A DNA stretch of 63,715 nucleotides, filler included, from Collodictyon triciliatum (GCA_043381765.1; 6 parts of 6 records of this genome joined end to end with filler, not necessarily neighbours in it), one strand, 5' to 3'. Counted from the whole stretch's first letter, positions 1 to 63,715 are shown. Notes: generated by a model from the sequence alone, not told the origin. Translations and numbers: made by a program.

Positions 1-99
1 AGGACAAAAATCCATGATATAGTTGATTATTAAGTCCGTGACGTGGTTTAAATGTACGGAAATATGCAAGGGGGGGGGGGGGGGGGGGGGGGAACTCAC

Positions 100-3000
100 G
101 TATATTCTTGCTAATCATTTGTTGAATATCCTCCTTCACCACAGAATTGTGCCTGCTTCCTGAGCGATCTCGAGTCCATATGGACAAGGCGTCAAAGAGA
201 GACTGAGTTTCTGGTTATTTTAAATGTATATTAAAAAATAAGACGGATTTCTTTAATTGTGTATAAAAGAAAAAACAGAAAATTGTATTGGCTTTGCAAT
301 CGATGCTTTGTAAATGAAATTACCCAACAGGGGTTCCGTGTGAAGTCGTACCCAAAACTGTGCATTCTCCCAACTGATGTGCGACTTTATGAACACCTAC
401 TCAATCAAATAGTCATGTATATAAATTAGAAAAAGTGTATCAATCCAAAATTAAAAATGTAAATCCTAATATCAACACAAATAATAAAAGCACTAGTATT
501 CGAATGTTTTTCGTAAGTTGAAAATTTATATATCATACTAGAAATGGAAATGTTGATGTTATGTCATCAGAGGTAAATATTGCAGCAACTTCCAAAACAT
601 ATTTCAAGAGCCCAAATGGAGCATTTTTGGAATCCTCATCAAGTATTTCGAGAATTAGATTCAAAGTGTCAGCAAGTTGGTACAAAGACTCTGGGGGCAG
701 GATGTGCAAGTCATTCTATTTTAAACCAGAAAATATTTTAATTCGCGTAAAGTATAGTTATGCTTTCCCACGCGAGACATTTTTTCCTTTTTCTGTTTTT
801 GGTTTGTTTTTTTAGTTTTTTTTTAGTTGTTGTTTTAGTTTGTTTTAATTTGTTGTTTTAGTTTGTTGTTTAGTTGTTTGGTTTGCTGTTTAGTTTGTTT
901 TTTAGTTGTTTGGTTTGTTGTTTAGTTTGTTTTTTAGTTGTTTGGTTTGTTGTTTTAGTTTGTTGTTTTAGTTTGTTGTTTTAGTTTGTTTTTTAGTTTG
1001 TTTTTTAGTTTGTTTTTTAGTTTGTTTTTTAGTTTGTTTTTTAGTTTGTTTTTTAGTTTGTTTTTTAGTTTGTTTTTTGGTTTCTTTTCTTTGGAATAGA
1101 GTCTTGTGGTATTATAAAGAGGCATTACTATTCGAGTAATTCATACTCTTTTCGAAGCACGAACTAACGAGCTTAAGTAATACTCTGTATACTTGCTAAT
1201 TTTAAATATTTCACTAATATTTGTATTTAAGTTAGTAATTTTTGTAAATAAAAAATTAGATTGTGTGTGTGTGTTGTTTCCATATGGCGTAGAATGTTTG
1301 TTGCATCTTTTTGTTTCTTTCTTTGTTGTCATAAGGGTGAAATAGGCCAATAAAAACGTACGATAATTGCTCGAATCTTTCCAAGGGAATGCGGTTGTTG
1401 ATAAACAATCTCCCTATTGTATCTCGAAGGACTTCTAGTTTTGTAATATGGTCATCTTCATCTAACGTATCAGATACACGGGAATCATTTTCGGTGGTGG
1501 ATACCTGTTGGCATAAAAAGGATAAGTAAAATCTACATAGCATAAAAGACTTCATGGTTTATTTATCTTATCATCCCCTCTTATTTGAGCGAGATGGTAA
1601 GTGATGTATAGTATACTTTAAAAAAAAAACAATCAATCCGATATATTTCAGCTTACCCCCTCCAATGAGGGGGAAATGGTTCAACTTACCTCCTGAATAG
1701 CCCATGGATTTTCTACAAGGGAGTCATCCAAGGCTGTAAGGCGCGTATAAGTATATCCTGTTTAAAAGTTTTAATTCCATAGGCTTTAAGATTTGAACAA
1801 ATTGGCGATTGTAGTCGTGATATAGTTTTTTTTCCTTTATTCGATTCAAAGGTAGTCGTGATATAGTTAAAATTATATGTTTCCTTGTAAGTATTGATGC
1901 TGAATCATAATGAAACGAAAGTGCACATAATATGTTCGATATTCCAGCCTCTGGCTATTAAACCTATTTCGGATGTATATTCTATCGGTTCAATATTAAG
2001 GAAGGATGATTCAGTCGATACAGGTAAATGAACATCCTCAAAATTCCTGCTTAAGATGTCCTCCTTGGTAGGTCGGTGGAGCTGGCTATCCAAGAAACAT
2101 GCAAATAGCTGTGTTTGCAGAAAAGATAACCAGAACTAAAAATAAATTTATTAAAAAAATGAGACATTGACAATCGAAATCAAGTAATGATGACAAACAA
2201 TCTGCCTCACAAACTACTTTTTCACGCTACCAAAGAAAAGAAAAGAAAAGAAAAGGGAAGGAACGAAGGAACGAAGGAACGAAGGAAGCTAAAATAAAAA
2301 ATGACATGGGATATTGTCTTCATCAGATAGTATATTTGCATATCGATATGACCTCATCAGTAGCTCGACCAGATAAGAATTTCGGTTCGTTGAATACAAT
2401 CACAGGATTTTCTCCATCCTCCAAGTATATTAAGCAGTCTCTATAGTCTTTCAGCATATCCTGGTATGCATTAAAAAATGCCTTTTTTATCGTTGTGAAA
2501 ATTTCCTGTGGGCGTGTTGGAGTGACGTATTCCTATTATATTATTTAAAATTATCATGAGAATAAGAAGGCAATTATATTCAAATAAAAATAAATCATCA
2601 TAGAATGTGAATTTTATATGCTTTAGAACGTGAGACAAAAAAAAAAAGAAAAGAAAAGAAACCCTGGCCTCGTATCTCCACCGAAGCTCATCGTATCTGT
2701 TCAGATAAGTCGAAGTTAGGGGAATAACCACTTCGCGTAGTCGTGTTTGGATGTATACAGGCAATGGTGGTGCAGGATTTGAGCTGTAGACTTTATTTTC
2801 ATCCAACATCACGACCGTTGCCTGTATCAACAAGAAAAATTAAAAACGTTGTTTCCTTCGGGCTGCAAATTGCGAATAAAGTTCTTGACAAAAATTGGTA
2901 GGATAAATTGTAAAGTAATTTTAACATGCAGAACGGAAAGGAAGAAAAATTAACTATGAAAGACTTCATTTCATTTTATTTTGTTTGAAAAGGATGAATG

Positions 3001-5500
3001 GCACTTGAGATATATGTTTCACTAAGTCGGAAAGGAAATTTTCGATAAGCCATATTATATAGGTCGTAATGATTCTAATATGAAAGCTAAAAAAAAAAAA
3101 AAAAAATACCCCAACATCGAGGATTGTGTGCAATGATATTTGTGACAGTAATTCGTCCGATATACCCATGATATATGAACCAGGTGCATGTATATAATCT
3201 GCTAGTTCGGATGGAAGGCATGGAATATAAGCCTGTTTCCACTGGAATGGATAAATCAACTGAAGGAGTGTCTGCAATCATGTATATGGATAAGTTATGG
3301 ATTATGCGAAAGTACGTCTCAAGTTTTTTTAAAAAAAAAAGGCAAGCATTTATAAATCTTTTTTCTGTGGAATGCTTTTGAGAGCTAAGAATAAAAACAA
3401 CAAATGTAGTTCAAAATGATTGCCTCAATAATTGTCGTCTGTATTCCCATTTGAGAAGAACAGAATACGATTTTATTTTCAGTCAATATAGTTGCAATAA
3501 CTTTCATAACGTTCCCAAATGTCAAACTTTTGAACAATGGCCACCAAGAAAACTGTCGCATAAAATTAAAATATAAGTAATTATCAACTAACAATACGTA
3601 TGATATATGGAGCATGGAGAACAGAGTTTGTCGTATTTGAATAGCGCTTGCTTCACCTGGATATTTTCCTCGTTCGATATGTTGGGTCCGTATAATACAT
3701 AATCATTGAACATTATTTGCATCTGAGTCGTTAGTTCAGGAGCTGGCAATCGACCAACAGACGACATGATAAAGGATTCTAAAGGGAAGTCTGGAAGCCT
3801 GGGTATATGCTTAATGACCTAATTGGACATTATTCACCCAAATGAATCTTTTTTGTTATTGAATTGATTTGGAAAAAAATAAATTGTATATATGGATATG
3901 TTTTTTCAATCAAATTGGACTATAAATGTGTCTAGTATGTTTTTACATGGTAGGTATGCGTTGAAAAATCTCTGAGTATGTTGAGTATTAAGTGGCGCGA
4001 TAGATAGCAAATTGCTCGAGGAATATATCTAGTCTTGGTCTATTCAAGTAAATCAGTTTCTGGTAATAGGGGACTTGATGAAAAAGGGAATTTTTTGTAT
4101 TTAACGTTTTATATTGAGAATATCATAACATCTGTTGTTTCCAACCTGAAACCTGTCTGTTCCAGGTATTTCATGTCTCTTGCTCAATACTTCGGCCTCA
4201 TCAGAAGTCTAGAAAGTATATATGAAGAGAATCATTTGAAAATAATACAAAATCATGTTTCATATCCACCATCCTGCACAAAATTGAAAGGAAGAATAAA
4301 AAAAATAAAAAAAATCATGTTTGAAACAGCCATTATTGCTCGGGGAGCAAACGAAAGTATAATATTCATCATTCTAGATATGTTTTTTAAGTAGCGTGAA
4401 CGCTTGAAAGCAAATAAATGCATTTTAAGTCAATACAGATGAAGAAAAACCTGATTATCTGTATGAATATGGATTTGTTCAGTATAAACAACAACAGAAC
4501 CATATAAACGATTCCCATCCACATCCGTTAGCACAAAGAAATGGGAAACCGGGTCTTTTTCTTTTTCAAGTAAAGACATCCCCATAGGAAAGCAAAACTG
4601 TAAATATAGTCATTATTTTATCTGCATGCAAACGTAAGAAACCATATGGAAATTAAATGAGTGATGTTTTTAGTAAAATAATGAATTCAAAAAACGAAAC
4701 ACTATGACTCTGACATTTGTGTGGTGCGTATAATTGTATTATACGAACCATATGAACAAAAGGTGGGAGCTCACAGTCAGGATAATCATCGGAAGGATAC
4801 CGGTATAAAGTCTTTGGTGTGACAATTCCATCACCTGTTTTTTTTTTATTATTATTATTATCATCATCATTATTCTAGACAATAAATGAGAAAAATTGCT
4901 TTTCAGCTAAATGAATAGGAGAAAGCAACATGTTTTTTTTTCGTGTCTTTATGAGCGTGCTTAAGAGAAGAAAGAAAATCTGAGATTGATAGGAGAAAGC
5001 AACATGAATAGATAGGAAATGACGGAGTTGTAGCTTCTATTATTGAGTGAAGAAAAATAAAGGGATGTACTGATTAGACTTCTAGTTAGTACCATTCGGA
5101 GGAATGGTGTCTGCCCCAACTAAAACGAAAAACTCAATCAACCTCGAAGAGGGAACTTTGGCTTCTTCAAAGCTTGGGGCACCCTTAAAAGTGGAGAAGT
5201 TGAAGTAAGAGAAGACGAGATAAGACGATAAAAGAATAACCCATTGAAAGGAAAAATAGAATAAACATACAAGAGCGTAAGACGTAAGCAGAAATAAAAT
5301 ATGAAGAAATAAAAAAAAATATTCCAAAAGGAAAAGAAAAAAAAAAGAAAAAAGAAAACGGAGCGATTCTTGGCAAATCATCTAATTCTTTTTGTCTATA
5401 TGTACATATTCGCTGGGACACTTGCGAATGTGGACTTTTTACGAAGCTCAGCAACAAGCAAAGGAGAAAAGCTTGGCGCGCAAACCTGAATGACGAGCAT
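100..5500 (-). CDS. DENN-domain Rab GEF with SBF2/MADD-like C-terminal helical region (multi-exon, 3' end runs off the window)
   Basis: Spliced exons read LIEFFVLVG, LYRYPSDDYPDCELPPFVHM|FCFPMG, HFFVLTDVDGNRLYG (uDENN), ILTENKIVFCS, LIYPFQWKQAYIPCLP (cDENN), TQLFACFLD (dDENN) and SHISWENAQFWVRL (SBF2-like). The start at 5500 (MLVIQ|GT) is tentative. Confidence 0.88.
810..1080. repeat. Degenerate (TTTGTTTTTTAG)n minisatellite in a DENN intron
   Basis: Tandem 11-12-mers visible directly, becoming more homogeneous toward 1080. Confidence 0.9.
1811..1868 (-). mobile_element. Family A micro-retroposon with perfect 17-bp TSD
   Basis: GTAGTCGTGATATAGTT (1811-1827), then T6-CCTTTATTCGATTCAAAG (1828-1851), then GTAGTCGTGATATAGTT (1852-1868). 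Confidence 0.93.
4249..4322 (+). mobile_element. Family B micro-retroposon with 12-bp TSD
   Basis: AAAATCATGTTT flanks CATATCCACCATCCTGCACAAAATTGAAAGGAAGAATAAA-An. The core is identical to the copy at 6.9 kb. Confidence 0.88.
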
Positions 5501-5880
5501 TATTCAAGCCTACTTCGCTCGGCCCCTGGTGCGCCAGTTCTTTAAGTCAACCAAATAAGAAAGGAAAATAGGACTACTTGGAAGTTCGCTGAGTTATAGC
5601 AACATAGGCCGGACACAGAGTAGAGAAATGTGTAATATGTCTACGAACACTAACGATACAGACTCTTTTTTTTTTCTTTTTTCTTTTTTGCTCTTTTTTT
5701 GTTTCGTTTCGTTTTGTTTCGTTTNNNNNNNNNNNNNNNNNNNNNNNNNNNNNNNNNNNNNNNNNNNNNNNNNNNNNNNNNNNNNNNNNNNNNNNNNNNN
5801 NNNNNNNNNNNNNNNNNNGTATAGAGAGGGAGGGGANNNNNNNNNNNNNNNNNNNNNNNNNNNNNNNNNNNNNNNNNNNN

Positions 5881-5892
5881 TTAATTAATTAA
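5881..5892. other. Artificial contig linker TTAATTAATTAA inside N runs (also 21761-21772, 36402-36413, 54490-54501, 61727-61738)
   Basis: The same 12-mer with stops in all six frames sits between N runs five times. Confidence 0.97.
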
Positions 5893-6161
5893 NNNNNNNN
5901 NNNNNNNNNNNNNNNNNNNNNNNNNNNNNNNNNNNNTTTTTTTTTTTTTTCCCCCCTTCGCTCCAACCTCGCCATCGCAACCAACACAGCAACTGTCAAA
6001 CATGACGTGAGCGATGCAAAAGCACCAGCGAATGATGCCCAAATCTGATGGCTTTAATAATACGCAAAGAGTTATCCAGCGACAGCTCCAGATTATATTA
6101 TGAAATCAGCTGGCTTGTGATGATTGAGAGAAATAGTAACCTTTACCCCATTTATGTTTTC

Positions 6162-6226
<65 letters not shown>

Positions 6227-6409
6227 CTCTCTTTGTTCTTCAGTCTTTGTTCAGACACGCTCCACGAGAACGTTTGGAGGGAATTGAAGAGAACGAAAAG
6301 ACACTTTTTATATTGTCTGCATATTCACCTCCCTCTGCTTTCTTCCTGAAATTTTTTTTCTGACAAGTTTTTTTCTGATGCTTCAAAAGCGCAGCCTTTA
6401 AGTCGACGC

Positions 6410-7822
6410 CTAAGCCATGTGAGAGGCCAGCCAATTGAGCCCCTCCTCCAAACCCTGTCCTGTCAAACCATTGCTTGCGCTACGCCGAATGAATGATTAC
6501 TCAGCAGAATAAAACAATCCCTGTTTGCACCGTTCTCAATGGTAAAAGATGCGCTATCAATTGCTAATGAAATGAATATGGGATATGGGATATGCATACG
6601 TGATGTGCCACGGTTTGTCTGTGATTTTGTCCAGCTCCATTCCTTGCACACATTCAACTGGAGTCATTCCGTTTGGCAAGTCCATCTTGTTTGCAAAGAA
6701 AAGAACGGGGATTTTCCGCGATTTGATATCTGGAATATGATATTCTGAGAAAAATTTGCAAGCTGGAAAAAGTTTATGCGGAAAAAAAAATACAAAGTAT
6801 ACCGATGATGATAAAGTTTATGAAAATAAGAAAATGGCTATGCAAAATGATTACAGAAAAAAAAACATATAGAAGGGAACATGAGTATTGACGGACCACC
6901 ATCCTGCACAAAATTGAAAGGAAGAATAAAAAAAAAATGAGTATTGACGGACCAGGATGTTCCAAGAGAACTTCTAGCTCGTCCTTGGCAACACACAGTC
7001 TCATCTTATCGCTTGTGTCGATGACAAATATGATTGCCTACCACAAAAAAGTGTAAGAGAACACCCATTTTTTCAAGGATGAAAAAGCCGCTGGTATATG
7101 GATGTTTACTGTAAATACCTGAGTCTCCTTGTAATAGTGTTCCCAAAGATTACGGTACTTTCCCTGTCCAGACATATCAAACACTGTGAAGTTGATGTTA
7201 TTCTTTGTGAATTCTTCCATATGAAAGCCGACTGTTGGAACCACTTCGAGTGAGACGGCCTTCATAAGAGCAATCATTTGAATATAATGGCAATGTGGTG
7301 GTCAGAACAAAATATTATAATGAAGAGAAAGCAAAATGATTGCGAGACTCCAGTGGATGATTCATCTTAAGTTCATAGTTCAGTAAGGAATTAATCCAAA
7401 AAGATATTACGTGAGGTTATACAGAAAAATATAGCGATAAATGAGGCAATTCTTTCGATGTTGGGATGAAAGTCATGTAATCGTGATGACAGAAGAGTAA
7501 GTTTTGTCCAAACCTTCTTTGGTTTAAGTCTGTTGATAATCGTAGATTTTCCGGAGTTATCCAAGCCAACACACAGCAAACGCATCTTTGCTTTGCTCAT
7601 TCCAAACCGAGAGAACAGCATCTACACAAGTGATTGTTACACAGAGGAAACCAGGGTATTGCTTACGGTCGAATCGGTTATCAATCAATAAAGAAATATA
7701 CCAAGCAAAGTAAAAACCAGTTAGATAAAAAAAAAACCAAGCTTTCAGGCTTGTGTGTGGAACAACAAATAAAAGGTTTGGGAGTTGGAGAACCAATAGC
7801 CGCTTACTTTGAAGAACCCCAT
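6410..7822 (-). CDS. ARL6: ADP-ribosylation factor-like 6 (BBS3), ciliary small GTPase, 6 exons
   Basis: MGFFK|MLFSRFG...[85 protein letters not shown], with GT-AG introns. Confidence 0.95.
6881..6954 (+). mobile_element. Family B micro-retroposon with perfect 18-bp TSD overlapping an ARL6 splice donor
   Basis: ATGAGTATTGACGGACCA (6881-6898 and 6937-6954) flanks CCATCCTGCACAAAATTGAAAGGAAGAATA-An. Confidence 0.93.
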
Positions 7823-8443
7823 CGTTGCAGAGAGAGACTGACGCCGCTTGCTATGTGGATGTGTTCCTGTAAATCGTCCAACTCCTCTGTTGGCCCACGA
7901 GTGCCGGAGATACTGAGAACACAACAAAGCGATCAACTCATTTCCTTCATCAAAGTAAGAGAGGTTGTGTAGTTATCGCCACGTCCTTTCTCAACCCAGT
8001 AACAGCGATCTGAAAATACGCCAGCCACCCAACACGCCCTTTTTTCGGGGGCAACTTCATATTATCAAGATCGTTTTCGTGCAAACGTCGATTAGGTTTC
8101 TTGCTTAAGCCTCAGCTTCACAGATTCTCAGTAGGTCTTTGGCAGATCTGCCGATTCCACTTAAGTCTCCTCACGGCTGCTTCTTACTTGTTCGTCTCTT
8201 ATTTTCTTCTGGCACGACGCGATTGCAGCCCTGATCTTCACCCGCCGCTCGGAAACTCTCCCACTTCTGATCGAAAACCGCCGATAATTCTTTGAAAAAA
8301 TTATATGTGGAAATTAAAATTCTACTTATAAAATATAATTCATCAGTGCCTCAAACAATCGTCACTTATGATTAGTTTAAACACAGAACCAAAATTTGAC
8401 TTGAAATTATATTATATACCTTAAGTAATCCTTCCACATTGTA

Positions 8444-9777
8444 ATGCTCAACAAAATGCGATTGTGCTGCTTTTGCGATTCTCAACGCGGACTTCGCAAG
8501 TTGCAGCCAGTTCTACTTCGCCCGGCGCTGGTGCGAAGACCCGTGCAAGGAAGCCGCATGCAAGTCTGCCTGAGCGGACAGTATTTTTGTATGGTGTCGA
8601 GCAAGTCGTTTATTTTTTTTTCCTTTATTCGATTCAAAGCGAGCAAGTCGTTTATAACAAGAACAAGTCCCACAGGCTCACAGATGCGCTCGCCTCCTTC
8701 TTGAAAGCAAACAAACTTTGGGAAGAGTCCATCCAACTGCGCTTACTGGACAGCGAAGGCCTTTGCCTGGTCGCCTTCCGCACTGCAGAAAACGCCCGAA
8801 AACTTCTAGAGCTGAAGCAGGTAAGTCCGATCAATATTACGATCAGCTTCAGCCGAAGTAAACCAACAGAGACCTTGGTGATGCTCTGCCAACTACCGCT
8901 GGACGTGTGGCCGCAACTGCTTCATGATATGCTGAAGCCGTTCAGACCGACCCACGTGTGAAAATCAAAAAGACAAAGGCTTCTTCCCAGACACGGCTGT
9001 GGTAAAGCTTCTTTGTCACAATAATAAACTCTACAAAAAGTTTACGGTCATGGGTAAAAAGTGTCCAAACTGCATCCTCAAAGAGCGTCCGCCAGCCGAG
9101 AACAACGAACGACTAGAAAAAGCCCCAGCAAAAGAATACACCCACCAAGCAGACAAGCAGCAACGGGGTCAAGGAAGCCAAGGCCAGGCAACAGCAAAGT
9201 TCGTAAGACTCACAGCAGATACGTGCATACAGCGACAGCGATAATGACATGGAAGGAAATACCGGTTCCTTTTCAGAATCCTCGCACTCGAGCCCTTCAC
9301 CAACACTGGACAAGCCCGCACATCGCAAGACCCAAGAGTAGAGTATCCATTCATCTGCCAGTCTGGAACAAGACTAGAAACCCAATTTAAAGCTCAATCA
9401 TTCGACTAGAATCGCCCGTTAGTGGAGCTCCTTTGTCATGAATTCATTTCATCAACCCTTTTCCTATACATTTATGACTATGGGTTGATTGACGTCATAC
9501 AGATATCTTCCCTCAACGACTTCCTTCTCCACCTTCGAGTTCTTCATCCTTCAGACCATGTGAGAGGGCACGTGTGAAAGAGGCAGTGAAATACATTACA
9601 TCGCATCTTGCCTCATACAAGCACAAGACTCGGACCACAGGTCAACCCGCCGGTTGCAATTCCTGATAATCGACTACTTCGCCGCCCGGCCTCAAGTAGC
9701 GTCCATGCAAAGATGCATAGCGTAACAAAGCCAAAACCTGCTCCATCTAGAACTGAATTAAACAAAAGATTAAAAGG
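8444..9777 (+). mobile_element. Degenerate, internally deleted non-LTR retroelement related to family B (ORF1-like RRM remnant plus ORF C-terminus and 3' UTR, no RT seen)
   Basis: Intronless broken ORF 8464-9244 with RRM-like pattern (LCLVAFRTAENARKLL, LCQLPLDV...MLKPF) and an in-frame TGA at 8959. 9560-9750 aligns by eye with the minus-strand family B copy at 49.8-50.07 kb (shared CAAGACTC, TGCAATTCCTGAT, GTAGCGTCCA, CAAAGCCAAA). The ORF1 identity is inference. Confidence 0.65.
8598..8655 (-). mobile_element. Family A micro-retroposon with perfect 16-bp TSD, nested in-frame in the older element
   Basis: CGAGCAAGTCGTTTAT, T8-CCTTTATTCGATTCAAAG, CGAGCAAGTCGTTTAT. Net 42 nt, translated as EQVVY-FFFLYSIQS-EQVVY. 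Confidence 0.93.
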
Positions 9778-10296
9778 CTTCGAATTGAATAAGGAGGAGG
9801 ATGTATGAATAAAATAACAGCACCTATAATTTTTATTCCATTTTTATTATTCTGTAATCTCTTCATTTTGTTTCTTAGTATCTTTCTTGGGTTTATTTTA
9901 TACATTAAATTTCCTATTTTTTTATTTATTTTCTTTCTTATTTCAAATGTAAATAATATGAACTGCTACTTACAATCTGGGGCTTCAGCACATCGCTGGC
10001 GGCTCGCTCATACGATGGGGTTGATATCCTTGATATTCGTCTGGTAAGCGGATGTAAAATACAATTAACTATTTATGGAATTTATAGTAAACTCACATTT
10101 AAGCTAAATTGTACGCACAGAAACATTTCAAATATAAATATAACCCATTTAATGAGCATTAAACTATTATTACATTTTAACACACAATCGCCGTTTGCAA
10201 GGAGTTTGACGCGTGACTATTTTTTGAGCAAACAGGAAATGCCAGCGTCAAACAAGAGCAAAGGGAATCTAACAAAGCAGCTGTTGGTAACGCAGT

Positions 10297-12284
10297 ATGA
10301 AGGTCAAGCCATTCCAGAGCGAAGGATCCAGCGAGAACAAAACGCAGAGGAAAGCGGGATGGATCGGGGGCAACAGATACCTCAAGTCTACAAGCACCAT
10401 TGGACATGGCACTGGCACCAACGCCGCTGAGAGAACGACTCGAGTTAGCGAAATGATCGCCGTCGCTCCGAACGGCTCCACAAACGATGTGGAGCAGAGT
10501 GAAGGGATAACCATGGAGATGGATCAATCACCACCAAAGAATCAAGGCGACGAAAGACAGAGAAACGTAAGCAACGAAACCATCACACTTATCCTGCGAG
10601 AAAATAATAAGGTAATTGAAAAAAAGAAAACTTTGGTATCGATGATAGTCAAAAACAAAACCTTGTCAAGAATGTATATCGGTATTTACAAAAACAGGAT
10701 TGTATCGGCCTTGATTTCTTTGTCTTGGGTTGTGTGTACGATAAACTCTCTGTCTATATGTATGGGGAGGCCGCTCATGGCCGAAAGTATCTACATACCT
10801 ATTCAGGTTTTTTGCACAACCAACTACCTACTTCACCATGCAATTTTTTTTCGAGTCTCGGTTGTTCTGGAGTTAACCCGTTCATTTAATTTTTGGTTCA
10901 CATTGCTAAATGTAGCTTCGTTTCACATTTGTCTTTACTTGATATGCGGTGTAACATTATACAATCTTGCAGCAGCAGTCCATTCATTCAAAAGTTTGGT
11001 TCTGTTGCTTTTGCTTTATGATGCACACGCTGCCAAAAATACTATACAAATGAAGGTATCCCTATTTCTTGGTATTCTAGCATATATTCCTGTTTTAGTT
11101 TCCATTTTATTCGGTCTGAGAAATTTCGAATACGAAAAAATATACTCTTCTTCGGTTGACATTGAATTGATAGATGTTAGACTTCAAGCAGTAGACAATC
11201 TTGCTACAATTATAGTATATCTGCTTCGTATTTTTTGGACTAATGTAATTGCTAAAAAGTCAACTTCGCTGGCATTTTGCTCTCATTACTATGAAATTAT
11301 GGACAAAATCTACATTCCAGATAATGGCCATTCGGAAGCAGAGGACCCAGTTTTGGATTCTGATCATTTCTTTTCTAATAATTTACACAAAGTAATCCCT
11401 GTCGGAGCGGTAGTCGAAGGTCCTTCGTCGACTCAGATGCAAGTGCACACTGATATAAACAATGAAAGCCAAAAAGATACCTTGGAAGTTAATCCATCAA
11501 AAAAAGGACAGATTTAATGACGGACACTCATCAACTAACTCAAATAAGCTCTGGGGATAAACTTTTGATTGGTATAATTCAATATAGGCAGATGCAGTAT
11601 AGTTTGCATGATACCTTATTTCATAAATACATTTCTAGGAGATTTCCCATAATCGAAAGAATTATATGATCGAAGTACTACCATGGCGCTGGATTGATAA
11701 TTTTTGTTATTTCTTTTGCTTTCTCGCTCCTTCAGTCAATAGCAATACAATTCGATCCTATATTGGAGTATATTGGATGCGCAGTAACTTTGATTACAAT
11801 GGTCAATATGATTGTACAAATGATTTTCACATCGAATATCTTTATGGTCCAACAAATGCTTCGTTCCTTTGATTTCTGGTATGTGATATTTCTTATTTCC
11901 AGAGTCATTTTATCATCGGGCATTCTATGTAGATGGGATATTCGAATGATTTCGTGGGTCTTTTGCTCGCTCTCACTGGTTCGCTGTATCATGACAGACA
12001 CTTTGCACGTAAAATCAAGAGGTGTCTCTAAATTTGCAATTTTAGGGGGTTTATGGTCGTTTGTGGTGGGTGTTATGTGCAAACTCAATATCGGTGATAC
12101 ATTCGTACAAGACCGAGATGTCGATATCCTGAAAATGCAATATATTTCTTCTCGAATAACTCTATCTACATCGCTATTCTCAATAAGTATATTTGCTTTT
12201 CGGTTCTTCTGGACTTACCGAGTGAACAAATGGCGCATTTTTTTCATTACTGAGAATGTAAAAGTCGAACAAATCAGGCAGTAG
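10297..12284 (+). pseudogene. Intronless two-repeat polytopic membrane protein, disrupted (frameshift near 11500 and in-frame TGA at 11667)
   Basis: Two hydrophobic halves share a motif (ELTRSFNFWF / QMLRSFDFWY, then LLYDAHA / IMTDTLH). The second half's frame stays open upstream to an A7 run near 11500 except for one TGA (IERII*SKYY). Confidence 0.55.
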
Positions 12285-13089
12285 CATGTTCAAATGTGAT
12301 GCATCTATTGCTCACCTTCGCATTAAAATAAACCCTATCTTAAAATTCAAAAACGTGGACTACCCTTTTGAATTATCCCAAATATGAATAAAAATACCTT
12401 CCTTTTTTTTTTGTTTTATAAGGGTCGAACCAAAAATATAGAGACTATGCAGCAAGAAAAAGCTATGGAATCCCAGACCAGTTGAAGCATCTCACTGAAA
12501 CAAACTCTGCGGTGATAAAAGTAGTGCGGTGTGAGCTTGATTGACATTTTCTACTGGGTAACCCAACCACACGCACAAACTATCCATTTAGGCTCCTTTT
12601 GAACTCTAATGCTCTATATCAATGCGTTTATCGTTGTTTATTGCTTTTTTTAACTTTCCCTTCATTTTGTGCAAAAAGCGTGGCTTTGGTCTCGCTTTGC
12701 TGGCCTTCGTTTACATGAATGCTAGTTGGACCCAACTGACGTGGAAATATTGGTTTAAATGAGCGGAGCTATTTTGAAGAGGTATGGGACTTAATGCAGT
12801 CCCAACGAAGTCCGCCTGGCACAACGACCAAGATGAATGCAATTTAGAGATACATGAAATTATATTTGTATCACAAAAACAGGAAGTATATTTCTTTTTT
12901 TTTAAAAAAAAAAAAACACACACACATTCATGTGGAATAAAAAGGAGCTAGATAGGAATAATATACATTATGTGTTGTCGTTTTCGGTGCGACTGTGGCC
13001 TCTCTGGATTTCGGCTGAACCTTGTAGCTGTAATGAGCTTTGTGACAAGAGAAAATGAAAAAATTGGCACAGAATAATATTTTTTTAGA

Positions 13090-13392
13090 GGATGAACAGC
13101 CTGCTGAAACACGCGCGCATTCTTCGCTACTCTGGCCGCAAGCGAAGAGAGATGTGGGAATGTGTCGTGCGATATCTCCCACAGCATATCCAACCCCTGC
13201 TGCTCACGCAACCAATCAACCAGTTGGGTCGCCCACCTGACCAACTCGCTATCACTGATTTCTTTCCAGTGCTACCCTCTCCACGGTAGTGTCTTCTCCT
13301 ACTCGCGTTTGCTCTCTACCATGCGCACCTATCTCGCCCCTTTGTATGGCATAACCTTGCTGCACTTTGAATCGAATAAAGGGGGAAAAAAA
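13090..13392 (+). mobile_element. Longer 5'-truncated family A non-LTR copy (ORF C-terminus, ~100-nt 3' UTR, A tail)
   Basis: ORF end ...LRYSGRKRREMW...GRPPDQLAITDFFPVLPSPR*. Terminus CTTTGAATCGAATAAAGGGGG-A7. 13210-13390 aligns with 46549-46716. Confidence 0.8.
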
Positions 13393-13912
13393 GTCCTGAT
13401 AGCTGAGATGCGCCTCTGGGAGTGATTCTTATTGGCGTTTGCCAGAAGGTCTTGGCCAAAGCAAGGGCGCAACCCAACCCACGAAGTCGAATAAAGGAAT
13501 GCTATATTTTTAAACTAAAACCCGTTAAGATACAGAACTTATAGCTGACGTGGGGATTCGCCCGGTCTGTGGTTTGGTTTGGTTTGGTTTGGTTGTTGTC
13601 TTTCAAGTATCGTAGCGGCTCTTAGAAACCTCTCTAAACAATTAACAAAATTTCATGCATAATACAAGTAAAGGAACAAAAACGCCGCCTCCCTTCACAA
13701 TCCCATTATGGTGGCTTCGAAAAGGAGCAAAGGAATAGGGAAAGGTAGCAACCAATGAAAAGCTGGGTACAGCGTCTGAGTGTGGTGGGTTAACAAAAAT
13801 GAGTTAAAAGAATCAACCTACTCGGTGGTTTTTTGGCCCAACGCCGGGCTTTTCTCGAGTATTGATGTGTTTTGCGCTCTTCTTGGTACCAGGGCCAGGG
13901 AAATGACAGCGA

Positions 13913-13969
13913 CGCGCTGGGTGAATTATTTTTTTTCCTTTATTCGATTCAAAGCGCGCTGGATGAGTT
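13913..13969 (-). mobile_element. Family A micro-retroposon, 15-bp TSD with 2 mismatches
   Basis: CGCGCTGGGTGAATT / CGCGCTGGATGAGTT flank A-T8-CCTTTATTCGATTCAAAG. Confidence 0.88.
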
Positions 13970-14956
13970 TGATTCGTTCCGTCAACGGCCGACTCGCGGG
14001 TGGAATTCTTCGGGCAAATGGTATGGAAAATATGAATTGTTCCAGATTAGTTAAATATATTTTGGAAATTATAATATAATAAATCTATTTACCTGTATTA
14101 GCACCTTAATAACTAAATAATTATTGAAAATACACATAAATACATGGATTATATATAATCAAAGTAATAATTAGCAAATTTCAATGAACGACGGCCTTTG
14201 TTGGAAAATGAGATACCGAACATTCATCGAACCTTCTATAATTATGTAGAATTTTATACATATGGAGATAATTTCCGATGAATTTCAGTCTTTGTAGAAA
14301 TTTATATGGATTTGTATACTTTCTACGAACTTCTGATATTTATATGAAATACACCTAAAATAGATTTTTTCTATTAAGTTACACACCTTTGATGAATTAT
14401 GACAAATCAAGATAATTTCCACTAAACTTCTCACCTTATAGTGAATTTGTCTTTATTTGTATGATATCTTTGTAATTTGATGACTTTGCCCCAAAATTTG
14501 AAATTTTGATTTGAGGTCAATAATACTGAATTTGGATTTGCGCTCGCGCGCACAATACTGAACATTATACTAATCAATCTTAATCACTTTGCCTTGGACT
14601 TAAATACAGCATATATAGATAAAGATTTGAAAAAAAATAGAATATTCGACGCGTTCTATATAAGAAGTGTGTGGTCTGTCCTGCCCCGTCACTTGCGCCC
14701 GGCGGATGGGTTGTGTATAAAGAAAGGTTGTCTGTATATATTGTGGCGCGGGGCGGGATGCTCTCCTGCGCCGGATGGAACAATTCACAAATCCAGAGAC
14801 CAGATTGACAAGCGCGCACATCAAAGAACCGGTGGGGCAGGGAGGAACGAGGGCTTCAAAGGCCACAGCGCAAACAATGGGTTGCCCGGCCGCCCCGTCT
14901 CTCCCTGCCCGCTGGCAGCGCTGATCTCTGGTGTGATCACTGGGCAGAGAGAAGAG

Positions 14957-15184
14957 TGATGACTGATGACTGATGACTGATGACTGATGACTGAAGACTG
15001 ATGAAAAGAGACTGATGAGAGACGAGTATGGGGTGATGGTGTCTGGGTCACCCACCCGGCCCTAGACGCACACTTACCCACACAATCGCCTCACATCTGC
15101 TCTCTCTCTTTCCTTCCTTCCTTCCTTCCTTCCTTCCTTCCTTCCTTCCTTCCTTCCTTCCTTCCTTCCTTCCTTCCTTCCTTC
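14957..15184. repeat. (TGATGAC)n at 14957-15017 and (TTCC)n at 15110-15184, upstream of the large secreted protein gene
   Basis: Tandem repeats visible directly. Confidence 0.95.
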
Positions 15185-15347
15185 CTCTATTTGGTGTCAA
15201 AGGACTAACAACGCCTCGGGTGTCCTCTCTCCCCGGCACTCGAACAATCGACGCATGGCCCGCACATTCAACATAATAACCTTTCCACGCAGAACCGAAA
15301 CCTCTTCGAACCACTTCGACCCCCGAATCCGACCAGGACCCAACACC

Positions 15348-18300
15348 ATGGCCCTCCCCGACGTGCCTTCCTCGAAGGTTACTGGGGTGAGTTCTTTCTA
15401 TTGATCATCCGTGAAGTTCGAATCAATTGTTAAGAAAACATCTGCCTTGTCCATCACGCTCCTGCACCATACCGTACAAATATTATGATACCCTTCAGCA
15501 CAATATCTTCCACACCCATTCAAAATCACTCAAAAGAAAATCGTCCACACAATCGCTTGGCTCGCATCAAGTGTACCGCACATAGCTAGTTTCCATTCCA
15601 ATCTCACACACACACTGTCTAACGTTAAATGCTTCGTCAATCCTAGTGTGTTGCGCTGCTTGTTGTTGGACTGGCTCTCCTCCTGCTCGTTGATGATGCT
15701 CGTGGCCAATGCACCGTGCCGAATCCGCAACCATACGGACTCTTGCTGAATGCCGATCTTACCATCGGAGTCTGTCTTGGCTGGACGTGGGTGCCACCGC
15801 CCTCGAGCATCCGACCCCTCATCAACCAGTGGCTGCCAGAAGGAGGACTGCCTGTTCCAAGTATCGTGAGCAATGCCTTCAGCCCAAACCTTGTCTTCTC
15901 ATCCACGAGTTCTGTACTCTTGTCCTTCACCTCGGAAACGTCTTCCTACCGAAGCTCTGTGGGCTACTTCGTCTTTGATGAGAACCAGAAGGTCATCTCC
16001 AGGAATGTCTTGTTCCCAGACTTCTCGTTCGACCCAAGCACCCTGCAGGTCGGACAAACTGTGAGGGTCGGACCATTCGAGTCTGGCACACGCCTGGGGT
16101 TCTTCCTGGTTGCTAACGGCTTCAACGATCGTTTCTGGGCAACAGACCTGTCAACTTCAACGTTCTACTCATTAATGGGGTTGAATGCGGACAAGAAGCA
16201 GCATGTTGCTATGTTCACTGAAGGATTCACTGGTAGAATCATCGTCGGATTCGAGGACCTTTACAATCTTGGTGACGGAGACTACAACGACGGCGTTTTC
16301 CTCGTATCCGTTGAAGGCTCCCTTGCTCCTTACCAGTTCCCGACTACCCTTCTGGTTGCCATGTACCGCAACAGAGATGCCCGCTTTACCCTCCAGCTGA
16401 GCCTTGGGCTCGCAAAGACTCTCGTCTTAAACTCTCTTCCCTCCCAAGGTTTCCTCAGCCAGGTGAATCCTGATGGCAGCAAAGGTGCCACAATTTCATC
16501 GACCTCGACTGCAATCACCAACCCCAACCTGTACGTGTTCTTCACACCGACCATCAACTCGTACGGCTCCCCATATTCGACCTTCTCCATGACCCAAACA
16601 ATGCCCAACGGTCAAGTCTTCCCTGTCATTGTCCGCTTTGACGTCATCCCATTCGGTCCAAGCGCCCCATGGGCCTATGGACTCTCCACGCCTACAAGCG
16701 CTGGAAGACTGACGTTCCTCCAGCTCACTGGATACGACCCATACAATGTCAATCTCTATGCCACCATCAGAGCTATTCCCACCTTTGGTGCACTCTACCA
16801 GTACAACGCTGGTGCAGTCGGTGCGAGAATTACCGCCATCAACACTCCAGTGAGTGACCCCATGAACCGCCTCTTCTACCAAAGCCACAATCAGTATGTC
16901 ACAGCTGCATTCTGGGACACATTCCAGTTTGTCATGTTCAACGGCGCCGCTGTCTCTCCAACTGCGCAAGCATCAATGCTTGTCTACGTGAGACCCAATA
17001 CCCCACCAGTCTCCGCCAATGTGAGAATCATCATTAACACGAACTCTTTCGGCAATGTCGACATCACGGCCACCGACGCCGACGGAGACCCAATTACACT
17101 TTCTGTCCTCTCCATCCCTAGCACTGGGCAGATTTTCACGACCACTGACGGAGTTTCACGTGGCAGTCGCATCACGGCTCCTGGAACCATTATTCCGAGC
17201 AGGGCCACTAATTCATGGCGCATCATCGCTGCGCCCAACACTGGTGCATCCCAACTTACTTTCCAGTTTAGCGTCAGGGACTTCCTTGCTGCTAATTCCT
17301 ACGTTGCCACGACTAGTGTTGAGTTTATCAACCAGGCTCCTAATTCTTACCCTGTGTCCATGACCATCTGGGAAAGTAGCTCCTGGAACTCTGTTGTGAA
17401 TACACTGTGGAGCGTCCACGTCAACTGTGACCCCGACAACGTGCTCACAACACTGTCGGTTACCATCCTAACCGCCCCATCGCTGGGCACTCTGATTGAC
17501 AGCTCGGGTGCCACAATTACAGCCAATACTCTGCCAAGAACCTTCCCCTATGGTGTTCAAGTCTGGTACAGACCACCGTTCATCGGCTACGGCGTTCCCT
17601 ACACCACATTTACGTTCCGCATATCTGACGACCGCGGAGCCTCATCAATCGACAGCATATTCACCATCCACGTCAACCACGTGAACCATGCCCCCACCGC
17701 TTTGATTCCTGCCTCAGTGTCGACCAACCTCAACGTTGTTGCAAGTATCACCATCAACGGAAATGATTTGGACGTTGGAGATACCCTGTTCTTTGCTACT
17801 ACCCTCCCTGTGAGAAAAGGTTCAGTACTCAAAATGGGAGACACTGAAATCGAAGCCGAGGTCAAGTATCCTCTGCCAGCAGCAGGAATCACTCTCCGAT
17901 ACACACCTGCTGCCTTCCAGTTCTATCACGACTACATCTATGTCTGGGTCAGCGACCAAGATGGCGCTTTTAACGTGAGACTCTGTTACATCTACGTTAA
18001 CTACGTCAACGTTATCCCCGTGGCCCGACCTCTCGTTGTCGGGAAGAATCAACTCTCCTCCCTGGACATCTCGCTCTTTGCCACTGATGCAAACATCCCC
18101 GCGGAGAGAATCACATACTTTATCCGCAGTCTCCCAACCCGAGGCACCTTGACTATCAACAAGCGAACAATTACTACAGTCCCGTTCCTCCTTGGTTGGG
18201 ATGAAATCGGACGCCCCTATAGCGTTGTGTCTTACACCAACCCAGCGAATTCGTTTGGTGACCCATACGCTACATTCACCTACACTGCTCATGACGGACG

Positions 18301-21300
18301 AGCAGATTCTGTTCCTGTGTCTGTAACCATTAATGTGGGTCAGACTAACAGAGCGCCAGTGAGTAAGATGACTCCGACCTCACTTAGAACCGACCGCTAC
18401 GTACCTCTTGAGTTTGTCATTACACTTTCGGACCCTGATTTCAATGACAAAGTTAAGGCTCGATTCATAATCCCGAGTGGGTTCCTTGGGACACTATCCA
18501 TAGGCGAAAGTCCAATATCCAGCGAACATGAAACAGCGCATGTCCCCGTCTTCACTGATATTACCGTGGTCTACACTCCACCATTCCTCGATAGCAATAT
18601 GGACTATGGAGACTGCCTAGATACGTTCCAATACACTGTGATTGATAGCAACGGACTCGCTGCTGCCATCGCCTTGGTGCCAATTGACGTGACATACATT
18701 GCACGCGAGCCTGCAATCACATCAAGTCCTTCAACTATATCAATCCAGGAGCAACAGCAGCGCTTGACAACAGTGAGCTCAAATGATAGAGATGGACTAC
18801 CAGTTACCGTCTTCATTGCCAGCATACCCAATAACGGGAAGCTGTACATCGCCAACGACCAAGGAGCACCCACCGGAGCAGCCCTCGAAAACGGTCAAGT
18901 GATAGCTAATGGTAGTCAGGGTAGTTCGTCTGTTCAAATTGTTTACGTTGCGCCCATTCCACCATCTACGCTTGTGTCTCTTGGGGCTAACTCTGATACA
19001 TACACCATAATGAGCCAAAACAGCGGTAAGAGCTCGGTTGTTACAGTCAATGTTACTGTGGCTGACAGAAACTTCGCTCCTATCACCAGTGCGACTATAC
19101 CGACTGTTACCATCCAGTCCTCCCAAATTGCACAGACTGTGATATTCACCGTCAGTGGTGTCGACCCAGACTCAGACCCCATCAACGCTATTGTCTCCAG
19201 TATCACAGCTGTTCCTGGGGTGACCGCCACAAACGGCGAGATTGCATTGGTTACCGACAGCCCACTCCTTAGAACACCCGCAGGCTCTAACACATGGCTT
19301 ATCACTGTAAACGTTCCCGCTCTGACATTCGGTGCAGTCGCAAGCATCGTTGTTGTCACCAGAGACTCTCTCCAGGCCAGTTCAAGCCCGCTGACTCTCA
19401 GCCTTACCATCAACCGCGTCAGCTTCGCTCCAGTGGCAACAACCACATCCACACCAGAATGTGATGAAGACAGCTTCCTCGACATTCAGTTGAGAGGTCA
19501 AGATGACAACCAAGACGCTATCACTGCATACATATCCCAGCTGCCTTCCATGGGCACCATCACTTTTGGCGGGGCAGCAGTCACAACAAGCACACCTCTT
19601 GTGATGACAAATGGCGTGACTACCATCCGATACACACCACCGCTGCTGAACGATGGGAGGCCGCTGACAACGTTCCGATACTATGTAGATGACGGTGAAT
19701 TGCGCTCGAATGAGCAGACGCTTGCAATCAACGTCAACCCCGTCAATCATGCGCCTACAGCAAATGCACCTGCAAATATTACAACAGGAATCGGTACCCC
19801 TGTTTCATTTAACATCAATTGGAGTGATGCTGATAAGAGTGATAGTGTCACATACGCGTTCGTGTCTCCACTAATGATGGGCGCTTCACTGAAAGTTGGA
19901 CTTGACCAACTTGAAATGAACTCTCGGTACTTACTGCCAGTATACAGTATAAATGTGACATATAGCCCAGCACCTAATATGAACTACGATGAAAATATAA
20001 AATTTGAATTTATGGATGAAAGTGGGGCATTTGTGATGAGAATAATCCAGATAAGCGTTCTTCATTACCAAACAAAGTCACATTCCATTTCTGCATCTCG
20101 GTCATTCTCACAAAGCACCCAAGATGATTGCAAATTAACCATCTATCACCTAAGAAAAAAATCTAAATCTGAATACATGGGCTATCAGGTATCTATCTAT
20201 GATGGAATAGCAATAGTGTCCGTTCCGTTTTGTTTCGATATCTCCATGTGTGACGGTGGATATCTTTTAGCATATAAGAAATCTTCATATGGATGGACTT
20301 TGATTAAGAAAATATCGAATCCCTTTTTCAAGAGAGATATAAAGTTTGGCTTTCAATTACTTCTTGAAAAAAAAATTCTTATTGTTTCAGCTCCTGGTTC
20401 CATTTATGTCGATAACCCAGCGGGCATAGTTGCTCTATTTCAATGGGATTCTGAAGTTAATTCTTTTAAAAAATTTACCACTTTGAGATCAAAAGGACTA
20501 TCTGCCAAATACGATTTCAGTAAGTCCATCTCAATGACGGGTGGCGTAATTGCGGTAGGTTCTCCGAAGTTCTATTCGCTCAAAAAGCAACTATTTGGAG
20601 CGGTTTACGTATTTAAGAATAACGGCACAGAATACTGGAATCCAGTTCCGAAGCTGATTAAGTCGTCTATGCAAATGAAAGATGAGTATTTTGGTTCTTG
20701 TGTCTCTTTGGGTAGTGAAAACATTCTAGCTGTTTCCAATAACCCAGTGGACCCATTTTACCGTGCTGTCTCTATTTTCATATATTCTGGCGGCAAGTGG
20801 ACTTTAAATCAAAAAATTAGCGAGCAACTAAAGTTCGGATTTGGATGGAGGATGATATTTTTCGACGGAATACTGTATGTGTCTGCCGTAAATGACTCAA
20901 GTGTAGCTCACAAGTCTGGGTCGATTATGATGTACAAAAGAAACAGCACTGAAATTTTTGAGATAGCTGGTGCACTAAGTCCACAAACTGATGTTGTTGG
21001 CGAACAATTTGGGTTCAGTTTTGATATCACGGATACAAAGTTACTTGTGGGAACTCAACCTTGCTATGGAGATTCAATGTGTAACACACAAGGCATGAAA
21101 ATTCATTACATATTTTATATATAATCTCAGATAACAATATTGATAAAAAAATGATATGTAATAAATATACAATTAAAAAAAAAACTCAAAATCAATCAGG
21201 TGCTGCATATCTTTTTACGAGAAATCATGGGGCATGGGCACAGCATAAGCGATATGCATATGGGTTGCCTGACGGAACAGACGGCTTTGGCTTTGGAGTG

Positions 21301-21393
21301 GCTGTGGAGGGGAAAACACTCCTGGTTTCAGCTCCTTTTGATTCCAGGGAATGCGACAGGAGGGGAGCAATATACTTCATCGAATGCGAATGA
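15348..21393 (+). CDS. ~1,900-aa secreted protein: signal peptide, DUF4114-like domain, ~12 cadherin/Big_9-like beta-sandwich repeats, C-terminal FG-GAP propeller. Exons 15348-15386, 15647-~21092, 21200-21393
   Basis: Exon 1 MALPDVPSSKVTG|GTGAG..CTAAC..TAG| joins in frame to CVALLVVGLALLLLVDDARG. N-terminal YRSSVGYF..LGFFLVANG..VGFEDL..DGDYNDGVF. Repeats of N(H/R)APxA..(G/A)xDxDxD..F(T/Q)YxxxD. C-terminal FGxxVxxxxxxLxVSAP / GAxYxF motifs. Confidence 0.85.
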
Positions 21394-21602
21394 CATGTTA
21401 TGCTCTTACCTAAAGGCAACGTCAATCATCTCGCGACATTTCCTTAAAACCAATTCATATGATGTTATCACGTGCCAGTCTTTGAAGAAGCCCCTGTAGC
21501 GAGTGGATTTATTGAGTGTTTATACCTTGGTAACATGGGCTATCTATTATAATAATAATTTTAAAAAGTGGTGAGTTAATTGGAAGTTATTATTCAATTT
21601 TT

Positions 21603-21716
<114 letters not shown>

Positions 21717-21847
21717 NNNNNNNNNNNNNNNNNNNNNNNNNNNNNNNNNNNNNNNNNNNNTTAATTAATTAANNNNNNNNNNNNNNNNNNNNNNNNNNNN
21801 NNNNNNNNNNNNNNNNAAAAAAAAAAAAAAAAAAAAAAAAAAATAGG

Positions 21848-21881
<34 letters not shown>

Positions 21882-21972
21882 AGAAGAAAAGAAAAGAAAA
21901 GAAAAGATTTGAGCACTACAGTAGGATTATCAGGGGCACCCCGAAAGAGCCGCATCACAATGAGGAGCCTAC

Positions 21973-23336
21973 CCTTTGCATGATGGTCGCAAAGAGCAGA
22001 TTGCCTCATGTCACTTAATTTTATGCTGCCCTTGCTGCTGCTATACATAAAAAGGTTGCAGTGCTGGGGATGAAAATCGGCAGCCGTGATGACCTCGGTC
22101 AAGTCCTCCATGTTGGGTGGCTTAATGTCGACAATATCTTGGATTGCAGGGTCAGTGTCAGTATGTATTGAAACGGCGTGAGAAAGTATCGCATGAAAAG
22201 AGCAAGCTGCGAGATGCCCGATTCATGTCATTAAATGAAGGGGGTGTCAGCCTTTCTGCGACAAACGACACAACTGTCAAGATACATACTGAAGCTTTGA
22301 TTTGTGATGGCATGGTTCCACAGGTTGATGCGAAGGTCGTCTGCGGAGAGATAGTGTTCTCCGTCGCTGTTTATGGAGATGGAGTTGATGTGGTATGCAT
22401 GGCCGTTTGAATAGACCCGGCTGGGCGCAGACATGACGGTTTGGTCCGTGACGGTCACGCGGGGAACACGAAGGACTGAGGGCGTATTAATCTTGGACGG
22501 GATTCCACGAGCAAGCTCCATGTTTGTCTGGGCAACCTGCTTCACCTTTTTATCTCCCACCTTCCACAACTTGATCGTCTTATCTGGCGGGCCATCATGG
22601 ACATTAGCAAAACAAAGGCAAGGAAAAAAAAACACCGAAAAAAAAATCAAGTACCTCGGGATGAATGGATCGAATATGAATAAGTGGAAGAAGAAAGGAG
22701 GAAAGACGAAATGAAAGGCACCGTTAGTGGTGAGCAGCATGTGCTTGCTCGAGCAGGGCTTCCACCACTTGATCTTGTTGATCTTTTCCTCGATTTCCAG
22801 GCTTTTCAGGTAGTCAAACTCTGCCTCGTGGCTTTGGAACTGTGTGTAGAAGCGGTATTCGGAGTTCTTTGTGGTTAGGAGCGGCTTCTTCCCATCGCGT
22901 GAGGAGGCGCCTGCTGCTTGAGGCTGCATCCGTGGGTTGCTTAGCGTTTTCAGACAAGATGGCGGCCGTCTCTGGGTTCAGGGAGGTGGGGATAGAAAGG
23001 CACAAGCAGAGGGACAAGTCACCTTTTCAGACGTTGCGTAGCGCTCAAACAGCACCACGCGGCCCCCTTTGTCGCCGGTCGCTATGAAGTCGCCGGTCTG
23101 ATCAAACTCCACGGTTGAAATGATGTCGGCTACAAAGCGGGTGTTTCGAAGGGCGGGTGAGTGGCTGGGTCGGGGACGGGGGCTGAAAGGGACTTTGGCA
23201 GCTGACTCGGTCGGCGTGACGTTGGAGGGCGCATACCTTCGCTGGCCACCTCCTGCGCGCCGTTTCGGTTGTCGCCAAAGACCTGCGCATATTTCCAGTC
23301 GAGCCCGTCCGAGGCAGACGACGAGGATCCAAACAT
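21973..23336 (-). CDS. PPP2R2: Protein phosphatase 2A regulatory subunit B (B55/CDC55), 3' part cut off by contig end
   Basis: [91 protein letters not shown]. Confidence 0.96.
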
Positions 23337-23964
23337 CCGTCCTTCTGGCAGGCAGAAAAGCGCCGGTGAGAAAAGGCGTTTCGGTGGGACTCTGCCGTTG
23401 CCCCCAACTCGCCCACGAGGCGCCGAGACGCCGCGCAGAGTGAGGGTCACAGACAAGGTGCGGAGGCAGAGACCGGGCGCCTAGCAAGCAAACTCTTGCG
23501 CAAGAGAATTCTTTGCACAAAGTTACAGGAAAGGAGGGGGAAGACCGGAGAAGATGGGTGATCGCACAGCGTCTCAAGCAGGATCGGAAAGTATTCACGC
23601 ACAGGAGTGATCGCGCCAAACGCTTCTCGAATGGATGGAGAATCTGGTGCAATCCTTCTTCCCAAGCCAGTGTTCTGAACTCTGCGCTGGCTGGACTCGT
23701 TCGATCAGCATACATTCGGCTGTCTCTCTGTGCTCCGGGCTCGAATGGCGTCGACACCACTGCCAAAATTCGGATGGTTTGTTGTGCTGTCGTTGGTTGC
23801 TGGCAACGGTAGAAGATTCAATGAAATGGATATCTTGTGGAAACAGGGAATTCGCCGAACGTGGGGCAGCCGGGCCCGAAGTGGTATGACCAATATACAT
23901 TTATCTTCTTCTGGAACTGTGCTAGAAGGGAAGAGCTGGGGTTGCTGTTGCATCTGGGTCGCTT

Positions 23965-26328
23965 TCACAGAACCACATCCTCTTCGTAATCCGGCTTGTC
24001 CCCAAAGTTTGTCTCGCTGATGGCATTGAACTCATCTGTCGAGTACCCGTCCTCCTTCTGCGGGTTCGGGTGAAAAAAATGAAAAAAAAAAAAAAAAAAG
24101 GAAAGAACGAAGGGTTGATTTGGAGAAATAGACCAGCTGGGGATTGATTATGGGCTACAGAAAAAATCAAAGAAAGTGGGTGGGGGTAAGAGCAAATGAA
24201 CGGCGGCGGATTCCGTATGTTTGTTGGCTTCGGTTATTATGTGCAGTTTACTGACGTTGCTCTCGCGGGATTTCAGTTCGCTCTCGATATCTTCCTCAAC
24301 ACTAGAATATATGGTCTTTTCAAAATCTTGACGCTGTGGTGGGTGCATGGCTATAGGTGAAAGTAAAAGAAAACACAGCACACAAGAAAGCAGAGAGAGC
24401 AGCACGGGTTTCCAACAAGGAAATCACAAATTCAAGAGGCGTAGACGCCAAAGTCTGTCGACTCCTTGATGCTAACCTGTCTTCATCTTCATCCTCGTCA
24501 ATCTGACTGTGGTCGACGCTTACTGTAGAATGTGGTGCTGCACAGAACAGTCCACGGAGCAGTTTCAATATAAAATAAATCGGCTGGCTTTGCTAACTCA
24601 CATATTCCCTTCAAAATGAATTCATGCGTGAGCAATCCAACAAATGAAAGCTTACAGGCTGTTAGTGAACGAGAACCAGACGGGGAGTGGTTGGAAGGGG
24701 ACCGTACACTTTCCAGAGGTCTTCTGTCTGTTAAGTTCGGATACATGAAAAAGAATCAAATAGGACACTTTTCTCGCTTTTGCACCTCTTCAATCTAAAT
24801 ATGTCTATTACTAACCGAACTTGAAGAAAATTTCAACACAAAGTTACAATTAGAGGCAAAATGGACTTACTCAAAAAGTCGAGCGGCTTGTTGGATGTTG
24901 AAATCCCGCTGATAGGAGACAGCTCTTTCTTAGGGCTGGTCGCTTCAATTCCCTACAGCAGAAAGTCCTTCGTTTTCTACCAAGAGCCAAATCACGACAG
25001 TATTTTTTTTTCCAGACCTTAACTGATAGCGGTGCGAGAAGAGGCTTGGGCTTTTGGAAATCAGAGGTGCTCTTGGTATCGAGTGCTTTGGCTTCGGTTC
25101 CTGTTGGCGAGTGAGTTGGGGACTTGCTGGGTAGTTTGTTCAAAAGTGGATTGACACGAGCAGAATGAGGCTGTGCATTCTCTGTAGATGATGGCGCTGG
25201 CGGGGCTGTTGATGCGAGGGCTGGAGATTTTGATGTGGATGAAGCAGGAACGGACGCCTTCAGCAGATTATTGTGGTATGTGGCAGTTCGGATTAGTATG
25301 AATAATCTATCTCAAAACTGATATTGTCTAAACACCTGCTTCCCATTCCTAGTGTTTCCAATCAGTTGCTTTATGATCGGGTCTTTAGAGGACGGAAGAT
25401 TCAGCGCATTTGCAACTTTTTCTCGACTTGGAATGGCATGTGTTTGCTGCAGTATCACAATTAGATTTTAGCAAAAACGTCATAGAAAAATCGATATGGA
25501 ATGATGAAAAGAAAAGACAAGATACCATTTGACTTGATTAAAATTTTAAGAATTGAATATGGGCATGATGGCATTAGGTGGTAACGGCTGAATACAAAAA
25601 AAAAACATCAAACCATATCGATCTCTGCCATAAAAACGGCGAGTGTGTGAGCGAACCCATGGTGCTCAAGGAAATCAATGAAGACTTCGCATGAAAGTTT
25701 GTCTGTCAAATGCAAATATCGAGCGAAGGAAAAATAACGTTATGTACCATGAAAAAGAAATGAATTGTCCAGCGCTAACCATATAGAAGGCGATGATGGA
25801 CATAATTATGTGTGATGCTCCAAGTTTCTTTACAACATGCACTTTTTTTCTTATTTGAGCATATGTTAATGTGTTTTGTCCTTCATTCACTCGATTGCAT
25901 GGAAGTGTTGGAAAAAGAAAGCCCATTCTCAAACAAGAAAATATTTCGTAGTATTTTTAAGGACAAAAAGGATCTTTTATCGAGCATCAGTAAGCAAGGA
26001 TTTTGTCTGTGCCCTCTGTTTCACTCACTGTCAGCATCCTTTGTAATGTCCGACTTCGCCTTGGGCTCGACCGGCAAGGAGTCCCGCCTCCTCTGCTGCT
26101 CTTGGATGATGGTGAACACACTTGCTCGGACGTCGGCCTTCGATAAAATTGCAAGCCTTACCAAACATGTGCAGATAGACTACGCGGGCAGCCGCCGCAA
26201 CTGTCAACAGAGAAAGGCTGCTGAGAGTCGAAGGAGCTTACTTTCACTTTCGCCAGTATCCCGCGCTGCTCCAGAGCGGCGATCACAACCTGCTTGAGTG
26301 CCTGGACTTCGCTTGCGTCGCTGGACAT
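23965..26328 (-). CDS. CEP43: FOP/CEP43 (FGFR1OP, TONNEAU1-like) centriolar LisH protein
   Basis: ALKQVVIAALEQRGILAKVK|ADVRASVFTII N-terminus, a low-complexity middle, and an acidic C-terminus ending PDYEEDVVL*. Confidence 0.75.
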
Positions 26329-26566
26329 CTGTTTTCCTGTTGGTGTGTCTTCCTGTGTGCGGGCCGTCCCAACTGCAGGCTCCTTTGTCGAACCCCTGCG
26401 TTTCTGTGTTTTATCTTTTCTCTTCTGTATCATTATTGTCCAGCATCTTTTATGTTTCTTTTTTTTCCTTTTTTTTTAGACTGGCTCTGTCTGCGTAGAG
26501 ATACCGAATAAATCGATTCCTTCTTTATGGTGATATCCGTTAGTGCGGGGCGCTGTGCGGTCGCGG

Positions 26567-29500
26567 TTATGTCTTGCGGAAGCTTCCGGGAGTCTGCGCA
26601 AAGGAGCGCGATACGAGCGAGTTTCAGAGATAAAAAGACAGAGTCGAGCCACCCAACAGAATAAGGGTAGGAAAAATATTGCCACGTTTTCTTTGACAAA
26701 GAAGGGCAAGATGTAAGAGAAAAAAAAACCTTTTGCGCCTGTTTTCGCTGCTTCTCCATCTCTGCTTCAATATCTTTCAGACATTTCTGTCGGTGGATTG
26801 TTTTTGAGAGAAGGAAAAGAAAAAGGAAAAGAAAAAGTAGCGGAAGCGTCAACAACTGCGAACATGATTTGTTTAAATAATGTAACTAAAAAAAATCTCC
26901 CAAACCGAAAAGGAAATCCTGAAGTTGTTCAGGGTGCCGAAAAAGTCCTCTACAGATGATTTGGCCTCCTCTCCAAACATCAGCAGCATCTGTAGATAGA
27001 GCAAAATCATTAGCGCTGATATTAAAGGCCTCATTTGTCGGTAAAATCAAACCTCTTCGCAACTTTTTTTCGTTTCTGCCAGGTTTTGGGAAATATCGTC
27101 CTTCTTGTTGACAGCTTCGGCATGGAATTCCTGCAAATAAATATTGATTTTTTGATTTGCAGATAGGGTAATACCCAACGCACAAAGCATGGTGGATGAT
27201 GCAGTTACGCCTTTGTTTCTTCGCGGTCGATTAGCATTCCCTTGCGCATATTTTTGAGAAGAGAAAAATATCCGCCTTTCTGCAAACTGTCATGGCTTCA
27301 AAAAAAAAAAATACATAAATGGTGAACCCACGTGAATAACAGCCTTGTAAACCCTTTCAGACTGCTCTGTGCACGCGTCGATTTCGGTCTGTAGCTGCGC
27401 GAGTCCCTTGTTAATAGCCCCCAACTCCGATTCGATTGTTGATATCATCACTGCAGGGATATTTGATTTGAAACTAAGCGCTTCTGAAGCAGATGATGTG
27501 AAATGCTTATAAATTTTGTGGTTGAGGGATTCAAAACCTTTGGTGGCGGTTTCTATAACAATCCAATTCTCGCTAAAGGTTAGGAGCTCCGGAGAATTCT
27601 TTGTTACCCATTTAACCAAATAATGGAGCAATGTTGTCCGATTATCACTACCCTTGGTATCCATCATCTAAAAAGGTGGTAATGAGTCAAGTCTTCATGC
27701 ACAGAACAGGAAAATTTTTTTCTTTATTTCCTTTTCTTTTTTCCCTCTTAATTCCCTAATTCCTTTGGATAACACATCAGCCCCACATATTATTTTATAT
27801 TAGTAACAGATTGAAACCTTCACGAGACTCTCAATCTTGAAGCCCTGTGCGTTTCCTCTAAACGATGTTCCATTCAAAAAGTTTCCAAAATAAAGAACAA
27901 CCTAGATGAATGCAAATCGATGCATAGAATTCAGTCTAATTCTCCCTTTTTTTCCCTTTTTTTTTCTCGCTCAGAACTTCAGTTTTGGTTCACAGTTTAG
28001 GCAAGCATGACTTGTTCCTGTTTGCAATTATGATCAAGTATATATTAATGTCGAGTATTTCTTACAGCCATCAAGCTTTTGAACTGTGCAGATTGGCAAA
28101 CAATCTTCGAGGCTTGAAGGAGAGTATTTATGTCCTAGTTGATTGATTTTACAAAGGCTTACAAAATGAGAAGCGATAGTTGGTGGTAATAGATCTTTTT
28201 GAATCCACATTCTTTGAAATTAATTAAGGCTCAGCAGCCAAACATATTCCTACATTGGATACTTCAAGAATAGATTGATCAAAAGTTCTCTTGAACATCC
28301 ATGATTCCAGCCGACTTTTGAGCCGGGGTACTTTGATTACTTCCATCATAAACTTTTCCGCGTTTCCAAGCTCATCCATGTCCCCACTGTAATTACTAAG
28401 CATCTCAATCTGCCAACATTTCGTGGTTTGTGAGAGTTTATTCTCCGAAAATGAATAAAAAAAATTAACAAAATAAAAACTTGTCAGTCGCAAATATGGT
28501 AAGGATTGTCTTTGAATCAAAGAAAGGGAAAAAAATATGGTAAGGTCTCTATTGACCTCTTCTGGGGTGGGGGACTGCGTAATCAAAGCCTTCAGGTCCT
28601 CCACAGAGAGCTTCTTTTCATCGAGGTCAATTATTGCTTGGTAGACATGCTGGTGAGACATCTTAAATCTTGATATCATAATTCCTTCGACATAAAAATA
28701 GAGCAAAATTTAGTTGATGGAGTTATCGGATGTAGAGGATTAAGACGTCACTTTATTCAAAATCATTATAAAAAAAGGATGTCTCTTACCAACATTGTTT
28801 GCACGCTTCATATCAAGTAAAGAAACAGCCTGAGATTTGCTAGGTGACGAGGGTGCTTTGGCTGGTTGAAATGTTGGTCGATTTTTTTATTTCCTTTCTT
28901 CTCTTTTTTCGTTTTTTTATTTAAAAAAAAAGGGCATCTCATCTATGTACAGTCATGTTTTGGAATTGGTGGAGATTACCTTCCACAACTTTGCTCCTAA
29001 AATTGTCCTCTAGGTCCGAAAAGTCGACACTTATATGGTCGGCTTTGATATTTCCCCAAAAAGTTTTATTTACCCTTCCGGGAGGAATCTTGGACTATGT
29101 TTCGGATTGAAAAGAAATCCATTCACGAAATCGAAGTAAAAAATACAGATGAGTACCGTCTTCTTCTGGTTAAACACTTGTCTCATCAGAAGCAGAGGAT
29201 CAGCAGTGGTTTTGCATGAGAATATGCGCCATACCCAATTGAATTGCTTCATCGGGACCGATGGTTTCGGTACAGGTGCAAATAATGATGCTGTTGGGAA
29301 GTCAATAAGCGAGGGGTCGTACGAATGTGCATGAAGCAATCTCTTGAATAAAGAGTGTTCTTACCACTAGAGCCACTCTGGTTCAAAGGCAAGGGTGGAC
29401 CAGACATCCCGGGTGGAGGTGGCGGTGCCGGACCAGATTTGAGTCCAAAGGGAGGCGGAGGCGGTGGAGGACCAGTCATTCCTGGTGGAGGCGGAGGTGG

Positions 29501-32500
29501 TGGCGGACCAGTCATTCCTGGTGGAGGAGGTGGTGGTGGCGGTCCAGACATTCCTGGCGGAGGTGGTGGCGGTCCAGACATTCCTGGCGGAGGAGGTGGC
29601 GGTGGAGGACCAGACATTCCTGGTGGAGGAGGTGGTGGAGGCGGACCAGACATTCCTGGTGGAGGAGGAGGCGGTGGAGGCTGTAATATGTTTGTTTGTT
29701 TTTTAAAAAAATTATTGTCTATAAACTTGTCTAATTAGGTCAAACAAAGCCACAATATTCCAGAAGAATACCTGGGGGTCTTCCAGCATGAGCAGATTTG
29801 AGAAAGAAAGTGAATTAATTGAAGTATTCAACTATGTAAAATGATTGTTTTGTTTGCTTTTTTTTTAAAAAAAAAAATAATATGAAAATCTGTTTGTGAT
29901 AATCGCCACTTTGTTGTTCTTGAAGTGTGGTGGGAAGTGGTTGACTTTGAATCGTTTGGCGACTTAGCAACTCCTCTTTTTCACGCTTAAGGAGTGCAAC
30001 TTTCTTGTTCAAGTCTGAGATTGTTGCTTGGTACGTCTCATAAACGGATTCGGCCTGCTCCTTGAAGATAAAAACTAGTGGAATTCAGCATACTTTAATG
30101 TTCTTTCTACTACTCACCCTTCAGAAAATTCAAAAAAAAAAGAAGGAAGAAAGTAATTTTGTTTATTAACTCCAAGCACTACCCCATTGCATATCAGAGT
30201 GAGCGAATGTGTAGTTCAGTTTTTGCAAAGAAAATCATTTGCGTTGTTTCAGCAAACCTTCTGACGGTTCTTCATCTGGAGTCAGGGTCGTCAGCTTTTG
30301 TGTCAAAAAGTCCATAAATTGCCATATTTTTGAGCGAGTGTCCCCAACCTATGTAGTGTTTCAAAATGAATGCACTTGCAGGGACTAACACCAGTATGGA
30401 TTTCCAACCATGACGAAAAAGAAAAGCCACTGATATGATTGTGAATCGAGCTTTACCTTGGGAAATAATAGCATGTTTTGATTAACAGAGAGAAGCCATT
30501 CCATCAAGTCACATTCAGCAAGCTCGGTCTTAAGTTGTCCGACGATTGCTATGGGGTCACTGAATCGAAATAATGGCGAGTTTATGTAAAGATTGTGAGC
30601 AAAAAGTAAGGGAGAGGAGAAATATAAATATTATTTGCGAGTAATGTATATATATTGGAAACGGACAGTATACTTTTTATCAAGAACGCCTAGTGGAGAT
30701 GATAGAGAGCAGAAACTCATAACAAGTGTCTGATCTTTTTTCGCCTCTTCGTAAAATGTGTCTATCAGGGCCTTTGTTTTTGGGTTTTCTTGGGACTGTA
30801 TCTCCTAGGAAAGCCATTCGTTTGGGTGGAAGAGTAAGGTTAGCCCATTCTGTTGGAAGGAATATAAATATGATACATGATACATAGCCCAAGCTTTTAA
30901 GTATTACCTCAAATACGCGAGTGATTTCGTGGCGAAGTAGATATTGTCTTGCGTTTATCCTGTCCTGGAGGTTCTTGGGAATGTTGCAAATGTAATTGAT
31001 AAGACCGATTATACTTGCCTACACCGATTTACATATTATTACACTTGTGTCATTTTTTCCGCATAATAGAAGCTTGTCGATAATTTTGCAATATAAATGC
31101 TGTCCAAAAAAAAAAGGGGTTCTCTTTCCATCAGTATATTCTATCCAAGTGAAAAGATATTCATATTACATGAAACTCTGGAGACCCTTTCATCTGAAGC
31201 AATTCAACTAGCTGAAAATAAGGATGCTTTTGATGGGAATCCGCAGATTCTTTAAAAACGGCATGGATAGCACTGCATAACGATAATGCCTTATTAAAGA
31301 AAAACACTACGCCAATCGCTTCGCCAGAGCATGGTAAAATCTCATTTCAATTGATAGGATTCAAATACATATAACACGAAACGAGGTAAATTGAAATAAG
31401 CGAACATTCTTCCACGTAAAAACATATACTAAACCTGATTCCATCCGGGCATGAATAAATTATAGAAGAGAGAATTCTCACTGAGGTCATTCTAACAGAC
31501 AGAGACCACAGAGAGTTTAAAATTTCAACCAAAATTTCACCAATTGCATCACTCTTTAAAATCGTCTCAGATATCTTCCCCTGAACGTAGAGTCAGGTAC
31601 CAGATGTTAGTTACGTAGGCCCGCATCAAAAAGTAAAAAAAAAAAAAGTAATATAATCAAGAACGGGTTCTAAGAATATCTGAACGCTTGCCAGACTACT
31701 CGATTGTTAGAAAAGGGCCTCATGACAGGTACAGATTAACAGAAGGTGATTATCAAAATAAACAATAAGTAAACAAAAAGGTTTACCTCATCTTTTTCGA
31801 GTAAAGCGATAATTGATCTAAGAATGTCTTGGATGATGCTTTCATCGATTCTATATAAAGTGCGATTCAGAACCATGAAGTTACGAAGAGATAAATGGAA
31901 AAACAAAAACAAAAACAAAAACAAAAACAAAAACAAAAACAAAAACAAAAACAAAAACAAAAACAAAAACAAAAACAAAAACAAAAACAAAAACAAAAAC
32001 AAAAACAAAAACAGAGAGGTGGGTAGATGTAACAATTTACTGGTATTTTTTTCTGTTGACGTATAATTCTAGAGTCTTTATAAGGCACTCGATTCCTCCA
32101 AGGTCAACAAATTCAAGTGCCCAAGCAGAGGGATTTCTTTCAATGGCCGAGCCCAACCCCAGTAGATTTGTGCACATGGAGTCCAGCTTTAACATGTTTA
32201 CATAGTACCTACAGGGTTTTGGATGAAGACTTAGTGGATGTCCTAGATAAATGCATGATTAACGAAAAGAAACAGATGGGCATTTGAGAAAGTGTAGCCA
32301 CTGAGCATCTGAATGGTCTTAATAGTTAAAATATTACTATCTTATCCTTCCAAAAAAGAAAACAAAGTGAGTTCGAGATTGTGAATTTCTTTGAATTCTA
32401 TTTATTGACAGGTAGTATGGACGTGATATTGGGTGAATAGTACTTGGGAGTGTCGAAGGAGACAGAGGCAAATCTAGCTGACTGGCTTCTGTTTGTTCCC

Positions 32501-34211
32501 TTCTCACAATAAATTAGTCAAAGTTTCATCGATAGATAAGAAAAAAATAAAGATGAGTTTATGCACCAGAATTTATGATTGAAAACATATCAAGGACCGA
32601 CTTTTCGAGAGAAAGAAAAATCTTTCGGTCCTTGTTTTCTCACAGCTTTTTCTCTAATGGACAGGTTTTCTTTAGATGTGACTCCTTGAGAATGTAGAGA
32701 ATGTCTTGGATCCAGGATGACTTGTTTTTTTTGTGGAAGAAATTTTAGATGGCGAAAAATTAACAATTTTCAAAATAAAATAGAGTCTTAACTGCCAGAT
32801 ATTTGTGATTCTGTTTTTTCATAGTGACGAAATACCGTCTTAACCATTACCTTCATTTTTTCCGTAACACAGGACGTAATCTCCGTCGGTTGACAGAGCC
32901 AATTTCTTTACAAGATCCACAACCAATGTGGATACTGGTAAGAACAAATCAGTGGAGAATGAATGGAAGGTCTCGTCGGGGAGTCTTAAGGTCAGATTTA
33001 CAGCCTTTACTCGAATCTCAACTGTATCTTTGTTTGAGACGTCCTTTGGCATAGCGTCATCTCCCATCAAGATCAACTAGAAACATAGAAAGATATTGAG
33101 GGGGCTTTCCAACTCAAAGAAACGCAAGCTCATATATTTCTAACCCTAGAATCAGACCTCAAATACACTTTGCAACTAAATGTCATGTATGAAGAACCGA
33201 AAGTCAAAAAAATAAAAATAAAAATAAAAATAAAAAGGGCATATCATATGGAGGTGAAAGGAAGAATAAAAAAAAACATATCAAATAGAGGTAATTCTCA
33301 AAATGAGAATATAATGATGAAGAGTTGTAATGTGAATAATTTTGAATGGTTGAAAATTAAACCTTGCGATTGGTGAAGAAGACAACCAAGTTTTGAGAAG
33401 GGTGCTCCAACGACAGTCTGTAGAATTATTAGCAGATTAAGATAATTATAGGTACGTTTTGGTCGGATTCTAATAATATTCACGGTGATGTCACGCATCT
33501 CATAGGAGAGGTAGAGTGGATTGACAATGAAGGGGAGAGAAAAAGCAAGAGAAATAGCAGAGGTTGTGAACCTTTTTACCACCCAGTTGATAAACTTTTG
33601 CGCGGTGGTGTTCTGAAAGTCATACTCGACGACTTTTTGGGCGATGCTGGACAATCCCTCCTGAAGAAGTAGCTTGACGCGAACACGATCCAAGCTTCTC
33701 AACTCAAAGACGGCCTTTTGAGCGGAATGGAGAAGAAAAAAATAAAAAAATAAAAAAAAGAAATAAAAAAGAAATAAAAAAGAAATCGGTTAAGGGAAAG
33801 GAAAAATAAGAGACGGAAACAGCAAAAGGACAAAGGACAAAGGACAGAGTGGGAAGTAAGCATGTGCCGACGTCGGGCAGAGCACGAGGCAGAGAGGAGA
33901 GGCGAGCAGGCGCCTCTGCACAGAAGCAATGTTGGGAGAGAGGAAGCGTCGAACGGAGGCGGAGAACTGACGGTGGACAGAAGGGCGTATTCGTTGATGG
34001 TGTCCTGCGGAGAAAGCGGAACAGCCTTTCCCGAGACGTTTGGGCGGGCGTAAAGGGCGAGACGCTCGGGCTTCTGGGAGGTGATTTCTCTGCGGACGAC
34101 GTGCTGGAGAAGCTGCTCCACACGCGTGGTTGGCGGGAAAAGAAGCGTCGTGCTTTCGATCTCGGCGAGGCCGTCCTCCACGAGGATGCGGATGGGCACA
34201 GCCACACTCAT
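26567..34211 (-). CDS. Formin: N-terminal ubiquitin-fold (talin F0/F1-like) domains, GBD/FH3, FH1 polyproline, FH2
   Basis: FH1 (GM[S/T]GPPPPPPP)n at 29400-29680. FH2 motifs PMKQFNW, LLDMKRANNV, GNFLNGTSFRGNAQGFKIESL, DTKGSDNRTTLLHYL. The last exon boundary is inferred. Confidence 0.93.
28492..28545 (+). mobile_element. Diverged family A micro-retroposon in a formin intron
   Basis: AAATATGGTAAGG repeated around CTTTGAATCAAAGAAAGGG-An. Confidence 0.75.
31900..32012. repeat. (AAAAAC)n intronic microsatellite
   Basis: Visible directly. Confidence 0.97.
33240..33292 (+). mobile_element. Ultra-short family B micro-retroposon in a formin intron
   Basis: CATATCATATGGAGGT / CATATCAAATAGAGGT flank GAAAGGAAGAAT-A9. 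Confidence 0.8.
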
Positions 34212-34575
34212 GGCAAACTCACAACCTCACAGACACACGCCCGTTCACACGCTGCTATCGAAGGTTCTGTCGGGAAGGCCGGCGGCTCTGGTGTGTCCGG
34301 GGCTCTTTCGATCTGCGATTCGTTGCGTGTTATTTCTGACGGGTCCGCTCTCGCATCATCCTGTCGCTTTTCAGATTGCGCGTCATATCCAAGGATTTTA
34401 TAATCTGCGCATTTTTTTTCTCTCTTCTCTTTTCTTTTTCTTTTTTTCGTTTTTCTTTTTCTTTTTTTTTTTTTTTTTTTCTGCAAGAACGCAGTGGAAG
34501 AGCAGAAGCGGATGCATCGGCACGTGTTTTAGGATTGGCGCTTGGAATCCACGGCCAAGGAAGCTGCGGCCAGCG

Positions 34576-36195
34576 TCAGAGTTCGCCGGCAGCGTCTGTT
34601 CCGGGGCCGGCAAGCAGGGTGGACAGCATCAGCTCCTGCACAAACATGGGCCGCGCGTGCCGCTCCAACCGGCGCTTCTGCGAGGGCGAATCGTCCGGGC
34701 GGCTCTGTCCGGCGGCAGCCTCGGTCGCGTCTGTGGCAGTCTGCGCAGCGCCAGTGCGGCCGGCTGCAAAGGGAAACGCCGAAGACTCGCGGTGCATCGT
34801 CCTCATCCCGGCAACCATCTCCGCGAATCTCCCGAACGACGGCCCTCCAAAGGGCGACTGCTCTGTCGGCTGCGGCGGCTGCTGCTGTAGATGCGGATGC
34901 GTATGCGGCAAAAAGCCTTCGAAGCTCGGCTGCCACGAAAACAAGGAGTCGTGCGGAGGGCGGTCGTCTCCGTCGGTGCTGAGTCGAAACGGAGCGTGCG
35001 TCCCCGGCAGCATCGGATGCAGAGGGGCGCCGGACGCACCAAACGGATTCGCAGACAGGGGCGTCGGGCCGTCTGCTTCTCTCCCAAGAAGGCCCGGATA
35101 CCCTCGGAAGCGGGGCGACCGGCTCCTGCTGGATGCGCGCGGCTCTTCGCCCTCGCTTGGGTGCTGCTCACGTCCCGACAGCCCGAATGTGAACGCGTTG
35201 GGTCGCCCCGCATCAAACCCCGTCTCCATGCCTCTCAGGAAGGGTCCGCTGCCGGGCGCGTCTGTGGCCCCGAATGACCCGAACGGAGGTCGTGCGTTTG
35301 TCCGGTACGATGGCGGCGGCATTGGGAATCCAAAGTCGGGTCTGGACGGCTGGGTTGGTGCGGCATTCGGCATGAATCGTTGTGGATTAGAGGCCATGTC
35401 TTTACATGCATGCGCAGGTGGATGATTGGATGGGCGCGTGTGTGTATTTGCGTATTTGCGTATTGGTATAGGGATATGTTGGGATTTGGGGGGCTATTCG
35501 ATTGCCTGGATTAGTTGCCGATGAGACTCGGCCATGTGCTCAATCAACCGGCCTCCAAAAAACGCCGGCTCATACCCTGTGAAGGCGCAGACAGGACAGA
35601 ACTAAAGGCAGCAGTATTCGATCGTGAGTGTGGAATACTTTTCCATCAAAGATCAATTACGCTGGTGTGGTTTTGAAATAGCTAAAAAATAAATAAATAA
35701 AAAGTAGAACTGTAAAACGATGCCTACAGCGTCTCTGTCGCCTTCGCGATGATTACGCAGATGTCTGAAGAGGTCTCGAGCCTGCATGAAGGGATATTAG
35801 GGGAGATGTTTCGGGAGCAATGCAGATGAAATAAAATAAAAAAAAGCAAAGCAAGATAAGCGCCGTTATGCGGGAGATCAAATTTAAATGAATTTTCAAG
35901 TGGAAGGAAAACAGACCGGCAAACCAGTTCTGGGGCAATAAGGGCATGTGAGAACTCCCTCAGAGGCATCAAGGTCACCTGGAAAGGTGTGAAAAAATGT
36001 CACATGAGGATATATCTTGGAAATGCCATCGTCATTCCTTTGCTCAAAGATAACTACTGTGAGAAAAAAAATCAGCCGTATTTACTCTGCGGGGCAAAGA
36101 CAGGCTGCATGCTGTGTGTAGGAGTGTGTTCGCCAACTGTCAGTGACGACGAGAAGCAGTCACTACAAAGGTCAAAGTTTGCACATACCAGACAC
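34576..36195 (-). CDS. KCMF1: KCMF1-like E3 ubiquitin ligase (ZZ plus Di19-type C2H2 fingers), 5' end cut off by contig end
   Basis: Exons CLVCANFDLCSDCF..HTPTHSMQ, LTCPYC, LFRHLRNH, CPVCA..LIEHMAESH, and C-terminal RPMFVQELMLSTL matching the KCMF1 FVQELLLSTL motif. Confidence 0.88.
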
Positions 36196-36261
36196 CTGAT
36201 TCGTTAAGGTGGCGTTGAGAAAAAAAAAGCTGCTATGCTGGTTACGCACCATTTGTTCCTT

Positions 36262-36357
<96 letters not shown>

Positions 36358-37653
36358 NNNNNNNNNNNNNNNNNNNNNNNNNNNNNNNNNNNNNNNNNNN
36401 NTTAATTAATTAANNNNNNNNNNNNNNNNNNNNNNNNNNNNNNNNNNNNNNNNNNNNCCGATGTCATCTCCCAATGAATTTTCGTAGAGAACGTATATTT
36501 CTGGATATTCTGTCCATAGGAATTTTTTCAAGGCCTGTTTTGGTGTGCTGACCTCTCTCTGGTGATGCCTTGCTTGCTTTCGATGAAAATCTGTGGCGCG
36601 CGTTGACACATATCTGTATTCGCACTGGCCTTTTTTTGGAATTCTCAAAGTATATTCTGACTGAATCCGTTGAGGTGATTGTCACAAAGAACTTTCTATG
36701 AAAATTACTTCAATTATCCTATCTTCAGTATTTAATTTAGTTAATAAGTGGATTTTATAAATAATCACATATAATGATATGTAGCAGAGATAAGATTGCT
36801 GCATATCTAAAGAAAATTAGGAAAGTGTAATTATATAATTAAAGTGACAAATATGTCTTACATGTCTGTTAAAGTTGTCGGTTTGACAAATTAAACACTA
36901 TTTTCCAGAATTGGTATAAAGATACATGTGAAAATTAGGGCGATTTGTTAAAAAATGTGAATCCAGAATGCCTTTGTCACACTAAGAGGCACACCCAATC
37001 GCCAGGTTGCTTGAGCTAAAAATGTTTGTGCACTTACCTGACCCTACAGTTTGTGCGAAGGCTCTCAACACCGAACCCTACTGGCAAGGGCCACCTTAGA
37101 GATAATTGGCTGTGCTCTCATAAATCCACCAGGTTGTGACCTGCAACTCTCTTAGTTTCACCTCTATTTTTTTTTTAAAAAAAAAATTAATTGTTTGGGC
37201 TGTCTTCAAGTATTTAGTTTTCACCTGCTCATTCGCCAGTTGAAGGATATCGTTTCCGCTGGTATATTGATATGAAGACCTTAATCTAGTAGAGAAGGTT
37301 TGAATTTTTTTTTTTTTTTTTTTGCATTTTTCTGGCAAGCAACCTCGCATTATAGGGTCAAAGAACCACCTCAAGAAAAAGATAAACATTCGATTCCGAG
37401 ATGGCTAGCTGGTTCGCAACAAAGAATTTAGGTGCTATATTTCGTTTTCACAAACACCCCAAAAGTGAATTGCATCACAGCTGAGAGTTGATACGAAGCA
37501 GTTGTGGCATTCACCACTTCGTGCTCACAGCCATAAACTGATGAATATTACATGTTTATAAAATTACGGACATATTTCAGATTCGGCACCTTGCCGAAAA
37601 GGGATGTTTTATTGACGCTCAGCTGCGCAGTTTTAGCTTTGGATGTTGGCGTC

Positions 37654-40600
37654 TCAGTGGGTTCCTGTTTGGCGCTGAACCAGCTGCGAATAGAATCCAC
37701 CTTGCTTGAGAAGCTCTTCGTGTCGGCCTTCCTCCACGACACATCCCTGTTGCAACACGATAATCTTGTCCGCGTTGCGCACGGTGGAGAGACGATGCGC
37801 AATCACAATTGTGGTGCGGTTTTGCATCGCTCGCTCAAGGGCAGCTTGGACCTGTGGGACAAGGCATGAGAGACAATCTAGCGTAGAACGGAAATAATTG
37901 ATGAAATATCATGAGCGCGAGTGAAAAAAGAAACGTTAAAAATTGTCAATCTAGGATGAGAAACGCACGATGGCTTCGCTTTCGGTATCCAGGGCACTCG
38001 TAGCTTCATCCAGGAGGAGGATAGGTGGATTCTTTAGCACAGCACGGGCGATGGCAATACGTTGCTTCTGCCCACCAGATAGTTGTGTCCCACGCTCGCC
38101 CACGTATGTGTTAAATCTGTAATTGTGTAATCGATTTGTGTGAATCGGCCTCCGTAATTACTGTCACTCAAAATATGACTGGTCTTACTTGTCTGGCAGG
38201 CGAGATATGAACTCATATGCATTTGCTATGCGTGCTGCTTCCTGTATTGATGGATTATTTCATGTTATAGAAACATGAGATAATGGCCCCTTCGAAAAAG
38301 AAATAAAAATATGCAGAAAAATGATGATGAGAGAAAATACCTCGATTTGAGCATCCGTCGCTGATGCGACACCATATGCGATATTGTCTTTGATACTGCA
38401 AGCAAACAAAACTGGCTCCTGACTGACAAGGCCCAATTGTCTGCGAAGCCACTCTGTGTTTATCTTGCTGATATCAATACCGTCCAAAGTAATGGTGCCT
38501 GAATGGGGAAGGTAAAATCTCTCCAAAAGCGAAATCTAAGAGATTTATCATTTTCATTATTAATGTTAAAAAAAAGTTGTTTAAAAAAACCTATTCTGTC
38601 GCTTACTTCTCGTATCGCTTTTGATATTTTATAGGAATCGAATAGGAGCATTTAAATCCAATTTTATGTTCAATATTTTGATAGTATTTTATATAACCCC
38701 TTACGACACTACTCTTTCCACTCCCACTACTTCCCACAAGAGCAACAGTCTTCCCAGCTGGAACCTATATTTGGTAATACACCGCTCCAATAAGTCCTCG
38801 GGCACACATTTTTAAAGATAGACAGGGTTATTAGAGCCCATAAGTGGGTATAATGATAATTATTATTCTATTTTTTGGCGACGAAAACAGGGATACTACA
38901 AATGACAGACAGACCGAAATGTCAACGCCTTTGAATATAGGAATGTCAGGTCGAGTTGGGTAGGAAAAGCTGACATTGTGAAAGTTGACATTGCCAGTAA
39001 TACTAGAAGGATGTATTCCGTCTGGGGACATCGATTCAACCTTAGACTTTGTGTCTATAATCTTAAAGATTTCACGAGTAGCCATTTGAGTCTTCGCGAG
39101 GTCTGGCAAGGTAGATGATATCTACAATTGAATAATCCTTTGGTTAGAATATCATTCTCTAGGTTATCGCTACATAAAACCATATTAGATACCTCGCATG
39201 GTACTGGAAAATTATGATATTAAACGACATTGACAAAACCATTCATAGATCAGTAAGAGGAACCTGGCCACTCGCCATCGTGGAAAAGACGATGGCAAAG
39301 ACGACTCTCATAACATCATCGAAATCCATTTCACCCTTGTCGATAAGGACAGAGCCATACCTGCCCATTTAAAAATCGAAAAAAAACGATATAAAATTGA
39401 TGTTGAAATACACTTTGGTATTCCATCATAAATCATTGCGTCCTTTCTTCTGAAATAGAGTAGTCGAGGATGACAAATAAATACCAACCAGAATGACAAT
39501 GAATAGGAAAAGAACATAATTCCTTGCGAAACACCAAAACCTATCCCACTAAAGTGAGATTTCTTAACTCCAGAACGAAGAGGTTCGACGAGCCGTCTCT
39601 TAAAGTCGAAAAATGGTAGAAAATGGCTATGGTGAATGGAACTTGCTAGGGAACCGAATTATTTCAAGGAATATTACCTGGTATTCCTCAAACATGCGGT
39701 CCTCTAAGGTGAACGAACAAATTGTTCTGACTCCAGAAATGGACTTTTGGATAAATGAGTCGTCTTAGAGAAATCTTTAATATCATAGCAGGGCTTATAA
39801 TTATAGTAATATTCATAATCATCATCATAATAATAATACCTGGCTGGTAATTTCACCGGCATTTTCAAAAGCTTTGGTAGCCTCCTTCGCAAAGCCTCCC
39901 AAAAAGGCCATTTGGAGATAGCCAGAGAGGAAGATGACAGGTGCGATAGATAGGATGACTAGAGTCAACTCCCAACCAGAGTAAAAGGCAATACCCAAAC
40001 CAGCTCCTATAGTCACCAGATTCTGCACAGACATTTGAATCCTACATAAAAATTGTCACATCATTATTCTTTAAAAGCATTATTTTATCTTTATTTATCA
40101 TTATCTATTTTTATAACTTGTATCCTATTGATAAAATAAGGAGAAAATACCATTTAAGTCAAACATAATATATCTGTATTCACCTCATCACGTTTCCTGA
40201 TACAAGAGTGGCATCAGACGCTAGCTTTGTAGAGAGCTTTCCTGTGGTGTGGGCGGGCATATCAAAGTAACTAAGAAAATTGTCGTTAATAATATGATAC
40301 TATCACATTTATTCAAGGATCGATTATGAAAATAAGTAAAATAACGTGATTGTGTAGATTTCTTTGAATCGAACAAAGGGGAAAAAACATGATTCTGTAG
40401 ATTTGTCTTTTTTTTTTTTTGTGGATAAATACTGAATAAATTAGTGAATAGCAAAAAAAAAAAAAAATGAGCAAGTACCCAATATCCTGATTTAGAATCG
40501 AGGCGAAGCTCATGCGCCTTAATTTTCTCGTTAGACGCTCAGAGACAATACCGAAGGATGTTCCTCGGAATGTTTCGAACGAGATAGATGCAACTCCAAG

Positions 40601-43600
40601 ACAAATGAACACGATAGCCCACGTCCTCGCCCCGTCGCTGATTCATTTCATTTTAGTTTTTATATTATGTGCCACAAAATTAGCTGTGGGGCCAAGAAAA
40701 CCTCGCCGGGAAATTAATTCAAACAAATACAACATGCTTCTATTATATTACAGAAATATAACAAAGTTATCAACGCCAAATGTGTGACGCTTACCGAATT
40801 TTGTCGTCGGTTGACTCATAAAATATACGGACCATCTGAGTGAATGTCAAGGAATATGCTGGCATCACACACCCATTTGCAGCTGCGTTCAGAACACCGA
40901 ATATTGCCCAGCCCATATCGTTTTTAATCAAGTCAAATATTCTAGACATAGGAACGGCAGGTGCATCCTTTTCCACATACTCCTCCTTCTGTTTTTAATT
41001 TTGTTAAGGGACGTAGGTATCCTACGTGAGCTTTTTTTTTTAACATACCTTATCTTCCTCGGCGCGACCTTCTCGACTCGGGGTTTCTTTGTGAGACTCC
41101 TTAAAAACTTCTTTCCGAACGGCAATCTATTTATAACAAAGGTCATTTATCAAACATGTTTTTTAAAAAAGTGATCTTTGAATCGAATAAAGGAAAAAAG
41201 AAAAAAGCGATGGTCATAATAACGATGCGATTGTAATTAAATTGCTTGAAACATACAGAGGAAACGGGTTCTTTCTCATGCGCCTCATCAGATCCCTTGG
41301 TCTGTCGAACAACTAAATTATAATAGTTCCCCATCATGGCCATCAACTGCTCATGTCTCCCAGATTCAACGATGGAGCCTTTATTCAGCACTATAATATT
41401 GTCACACCCTCGGACAGTACTCAGGCGATGCGCAATAATTACGGTCGTTCTTTGGGCCATTGCGCTTTCCAAGGCTGCTTGAACCTTAATTTTTTTCTTA
41501 TATCTCTCCAAAATTCTTTTTTTTTTTTTTACAACTATAGTAAATGAAAAGGGTTTAATGAAGTTTGATGGTAATAAAAAAAAAATACCAATGCTTCACT
41601 TTCGGTGTCCAGTCGCTTGTAGCCTCGTCCAGCAATAGGATAGGTGGATTCTTCAGGATAGCCCTTGCAATTGCAAATCTTTGCTTTTGTCCACCAGAAA
41701 GTTGAACACCGCGCTCACCAACCTGGGTATTGTACCTTATGGAATGTTCTAGTTAATTAAAAATGCGACTGCTTCTTCATTTGCCTATATAGTACGGCAG
41801 AGAAGATATCAAGAGGTCCATGCAATTACCCGTCAGGAAGCTTTGAGATGAACTCATGAGCGTTTGCAATTTTGGCAGCATTAAAAACTTCTTCCTGGAT
41901 TATATGTTTTCGGTTAGTTGAAAAAAGAAACCTAACCTCATTTTTTTAGTTCATTAACATCAAATTGTACCTCAGTTGCATTCACTCTCCCATTCATTAT
42001 ATTATCCTTAATGGAGCCAACAAAAAGAATGGGCTCCTGATGATATTTTGGGAAAAAAATAGGCACATTAGATTATATATTTTCAGATTTGATAACCATC
42101 TTGAGAAAAATAGATAAAACTGTACGAATCGAACCTGACTGACTAAACCAATGTGTTGTCGAAGCCATTTGAGATTGTAATCCTTAATATTGATTCCATC
42201 GATGGTAATAATCCCACCTTCAGGGTCATAGAAACGCTCTAATAATGCGACCTTATGCGACATTTGGAAAGAAAAGAGCCATAAACATCAGGTCAGTGGT
42301 GCGTGGTTCTTCGGTTCCAAACCATCCTTTCAAATATTCTATCCCATGAAAAAGACAAAAATTATACAAAAATAAAAATCATACAACGCTGCTTTTCCCA
42401 CTTCCAGTGCTGCCAACAAGTGCAACTTTTTGGCCGGATGGAATACTAATGTCCAACCCATCAAAAATTGGCATGTCAGGTCGTGATGGGTAGCGGAATT
42501 TCACACCTGAAAGCCTGACATTTCCCTGCTTAATCGGGGTTCTGCATACGTTACAAATATAATATATAAGATACTATATCAGTAACTCCATAACTTTTTT
42601 TAATCTTAGTATTCCTGAACTTTGGAGGTTTTTTCCAAAACGAAGATACATAGTCTACAATAAAATATGTGGTACTTAAGTCCCGAGGGAGATGAAGAGT
42701 CGATGCTGGGAACTCGGTCAATCAAATTATGCACTTTCTTGGCTGCAACTCTTCCATTAGCAATCACACCAAGATTTGGAGAGCCTTGTCCAATCGCCAT
42801 AGCCCCCATTAAAACCGAAAAAAATACTGCCACAACATCACCACCTAAGGAGTGATTGACAGAAAGTAGAATTATTGATTTTTCTGGATAATAGTTTCAC
42901 TATTCATACAATCATTTATATTGACTCTAGAGTTGAAATATTAGACGGGTTTTTGGAAGAAACAAATTTTATGAAAAAAAAAACATAGAAAAATATTTTT
43001 AGGTCTTACCAGTCATAGGCTCTCCAGTCCGAGGACTTTCCTCTCCATCAATAATCAATTCAGCACCATACCTAACACCCGAAAAAAGGTTTCAGTGAAT
43101 ATCATATTTTCACTTAAAAAAAGGTACCAAAGATGTCAAACGCAATTAAAAGTATATGGCACAAACCAGAAGGTTAGGGAGTATGAACCGAACAAAATCA
43201 GCATGGTTAGCCCCAAACTGATACCAGTATATATCCCCTTCTTGATTCCGATGACCTCGGTTTCAGAGAGCTTATTATCATACTTTTCAATCTCCTTCTT
43301 TTCACCAGCAAACGATGCAACGGTGCGGACGCACGATATGATTTCCTCAGCTATTCCCCCAGCCTGGATATGTATTTTGAGACTTTGTTTTTATTCTTAT
43401 CTGCATCACTTAAGAGTTGAACATCATGTATGGATCCTCTGAAATTGTTTCATAAAACAGAAAGGATTACCCCAGCATACGCAGCCTGTGACCTCGTAGC
43501 CAGCTCTCCAAACATTTTCGCCCAGATTCCTCCGGATAAGGCAAGAAGAGGAGCCACCGAAATGATAATCAAGGTCAGCTGCCAGCCCTGGATTTTTTTA

Positions 43601-44951
43601 TATTTCTGTTGTTAGCAAATCGAAGGCCTGAAAAAATATTGTGTTAAATATATTGTAGTATTGTTTGTGAGATACACCTGGGTGAATCCGATGATAAATC
43701 CAAACAAAAAGGTGAAAAAATGGTGGATTGTGTTTCCAACTTTCTCTCCCATGGCTTCTTGGATTTCTATGATATCACTGGTCCAAACACATTTAATATG
43801 GGTGCGTTAAGAGGTACAAGACTACCTTTAATCGCATCGGGTGCTCAAATGACTATTGTTACCATTATTATTATTCTATTCTAAAAACCTTGAAAGAGCA
43901 GAGGTTAGTTCTCCAGTCTTTTGGGTGTCATACCAAGCGATGTCTTGACGAATGATGGCCTTAAAGTATTCCTCTCTGAATAATATTTGCGTAATATATC
44001 AGAAAGTATCTACAATCAAAACCAGCAAATTACTCTTGGGAACAGTATTTGAACCTATAACGGATGGCCTGTCTCTCTCCAGCTGCCATCCAGAGGGCAA
44101 CTTCGGCATATGCGACGAAAATCGCTCCGATTCCGACCATAGCAAAGATGAAAGCAACATCTTCAACCTTAACGTAAAAGAATAAAAGTCTTTTTTTCAA
44201 AACCATATTCAATTAAAGTTGAATAGTCACAGGATGCCTAGATTTGACCTTTCTTTTCCGTAAATAAAGAATCTCATAGTACCTTGTCCAGTACTTCGTC
44301 TTCGGATGAGCTAAGACCATCCAGCAATTCTCCAGATATAACAGAGAAAAGAGGCATCACGGCGCCATTTGCGATGGCACAGATGGACCCGACCACCTGT
44401 TATCCGCACCATCAATCAATAGGAGATGGTAGGAAAAAAATGAAGAAAAAAAAAACAAGTGAACATGGGTGATTTATGGGATTGATACGAGTTTGATTCG
44501 GTGAGTTGACTTGATGAGGTACAAACCATGTAGGCAACATCCCATTTGTCGGCAAAGCGGAAAAGGGAGAGGAAAGGAACCATCTCCTTGGCCACAGGCG
44601 GACCCGGTGGATCTTCATCCTTTTTCTCGTCAGCGACAACCTTGACCTGGTGAATGTGATGCGTAAGTATGTGATTAAGAAACAGACATGCACTCAGAAG
44701 CAATCTCATTCATCATCTGCACTAGGAGAAAATAAAAACTGATACATCAAAAAGGTAGGAGGTAAAATGAGAAAATGATGAAAACCAATTAAAATGGTTT
44801 GATTTGTCTAGAGATGATTGACCTCCACAGCAACTGAAGGGTTAGAACGAGGTCGCCCAAACTGGTCCTTGACTGTCTGTGCGGCCATCGGTTGCGAGAC
44901 AGATGATTGATTCCCAGATATTAAAGGCGATTGTCCGTTCGACATTTGCAT
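37654..44951 (-). CDS. ABCB1-like: Full-length ABCB (MDR/P-glycoprotein) transporter, >20 exons, with one apparent 1-nt frameshift at ~41613
   Basis: TMD-NBD-TMD-NBD layout: [23 protein letters not shown] and GSSGSGKS Walker A, two LSGGQKQR signatures, [19 protein letters not shown]. Confidence 0.95.
40343..40404 (+). mobile_element. Family A micro-retroposon, 19-bp TSD with 2 mismatches, in an ABCB intron
   Basis: AACGTGATTGTGTAGATTT / AACATGATTCTGTAGATTT flank CTTTGAATCGAACAAAGGGG-An. Confidence 0.88.
41165..41211 (+). mobile_element. Family A micro-retroposon, 11-bp TSD at a TT/AAAAAA site, in an ABCB intron
   Basis: AAAAAAGTGAT / AAAAAAGCGAT flank CTTTGAATCGAATAAAGGAAAAAAG. Confidence 0.85.
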
Positions 44952-46099
44952 CCTACTGATTTATTTTAACTTATGATATGAGAATCTGGGCTTAAGAAAA
45001 ATAGGATATCGACTAAAAATTAAAATTTTTAAAAATACATTATGAATGATACAAACGCTGAAAAAGATAAAGAGGAGGCAAGAAAGACAGACGTATGAGT
45101 ATTTATGTAGTGGGCAAAGGAGAAAAAGAACTCTGATTAGCTACCACATCACTGTAAATAAAATTTTAAAAAACGCTGCACATCTGTAGTATGTTGTCAG
45201 CTCTCTGAAAACTAAAAGAACATAGATGAATCGTTGTCAAAGTTTCGTATGAAGGCCAGACAACTTACTTTGAATCACTTGCATAGGCTCCATAGGATTG
45301 ATGTCCATCAGCGAGTTCTTTCAAGAGCGGCTGAGAGGGCGATGTAGCCATCTGTCACGAAGAGGATTTAAGTGGCATTATGTCAAACCCACATCCTTTT
45401 TTGCTTGTGCCTTTTCCCTTTCATCAACCTCGGTAGTCGGTGCTCAAATCGATCGACTTCTCTGATGCTTTTTTTTTGTCCGGTTTGATTATTTTAATTG
45501 AAGTGTTCGACTGCAAACTTTCATAAAGGCTGGATGGTCACTAATTCATTATAATTCATGACAACGACTTAAAGCTATGACCACAAGAACTTGGACACAC
45601 GGTATTCTTTGAATCAATGGCAGCAGGATAGGTGTCGATAGGGTTACCCACGCTGACAGGGCATACCGTACTAATTTTACTGTGATTTTGTTCTTTCACA
45701 CATAATTTCCCTTCTTGCGTGTTTTGATTTTTGCCTTTGACTCGAATAAATAGAATAAAAAATTGTTTGCATTGTTGTATTGTAAACTACATATTATGGA
45801 GTTAACGATACAACACGCAATCATTTAGTTGTCAAACCCAGCGCGTTGTTCTGTTTTTCTCACAGATTTTATTAAACTTTCTGAACTTACACCGCATTAT
45901 GTGAATGGGGCGCAAAAAGCTCACGATTGGCATTAGATTTGATTTCTGGGTTTTTTTTTTTTCAATTTTTTTTTACTAAAAAAAAAATACAAGATTTATT
46001 TGAAAAGGGTTCAATATTTTGGCACCCAGGGCAAAAATCTGGTGTCAGTGTCTGGCATCTAGTTGGATTCACTTTTCTTTTCATCCCCAAACGCCCGAC

Positions 46100-46331
46100 A
46101 AGATAGAGTGATGCAACGACATTACCCACGCCTCCTGTTCGTACCAGAAAAGCTCGATGACGAAGAGTATCTTCGTTGATGGCTGCCATTCTATTCCTAG
46201 CTTTGGAGAGTCAAGACGGAGCCTGTCGGCCCATCATGAAACAAACCTTGTACTTGAGGAAGTTGGATATTCGAACCAAAGCCAAAACATACATTATCTT
46301 GCACAAACTGAAAGGAAGAATAAAAAAAAAA
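46100..46331 (+). mobile_element. Degenerate longer family B copy (left boundary uncertain)
   Basis: Ends CCAAAGCCAAAAC..ATCTTGCACAAACTGAAAGGAAGAAT-A10. A weak peptide ESQDGAC resembles QAQDSGC of the 49.9-kb copy. Confidence 0.65.
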
Positions 46332-46533
46332 GCAGGTGATTGAGTAATTCCTTATTTCTTGCGCCGTCCCAATCCCATGCTCTCATATTCCCAAAGAATA
46401 GTCAAGTCCCTGCATGAATCGTCAGTGCGACATGGGCTATGGTTCAATGCAAATGTAAGTCAGAGTATTGCGTCTGGACTCTCATTTATGAAGTGGGTTT
46501 GCGAACCAAGCCCCTGTTATCCGCATGAATTAG

Positions 46534-46731
46534 ATTTACAATGGTGTACCAATCAGCCAGTTGGGACGCCCGCCCGACCAACTCACTATCACTGACTTCT
46601 TTCTGGTGCTAGCTTCCCCACAATTGTGTCTTCTCCTATTCGCGTTTGCTCTCTATGTCGCTCCCTTTTTATGACACAACCTCGCTGAACTTTGAATTGA
46701 ATAAAGGAAAGAAAAAATTTACAATGGCGCA
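46534..46731 (+). mobile_element. ~170-bp 5'-truncated family A copy with 15-bp TSD
   Basis: ATTTACAATGGTGTA / ATTTACAATGGCGCA flanks. The body aligns with 13210-13390 and encodes QPVGRPPDQLTITDFF-like peptide. It ends CTTTGAATTGAATAAAGG-An. Confidence 0.88.
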
Positions 46732-47105
46732 GGGACAACATCGAGTTTATTGGTGTTTTTTTTTTGGGACTAGAAATCTTGTCGTCTCCTAAATGGACAA
46801 GCTTTCTGTACTAGTAATTATTTAAATTATATGAAGAAAAGAAGTCTAATAAAAAGCGGTCTAAGGGGAAATCTTCGGATTAATTGCACGAAAACGGGCG
46901 AAGTTAAACCGGTTTGAAAGGGCACTCATCAAACATAAGTTATTTATTTATTTATTTATTTATTTGTTTTTTTTTTTGTTAATTTATTCTCCTCTTTTGC
47001 TCGAGGCAGCAGAACTTTCACTCAATCGCCAAAGTCCTTTGAAATGAAAAAAGAAAACGGAGAGAAATCAGTAGTTGTGGATGAAAATTCAATCTGGGTT
47101 GCTCC

Positions 47106-49407
47106 TCATAAAGGAGAGACATACTCGCCTACTTTCATCCATTTTAGATGTGATGTTTTTGCTCTGGCCGTCTGCCATATGTCAACTCCTTTTCTGTTTT
47201 CCTGTGCCATCTTGGATATCTCTGCCCAAACATCTTCAAATTGTCGGTCCACGCCCCAAATACGTGTGCAGTACTCCTCAGAAAGGTCAACCTCCTCCAC
47301 CTCTTCGAAGTCTTCAAATTTGCCCATTATGTCAAGCAACATAAAGGCGGACAAACGCTCGTTGGGGACATTTTTCCAGCATCCGTCGACGATGGTGTAA
47401 ATAAAAGTTGGATTTTCTGTTGGGAAAGGAAGTCTGTGACCCGTTATTAAAACACTGGATATTTGATTTTCTAAGGGAAAAGAAGAGAAAGGCTCCTTCC
47501 TTGTTCGCATCGCCCATAGGAGCGTTCCAATTGCAAAGATGTCTGCGGCCTTCTGATTCTTGACATACGCACAAAAAAACTCCGGGGTGCCCCAGTTAGT
47601 GGTTCCCTTGGTATCGGAGGGAGATTCCATTCTGCGGGTGAGTCTCTTGGACAAACCAAAGTCAGATATTTTTGCAACGCCATTGAAAATCAAGATATTA
47701 TCGGTCTTCAAATCGCGATGAACAACGCCATTCGAGTGGAGATGGGCGAGCCCAGAAAGAATGTGTTTGGTGTATTTCTTGCAGCGAAGATACACCTCTT
47801 TATTACTGACGCCAGCCCATTTTCTTTCAATTTCGTCCTTGAGTGACCAATCTGCCAGCTCCATAATATAGCACATGTGTTCGTATGGACCTACATGTTG
47901 GCATAGGATGACTGAATCCAGTATTTGCATCAAATTTACATGTGGATCGATTTTACTGGTGATATCAAACTCTCGTAACTTCTCCGTCCTTTCCTCAGCT
48001 GTGCCAGTGTAATCACCCTGCCAAAAATTGGCATTCATGGGGATCTTAATTGCACACTTTTTCCCCTTGTACAGAATCTCAAATACAAGACCAAATCCTC
48101 CAACCCCACGCACCGGAGAATTAGGCAGCAAATTCCCATCGATGATCTCTCCTCCCTTGGTTTTCATCGTTTGCAGCTTAATTTTGCTTAGGCATTCAAA
48201 GACCTTCGTCTGCCTGTCCTCCATCTTGGTGAACGATATTTTTTCTGGTACCTGATCATACAGCATTCCTTGTGTATGAAGAACTTCCTTTGTTACTGCG
48301 ACATTATCCTAGGTGGGATGAGTTGGTTACGACTATTGTTATTACAAAATATTGGAAAATCTTTCTCATGCACTGTTGCGATTTATTTAAGATCAATATA
48401 TATTCAATTTACAAGAGGAGTAGAATCGTTCACAATTCTTCTGGTATCGCTTAGGGTTAGCTTCCTAAGGGCATCGCTGATTTGGAGTTCCCCGCATATA
48501 ACAGTGTTATTCCAACAGGGTAGGCTTGAAATGCCCTTCGGTCCACTCGTAATTGATATTGCTCCATTAGCGTCTTGTATGTAAAAGTAATCCAGTCTTT
48601 TCAGACAGGTTAAACCCTGAGGGAGCTCACGAATCTATTTTTAGATATGGTGGGGTTATATGTATGAAGATTAAAACAATGCAAAATGAAAAGCATGAGC
48701 AATATTATCTATTATTCATGTATTTATCTTTTGCCCACACACAAACAAACCGTATTTCCTGACACATTCAGTTCCAACAAGCCCGTTAAGAACGAAATTG
48801 TGTCTGGAATAGCTGTAATTTTAATGTTCTCCATAGTGAAGCATGTTAAATTGGTCAAACATGATATTCCATCTGGAAAACTGGCTATCTGATTGTCACC
48901 GATTGCAAAGAAACCGAGCTGCACAAGGCACGATATTCCTTGCGGTAGCTTGGCGATTTTGTTCCCAGCCACGCGAAGAGAAACCATATTTGTCAGCACT
49001 GATATTCCCTCGGGCAGGGCAGTCAGCTGGTTTCGTGAGACATCGAATTCCTTCAGTTTAACCAGGCGAGAAATCTGCTCGGGAATCTCAGTGATCTCAT
49101 TGCTGTCCAGCTGAAAGAGCTCCAGCCTTTCCAGTAGAAACACAGCCTCGCAGACAAGCCTTATCTTATTGCTGAATAGCTGCAGTTCTGTCAGGCGCGT
49201 GAGAAGCGAGATCCAGTCGGGCACAGAGGCAATGTGGTTGTCGTTCAGATCCAACTGAAAGAGCCTTGTCAACAGCGAAATCCCAGAAGGCACCTGCGCG
49301 AGTCCTCGTCGCTGCATATCCAGTCTTCGGCATTCTGGGAGGGGCTTGCCCGGCTTTTCCCAGGAGGCGCCAAGCTGCTTCAACTCGTCCATGAGGGCTT
49401 CGGCCAT
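47106..49407 (-). CDS. Cytoplasmic LRR-repeat protein kinase (TKL-like), 3 exons
   Basis: About nine 23-aa LRRs (LxxLxLxxNxIxxxPxxIS) spliced via GT-AG introns to a kinase with GVGGFG, AIKIP, HRDLKTDN, DFG, GTTNWGTPE. No signal or TM segment seen. Confidence 0.9.
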
Positions 49408-49819
49408 CGGCGCTCGCTTGCTTGCTTGCTGGCTTGTGTTTGTTCTCTGTCTGCAGTTCGGGGAAGCGGTCTCAATGAGGAAATGTTCTGGGTGGCAACG
49501 AGTAGGTTTGGTTTTGCAAGGAAATGTGTTCAATGTGATTTCTGGTTCGCGCGCTAGGCTTTTAAATTGTGGAGAAGATTTAATGTTATGGGTATGTTGC
49601 GTGAGATGTTAACAGTAGGTATTTGTATGTTTTCATATGAATGTTCAATTTTTTAAAAAATTTTGGAATATGTATAAGATTCGGTAGCTTGGGGTGTTAC
49701 TTGCAGCAGCATCTAGGCAAGCTTCCATCGGCCTGAAAGTACGCCAGCAAATCTCCATGCCTTGGGGTTGCCTCATGCGAACCCTGGGGAATGTGTTTAA
49801 TCAGCTGCAGGGGTTCGAT

Positions 49820-50090
49820 GATTTTCTTATTCTATCTTTCAATTTGCGCGGGATGGTGGAGGTGTTTTTTTTTGGCTTTGGCTTTGGCTCGCTAGCCTTC
49901 GTTTGCGTGGACGCTACCTGGAAGCCGCTGAAGAAGACGCAGTTGGTAATCAGGAATTGCATCCTGCGTTTTGTCGTACATCCTGAGTCTTGCGCTTGCA
50001 TGAGTGAGATAAGACGGGACTTAACCTCTTTCTCGGCCTTTTTTCCACATGTTCCTTCCTACAGGGTCTATCCAGAAAAAGATAAAAGTT
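49820..50090 (-). mobile_element. Longer 5'-truncated family B non-LTR copy
   Basis: The reverse strand ends CCTCCACCATCCCGCGCAAATTGAAAGATAGAATAAGAAAA, and the body is homologous to 9560-9750. Confidence 0.8.
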
Positions 50091-51089
50091 CGGAGCTGGA
50101 AAATATTATATTTTATACTTTTGTGACTATTTACCAGATAATTTAACCAATTTTCCAATTTGAAAAATAACTATAGATATAGATATGCAACATAAGAGCC
50201 TATCAAAACCCTAATTTGTGCGGATACATACTGCGCTTGTGCCCTTTTCAACAAAATCCAGATATGTTCAAATAAACTAAATTTTCTGTAAAATACCTTT
50301 ACATGGAACAAGTTCTGTACCAATAAAACGTCCTATTTGTATATTTTCATTGAATATAGTGCGTTCCATAACATCATACTTATATGGAAAATGAGATTGG
50401 ACGAATCTGGAATCCATGAAAAACACCCTTTGGGTGCGGCTGTCTGCGTGTTTTTCAAAGTACATCAAAGTGGCACACATGCGAATCCGACGGAATCTGC
50501 GAGTGATCGATCGTGAACGGCTCATAAAAACAAAACAGAGCAGAGTTGTGCGGGACTCTGGCGTTTTTGTGTGGAAGTTGCCTGTGTCTGTGGGTTTTGT
50601 CCTTGGTTGGTGCTGGGCGATATTTGCCGATTCGAAGAAGTGTTTGGACACGTCAGCTGTGTGCTGTTTGGGCTGCTTTATGAAAGAGAGAGGAAGAAAT
50701 AAAAAAAAAAAGGAAAAAGGAAAAAGAAAGAACTTATAGGCTAGTCGAATAAATAATATAAAATAAAACATATATATCCGACACGTATTAAAAGTAATAG
50801 TAAAGAAAAGAAATAAGGAAACTCTGGTTGGTTGGTTGGGGAGAGTATTTGTGAGGCCAGAAGAAGAACGTCTGGACGTATGTCTCGCTATTTTTTCCCT
50901 TTTTTCTTCATTTTTTTTTCATTCTCAAACGATTCTGTGCGTGGCTGTGCTGTTGAGCGTGTTTGACTTTTTTTTTTTTTAAAAAAAAAAAGCAGAAGGA
51001 AAGATAACTAATACCACACCATTCGATCACTCGCAGCTCAAAGCGAACCGGACTGTTATTAATATTTTTTAATAGCCCCCTTTCCATAG

Positions 51090-54000
51090 GGTCTTCTCAG
51101 CAAAAGTACGAAACAGTAAATCAAGGAAAGAAGGAAGAACAGGAACTACCGGGTCAAGTGCCTACTTCTCGAAGCATATGCAAGCCGAACAAAAAAGAAG
51201 CAGGTTTATTCCGTGCCACAGATTTAATAAATCATACACTTATACTTTTTCCAAATGCCTGTGCATGAAGCAATGATAACGATACCATTCTTTCTTTTTC
51301 TTTTTCTTTTTCCCTCTTTCTCTTCTTTATCCTTATATTTATCTTTATCCAGTGGTTATCTCTCAGGCGTGACTCAATGGCTGCCGTCTGTTGTCCCTGC
51401 GACTTTGCAAGGCCTCTCGTCATACGTCCCTGATCCTGTGCGAGTTTATTTTCCTGCCGCGCCCTTGGCTCAATCTCTGAAAGAGCAGATCATATATTCG
51501 TCCTTCTATGAGTCGAGCGGATTTTATGAAAGGTAATATTGAGAGGCAGACATAAATCTCAAATGATTTCATATAAACTTCCCGTCTTAATTCATATTTT
51601 TAAATATGAAAGCTTATATTCTATTATATTCAACCCAAGATCAATTAGCTTATCAACTTTTTTGATTCGCAGAACAATATATCTATTGTTGGGAATGTCA
51701 AGCGGATTTCAAGTTTGGGACTTGAAGGAGATGAAAGAGGCGTACTCTAAACGTGATGCACCAACTCGTTCTATACACGTACCACATAAATCGATTCTAC
51801 TCTGAAGAAATTTTCTTGCTTTTTATTTTTTATTTTTTATTATCTGTGGATTATTCCAATAAAAATGCATATTCCAGAAATTGAGATTAGGCGAATGTGT
51901 AACAATTTTTAATCACTAATTATTTTCTATTCCATTTTTATCACAACCTCTCCTTCATCCAATTAAATTCCAATTTGAATGACTATCTAAGATGTGGGAG
52001 GATGCATCCCCGAGAAATCCTGAATCTGGCTTAAATGCCTTTTTTTTCATTCTGTAATTCTTTTTCCTTTTGATTTTTCTGCATTTACATGTAATAGATA
52101 GTGTCTTATATTACTCGATAATATAATAATGTATCTATTTTTCTCTGGAAACATACTAAATGAAAAAAAATTATCCCCATAGATCAACTGGCGATGACCC
52201 GTCTTTTCCTAGGAATCACATTAAAGTGTTTTCGATTCAGAAGGGAGACTATGTAGAAAGAATCAGATTCGAGACTGAAATATATTCTGTTTGTACGACA
52301 ACCAAGTACATGTTTGTTGTAAGTATCTTTCTCCTACACAAGCGATTTCTCTTGATTGATTTTTTTTTTTAAAAAAAAAAACTCATGTCTGGCCTTTAAG
52401 GTCTCATATCGAATATATATATATATATAAACACATAGAGCTTGAAAGACAAGATACATGGGATTTCTATGGAAAGTTTCAAATCGGTTATATCGTTCCC
52501 GTGTTATCCAAATATCCCTCCGTCCCTTCATGATACTGCTACGCCTGCCAGGGGTGTTTTTGCGATATCGACAAGATGGATAGGTACGAGTGCATTTTTT
52601 AATATTATTTCCCTGTTTTATTTTGAACAATATATATATCTAATCCATGACAAAAATAAATGACTCTGAGGGTATTCTGGTTTTTAGAAACGAGATGGAT
52701 TCATAAATATTATGCTGCTTAATTGGCTCACTTGTATTTTTTCTTCTCTAATAGCATATGCATCCACGACATCGGCAACGAAACACAGAGACATGAATCA
52801 TGAAAGCGATGCAATATATTCGCTTGCAAAAGATTTTGCGAATGGAATATATGCTCTGGGTGATATGGGCGCTAGAAAAGTAAACAGTATTCTCATGAAA
52901 GAACCTGTAGCACAAGTGGTACACTCGCCTGAGCTAACGCACGCCTCTCGCATGGAGGCTAATTCTGGAATAGTATGCTTCATGTCTTCGAAAACTTAGC
53001 TTCTTTCTGTCTCTCGTTACATTTTTTTCATTTTTTTTCGAAGAGTGTAATATTGACCTACTTTCATACCTCCGATAACCCCCTTAAAACAAAGAAATAC
53101 ATCATGCAGAGCTCTTGATTTTACTGACTGCATTTTATGTTTTGTTTTGATGCGTTTCCTATTTATTTTATATTTTATTTTCTCCTTCAGGTGATAATTC
53201 GTGATATGGAGACGCAGGAAATCATCGCACACTTTGCAGCTCATGAAAAGCCATTAAGCTTGTTAAAATTCAACCCAAGTGGGACCCTGGTAATATATTT
53301 GCGCTCTTGCAATAAGTTCTCTTCGTTCAAGGAAATTAATATGTTTTTGAAACAAAATTGACTCGTACAAATACTCTCATCACTTCCTTTAAAAATCACA
53401 AAACTTGGCGTATGTTCACCTCTTTCTATCATAAAAAAAAATAACTGGTGATTTATCCATAGTTGGCTACTGTGTCTGTCTCTGGGAACCACATCAATAT
53501 TTTTAAAATTAATCCGGGAAATGCATCGAACTCGGTCCATCACTTGTACAGATTTTCTCGTGGTATGATATCTGCTCAAATTCATGTAAGTAAAATGAAA
53601 TCATGAGCTTTAAATTCTGCCAAACGATATGAAACAATTAACTCAAAAAAAAAAGCCATACCTCATTCTGATTTGTCTCAGTGATGATTTCTTCCACTTG
53701 GTTTTCTTTTTTCTGAACCCCTCTGTCCTTTTTTATATTTGACAGGGTTTCCTTTCCTTATTCCCTTTTTTTTCCTTGTAATTTGATTCCTCTGGATTAT
53801 GTTGATACATTCTATGAACTGATATATAGGATGTATCATTCAGCGCTGACAGCAAATGGTTGACTGTCCTCTCTACTAGAGGAACCGCCCGTAAGTTTGT
53901 GTCAACTTGCACTTACCTGTTCATATATGCACATGATGGTTATGATGTAATGGGGCGCTCTACGTAACAATAAATGTAATCCATCATCTACATATGCATA

Positions 54001-54322
54001 CTGATGTTGTCTGCTCAATTTTCCATGGTTTTCTCATTTGCAGATATTTTCGGTCTTAATCCCCAAGGAGGAGTAGCGACCCCCGAAAGTCATGTGAGAA
54101 ATGAGAGTACGTCTCAGTCAGTCCATCGAACGAAGGCTTTCCCCAAAACTAAATATAAACTTGTTATTTTTATTTTTAATAACCACCAATTAACTAATCT
54201 TCCATGTATTCATCTAATAACTCCTAACCCAGCAGAGTCAAAAGTTGGACATTACAGACAGAGAAAATCATCGTTTAGCTGTGATGTCAGTGAATTATAT
54301 GAAATATAAGCATCAAGGAGCG
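51090..54322 (+). CDS. BCAS3: BCAS3 / ATG18-family WD40 phosphoinositide-binding protein (start uncertain, 3' end cut off)
   Basis: LLLGMSSGFQVWD, FAISTRWI|AYA, IIAHFAAHEKPLSLLKFNPSGTL|LATVS, HLYRFSRG, DVSFSADSKWLTVLSTRGTA|HIFGLNPQGG. Confidence 0.85.
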
Positions 54323-54564
54323 GTAATTATTATGCTTATTTAAATCACATTTTTCAAAAAAAAAAAAAAAAAAAAAAAAAGAAACCCAAAAAAAAAAAAA
54401 CCCCCAACACAAAAAAAAAAAACAAAGAATTAATATAAAAAAAAANNNNNNNNNNNNNNNNNNNNNNNNNNNNNNNNNNNNNNNNNNNNTTAATTAATTA
54501 ANNNNNNNNNNNNNNNNNNNNNNNNNNNNNNNNNNNNNNNNNNNNAAAAAAAAAAAAAAATAAA

Positions 54565-54620
<56 letters not shown>

Positions 54621-54818
54621 AACCTAAGCGGCTGCGCTAAAGACTTTGTTTCATTTTGATTCAAATGCGCCTTGATATGCATTAAAAAGCATGTCCGTTT
54701 TTTTTTTTTTAACAAATACAGAGACGATATCAAATGAAAATAAAACATGAAAATCAAATTAAATCCATCATCTGAGGTTGTAATAAAGAAAATAATTTCT
54801 ATTTGCCTCTTTATTTCT

Positions 54819-57800
54819 TTACCACTTGACTTGCTCTGATTGATTTTCCTTTTCCTCATTCCCACCAAAGCCGACGCAAAGTCGATGATGGAGGCGCACC
54901 CACAACTCTATATAAGCGCGCTCGGTCATATCTGGGAGGCGGTTGAACTTTCCTGCCAGGTCACAGACGGGGCCTTCAAGCTTTTCCACATCAGCTTTGG
55001 TCACTATGATGACTTCGTCGTCAGAGCCATCTGCTGTGCTGCTTTCCTGTTGATTGTCTCGTGTAACCCGCGGTTGCGATGGGCCTGCAATTGAAGATAC
55101 TTCCTCCCATTTATCAGGCACGATAATGCTAGTGGTGAAGTCTTTCATGGTTGGTATCAAAGCGTGAACGCCACCAGAGTCTTTTCTGTCATTTGTTAGC
55201 GTCCCTTCTCTGACTGAAAGTTCCTGTGCCGATGGATAAGTTTTTCGTGTGTCGTGACCGATGATAGTAACCACCTGACTCATCTTCACGGTTTTCGCTC
55301 CGTTGTGGTCGTTTTCTGCGGTGGATTTCTTTGTTGAGACCAGAGCAGATTGGGGATATGTATCTGGCTTTACTTGCTGAAAACGTATGTTTTGGGTGGT
55401 GTTGAAATACTCGTCATCTTCTTCGTTTTCATCATCTTCAAAAGTATACGAACTACTCGTGTCGCTACTACTCTCTTCAGATTCCAAAGCCTTCGGTTCA
55501 ATTCGGCCCTTAGCTGCCACTGTTAGCTTTGGAGGTGAATGCGCGGAGTTAGACAGTGTACTTGCGAATCCACCGTCTTTAATCCCTAATCGTGGGCTAT
55601 GTACAGCCACGGGTGCACGCATGATTTGCTTGGGGACGGATGATATATTTGGGCTTTGTATAGAAGAAAATGCAACGGAGCTCTCTTCGTTGTCAGAATC
55701 AACAAAGTCCTGTGTCTTAGCTGGATGTGTGGGTTTTGCGGGGGATTGTCCGTATGATAACTGTCTGAACAGCTTTGGGCTATCATCGAGTAATCTTTGA
55801 GGGGGTGAATGTGATAAATCTGACTCGTTCTTCATCGGCCTTGTACCCGAGCTAGGTAAGTTCGTGTCTCTGCGGATAGAATCTTGGCTGTCCGTATGGG
55901 TAGCCTGATAGAAAGTTTCAGATAGATTAAGCGAGTCCATTGTATTCAAAGTATTTGGTTTCCAAGGAGTCTGAAAAAAGCTCAAGACGCCCAAATCATC
56001 GTTATCACCTCCCTGTAGTAATTGCTTCAACAATCTCTCAGAGGCAGCATCATTTAATAAAGGCAGAAATATATTCATATGTGCTTTCCAGTCCGATACA
56101 CCAGAGTACTCCGCTGAAAGAAGAAAGTCGAGCGCTTCGAAAGTTACCGCAGGTAGTATTTGCAGGCAGAGCACGAGAGACGAGGAAAGTATGATGTGTT
56201 GCTGTTGATTAACGATTTGATATCCTTGTGCCAAAAGAGTAAAGTAGCTTAGGAGTAAATAGGGTTGTCTCATAGTAATCTCCTCACTCAAGGGTGGAAA
56301 TTCGGGTATGGAGCATGCCTTGATGAGAGAATGAAGCAAGCCCATGCCAGATGGGTCCCATAAAAGTTTTCTATAGGAGTCGTAGAATAGGAAAGATGCT
56401 GTGGGTGCGAGGGATTCGCAAGTAAACACTTTTGAGCATGAAGTTGGAAATAATAATCGTACGCATAATTGATCCATTATAAAGTCGCTTCCTGCTTGGG
56501 TATATCTCCAGTTCTTCGATGCAGCCAATCCAATATATTCATGCTCAGAGCAGGTGACATATAGAATTAGTCTTGGTGATATAGAAAATTCACTTTTTGA
56601 AGTGCTCTGATATGCCGCACCACAATATAATGTGTTCAAAAACCCTGACAAGGAGACTCCAGAAAACCACGAGCCATATCCAGCGTCTCGAAAGTCTTTC
56701 ACAATAAAGAGATAGCGCTCACTTATCAGTGAGTCTAACGCCCGAAATGTTTTCTTATCGGCCCAAATCTTTCCATTATCAAAATACAGTGGCATGCGAA
56801 TATATTCACCACAACTATCATACTCCAATCTGGTTTCTTCAATTAACCTATCTGATTCCAAGGTTTTATATGCTATTTCATCCATCCAATATAACTTGGC
56901 CTCCCCAAGAGACTCCTTTGTGACCTTGAGAAGAGGATTTCGGTTAATAAAGAACGATGCAAAAGATATTCCTCTATCTTTCAGAATGGACTCTTTGAAT
57001 CCAATTTCATTCGTAGCTTTGGTTATTTCATCTTTTTCAGATTTTTGGACGGACACGAATCCTGTGCAATCCTTTCCGGACATAGACCAGCCCAACAAAT
57101 GTGCATCGATATTAGTTTCTGATGTGATTTGAATAGGGAAAAGGTCATCGCCCATGGCCCACATTCTATGACCACTATAGTTTGACACTACAAAATTTCG
57201 TATGAAGTAGACTCTATTAGGATTCTATCCTTTATGAATGTTTTCGTAAAAATTAATATCACGAAGCCGATGTCTGTTTGTTTCAATGTTATATAATATA
57301 TATTCAAGAAAATGAATAACGGCATACGTAATTCTTTGGGCACTGCCTGAAGTCCGACCTCCAATACTCTTTTCAATTCTTCATCCTGTGCCAGATCTTT
57401 CGAAGTTTTTCCTTTGGTATCAGACAACATTTTCTGCGCGAGGAAAAAGTGAGATTTTTTTTTTATCAATAGCAGGAGGGGGTTTTGAGGAACAGAAGGT
57501 ATATGAAAGAGAACAATATTGAAGAAATCGTTCTAATTTTATTGATAAACTTCACATAGAAAAATTTCGAATACAACGAGATAAGGTGGAGTGGATGATT
57601 TGTAAAATAATAACATAATATTTTTTCGTTTATTCGATTCGAAGAATAATATAATTACAAAATAATAATAATTTTTACATCGGCACCAGCAGCTAAGAGA
57701 ATATGTACAAGTGCTGAGTGATTTTGATGGGCTGCAAAGTGAAGCGGTGTCCAATTGGTTCGGTCTGTTTGTGCGTTCACATCTGCACCGCGCGACAGAA

Positions 57801-58136
57801 GAAGAGATACACACTCCAAGGACGAGGAGGCTACAGCTAAGTGCAAGGCGGTATACCCATTACGGTCTCGTATCTGGGTATAGAGTACAGAAACAAATGA
57901 GTGAATACATTATTTTTGAAAGAAACTTAAATAAAGAGGAGAGTTTGGAGGTATAAATGGGTCTTTGAGGTGTCCTAGAAAAAAAGCTTCACGAAAGGAG
58001 CGAACGTTTATCTAACCTCCTTGGAGTGACCTTTCGAATCTTTTGTTTTTAAAGGCGTTATTTCGAGTGCTCTTCTCAGCTCGCCAACATCACCATCAAA
58101 AGCTGCATCGAGCAGGGCAGAGCCGAAAGGCAACAT
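54819..58136 (-). CDS. Ankyrin-repeat protein fused to a degenerate class II (CCA/PcnB-like) nucleotidyltransferase fold and a disordered tail, 4 exons
   Basis: Ankyrin motifs GYTALHLAV and NWTPLHFAA splice in frame to the 789-aa exon. That exon carries DAGYGSWFSG, TASFLFYD..LWDPSGMGL and QPYLLLSYF. The ankyrins are clear, the NTase fold is inference. Confidence 0.75.
57609..57655 (-). mobile_element. Diverged family A micro-retroposon in an ankyrin-gene intron
   Basis: AATAACATAAT / AATAATATAAT flank A-T6-CGTTTATTCGATTCGAAG. Confidence 0.7.
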
Positions 58137-58320
58137 CTAATTTGTTCTATCATCATTATGTTTATTTTATTTTATTTATTTTTTTTTACTTTTTTTCCTT
58201 GTGATTTTTTTCCTGCCGAAATGAACTCACCAGGATGAAAAATGAGACACAGAGAATGCGGATGTGTGGCGTGGAGTTTTAAGTCAATGCTTAATGGCAG
58301 CAGGCTTGGACGTCTCCATG

Positions 58321-58323
58321 AAA

Positions 58324-58419
<96 letters not shown>

Positions 58420-58480
58420 AAAAGAAAGAAAGAAAAGAAAAAAAGGAAGAAAGAAAGAAAAAAAGGAAAAGAAAGGAAAG
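58321..58480. repeat. (AAAG)n microsatellite between the divergent ankyrin and PHF5A genes
   Basis: Visible directly. Confidence 0.95.
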
Positions 58481-58973
58481 AAAGCAAGAGGAAAACTCTT
58501 GACTCGCAGAAGTGTGGGCACTCTAATTTTCTGCTGAGAAGGAATCTTCGGCGCGGTGCGGTCGTCCTCCAAAAAAAAACCGCAATATAATGCGATTTGA
58601 TGAATCAGAAATTCCTCAACACACATTTTGATCAACGCAGATTCCGCTCAACTTGCAACCGACACTATTTTGTATTGATCTTATGTTGTGGCCGTACCAT
58701 GAGTCCTTTTCTCTTTTTTTCTCTTATCCTCTTTCTCACTTCTTATTTCGTTATCGTTTTCGTTTTTCTTCATTCCTTTTCTCTTTTTTTTCTTTTTATC
58801 TCTTTTTTTCTCTTTTTTTCTCTTTTTCTCTCTTTTTCTCTCTTTTTCTCTCTTTTTCTCTCTCTTTCTCTCTCTTTCTCTCTTTTTCTCTCTTTTTTTC
58901 TTAGGCCATTCCTTCTAATCACCAGTCAAATACCTCCTTTGTCTAATTTTATTTTTTTGGCGCAGTTGAGTGA

Positions 58974-60176
58974 ATGGCCAAGCACCACCCCGATCTGATC
59001 ATGTGCCGCAAGCAACCGGGCATTGGTGGGCTTCGTATTCTTATATGAAGTTAATTCTTCCTTTCTCTTTTTTTCTCTTTTATCTCTTTTTTTCTCTTTT
59101 ATCTCTTTTTTTCTCTTTTCTCTCTTTTTTTCTCTTTTTTTTCTCTTTTTTTCTCTTTTTTTCTCTTTTTTTCTCTTTTATCTCTTTCTTTCATTTATCG
59201 TTCACCTAGCCGTCTTCTATAATATCTTCGCATGTGTTACACTTGCATTGACATAAAAAGGGATATGATAATGATTTGCTTGCATATTGACCTTATCCCA
59301 AAAACTATTCGTCATCACTATGTATTCTCTCCATAGCCATCGGTCGCCTCTGTGAAAAGTGTGAGTCCTACATATTTTTTTTCGACGCATGATATTCATG
59401 CGCACATAATTTTAAATATTTCAGAAACTGAACATATGAAACAACCCTGGTTCCTCCTCTGCTACAAAAATAACACTCTTAGAATTCTTTCCAACAAAAT
59501 AAATAGCTAGGCTGAATAAAAGAATTCATGTTGCTAGAATGTATTTTTACCTTTCCTTCTTTTTTTTACATTTTTTTTTTTTTTTTTGTAGTTGGCTACT
59601 CGTATCATTTGAGCAATCTCAGTATAGCATTTACATTAAACTTCACATAGGTGACGGAAAGTGTGTTGTTTGCGACTCGTATGTGCGACCCTGCACCTTG
59701 GTTCGTGTGTGTGATGAATGTAACTATGGCTCCTATCAAGGTTGCTTTCTTTTTCTTTCTTTTCTTTCTTCCTTTATTCGAAACAAAGTCCAAGGCTGCT
59801 TTATTTAAGTCTTTCGAGTGGAAGCTGTGAATGTGCCCATGATTTTGTAAAAATACGAAAGGCTATGTGATGGAATGAAACTGTCGTCACTCGAGCTCTG
59901 TAATTCATTCGTGATATGCTCTCTTCAAACATCTGTGTTTGATATGTTGATCTGTATTTTATTTTATTTTTTACATGACGAAATCATATCATATTCAAAT
60001 TAATGTCAGGTCGTTGTGTGATTTGTGGCGGCCCTGGAATATCCGATGCTTACTACTGCAAAGAATGCACTGTCCAAGAGAAGGACCGCGATGGATGCCC
60101 AAAGATTATCAACATCGGCACATCCCGAACAGACCTCTTTTACGAACGCAAAAAGTACGGTTTCAAACCGCGCTGA
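58974..60176 (+). CDS. PHF5A: PHD finger-like protein 5A (SF3b subunit Rds3), 4 coding exons
   Basis: [75 protein letters not shown]...[14 protein letters not shown]. Confidence 0.97.
59735..59806 (-). mobile_element. Family A micro-retroposon whose TSD duplicated the PHF5A exon 3 donor
   Basis: ATCAAGGTTGCTTTCTTT / TCCAAGGCTGCTTTATTT flank a T-rich tail plus CCTTTATTCGAAACAAAG. Confidence 0.75.
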
Positions 60177-60750
60177 GACAAACGAATTGAATATGGTTGC
60201 CCTTGTGTGTTCCACAGGATTATTATTTTTTTTCCTCTTGTTTTCTCTCATCCATGCCGCCGCCTTTATGTTTTCTCCTTTATGTTTTTTTTTCCGTTTT
60301 TTTCTTCTTTTTGACATTTCTTCAGTTTGTTTCTCAAGTTCCAAAAAAAAAAAAACTGGGCACGTGAAGCAAGAAAAGCGGACGAATAAGAAGGATTACA
60401 CACAACGAGTCTCAACAACCATCCACCCAATCAAACGATGAAGAGACAAAGTCGTTTACATAAAACGATATTCTAAACACAGAGGTCGTGAACTATCAAG
60501 AAAACACACCATTTTCCTTTCCTCTTTTTGCTTTGCTATAACAATGTCATTTTTGTCTCTCGGGATTTAGCGCTATGGACAACTCGTTCTTCATCAACAT
60601 CATATTCAAGCATAAGGAATCTACTTCTGAAGCACTTTGTCACAACCACCGGGCTCCTCAAAGACCAGTTTCTTTTTCTTTCGTTTATGCTGTGGTTGCG
60701 CTTGATTCCTTGTGGGAAACATAGCTATTTTTCGATGGCCGTTCTTCGGC

Positions 60751-61378
60751 TTATTTTCTGTTGTCCGAAATGGTGTATTTGTCGAAGGATTTCTTCGGGT
60801 CGTAAACTTCCCATCTATTGTGTTGGTTGAAACGAAAAGTATACTTAAATTAGCTTTCATATATAAATAGTAAATAAAACAAAGAAAAGAACACCGAACA
60901 CGATGGAGATGTTCCTTGATATATTTCTTTACCTGCACGCAGGGAATGTATGTTTGTTCTTGTCGTACCATCGGCGCTCGAGCACTTTGCCTGCGTGTGA
61001 CTGCATCCATACGAATAAGATAAGTAAAATCCATGCATGAATACAAAAAAATAATATTAATTAATCAATGATAATAACTCAAATAGGCAAGAATGCTTCG
61101 TTTCACGTATAGGCTGAACATGTGTTAACATCAGAAGTAGCACCGCCACACATGAACACCATTATTATACTTTTCTTAATGATCACAGCATTTTCATTCA
61201 TATTTCATTTAACATATAATAATTTTAATGAGAGAAAAAATTGACACAAACAAACCTCGTCCTTCTCCACGGATGCATCAGACACTACTCGAACATCATC
61301 ATGGACATCAAAGTGAAAAAGTGGGCCACTCTTACCTCTTGCTTTTGTCACAATCAGCTCGTAGAAAGTGAGGTGCTG
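60751..61378 (-). CDS. FAM50: XAP5/FAM50 protein, last three exons
   Basis: [72 protein letters not shown]. Confidence 0.95.
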
Positions 61379-62231
61379 TGTCCAAATGAAAAGCCCAATG
61401 ATAAGCAATTATGGACGTAAAAAAAAAAAAAGGAGAGAAAGAGAGAGGAGAAAATAAGGAGCATGGGTATTATACTTTCTAATATAATTTACTATGCATT
61501 TTGTTTGAAAAAGGGTTGACTAACCCCTCAGCGTTAATGTCATACAGAATACAAAGATAGAAACCAGTCAAAAGCATAAAATTGAAAAAAGAAAAAAGAA
61601 AAAAGAAAAAAGAAAAAAGAAAAAAGAAAAAAGAAAAGAAGAAAAGAAGAAAAGAAGAAAAGAAGAAAAGAAGAAAAGAAGANNNNNNNNNNNNNNNNNN
61701 NNNNNNNNNNNNNNNNNNNNNNNNNNTTAATTAATTAANNNNNNNNNNNNNNNNNNNNNNNNNNNNNNNNNNNNNNNNNNNNGAGTTCAAGGACAAGAAG
61801 TAAAAAAAAAAAAAAAAGAAGCAACCCGACACACGACACCATGGCCACAACCCCCGCGCAAGGGGCGTATGTATCAAGCGAGAAAGGGAGTACAATCCCC
61901 ACGAACGCGCACAGACCGCTCAGCTTCCATTCTTTTCTTCGCCCCTTTTAACAAAATAAAGAGAAACAAAAAAACAACAATTATTATTATTATTTTTAAA
62001 AAAAATAAGCTGAAGGAATAACAGAATATTAAACCAAGGCGAAGCAAACACCGCGCTGGAGAAAACAATCGCTCCTTCCCGAACAGAGACGAACAACGAG
62101 AGCCGCCAGTAGGAGCCGGGCAGATACAACCCCACGTCTTTCTCTCTTTTGAGGCAAATCGGCGGGGGACTGAGGAGGAGAGAAAGCTTTATTATTAGAT
62201 AGCGCACCCGCAGGGCAAAGCAGCCTGCCTG

Positions 62232-63446
62232 TCACACGCGCCGGACGCGACCGCGAGAGAGGAGACCCAGTTCCTCGTCAGAGTCATCCGGGCCTGTCGC
62301 GTCATGTCCCGACTCCAAAATCTCCCTCCGGGTGCAGCGGCTGCATCCGAGGGAGTCGTGAGTGGGCGAGTGATGTGTGTGTGTGGGTGACTCACATGCA
62401 TTGGCCTATCTTACAGTATTCATCTGGAAAGAGCTCCGCATAGCTGGTAGATAATTAGGCGGGTCACAAGAGATTCCACCCCTTTATCGGGCCACTCACC
62501 GGCCCATCAACAAGTTGGCCCAGCCTCGGCATCTGCGATGAGACGGCGCTGTTGGAACTTCCACCACAATGATGTCGCGGTCCACATCCACACCGTTGAG
62601 CGGGTCATCCGGGGAGAATACCTGCAGCTCCACGTGGTTCTGGTTGAATACGACCTAGAAGGTGAAGACACAGTGACGTGGTTTTAATCGGTCGAATAAT
62701 CATTGATTTCAGTGGGTAGCGACGATTGTATATGCATGTCTATGTACCTTTATCCTTTTTTTCTTTTTGTGTGCATGTGGGGTGAAAATTGACCAGGATA
62801 TACATGTTGGCCATATATATGGTAACTTTCATCTTTATATAAAAAGTAATGGAAATTGACAAACTTGGGAGTTGCGGAACATATCATGCGCTTGCGTTTC
62901 CTCATTTTCACTTGAGGTGTATTGAAACCTTTGCATCCTCAGAAAGAATCTGGTTGTTCGCATATACACATTATTTTTGTAAGTTTTGCATGTAATTTTG
63001 GTTGATTGATTGATTGACTAAAAAACAACAACAACAACAACCAAAAACAAAAAAAAAAAGATAAATCATTACAAAAAACAGATATTATAATTTTTAACCC
63101 CAAAACCCATCACCAACAAAGACATACACTATCTTTACAAGTTTATAAACATAACGTACAGACACCATGCTATTGTTATAATATCCAGTAACTCTCGCAG
63201 TGCCAGCGATACCCAAGTATATTCCAAGTACAGAAAAATACCCAATATCTGAACCTGTCAGATTTGAGCGGTTCAGTGGACATCAATACATATGTAATAT
63301 GCACATATTGAAATTATAGCACCAACTAATGACAGCCTCAAGATATACGAAATGAATCATTTAATCACGTCTTCTACATCTTCTTAACAGATAAGTATAC
63401 TTACCATGACGAGTGCAAAGACATAGCCCACAAATGCTCGACGCAT
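62232..63446 (-). CDS. Possible spliced gene of unknown function with hydrophobic N-terminal exons
   Basis: Strong donors (GTAAGT, two GTGAGT) bracket open segments such as VVFNQNHVELQVFSPDDPLNGVDVDRDIIVVEVP. Frames near 63.2 kb do not join cleanly. Confidence 0.3.
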
Positions 63447-63715
63447 TAGACTAGATTTATTTCTCTGTTAGTTACAGGGATGACTTTCGCGATATCCTAC
63501 TTATTTTTCTTTTATAAAAAATAATACATTCTTTTTGTGGTATCCTACTCGAATATACGAAGTTTCATAACTATTCGGCGTTGAACTTCTCGGAATTCAT
63601 TCGATTCGAGGAGAATTAGCTGGCCCTACATGTCCGGTGATTATTGCGAGTAGATCGTTGCGCCAAAAGGGGGGGGGGGGGGGGGGGGGGAGAAAAGAAA
63701 AAAAAAAGAATGCAG

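What the first reader, a model, noticed from the sequence alone, without database searches (positions are those of the whole stretch)
1811..59806. Family A micro-retroposons: ~18-nt core plus poly(A), with TSDs, all starting at the same nucleotide
Seen: eight insertions (1828, 8614, 13928, 28510, 40362, 41176, 57620, ~59750) of CTTTGAATCGAATAAAGG-An or close variants, each flanked by an 11-19 bp direct repeat of unrelated host sequence. Several target sites read TT/A(A) in element sense. The same 18-mer ends the longer copies at 13.1-13.4 kb and 46.5-46.7 kb. Known: poly(A), variable TSD and a T/A nick are the hallmarks of target-primed reverse transcription by APE-type LINEs, but 5' truncation is normally random. 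Here all eight short copies begin at the CTT[T/C]G that could pair with TAAAG to form a 5-bp terminal stem. Inference: a discrete processed 3'-terminal RNA, or a hard RT stop at the hairpin base, is being mobilised as an extremely small retroposon. Its density here is about one per 8 kb, and it is too short for standard repeat finders.
Basis: partly seen in the sequence, partly recalled or inferred. Interest (0 to 1): 0.9.

Follow-up and report, generated by a model that had tools for sequence, protein, structure and literature searches.

The report
18-nt LINE tail copies, fixed start
A jumping gene in what is probably a freshwater diatom has repeatedly inserted only its last 18 letters plus a short poly(A) tail, always starting at the same letter, which is unusual because such truncated copies normally stop at random places.

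Summary
The 18-mer occurs 11 times against 0.16 expected. Eight copies consist of only the 18-mer, a 5-9 nt A-rich tail (24 nt in the oldest copy) and a 10-18 bp target-site duplication (TSD). All eight start at the same C. No 6-17 nt or 19-150 nt copies exist in the window.

The parent is now identified. The longer copies at 13093-13393 and 46548-46717 and metagenome contig L011 are 3' ends of a LINE. Its ORF2 C-terminus carries a zf-RVT domain. Its distant full-length relatives combine an APE endonuclease, a reverse transcriptase (RT) and zf-RVT, and best match human L1 ORF2p.

Contigs from another run lack copy 8622 exactly: 42 nt are missing and the joint is ambiguous over the 16-bp TSD.

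The proposed 5-bp stem is not stable, at 0 kcal/mol. No ribozyme or Rfam match was found.

Best reading: these are dead-on-arrival products of target-primed reverse transcription that end at a fixed template boundary. The cause of the boundary is unresolved. Self-propagation as a "micro-retroposon" is not shown. No genome or RNA 5'-end data were available.

The parts
1811..1868 (-). Micro copy A1. TSD 1811-1827 and 1852-1868 (17/17). Tail 1828-1833. Core 1834-1851 (exact). The target before the TSD reads TTTT.
8598..8655 (-). Micro copy A2. TSD 8598-8613 and 8640-8655 (16/16). A8 tail. Core 8622-8639 (exact). It is inserted in a multi-copy element (about 8450-9790). Empty-site contigs were seen.
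   Evidence: joint 8597->8640 skips 42, both=16
13913..13969 (-). Micro copy A3. Core 13937-13954 (exact). TSD 13/15.
28492..28545 (+). Micro copy A4. Core 28510-28527 (2 mismatches). TSD 13/13. There are 5 unmatched nt between the TSD and the core, and one extra G before the tail.
40344..40404 (+). Micro copy A5. Core 40362-40379 (1 mismatch). TSD 16/18. Two extra G before the tail.
41165..41211 (+). Micro copy A6. Core 41176-41193 (exact). TSD 10/11 and A-rich. The target before the TSD reads TTTTTT.
57609..57655 (-). Micro copy A7. Core 57627-57644 (2 mismatches). TSD 10/11 in AT-rich sequence, so weak on its own.
59737..59800 (-). Micro copy A8. Core 59771-59788 (2 mismatches). Degenerate 24-nt A/G tail. 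TSD 9/10. Two nt lie between the TSD and the core.
13093..13393 (+). Long copy AL1. It is about 290 nt of the LINE 3' end (end of ORF2 plus the 3' UTR of about 80 nt), followed by the 18-mer, GGG and A7. It is 94.7% identical to L011. No TSD was found.
46534..46727 (+). Long copy AL2. It is about 160 nt of the LINE 3' end plus the 18-mer (1 mismatch) and a tail. It is 80.9% identical to L011. TSD 11/11, with 3 unmatched nt at the 5' junction.
45735..45763 (+). Doubtful diverged copy (3 mismatches). No TSD within 450 nt.

Best explanation
The eight elements are independent, extremely 5'-truncated insertions of one L1-like, APE-type LINE family.

Proposed course of events:
1. The LINE's ORF2 protein nicks an A/T-rich target.
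2. It primes on the poly(A) end of an RNA that carries the family's 3' terminus.
3. It copies exactly the last 18 nt and then stops at a fixed template boundary. This boundary is the junction between the 18-nt tail and the rest of the 3' UTR.
4. The roughly 26-nt cDNA is joined to the upstream target end, leaving a 10-18 bp TSD.

About 8 of 10 events end at this boundary; the others continue for 160-290 nt or more.

My preferred cause of the boundary is that the template physically ends there. It would be a 3'-terminal decay or cleavage fragment of the LINE transcript that stays bound to the ORF2 protein and poly(A)-binding factors, so the RT runs off its 5' end. I give this about 0.4 of the total.

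The copies are dead on arrival: at 18 nt they have no promoter. Each delivers an AATAAA signal plus an A-run.

Shown: the insertion anatomy, the derivation from a LINE 3' end, the fixed start and one empty site. Inferred: the APE/RT identity of the parent (from distant relatives), the order of steps, and the cause of the boundary.
For: Anatomy and non-randomness:
- 11 matches against 0.16 expected.
- 8 of 8 micro copies start at the same C, and 6 of 8 have the TSD abutting it.
- 7 of 8 TSD scores are 9 or more, against 1.7% of 2956 random controls.
- There are 0 copies of 6-17 nt and none of 19-150 nt.

Parent element:
- L011 and 13093-13393 are 94.7% identical over 301 nt.
- The L011 ORF has zf-RVT PF13966 at 32.4 bits, above the cut-off of 27.5.
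- 4 of 4 long relatives (P0009-P0012) carry Exo_endo_phos plus RVT_1.
- P0009 matches human L1 ORF2p at E 3e-57, against R2 at 1e-23.

Insertion shown by empty sites (run X2):
- One contig joins 8597 to 8640, skipping 42 nt (16 TSD + 8 A + 18), with 16 letters fitting either side.
- A second contig, with 8 differing letters, also resumes at 8640.
- Two short contigs run from the first TSD copy straight into the sequence that follows the second.

Family abundance:
- In all 4 runs, loose ends before 13093 continue like the upstream sequence of L011.
- The 13005-13471 bin has the second-highest summed depth in the two RNA-like runs, about 1300.

Recurrence over time and from several sources:
- Copies range from exact cores with perfect TSDs to 2-mismatch cores with decayed TSDs.
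- G-run lengths before the tail differ (2-5 G), as they do among the long copies.

For run-off rather than a structural stop:
- No stable structure: 0 kcal/mol for the 18-mer, and z-scores near 0 for the 3' UTR.
- No junction microhomology to the parent in at least 5 of the 6 copies whose TSD abuts the core, judged by reading.
- Unmatched nt are present at 2 of 8 junctions.
Against: - No RNA 5'-end evidence of any kind. The runs laid were contigs, which cannot show starts (table 6 empty).
- The sample is small: 10 tail-bearing copies in the window plus L011. No genome was held.
- The family's own RT and APE domains were not seen. Only the ORF2 C-terminus was seen, and that copy has a frameshift.
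- The full-length relatives are only about 25-38% identical over that part.
- Two other short poly(A)+TSD families in the window have variable lengths of about 35, 40 and 47 nt. Early termination is therefore general here, and a strong pause site in family A would explain the data equally well.
- A weak hairpin (-4 kcal/mol) ends at position -1/+1 of the 18-mer in two long copies, which fits a pause model.
- The empty sites come from RNA-like contigs of a multi-copy host element. They are probably paralogous rather than allelic. For the single clean joint, an RT template switch between the 16-nt repeats cannot be excluded.
Confidence: 0.8

Rival explanations
1. RT pause or roadblock. The template is the full LINE (or other long) RNA. 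The RT halts after nt 18, either because a small upstream stem-loop begins there or because the ORF2 protein itself stays anchored there. This would act like the template boundary element of telomerase. The stalled short cDNA is then resolved into an insertion.
For: - In 13340-13392 the predicted upstream hairpin has its 3' base at position -1. In L011 it includes position +1.
- Families B and C also give very short copies with variable ends, so a high general termination hazard plus one hotspot is a simple account.
- L1-clade LINEs with a specific conserved 3'-end sequence are described (abstract of PMC3472496).
Against: - The hairpin is weak: -4 to -4.7 kcal/mol, with z-scores of -0.2 to +1.05.
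- It is not kept in the consensus fold of the three long copies, which shows no covariation.
- 8 of 8 ends fall on one nucleotide with no scatter of 1-2 nt.
- LINE RTs are known to be processive and strand-displacing (recalled, not tested here).
Confidence: 0.35
2. A self-propagating micro-retroposon. The 18-mer plus poly(A) is a sufficient recognition module. Any transcript that ends in an earlier micro copy is polyadenylated at its AATAAA. It is then recognised and copied only up to the module's boundary, so micro copies give rise to micro copies.
For: - The copies contain AATAAA followed by an A-run.
- Copies of different ages exist in 5 of 6 contig pieces.
- The boundary appears intrinsic to the sequence, because copies with different G-runs share it.
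Against: - No diagnostic mutation is shared among micro copies and absent from LINE copies. The variants at 28510, 40362, 57627 and 59771 are all private.
- No copy has host sequence between the TSD and the core beyond 2-5 nt.
- There is no promoter.
- The LINE family is abundant in the RNA-like runs and is a sufficient source.
Confidence: 0.12
3. Site-specific RNA processing of the LINE 3' UTR releases the tail fragment. Candidates are a self-cleaving ribozyme, RNase P/Z acting on a tRNA-like fold, small-RNA-guided slicing, or an RT-blocking RNA modification at position -1.
For: - The 5' end is exact.
- The base at position -1 is A in 3 of 3 long copies.
Against: - There is no Rfam family at the gathering threshold in the window.
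- L011 gives no ribozyme or tRNA-like match at E up to 10; its 4 matches are all lncRNA or snoRNA noise.
- ARAGORN finds no tRNA.
- Cutting off its own recognition tail would harm the LINE.
- Slicing by a dominant small RNA would not be expected to stay fixed from old to young copies.
Confidence: 0.15
4. The pattern is chance, ascertainment bias or an assembly artefact. On this view these are ordinary random truncations or non-retroposed repeats.
For: - Only full 18-mers were searched for at first.
- The window is a concatenation of contigs.
Against: - A suffix search found no shorter copies.
- blastn with the long copies found no intermediate ones.
- The shuffles and the TSD control argue against chance.
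- Independent runs carry the family and an empty site.
- 0 of 21 prokaryote or viral occurrences of the 18-mer have a tail.
Confidence: 0.01

Closest known systems
5'-truncated, dead-on-arrival copies of L1-clade LINEs made by target-primed reverse transcription
   Same: - Poly(A) tail.
- TSD of variable length, 10-18 bp.
- A-rich start of the TSD, with T-rich sequence before it in some copies.
- Derivation from the 3' end of an element whose relatives encode APE + RT + zf-RVT.

   Different: - Truncation points in L1 are broadly distributed (established knowledge, recalled). Here 8 of 10 copies end at one nucleotide only 18 nt from the tail.
- The tails are very short (5-9 A) even in young copies.
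Stringent-type LINE 3' tails and L1-clade LINEs with a conserved 3'-end sequence shared with SINEs (PMC3472496: abstract and opening paragraphs read; PMC4176376: search listing only)
   Same: A short specific sequence sits directly before the tail. It is present in all members and alone seems to be enough as a template.
   Different: - No stable stem-loop is predicted in the 18-mer.
- No partner SINE with a small-RNA head was found in the window.
- Recognition by the RT was not tested.
Tailless retropseudogenes of tRNA and 5S rRNA with truncation hotspots (PMC5322556: one figure legend read)
   Same: These are retroposed RNA fragments whose ends pile up at particular nucleotides. They are a precedent for discrete RNA fragments, or structure-dependent ends, being inserted by LINE machinery.
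   Different: - Those fragments lack poly(A), derive from small structured RNAs, and their hotspots lie in loops.
- The copies here are polyadenylated LINE tails with a single end point.
Very short SINEs such as Platy-1, about 100 bp (PMC4864456: abstract start in the search listing only)
   Same: A very small poly(A) retroposon mobilised by L1-type machinery.
   Different: - At 18 nt the copies here are about five times shorter.
- They have no promoter-bearing head.
- There is no evidence of their own transcription.
Telomerase template boundary element (recalled, not tested)
   Same: An RT copies a short defined stretch and stops at a fixed boundary.
   Different: No dedicated template RNA, no repeat addition and no boundary helix has been shown here. 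This is an analogy only.

Membership tests
APE-type (L1-like) non-LTR retrotransposon insertion made by TPRT | 3' poly(A) or A-rich tail directly after the element | tested here: met
   10 of 10 tail-bearing copies. The tails are 5-9 nt, and 24 nt (degenerate) in A8.
APE-type (L1-like) non-LTR retrotransposon insertion made by TPRT | Flanking target-site duplications of variable length, more frequent than by chance | tested here: met
   9 of 10 copies have a TSD of 10-18 bp. 7 of 8 micro copies score 9 or more, against 1.7% of 2956 random controls. AL1 has none.
APE-type (L1-like) non-LTR retrotransposon insertion made by TPRT | Nick-site preference of the TT/AA type | tested here: inconclusive
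   The TSD starts with A in 9 of 9 copies. At least two T directly before it occur in 3 of 9 (A1, A2, A6). The sample is too small for a consensus.
APE-type (L1-like) non-LTR retrotransposon insertion made by TPRT | Sequence continuity with the 3' end of an element encoding APE endonuclease and RT | tested here: inconclusive
   Continuity with a LINE ORF2 C-terminus (zf-RVT, 32.4 bits against a cut-off of 27.5) is shown. APE and RVT_1 are seen only in distant full-length relatives: 4 of 4 of P0009-P0012, at 25-38% identity over the shared part. A longer-protein search by shared words found none.
APE-type (L1-like) non-LTR retrotransposon insertion made by TPRT | Empty site that lacks the element and one TSD copy | tested here: met
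   Shown for 1 of the 3 family-A micro copies in the stretch laid (A2). In run X2 the joint 8597->8640 skips 42 nt with 16 ambiguous letters, and there is a second, diverged contig. The empty sites are probably paralogous. A3 had almost no cover.
SINE (non-autonomous retroposon with its own promoter) | Head derived from a tRNA, 7SL, 5S or snRNA with an internal promoter | tested here: not met
   The element is 18 nt. There are no tRNA genes and no Rfam family in the window.
SINE (non-autonomous retroposon with its own promoter) | 3' tail shared with a partner LINE | tested here: met
   The 18-mer is the 3' terminus of AL1, AL2 and L011.
Stringent-type LINE tail (RT-recognised stem-loop) | Stable, conserved stem-loop next to the tail | tested here: not met
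   The 18-mer with or without its tail has a minimum free energy of 0 kcal/mol, and 200 of 200 shuffles fold at least as well. The consensus fold of the 3 long copies is -2.6 kcal/mol with 0 compensatory pairs. With n=3, conservation cannot really be judged.
Stringent-type LINE tail (RT-recognised stem-loop) | The tail is required and sufficient for recognition by the cognate RT | not testable with these tools
   This needs a retrotransposition or binding assay.
Tailless retropseudogenes | Absence of a poly(A) tail | tested here: not met
   All copies have A tails.

The most novel reading that the evidence does not exclude
The 18-nt tail plus poly(A) is a complete, self-sufficient recognition-and-template module for this LINE's reverse transcriptase. 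The enzyme has a built-in template boundary, as telomerase does. Any RNA ending in the module, including read-through transcripts of earlier micro copies, is then copied for exactly 18 nt. This would make it the smallest known propagating retroposon. It would also be a genome-wide spreader of AATAAA polyadenylation signals, with thousands of copies that repeat finders do not see.
Probability: 0.12. Interest if true: 0.85.

Novelty: new variant of a known kind. Interest (0 to 1): 0.6.

Why it matters
If the spike at nt 18 holds genome-wide, this LINE family makes mostly 26-nt insertions with one exact end.

- It would give a natural read-out of where and why target-primed reverse transcription ends. 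The alternatives are a template end, a protein anchor or a structure, a step that is hard to study in vivo.
- It would mean that a sizeable class of retroposition events escapes standard repeat annotation. They are too short, although each is a mutation that carries a polyadenylation signal.
- It adds non-LTR retroposon biology in a lineage (probably diatoms) that my four retroposon-related searches did not turn up. Searches named diatoms. Searches looked for truncation hotspots and very small SINEs. None of the listed titles or abstracts describes such elements. These were limited full-text word searches.

Tried and rejected
Data sources that failed or gave little:
- The whole genome is not held, so the census of 5' ends that the finding asks for could not be run.
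- The metagenome pattern scan returned 43 loci. Only 1 of them (L011) is a family member; the others are chance matches, largely ahead of ATG starts.
- The viral and prokaryote scans found only chance occurrences without tails.
- A search for longer homologous proteins found none. Cluster look-ups gave no informative names.
- Sequencing runs: no run holds more than 0.18 of the sampled words, and no RNA holder is listed on record. X1 and X2 behave as RNA, with spliced joints.
- The contigs laid gave no information on RNA starts (table 6: none). Micro copy A3 had almost no cover.

Structure and RNA-family tests:
- Rfam found nothing at gathering level in the window. At E up to 10, L011 gave only lncRNA or snoRNA noise.
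- The 18-mer hairpin idea is rejected on energy grounds.
- A long-range pairing of the terminal AUAAAGG with an upstream CCUUUGU appears in folds. It is weak and shows no covariation.

Readings I took up and dropped:
- I first read family B as sharing a fixed start with extra nucleotides at the junction. Searches showed that those nucleotides are part of an 18-nt TSD (B2) or are parent sequence (B1). Family B therefore has no fixed start, and I withdrew that reading.
- Junction microhomology as the cause of the common start is rejected. The upstream flanks end differently in each copy.
- A splice acceptor at the start is rejected. The long copies read CA or AA before the C, not AG.
- A diverged 18-mer-like string at 9768-9784 and an 11-nt match at about 13486-13496, both without tails, were left unresolved.

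Taxon check and literature:
- The second taxon check gave no usable hit.
- Literature searches found no description of such elements. Supplementary files were not consulted.
Full report
**1. What is in the sequence**

The 18-mer CTTTGAATCGAATAAAGG occurs 11 times in the window with up to 3 mismatches. Dinucleotide-preserving shuffles give 0.16, and 0 of 100 shuffles reach 11.

Reading each site with its flanks and fixing coordinates gives three groups.

(a) Eight micro copies. The cores are at 1834-, 8622-, 13937-, 28510+, 40362+, 41176+, 57627- and 59771-.
- Each consists of the 18-mer only, 0-2 extra G, and an A-rich tail of 5-9 nt (24 nt and degenerate in the oldest-looking copy).
- Each is bracketed by a direct repeat of unrelated sequence: 17/17, 16/16, 13/15, 13/13, 16/18, 10/11, 10/11 and 9/10.

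(b) Two long copies end in the same 18-mer: 13093-13393 and 46548-46717. The second has an 11/11 TSD.

(c) One 3-mismatch match at 45735 has no TSD. I regard it as doubtful.

All eight micro copies begin at the C of CTTTG. In six the TSD abuts it, one has 5 unmatched nt and one has 2.

**2. Is it more than chance?**

- An anchored TSD score gave 17, 16, 9, 13, 14, 8, 9 and 9 for the eight copies. Only 1.7% of 2956 random 26-nt pseudo-insertions reached 9, and their 95th percentile was 5. By my arithmetic, seven or more of eight at p=0.017 has a probability of about 3e-12.
- Ascertainment was checked with a search for tail suffixes (TAAAGG and similar) followed by 5 or more A. It found only complete 18-mers or unrelated A-rich sequence, so there are no 6-17-nt copies.
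- blastn with the long copies and with L011 found nothing between 18 and about 160 nt.
- Per-position termination is therefore about 0.8 at nt 18 and very low elsewhere.
- As a negative control, the exact 18-mer occurs 20 times in the prokaryote genome collection and once in the viral collection, close to chance. None of the 21 is followed by an A-run of 5 or more.

**3. The parent element**

- A metagenome scan for the tail returned 43 loci. One of them, L011 (1157 nt), is a true relative.
- Its minus strand is 94.7% identical to 13093-13393 over 301 nt and 80.9% identical to 46548-46717.
- It extends the family upstream into an open reading frame that has one frameshift and ends about 90 nt before the tail.
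- That frame carries zf-RVT (PF13966, E 1.5e-7, 32.4 bits against a curated cut-off of 27.5). This is the zinc-binding domain found at the C-terminus of LINE reverse transcriptases.
- A profile-free HMMER search of 1.84 billion representatives found 14 relatives. Most are short fragments, but four are 1226-1275 aa.
- 4 of 4 of these carry Exo_endo_phos plus RVT_1, and 3 of 4 have a sub-threshold zf-RVT.
- The best of them matches human LINE-1 ORF2p at E 3e-57, against 1e-23 for R2.
- The parent is therefore an L1-like, APE-type LINE. This rests on distant relatives (25-38% identity), because the family's own RT region was not available.

**4. Independent evidence for insertion**

No run holds more than 0.18 of the sampled words of 6000-15999. 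Four runs of contigs were laid on 6000-20000.

- Two runs (X1, X2) behave as RNA. They have five CT..AC joints in 6480-7807 and a GT..AG joint at 15386-15645.
- In X2, one contig joins 8597 to 8640. It skips 42 nt, which equals 16 (TSD) + 8 (A) + 18 (core), and 16 letters fit on either side. This is what an empty site looks like.
- A second X2 contig with 8 different letters just before also resumes at 8640.
- Two short X2 contigs run from the end of the first TSD copy into the sequence that follows the second.
- The host sequence (about 8450-9790) is itself multi-copy, with up to 11 contigs at a single listed place and summed depth of 600-1900. The empty sites are therefore probably paralogues rather than alleles. 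They still show that the 42 nt were added to a pre-existing sequence with duplication of 16 bp.
- In all four runs, loose ends before 13093 continue like the upstream sequence of L011. So the family is multi-copy in those organisms or samples, and it is well represented in the RNA-like runs.

**5. Context**

- The nearest clusters to a kinase ORF in the window are mostly from Bacillariophyta. The DNA-holding runs are freshwater metagenomes. The host is therefore probably a freshwater diatom. A second taxon check gave nothing.
- The window is not one contiguous stretch. Five N44-TTAATTAATTAA-N44 linkers join at least six contigs. Micro copies lie in five of the six pieces. The density of one per 8 kb is therefore a sample of several loci, not one cluster.
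- A scan for any A-run followed by a repeat of upstream sequence found two further families of very short poly(A)+TSD insertions.
  - Family B: 4249-4321 with a core of about 40 nt, and 6881-6954 with a core of about 34 nt and an 18-nt TSD.
  - Family C: about 4915-5006 on the minus strand, with a 47-nt core and an 18-nt TSD.
- After correcting an early misreading, these have different lengths and no shared start. Very short retro-copies are thus general here, while the fixed end is specific to family A.

**6. Why the same start?**

- The 18-mer alone or with its tail has a minimum free energy of 0 kcal/mol, and every shuffle folds at least as well.
- 3' UTR folds have z-scores near 0.
- The consensus fold of the three long copies is -2.6 kcal/mol without compensatory changes.
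- No Rfam family fits, including ribozymes and tRNA-like RNAs, and there are no tRNAs.

Other simple causes are also excluded.
- The upstream flanks end differently in every copy, so junction microhomology is not the cause.
- The base before the start is A in 3 of 3 long copies, and the dinucleotide is not AG, so it is not a splice acceptor.
- Copies of different age and with different G-runs share the end, so the cause lies in the family's sequence or in its protein, not in one odd master copy.

Two models remain.
- Run-off: the template is a 3'-terminal fragment of LINE RNA whose 5' end lies at nt 18. It would be a cleavage product, or a decay intermediate protected by bound ORF2 protein.
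- Roadblock: the RT halts where a weak upstream hairpin (-4 kcal/mol, its 3' base at position -1/+1) or its own anchoring site begins.

I slightly prefer run-off (0.4 against 0.35). The ends are exact to the nucleotide, no structure is strong enough to halt a LINE RT, and two junctions carry unmatched nucleotides. The variable short copies of families B and C keep the pause model alive. Neither model is shown.

**7. Comparison with known elements**

- The anatomy is that of ordinary 5'-truncated L1-type insertions. The difference is the single, extremely 3'-proximal end point.
- The tail resembles the specific 3' ends of stringent LINEs and of some L1-clade lineages (PMC3472496, abstract and opening text), but it lacks a stable stem-loop.
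- Truncation hotspots are known for tailless tRNA and 5S retropseudogenes (PMC5322556, one figure legend) and for SVA (search listing).
- The smallest SINE that my searches turned up is about 100 bp (PMC4864456, listing).
- It is not a SINE, because it has no promoter head (tested, not met).
- My six word searches found no description of an 18-nt fixed-end LINE tail insertion. These searches were limited and supplements were not seen.

**8. Verdict**

TPRT origin and the non-random start stand, the hairpin cause does not, and the choice between a processed RNA and an RT stop remains open.
- A self-propagating "micro-retroposon" is not shown (probability about 0.12).
- Novelty: a new variant of a known kind.
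- Interest: 0.6. The pattern is real, unusual and experimentally tractable. It currently rests on ten copies in 64 kb plus one metagenome contig, without genome-wide or RNA-end data.

Noticed in passing
window 4249-4321 (+) and 6881-6954 (+); diverged longer copy about 46270-46335 (+): Family B is a second family of very short poly(A) insertions ending in ...CCTGCACAAAATTGAAAGGAAGAATAAA-An. The TSDs are 12 and 18 nt. The cores are about 40 and about 34 nt, so this family has no fixed start. Contigs from other runs show that its parent continues upstream.
   Followed up: partly
window about 4915-5006 (-): Family C is a single 47-nt insertion plus A8 with an 18-nt perfect TSD. It has no other copy in the window.
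   Followed up: partly
window about 8450-9790 (+): This is a multi-copy element. It has many variant contigs and the highest summed depth in the two RNA-like runs. Relatives in run X1 end in the family B tail. Micro copy A2 sits inside it. Its own end at 9768-9784 reads like a diverged 18-mer without a poly(A).
   Followed up: partly
window 5725-5936, 21717-21816, 36358-36457, 54446-54545, 61683-61782: The window is a concatenation of at least 6 contigs joined by N44-TTAATTAATTAA-N44 spacers. The contig ends lie in homopolymers or microsatellites.
   Followed up: yes
window 6284-8226 (-): Spliced contigs define a minus-strand gene with five introns: 6480-6599, 6730-6952, 7037-7117, 7259-7512 and 7622-7807. 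Family B copy B2 lies inside the second intron, antisense to the gene.
   Followed up: no
window 15386-21124 (+): An intron at 15386-15645 (GT..AG) precedes a 1825-aa open frame. The frame carries bacterial-type Ig, cadherin-like, DUF4114 and FG-GAP domains, which is an unusual architecture for a eukaryote.
   Followed up: no
window 13486-13496 (+): An exact 11-nt match to the end of the 18-mer (TCGAATAAAGG) lies without a poly(A) about 100 nt downstream of long copy AL1. It may be the remnant of an older related tail.
   Followed up: no
window 47106-49608 (-): Adjacent open frames carry leucine-rich repeats and a protein kinase domain. The nearest clusters are mostly from diatoms.
   Followed up: partly
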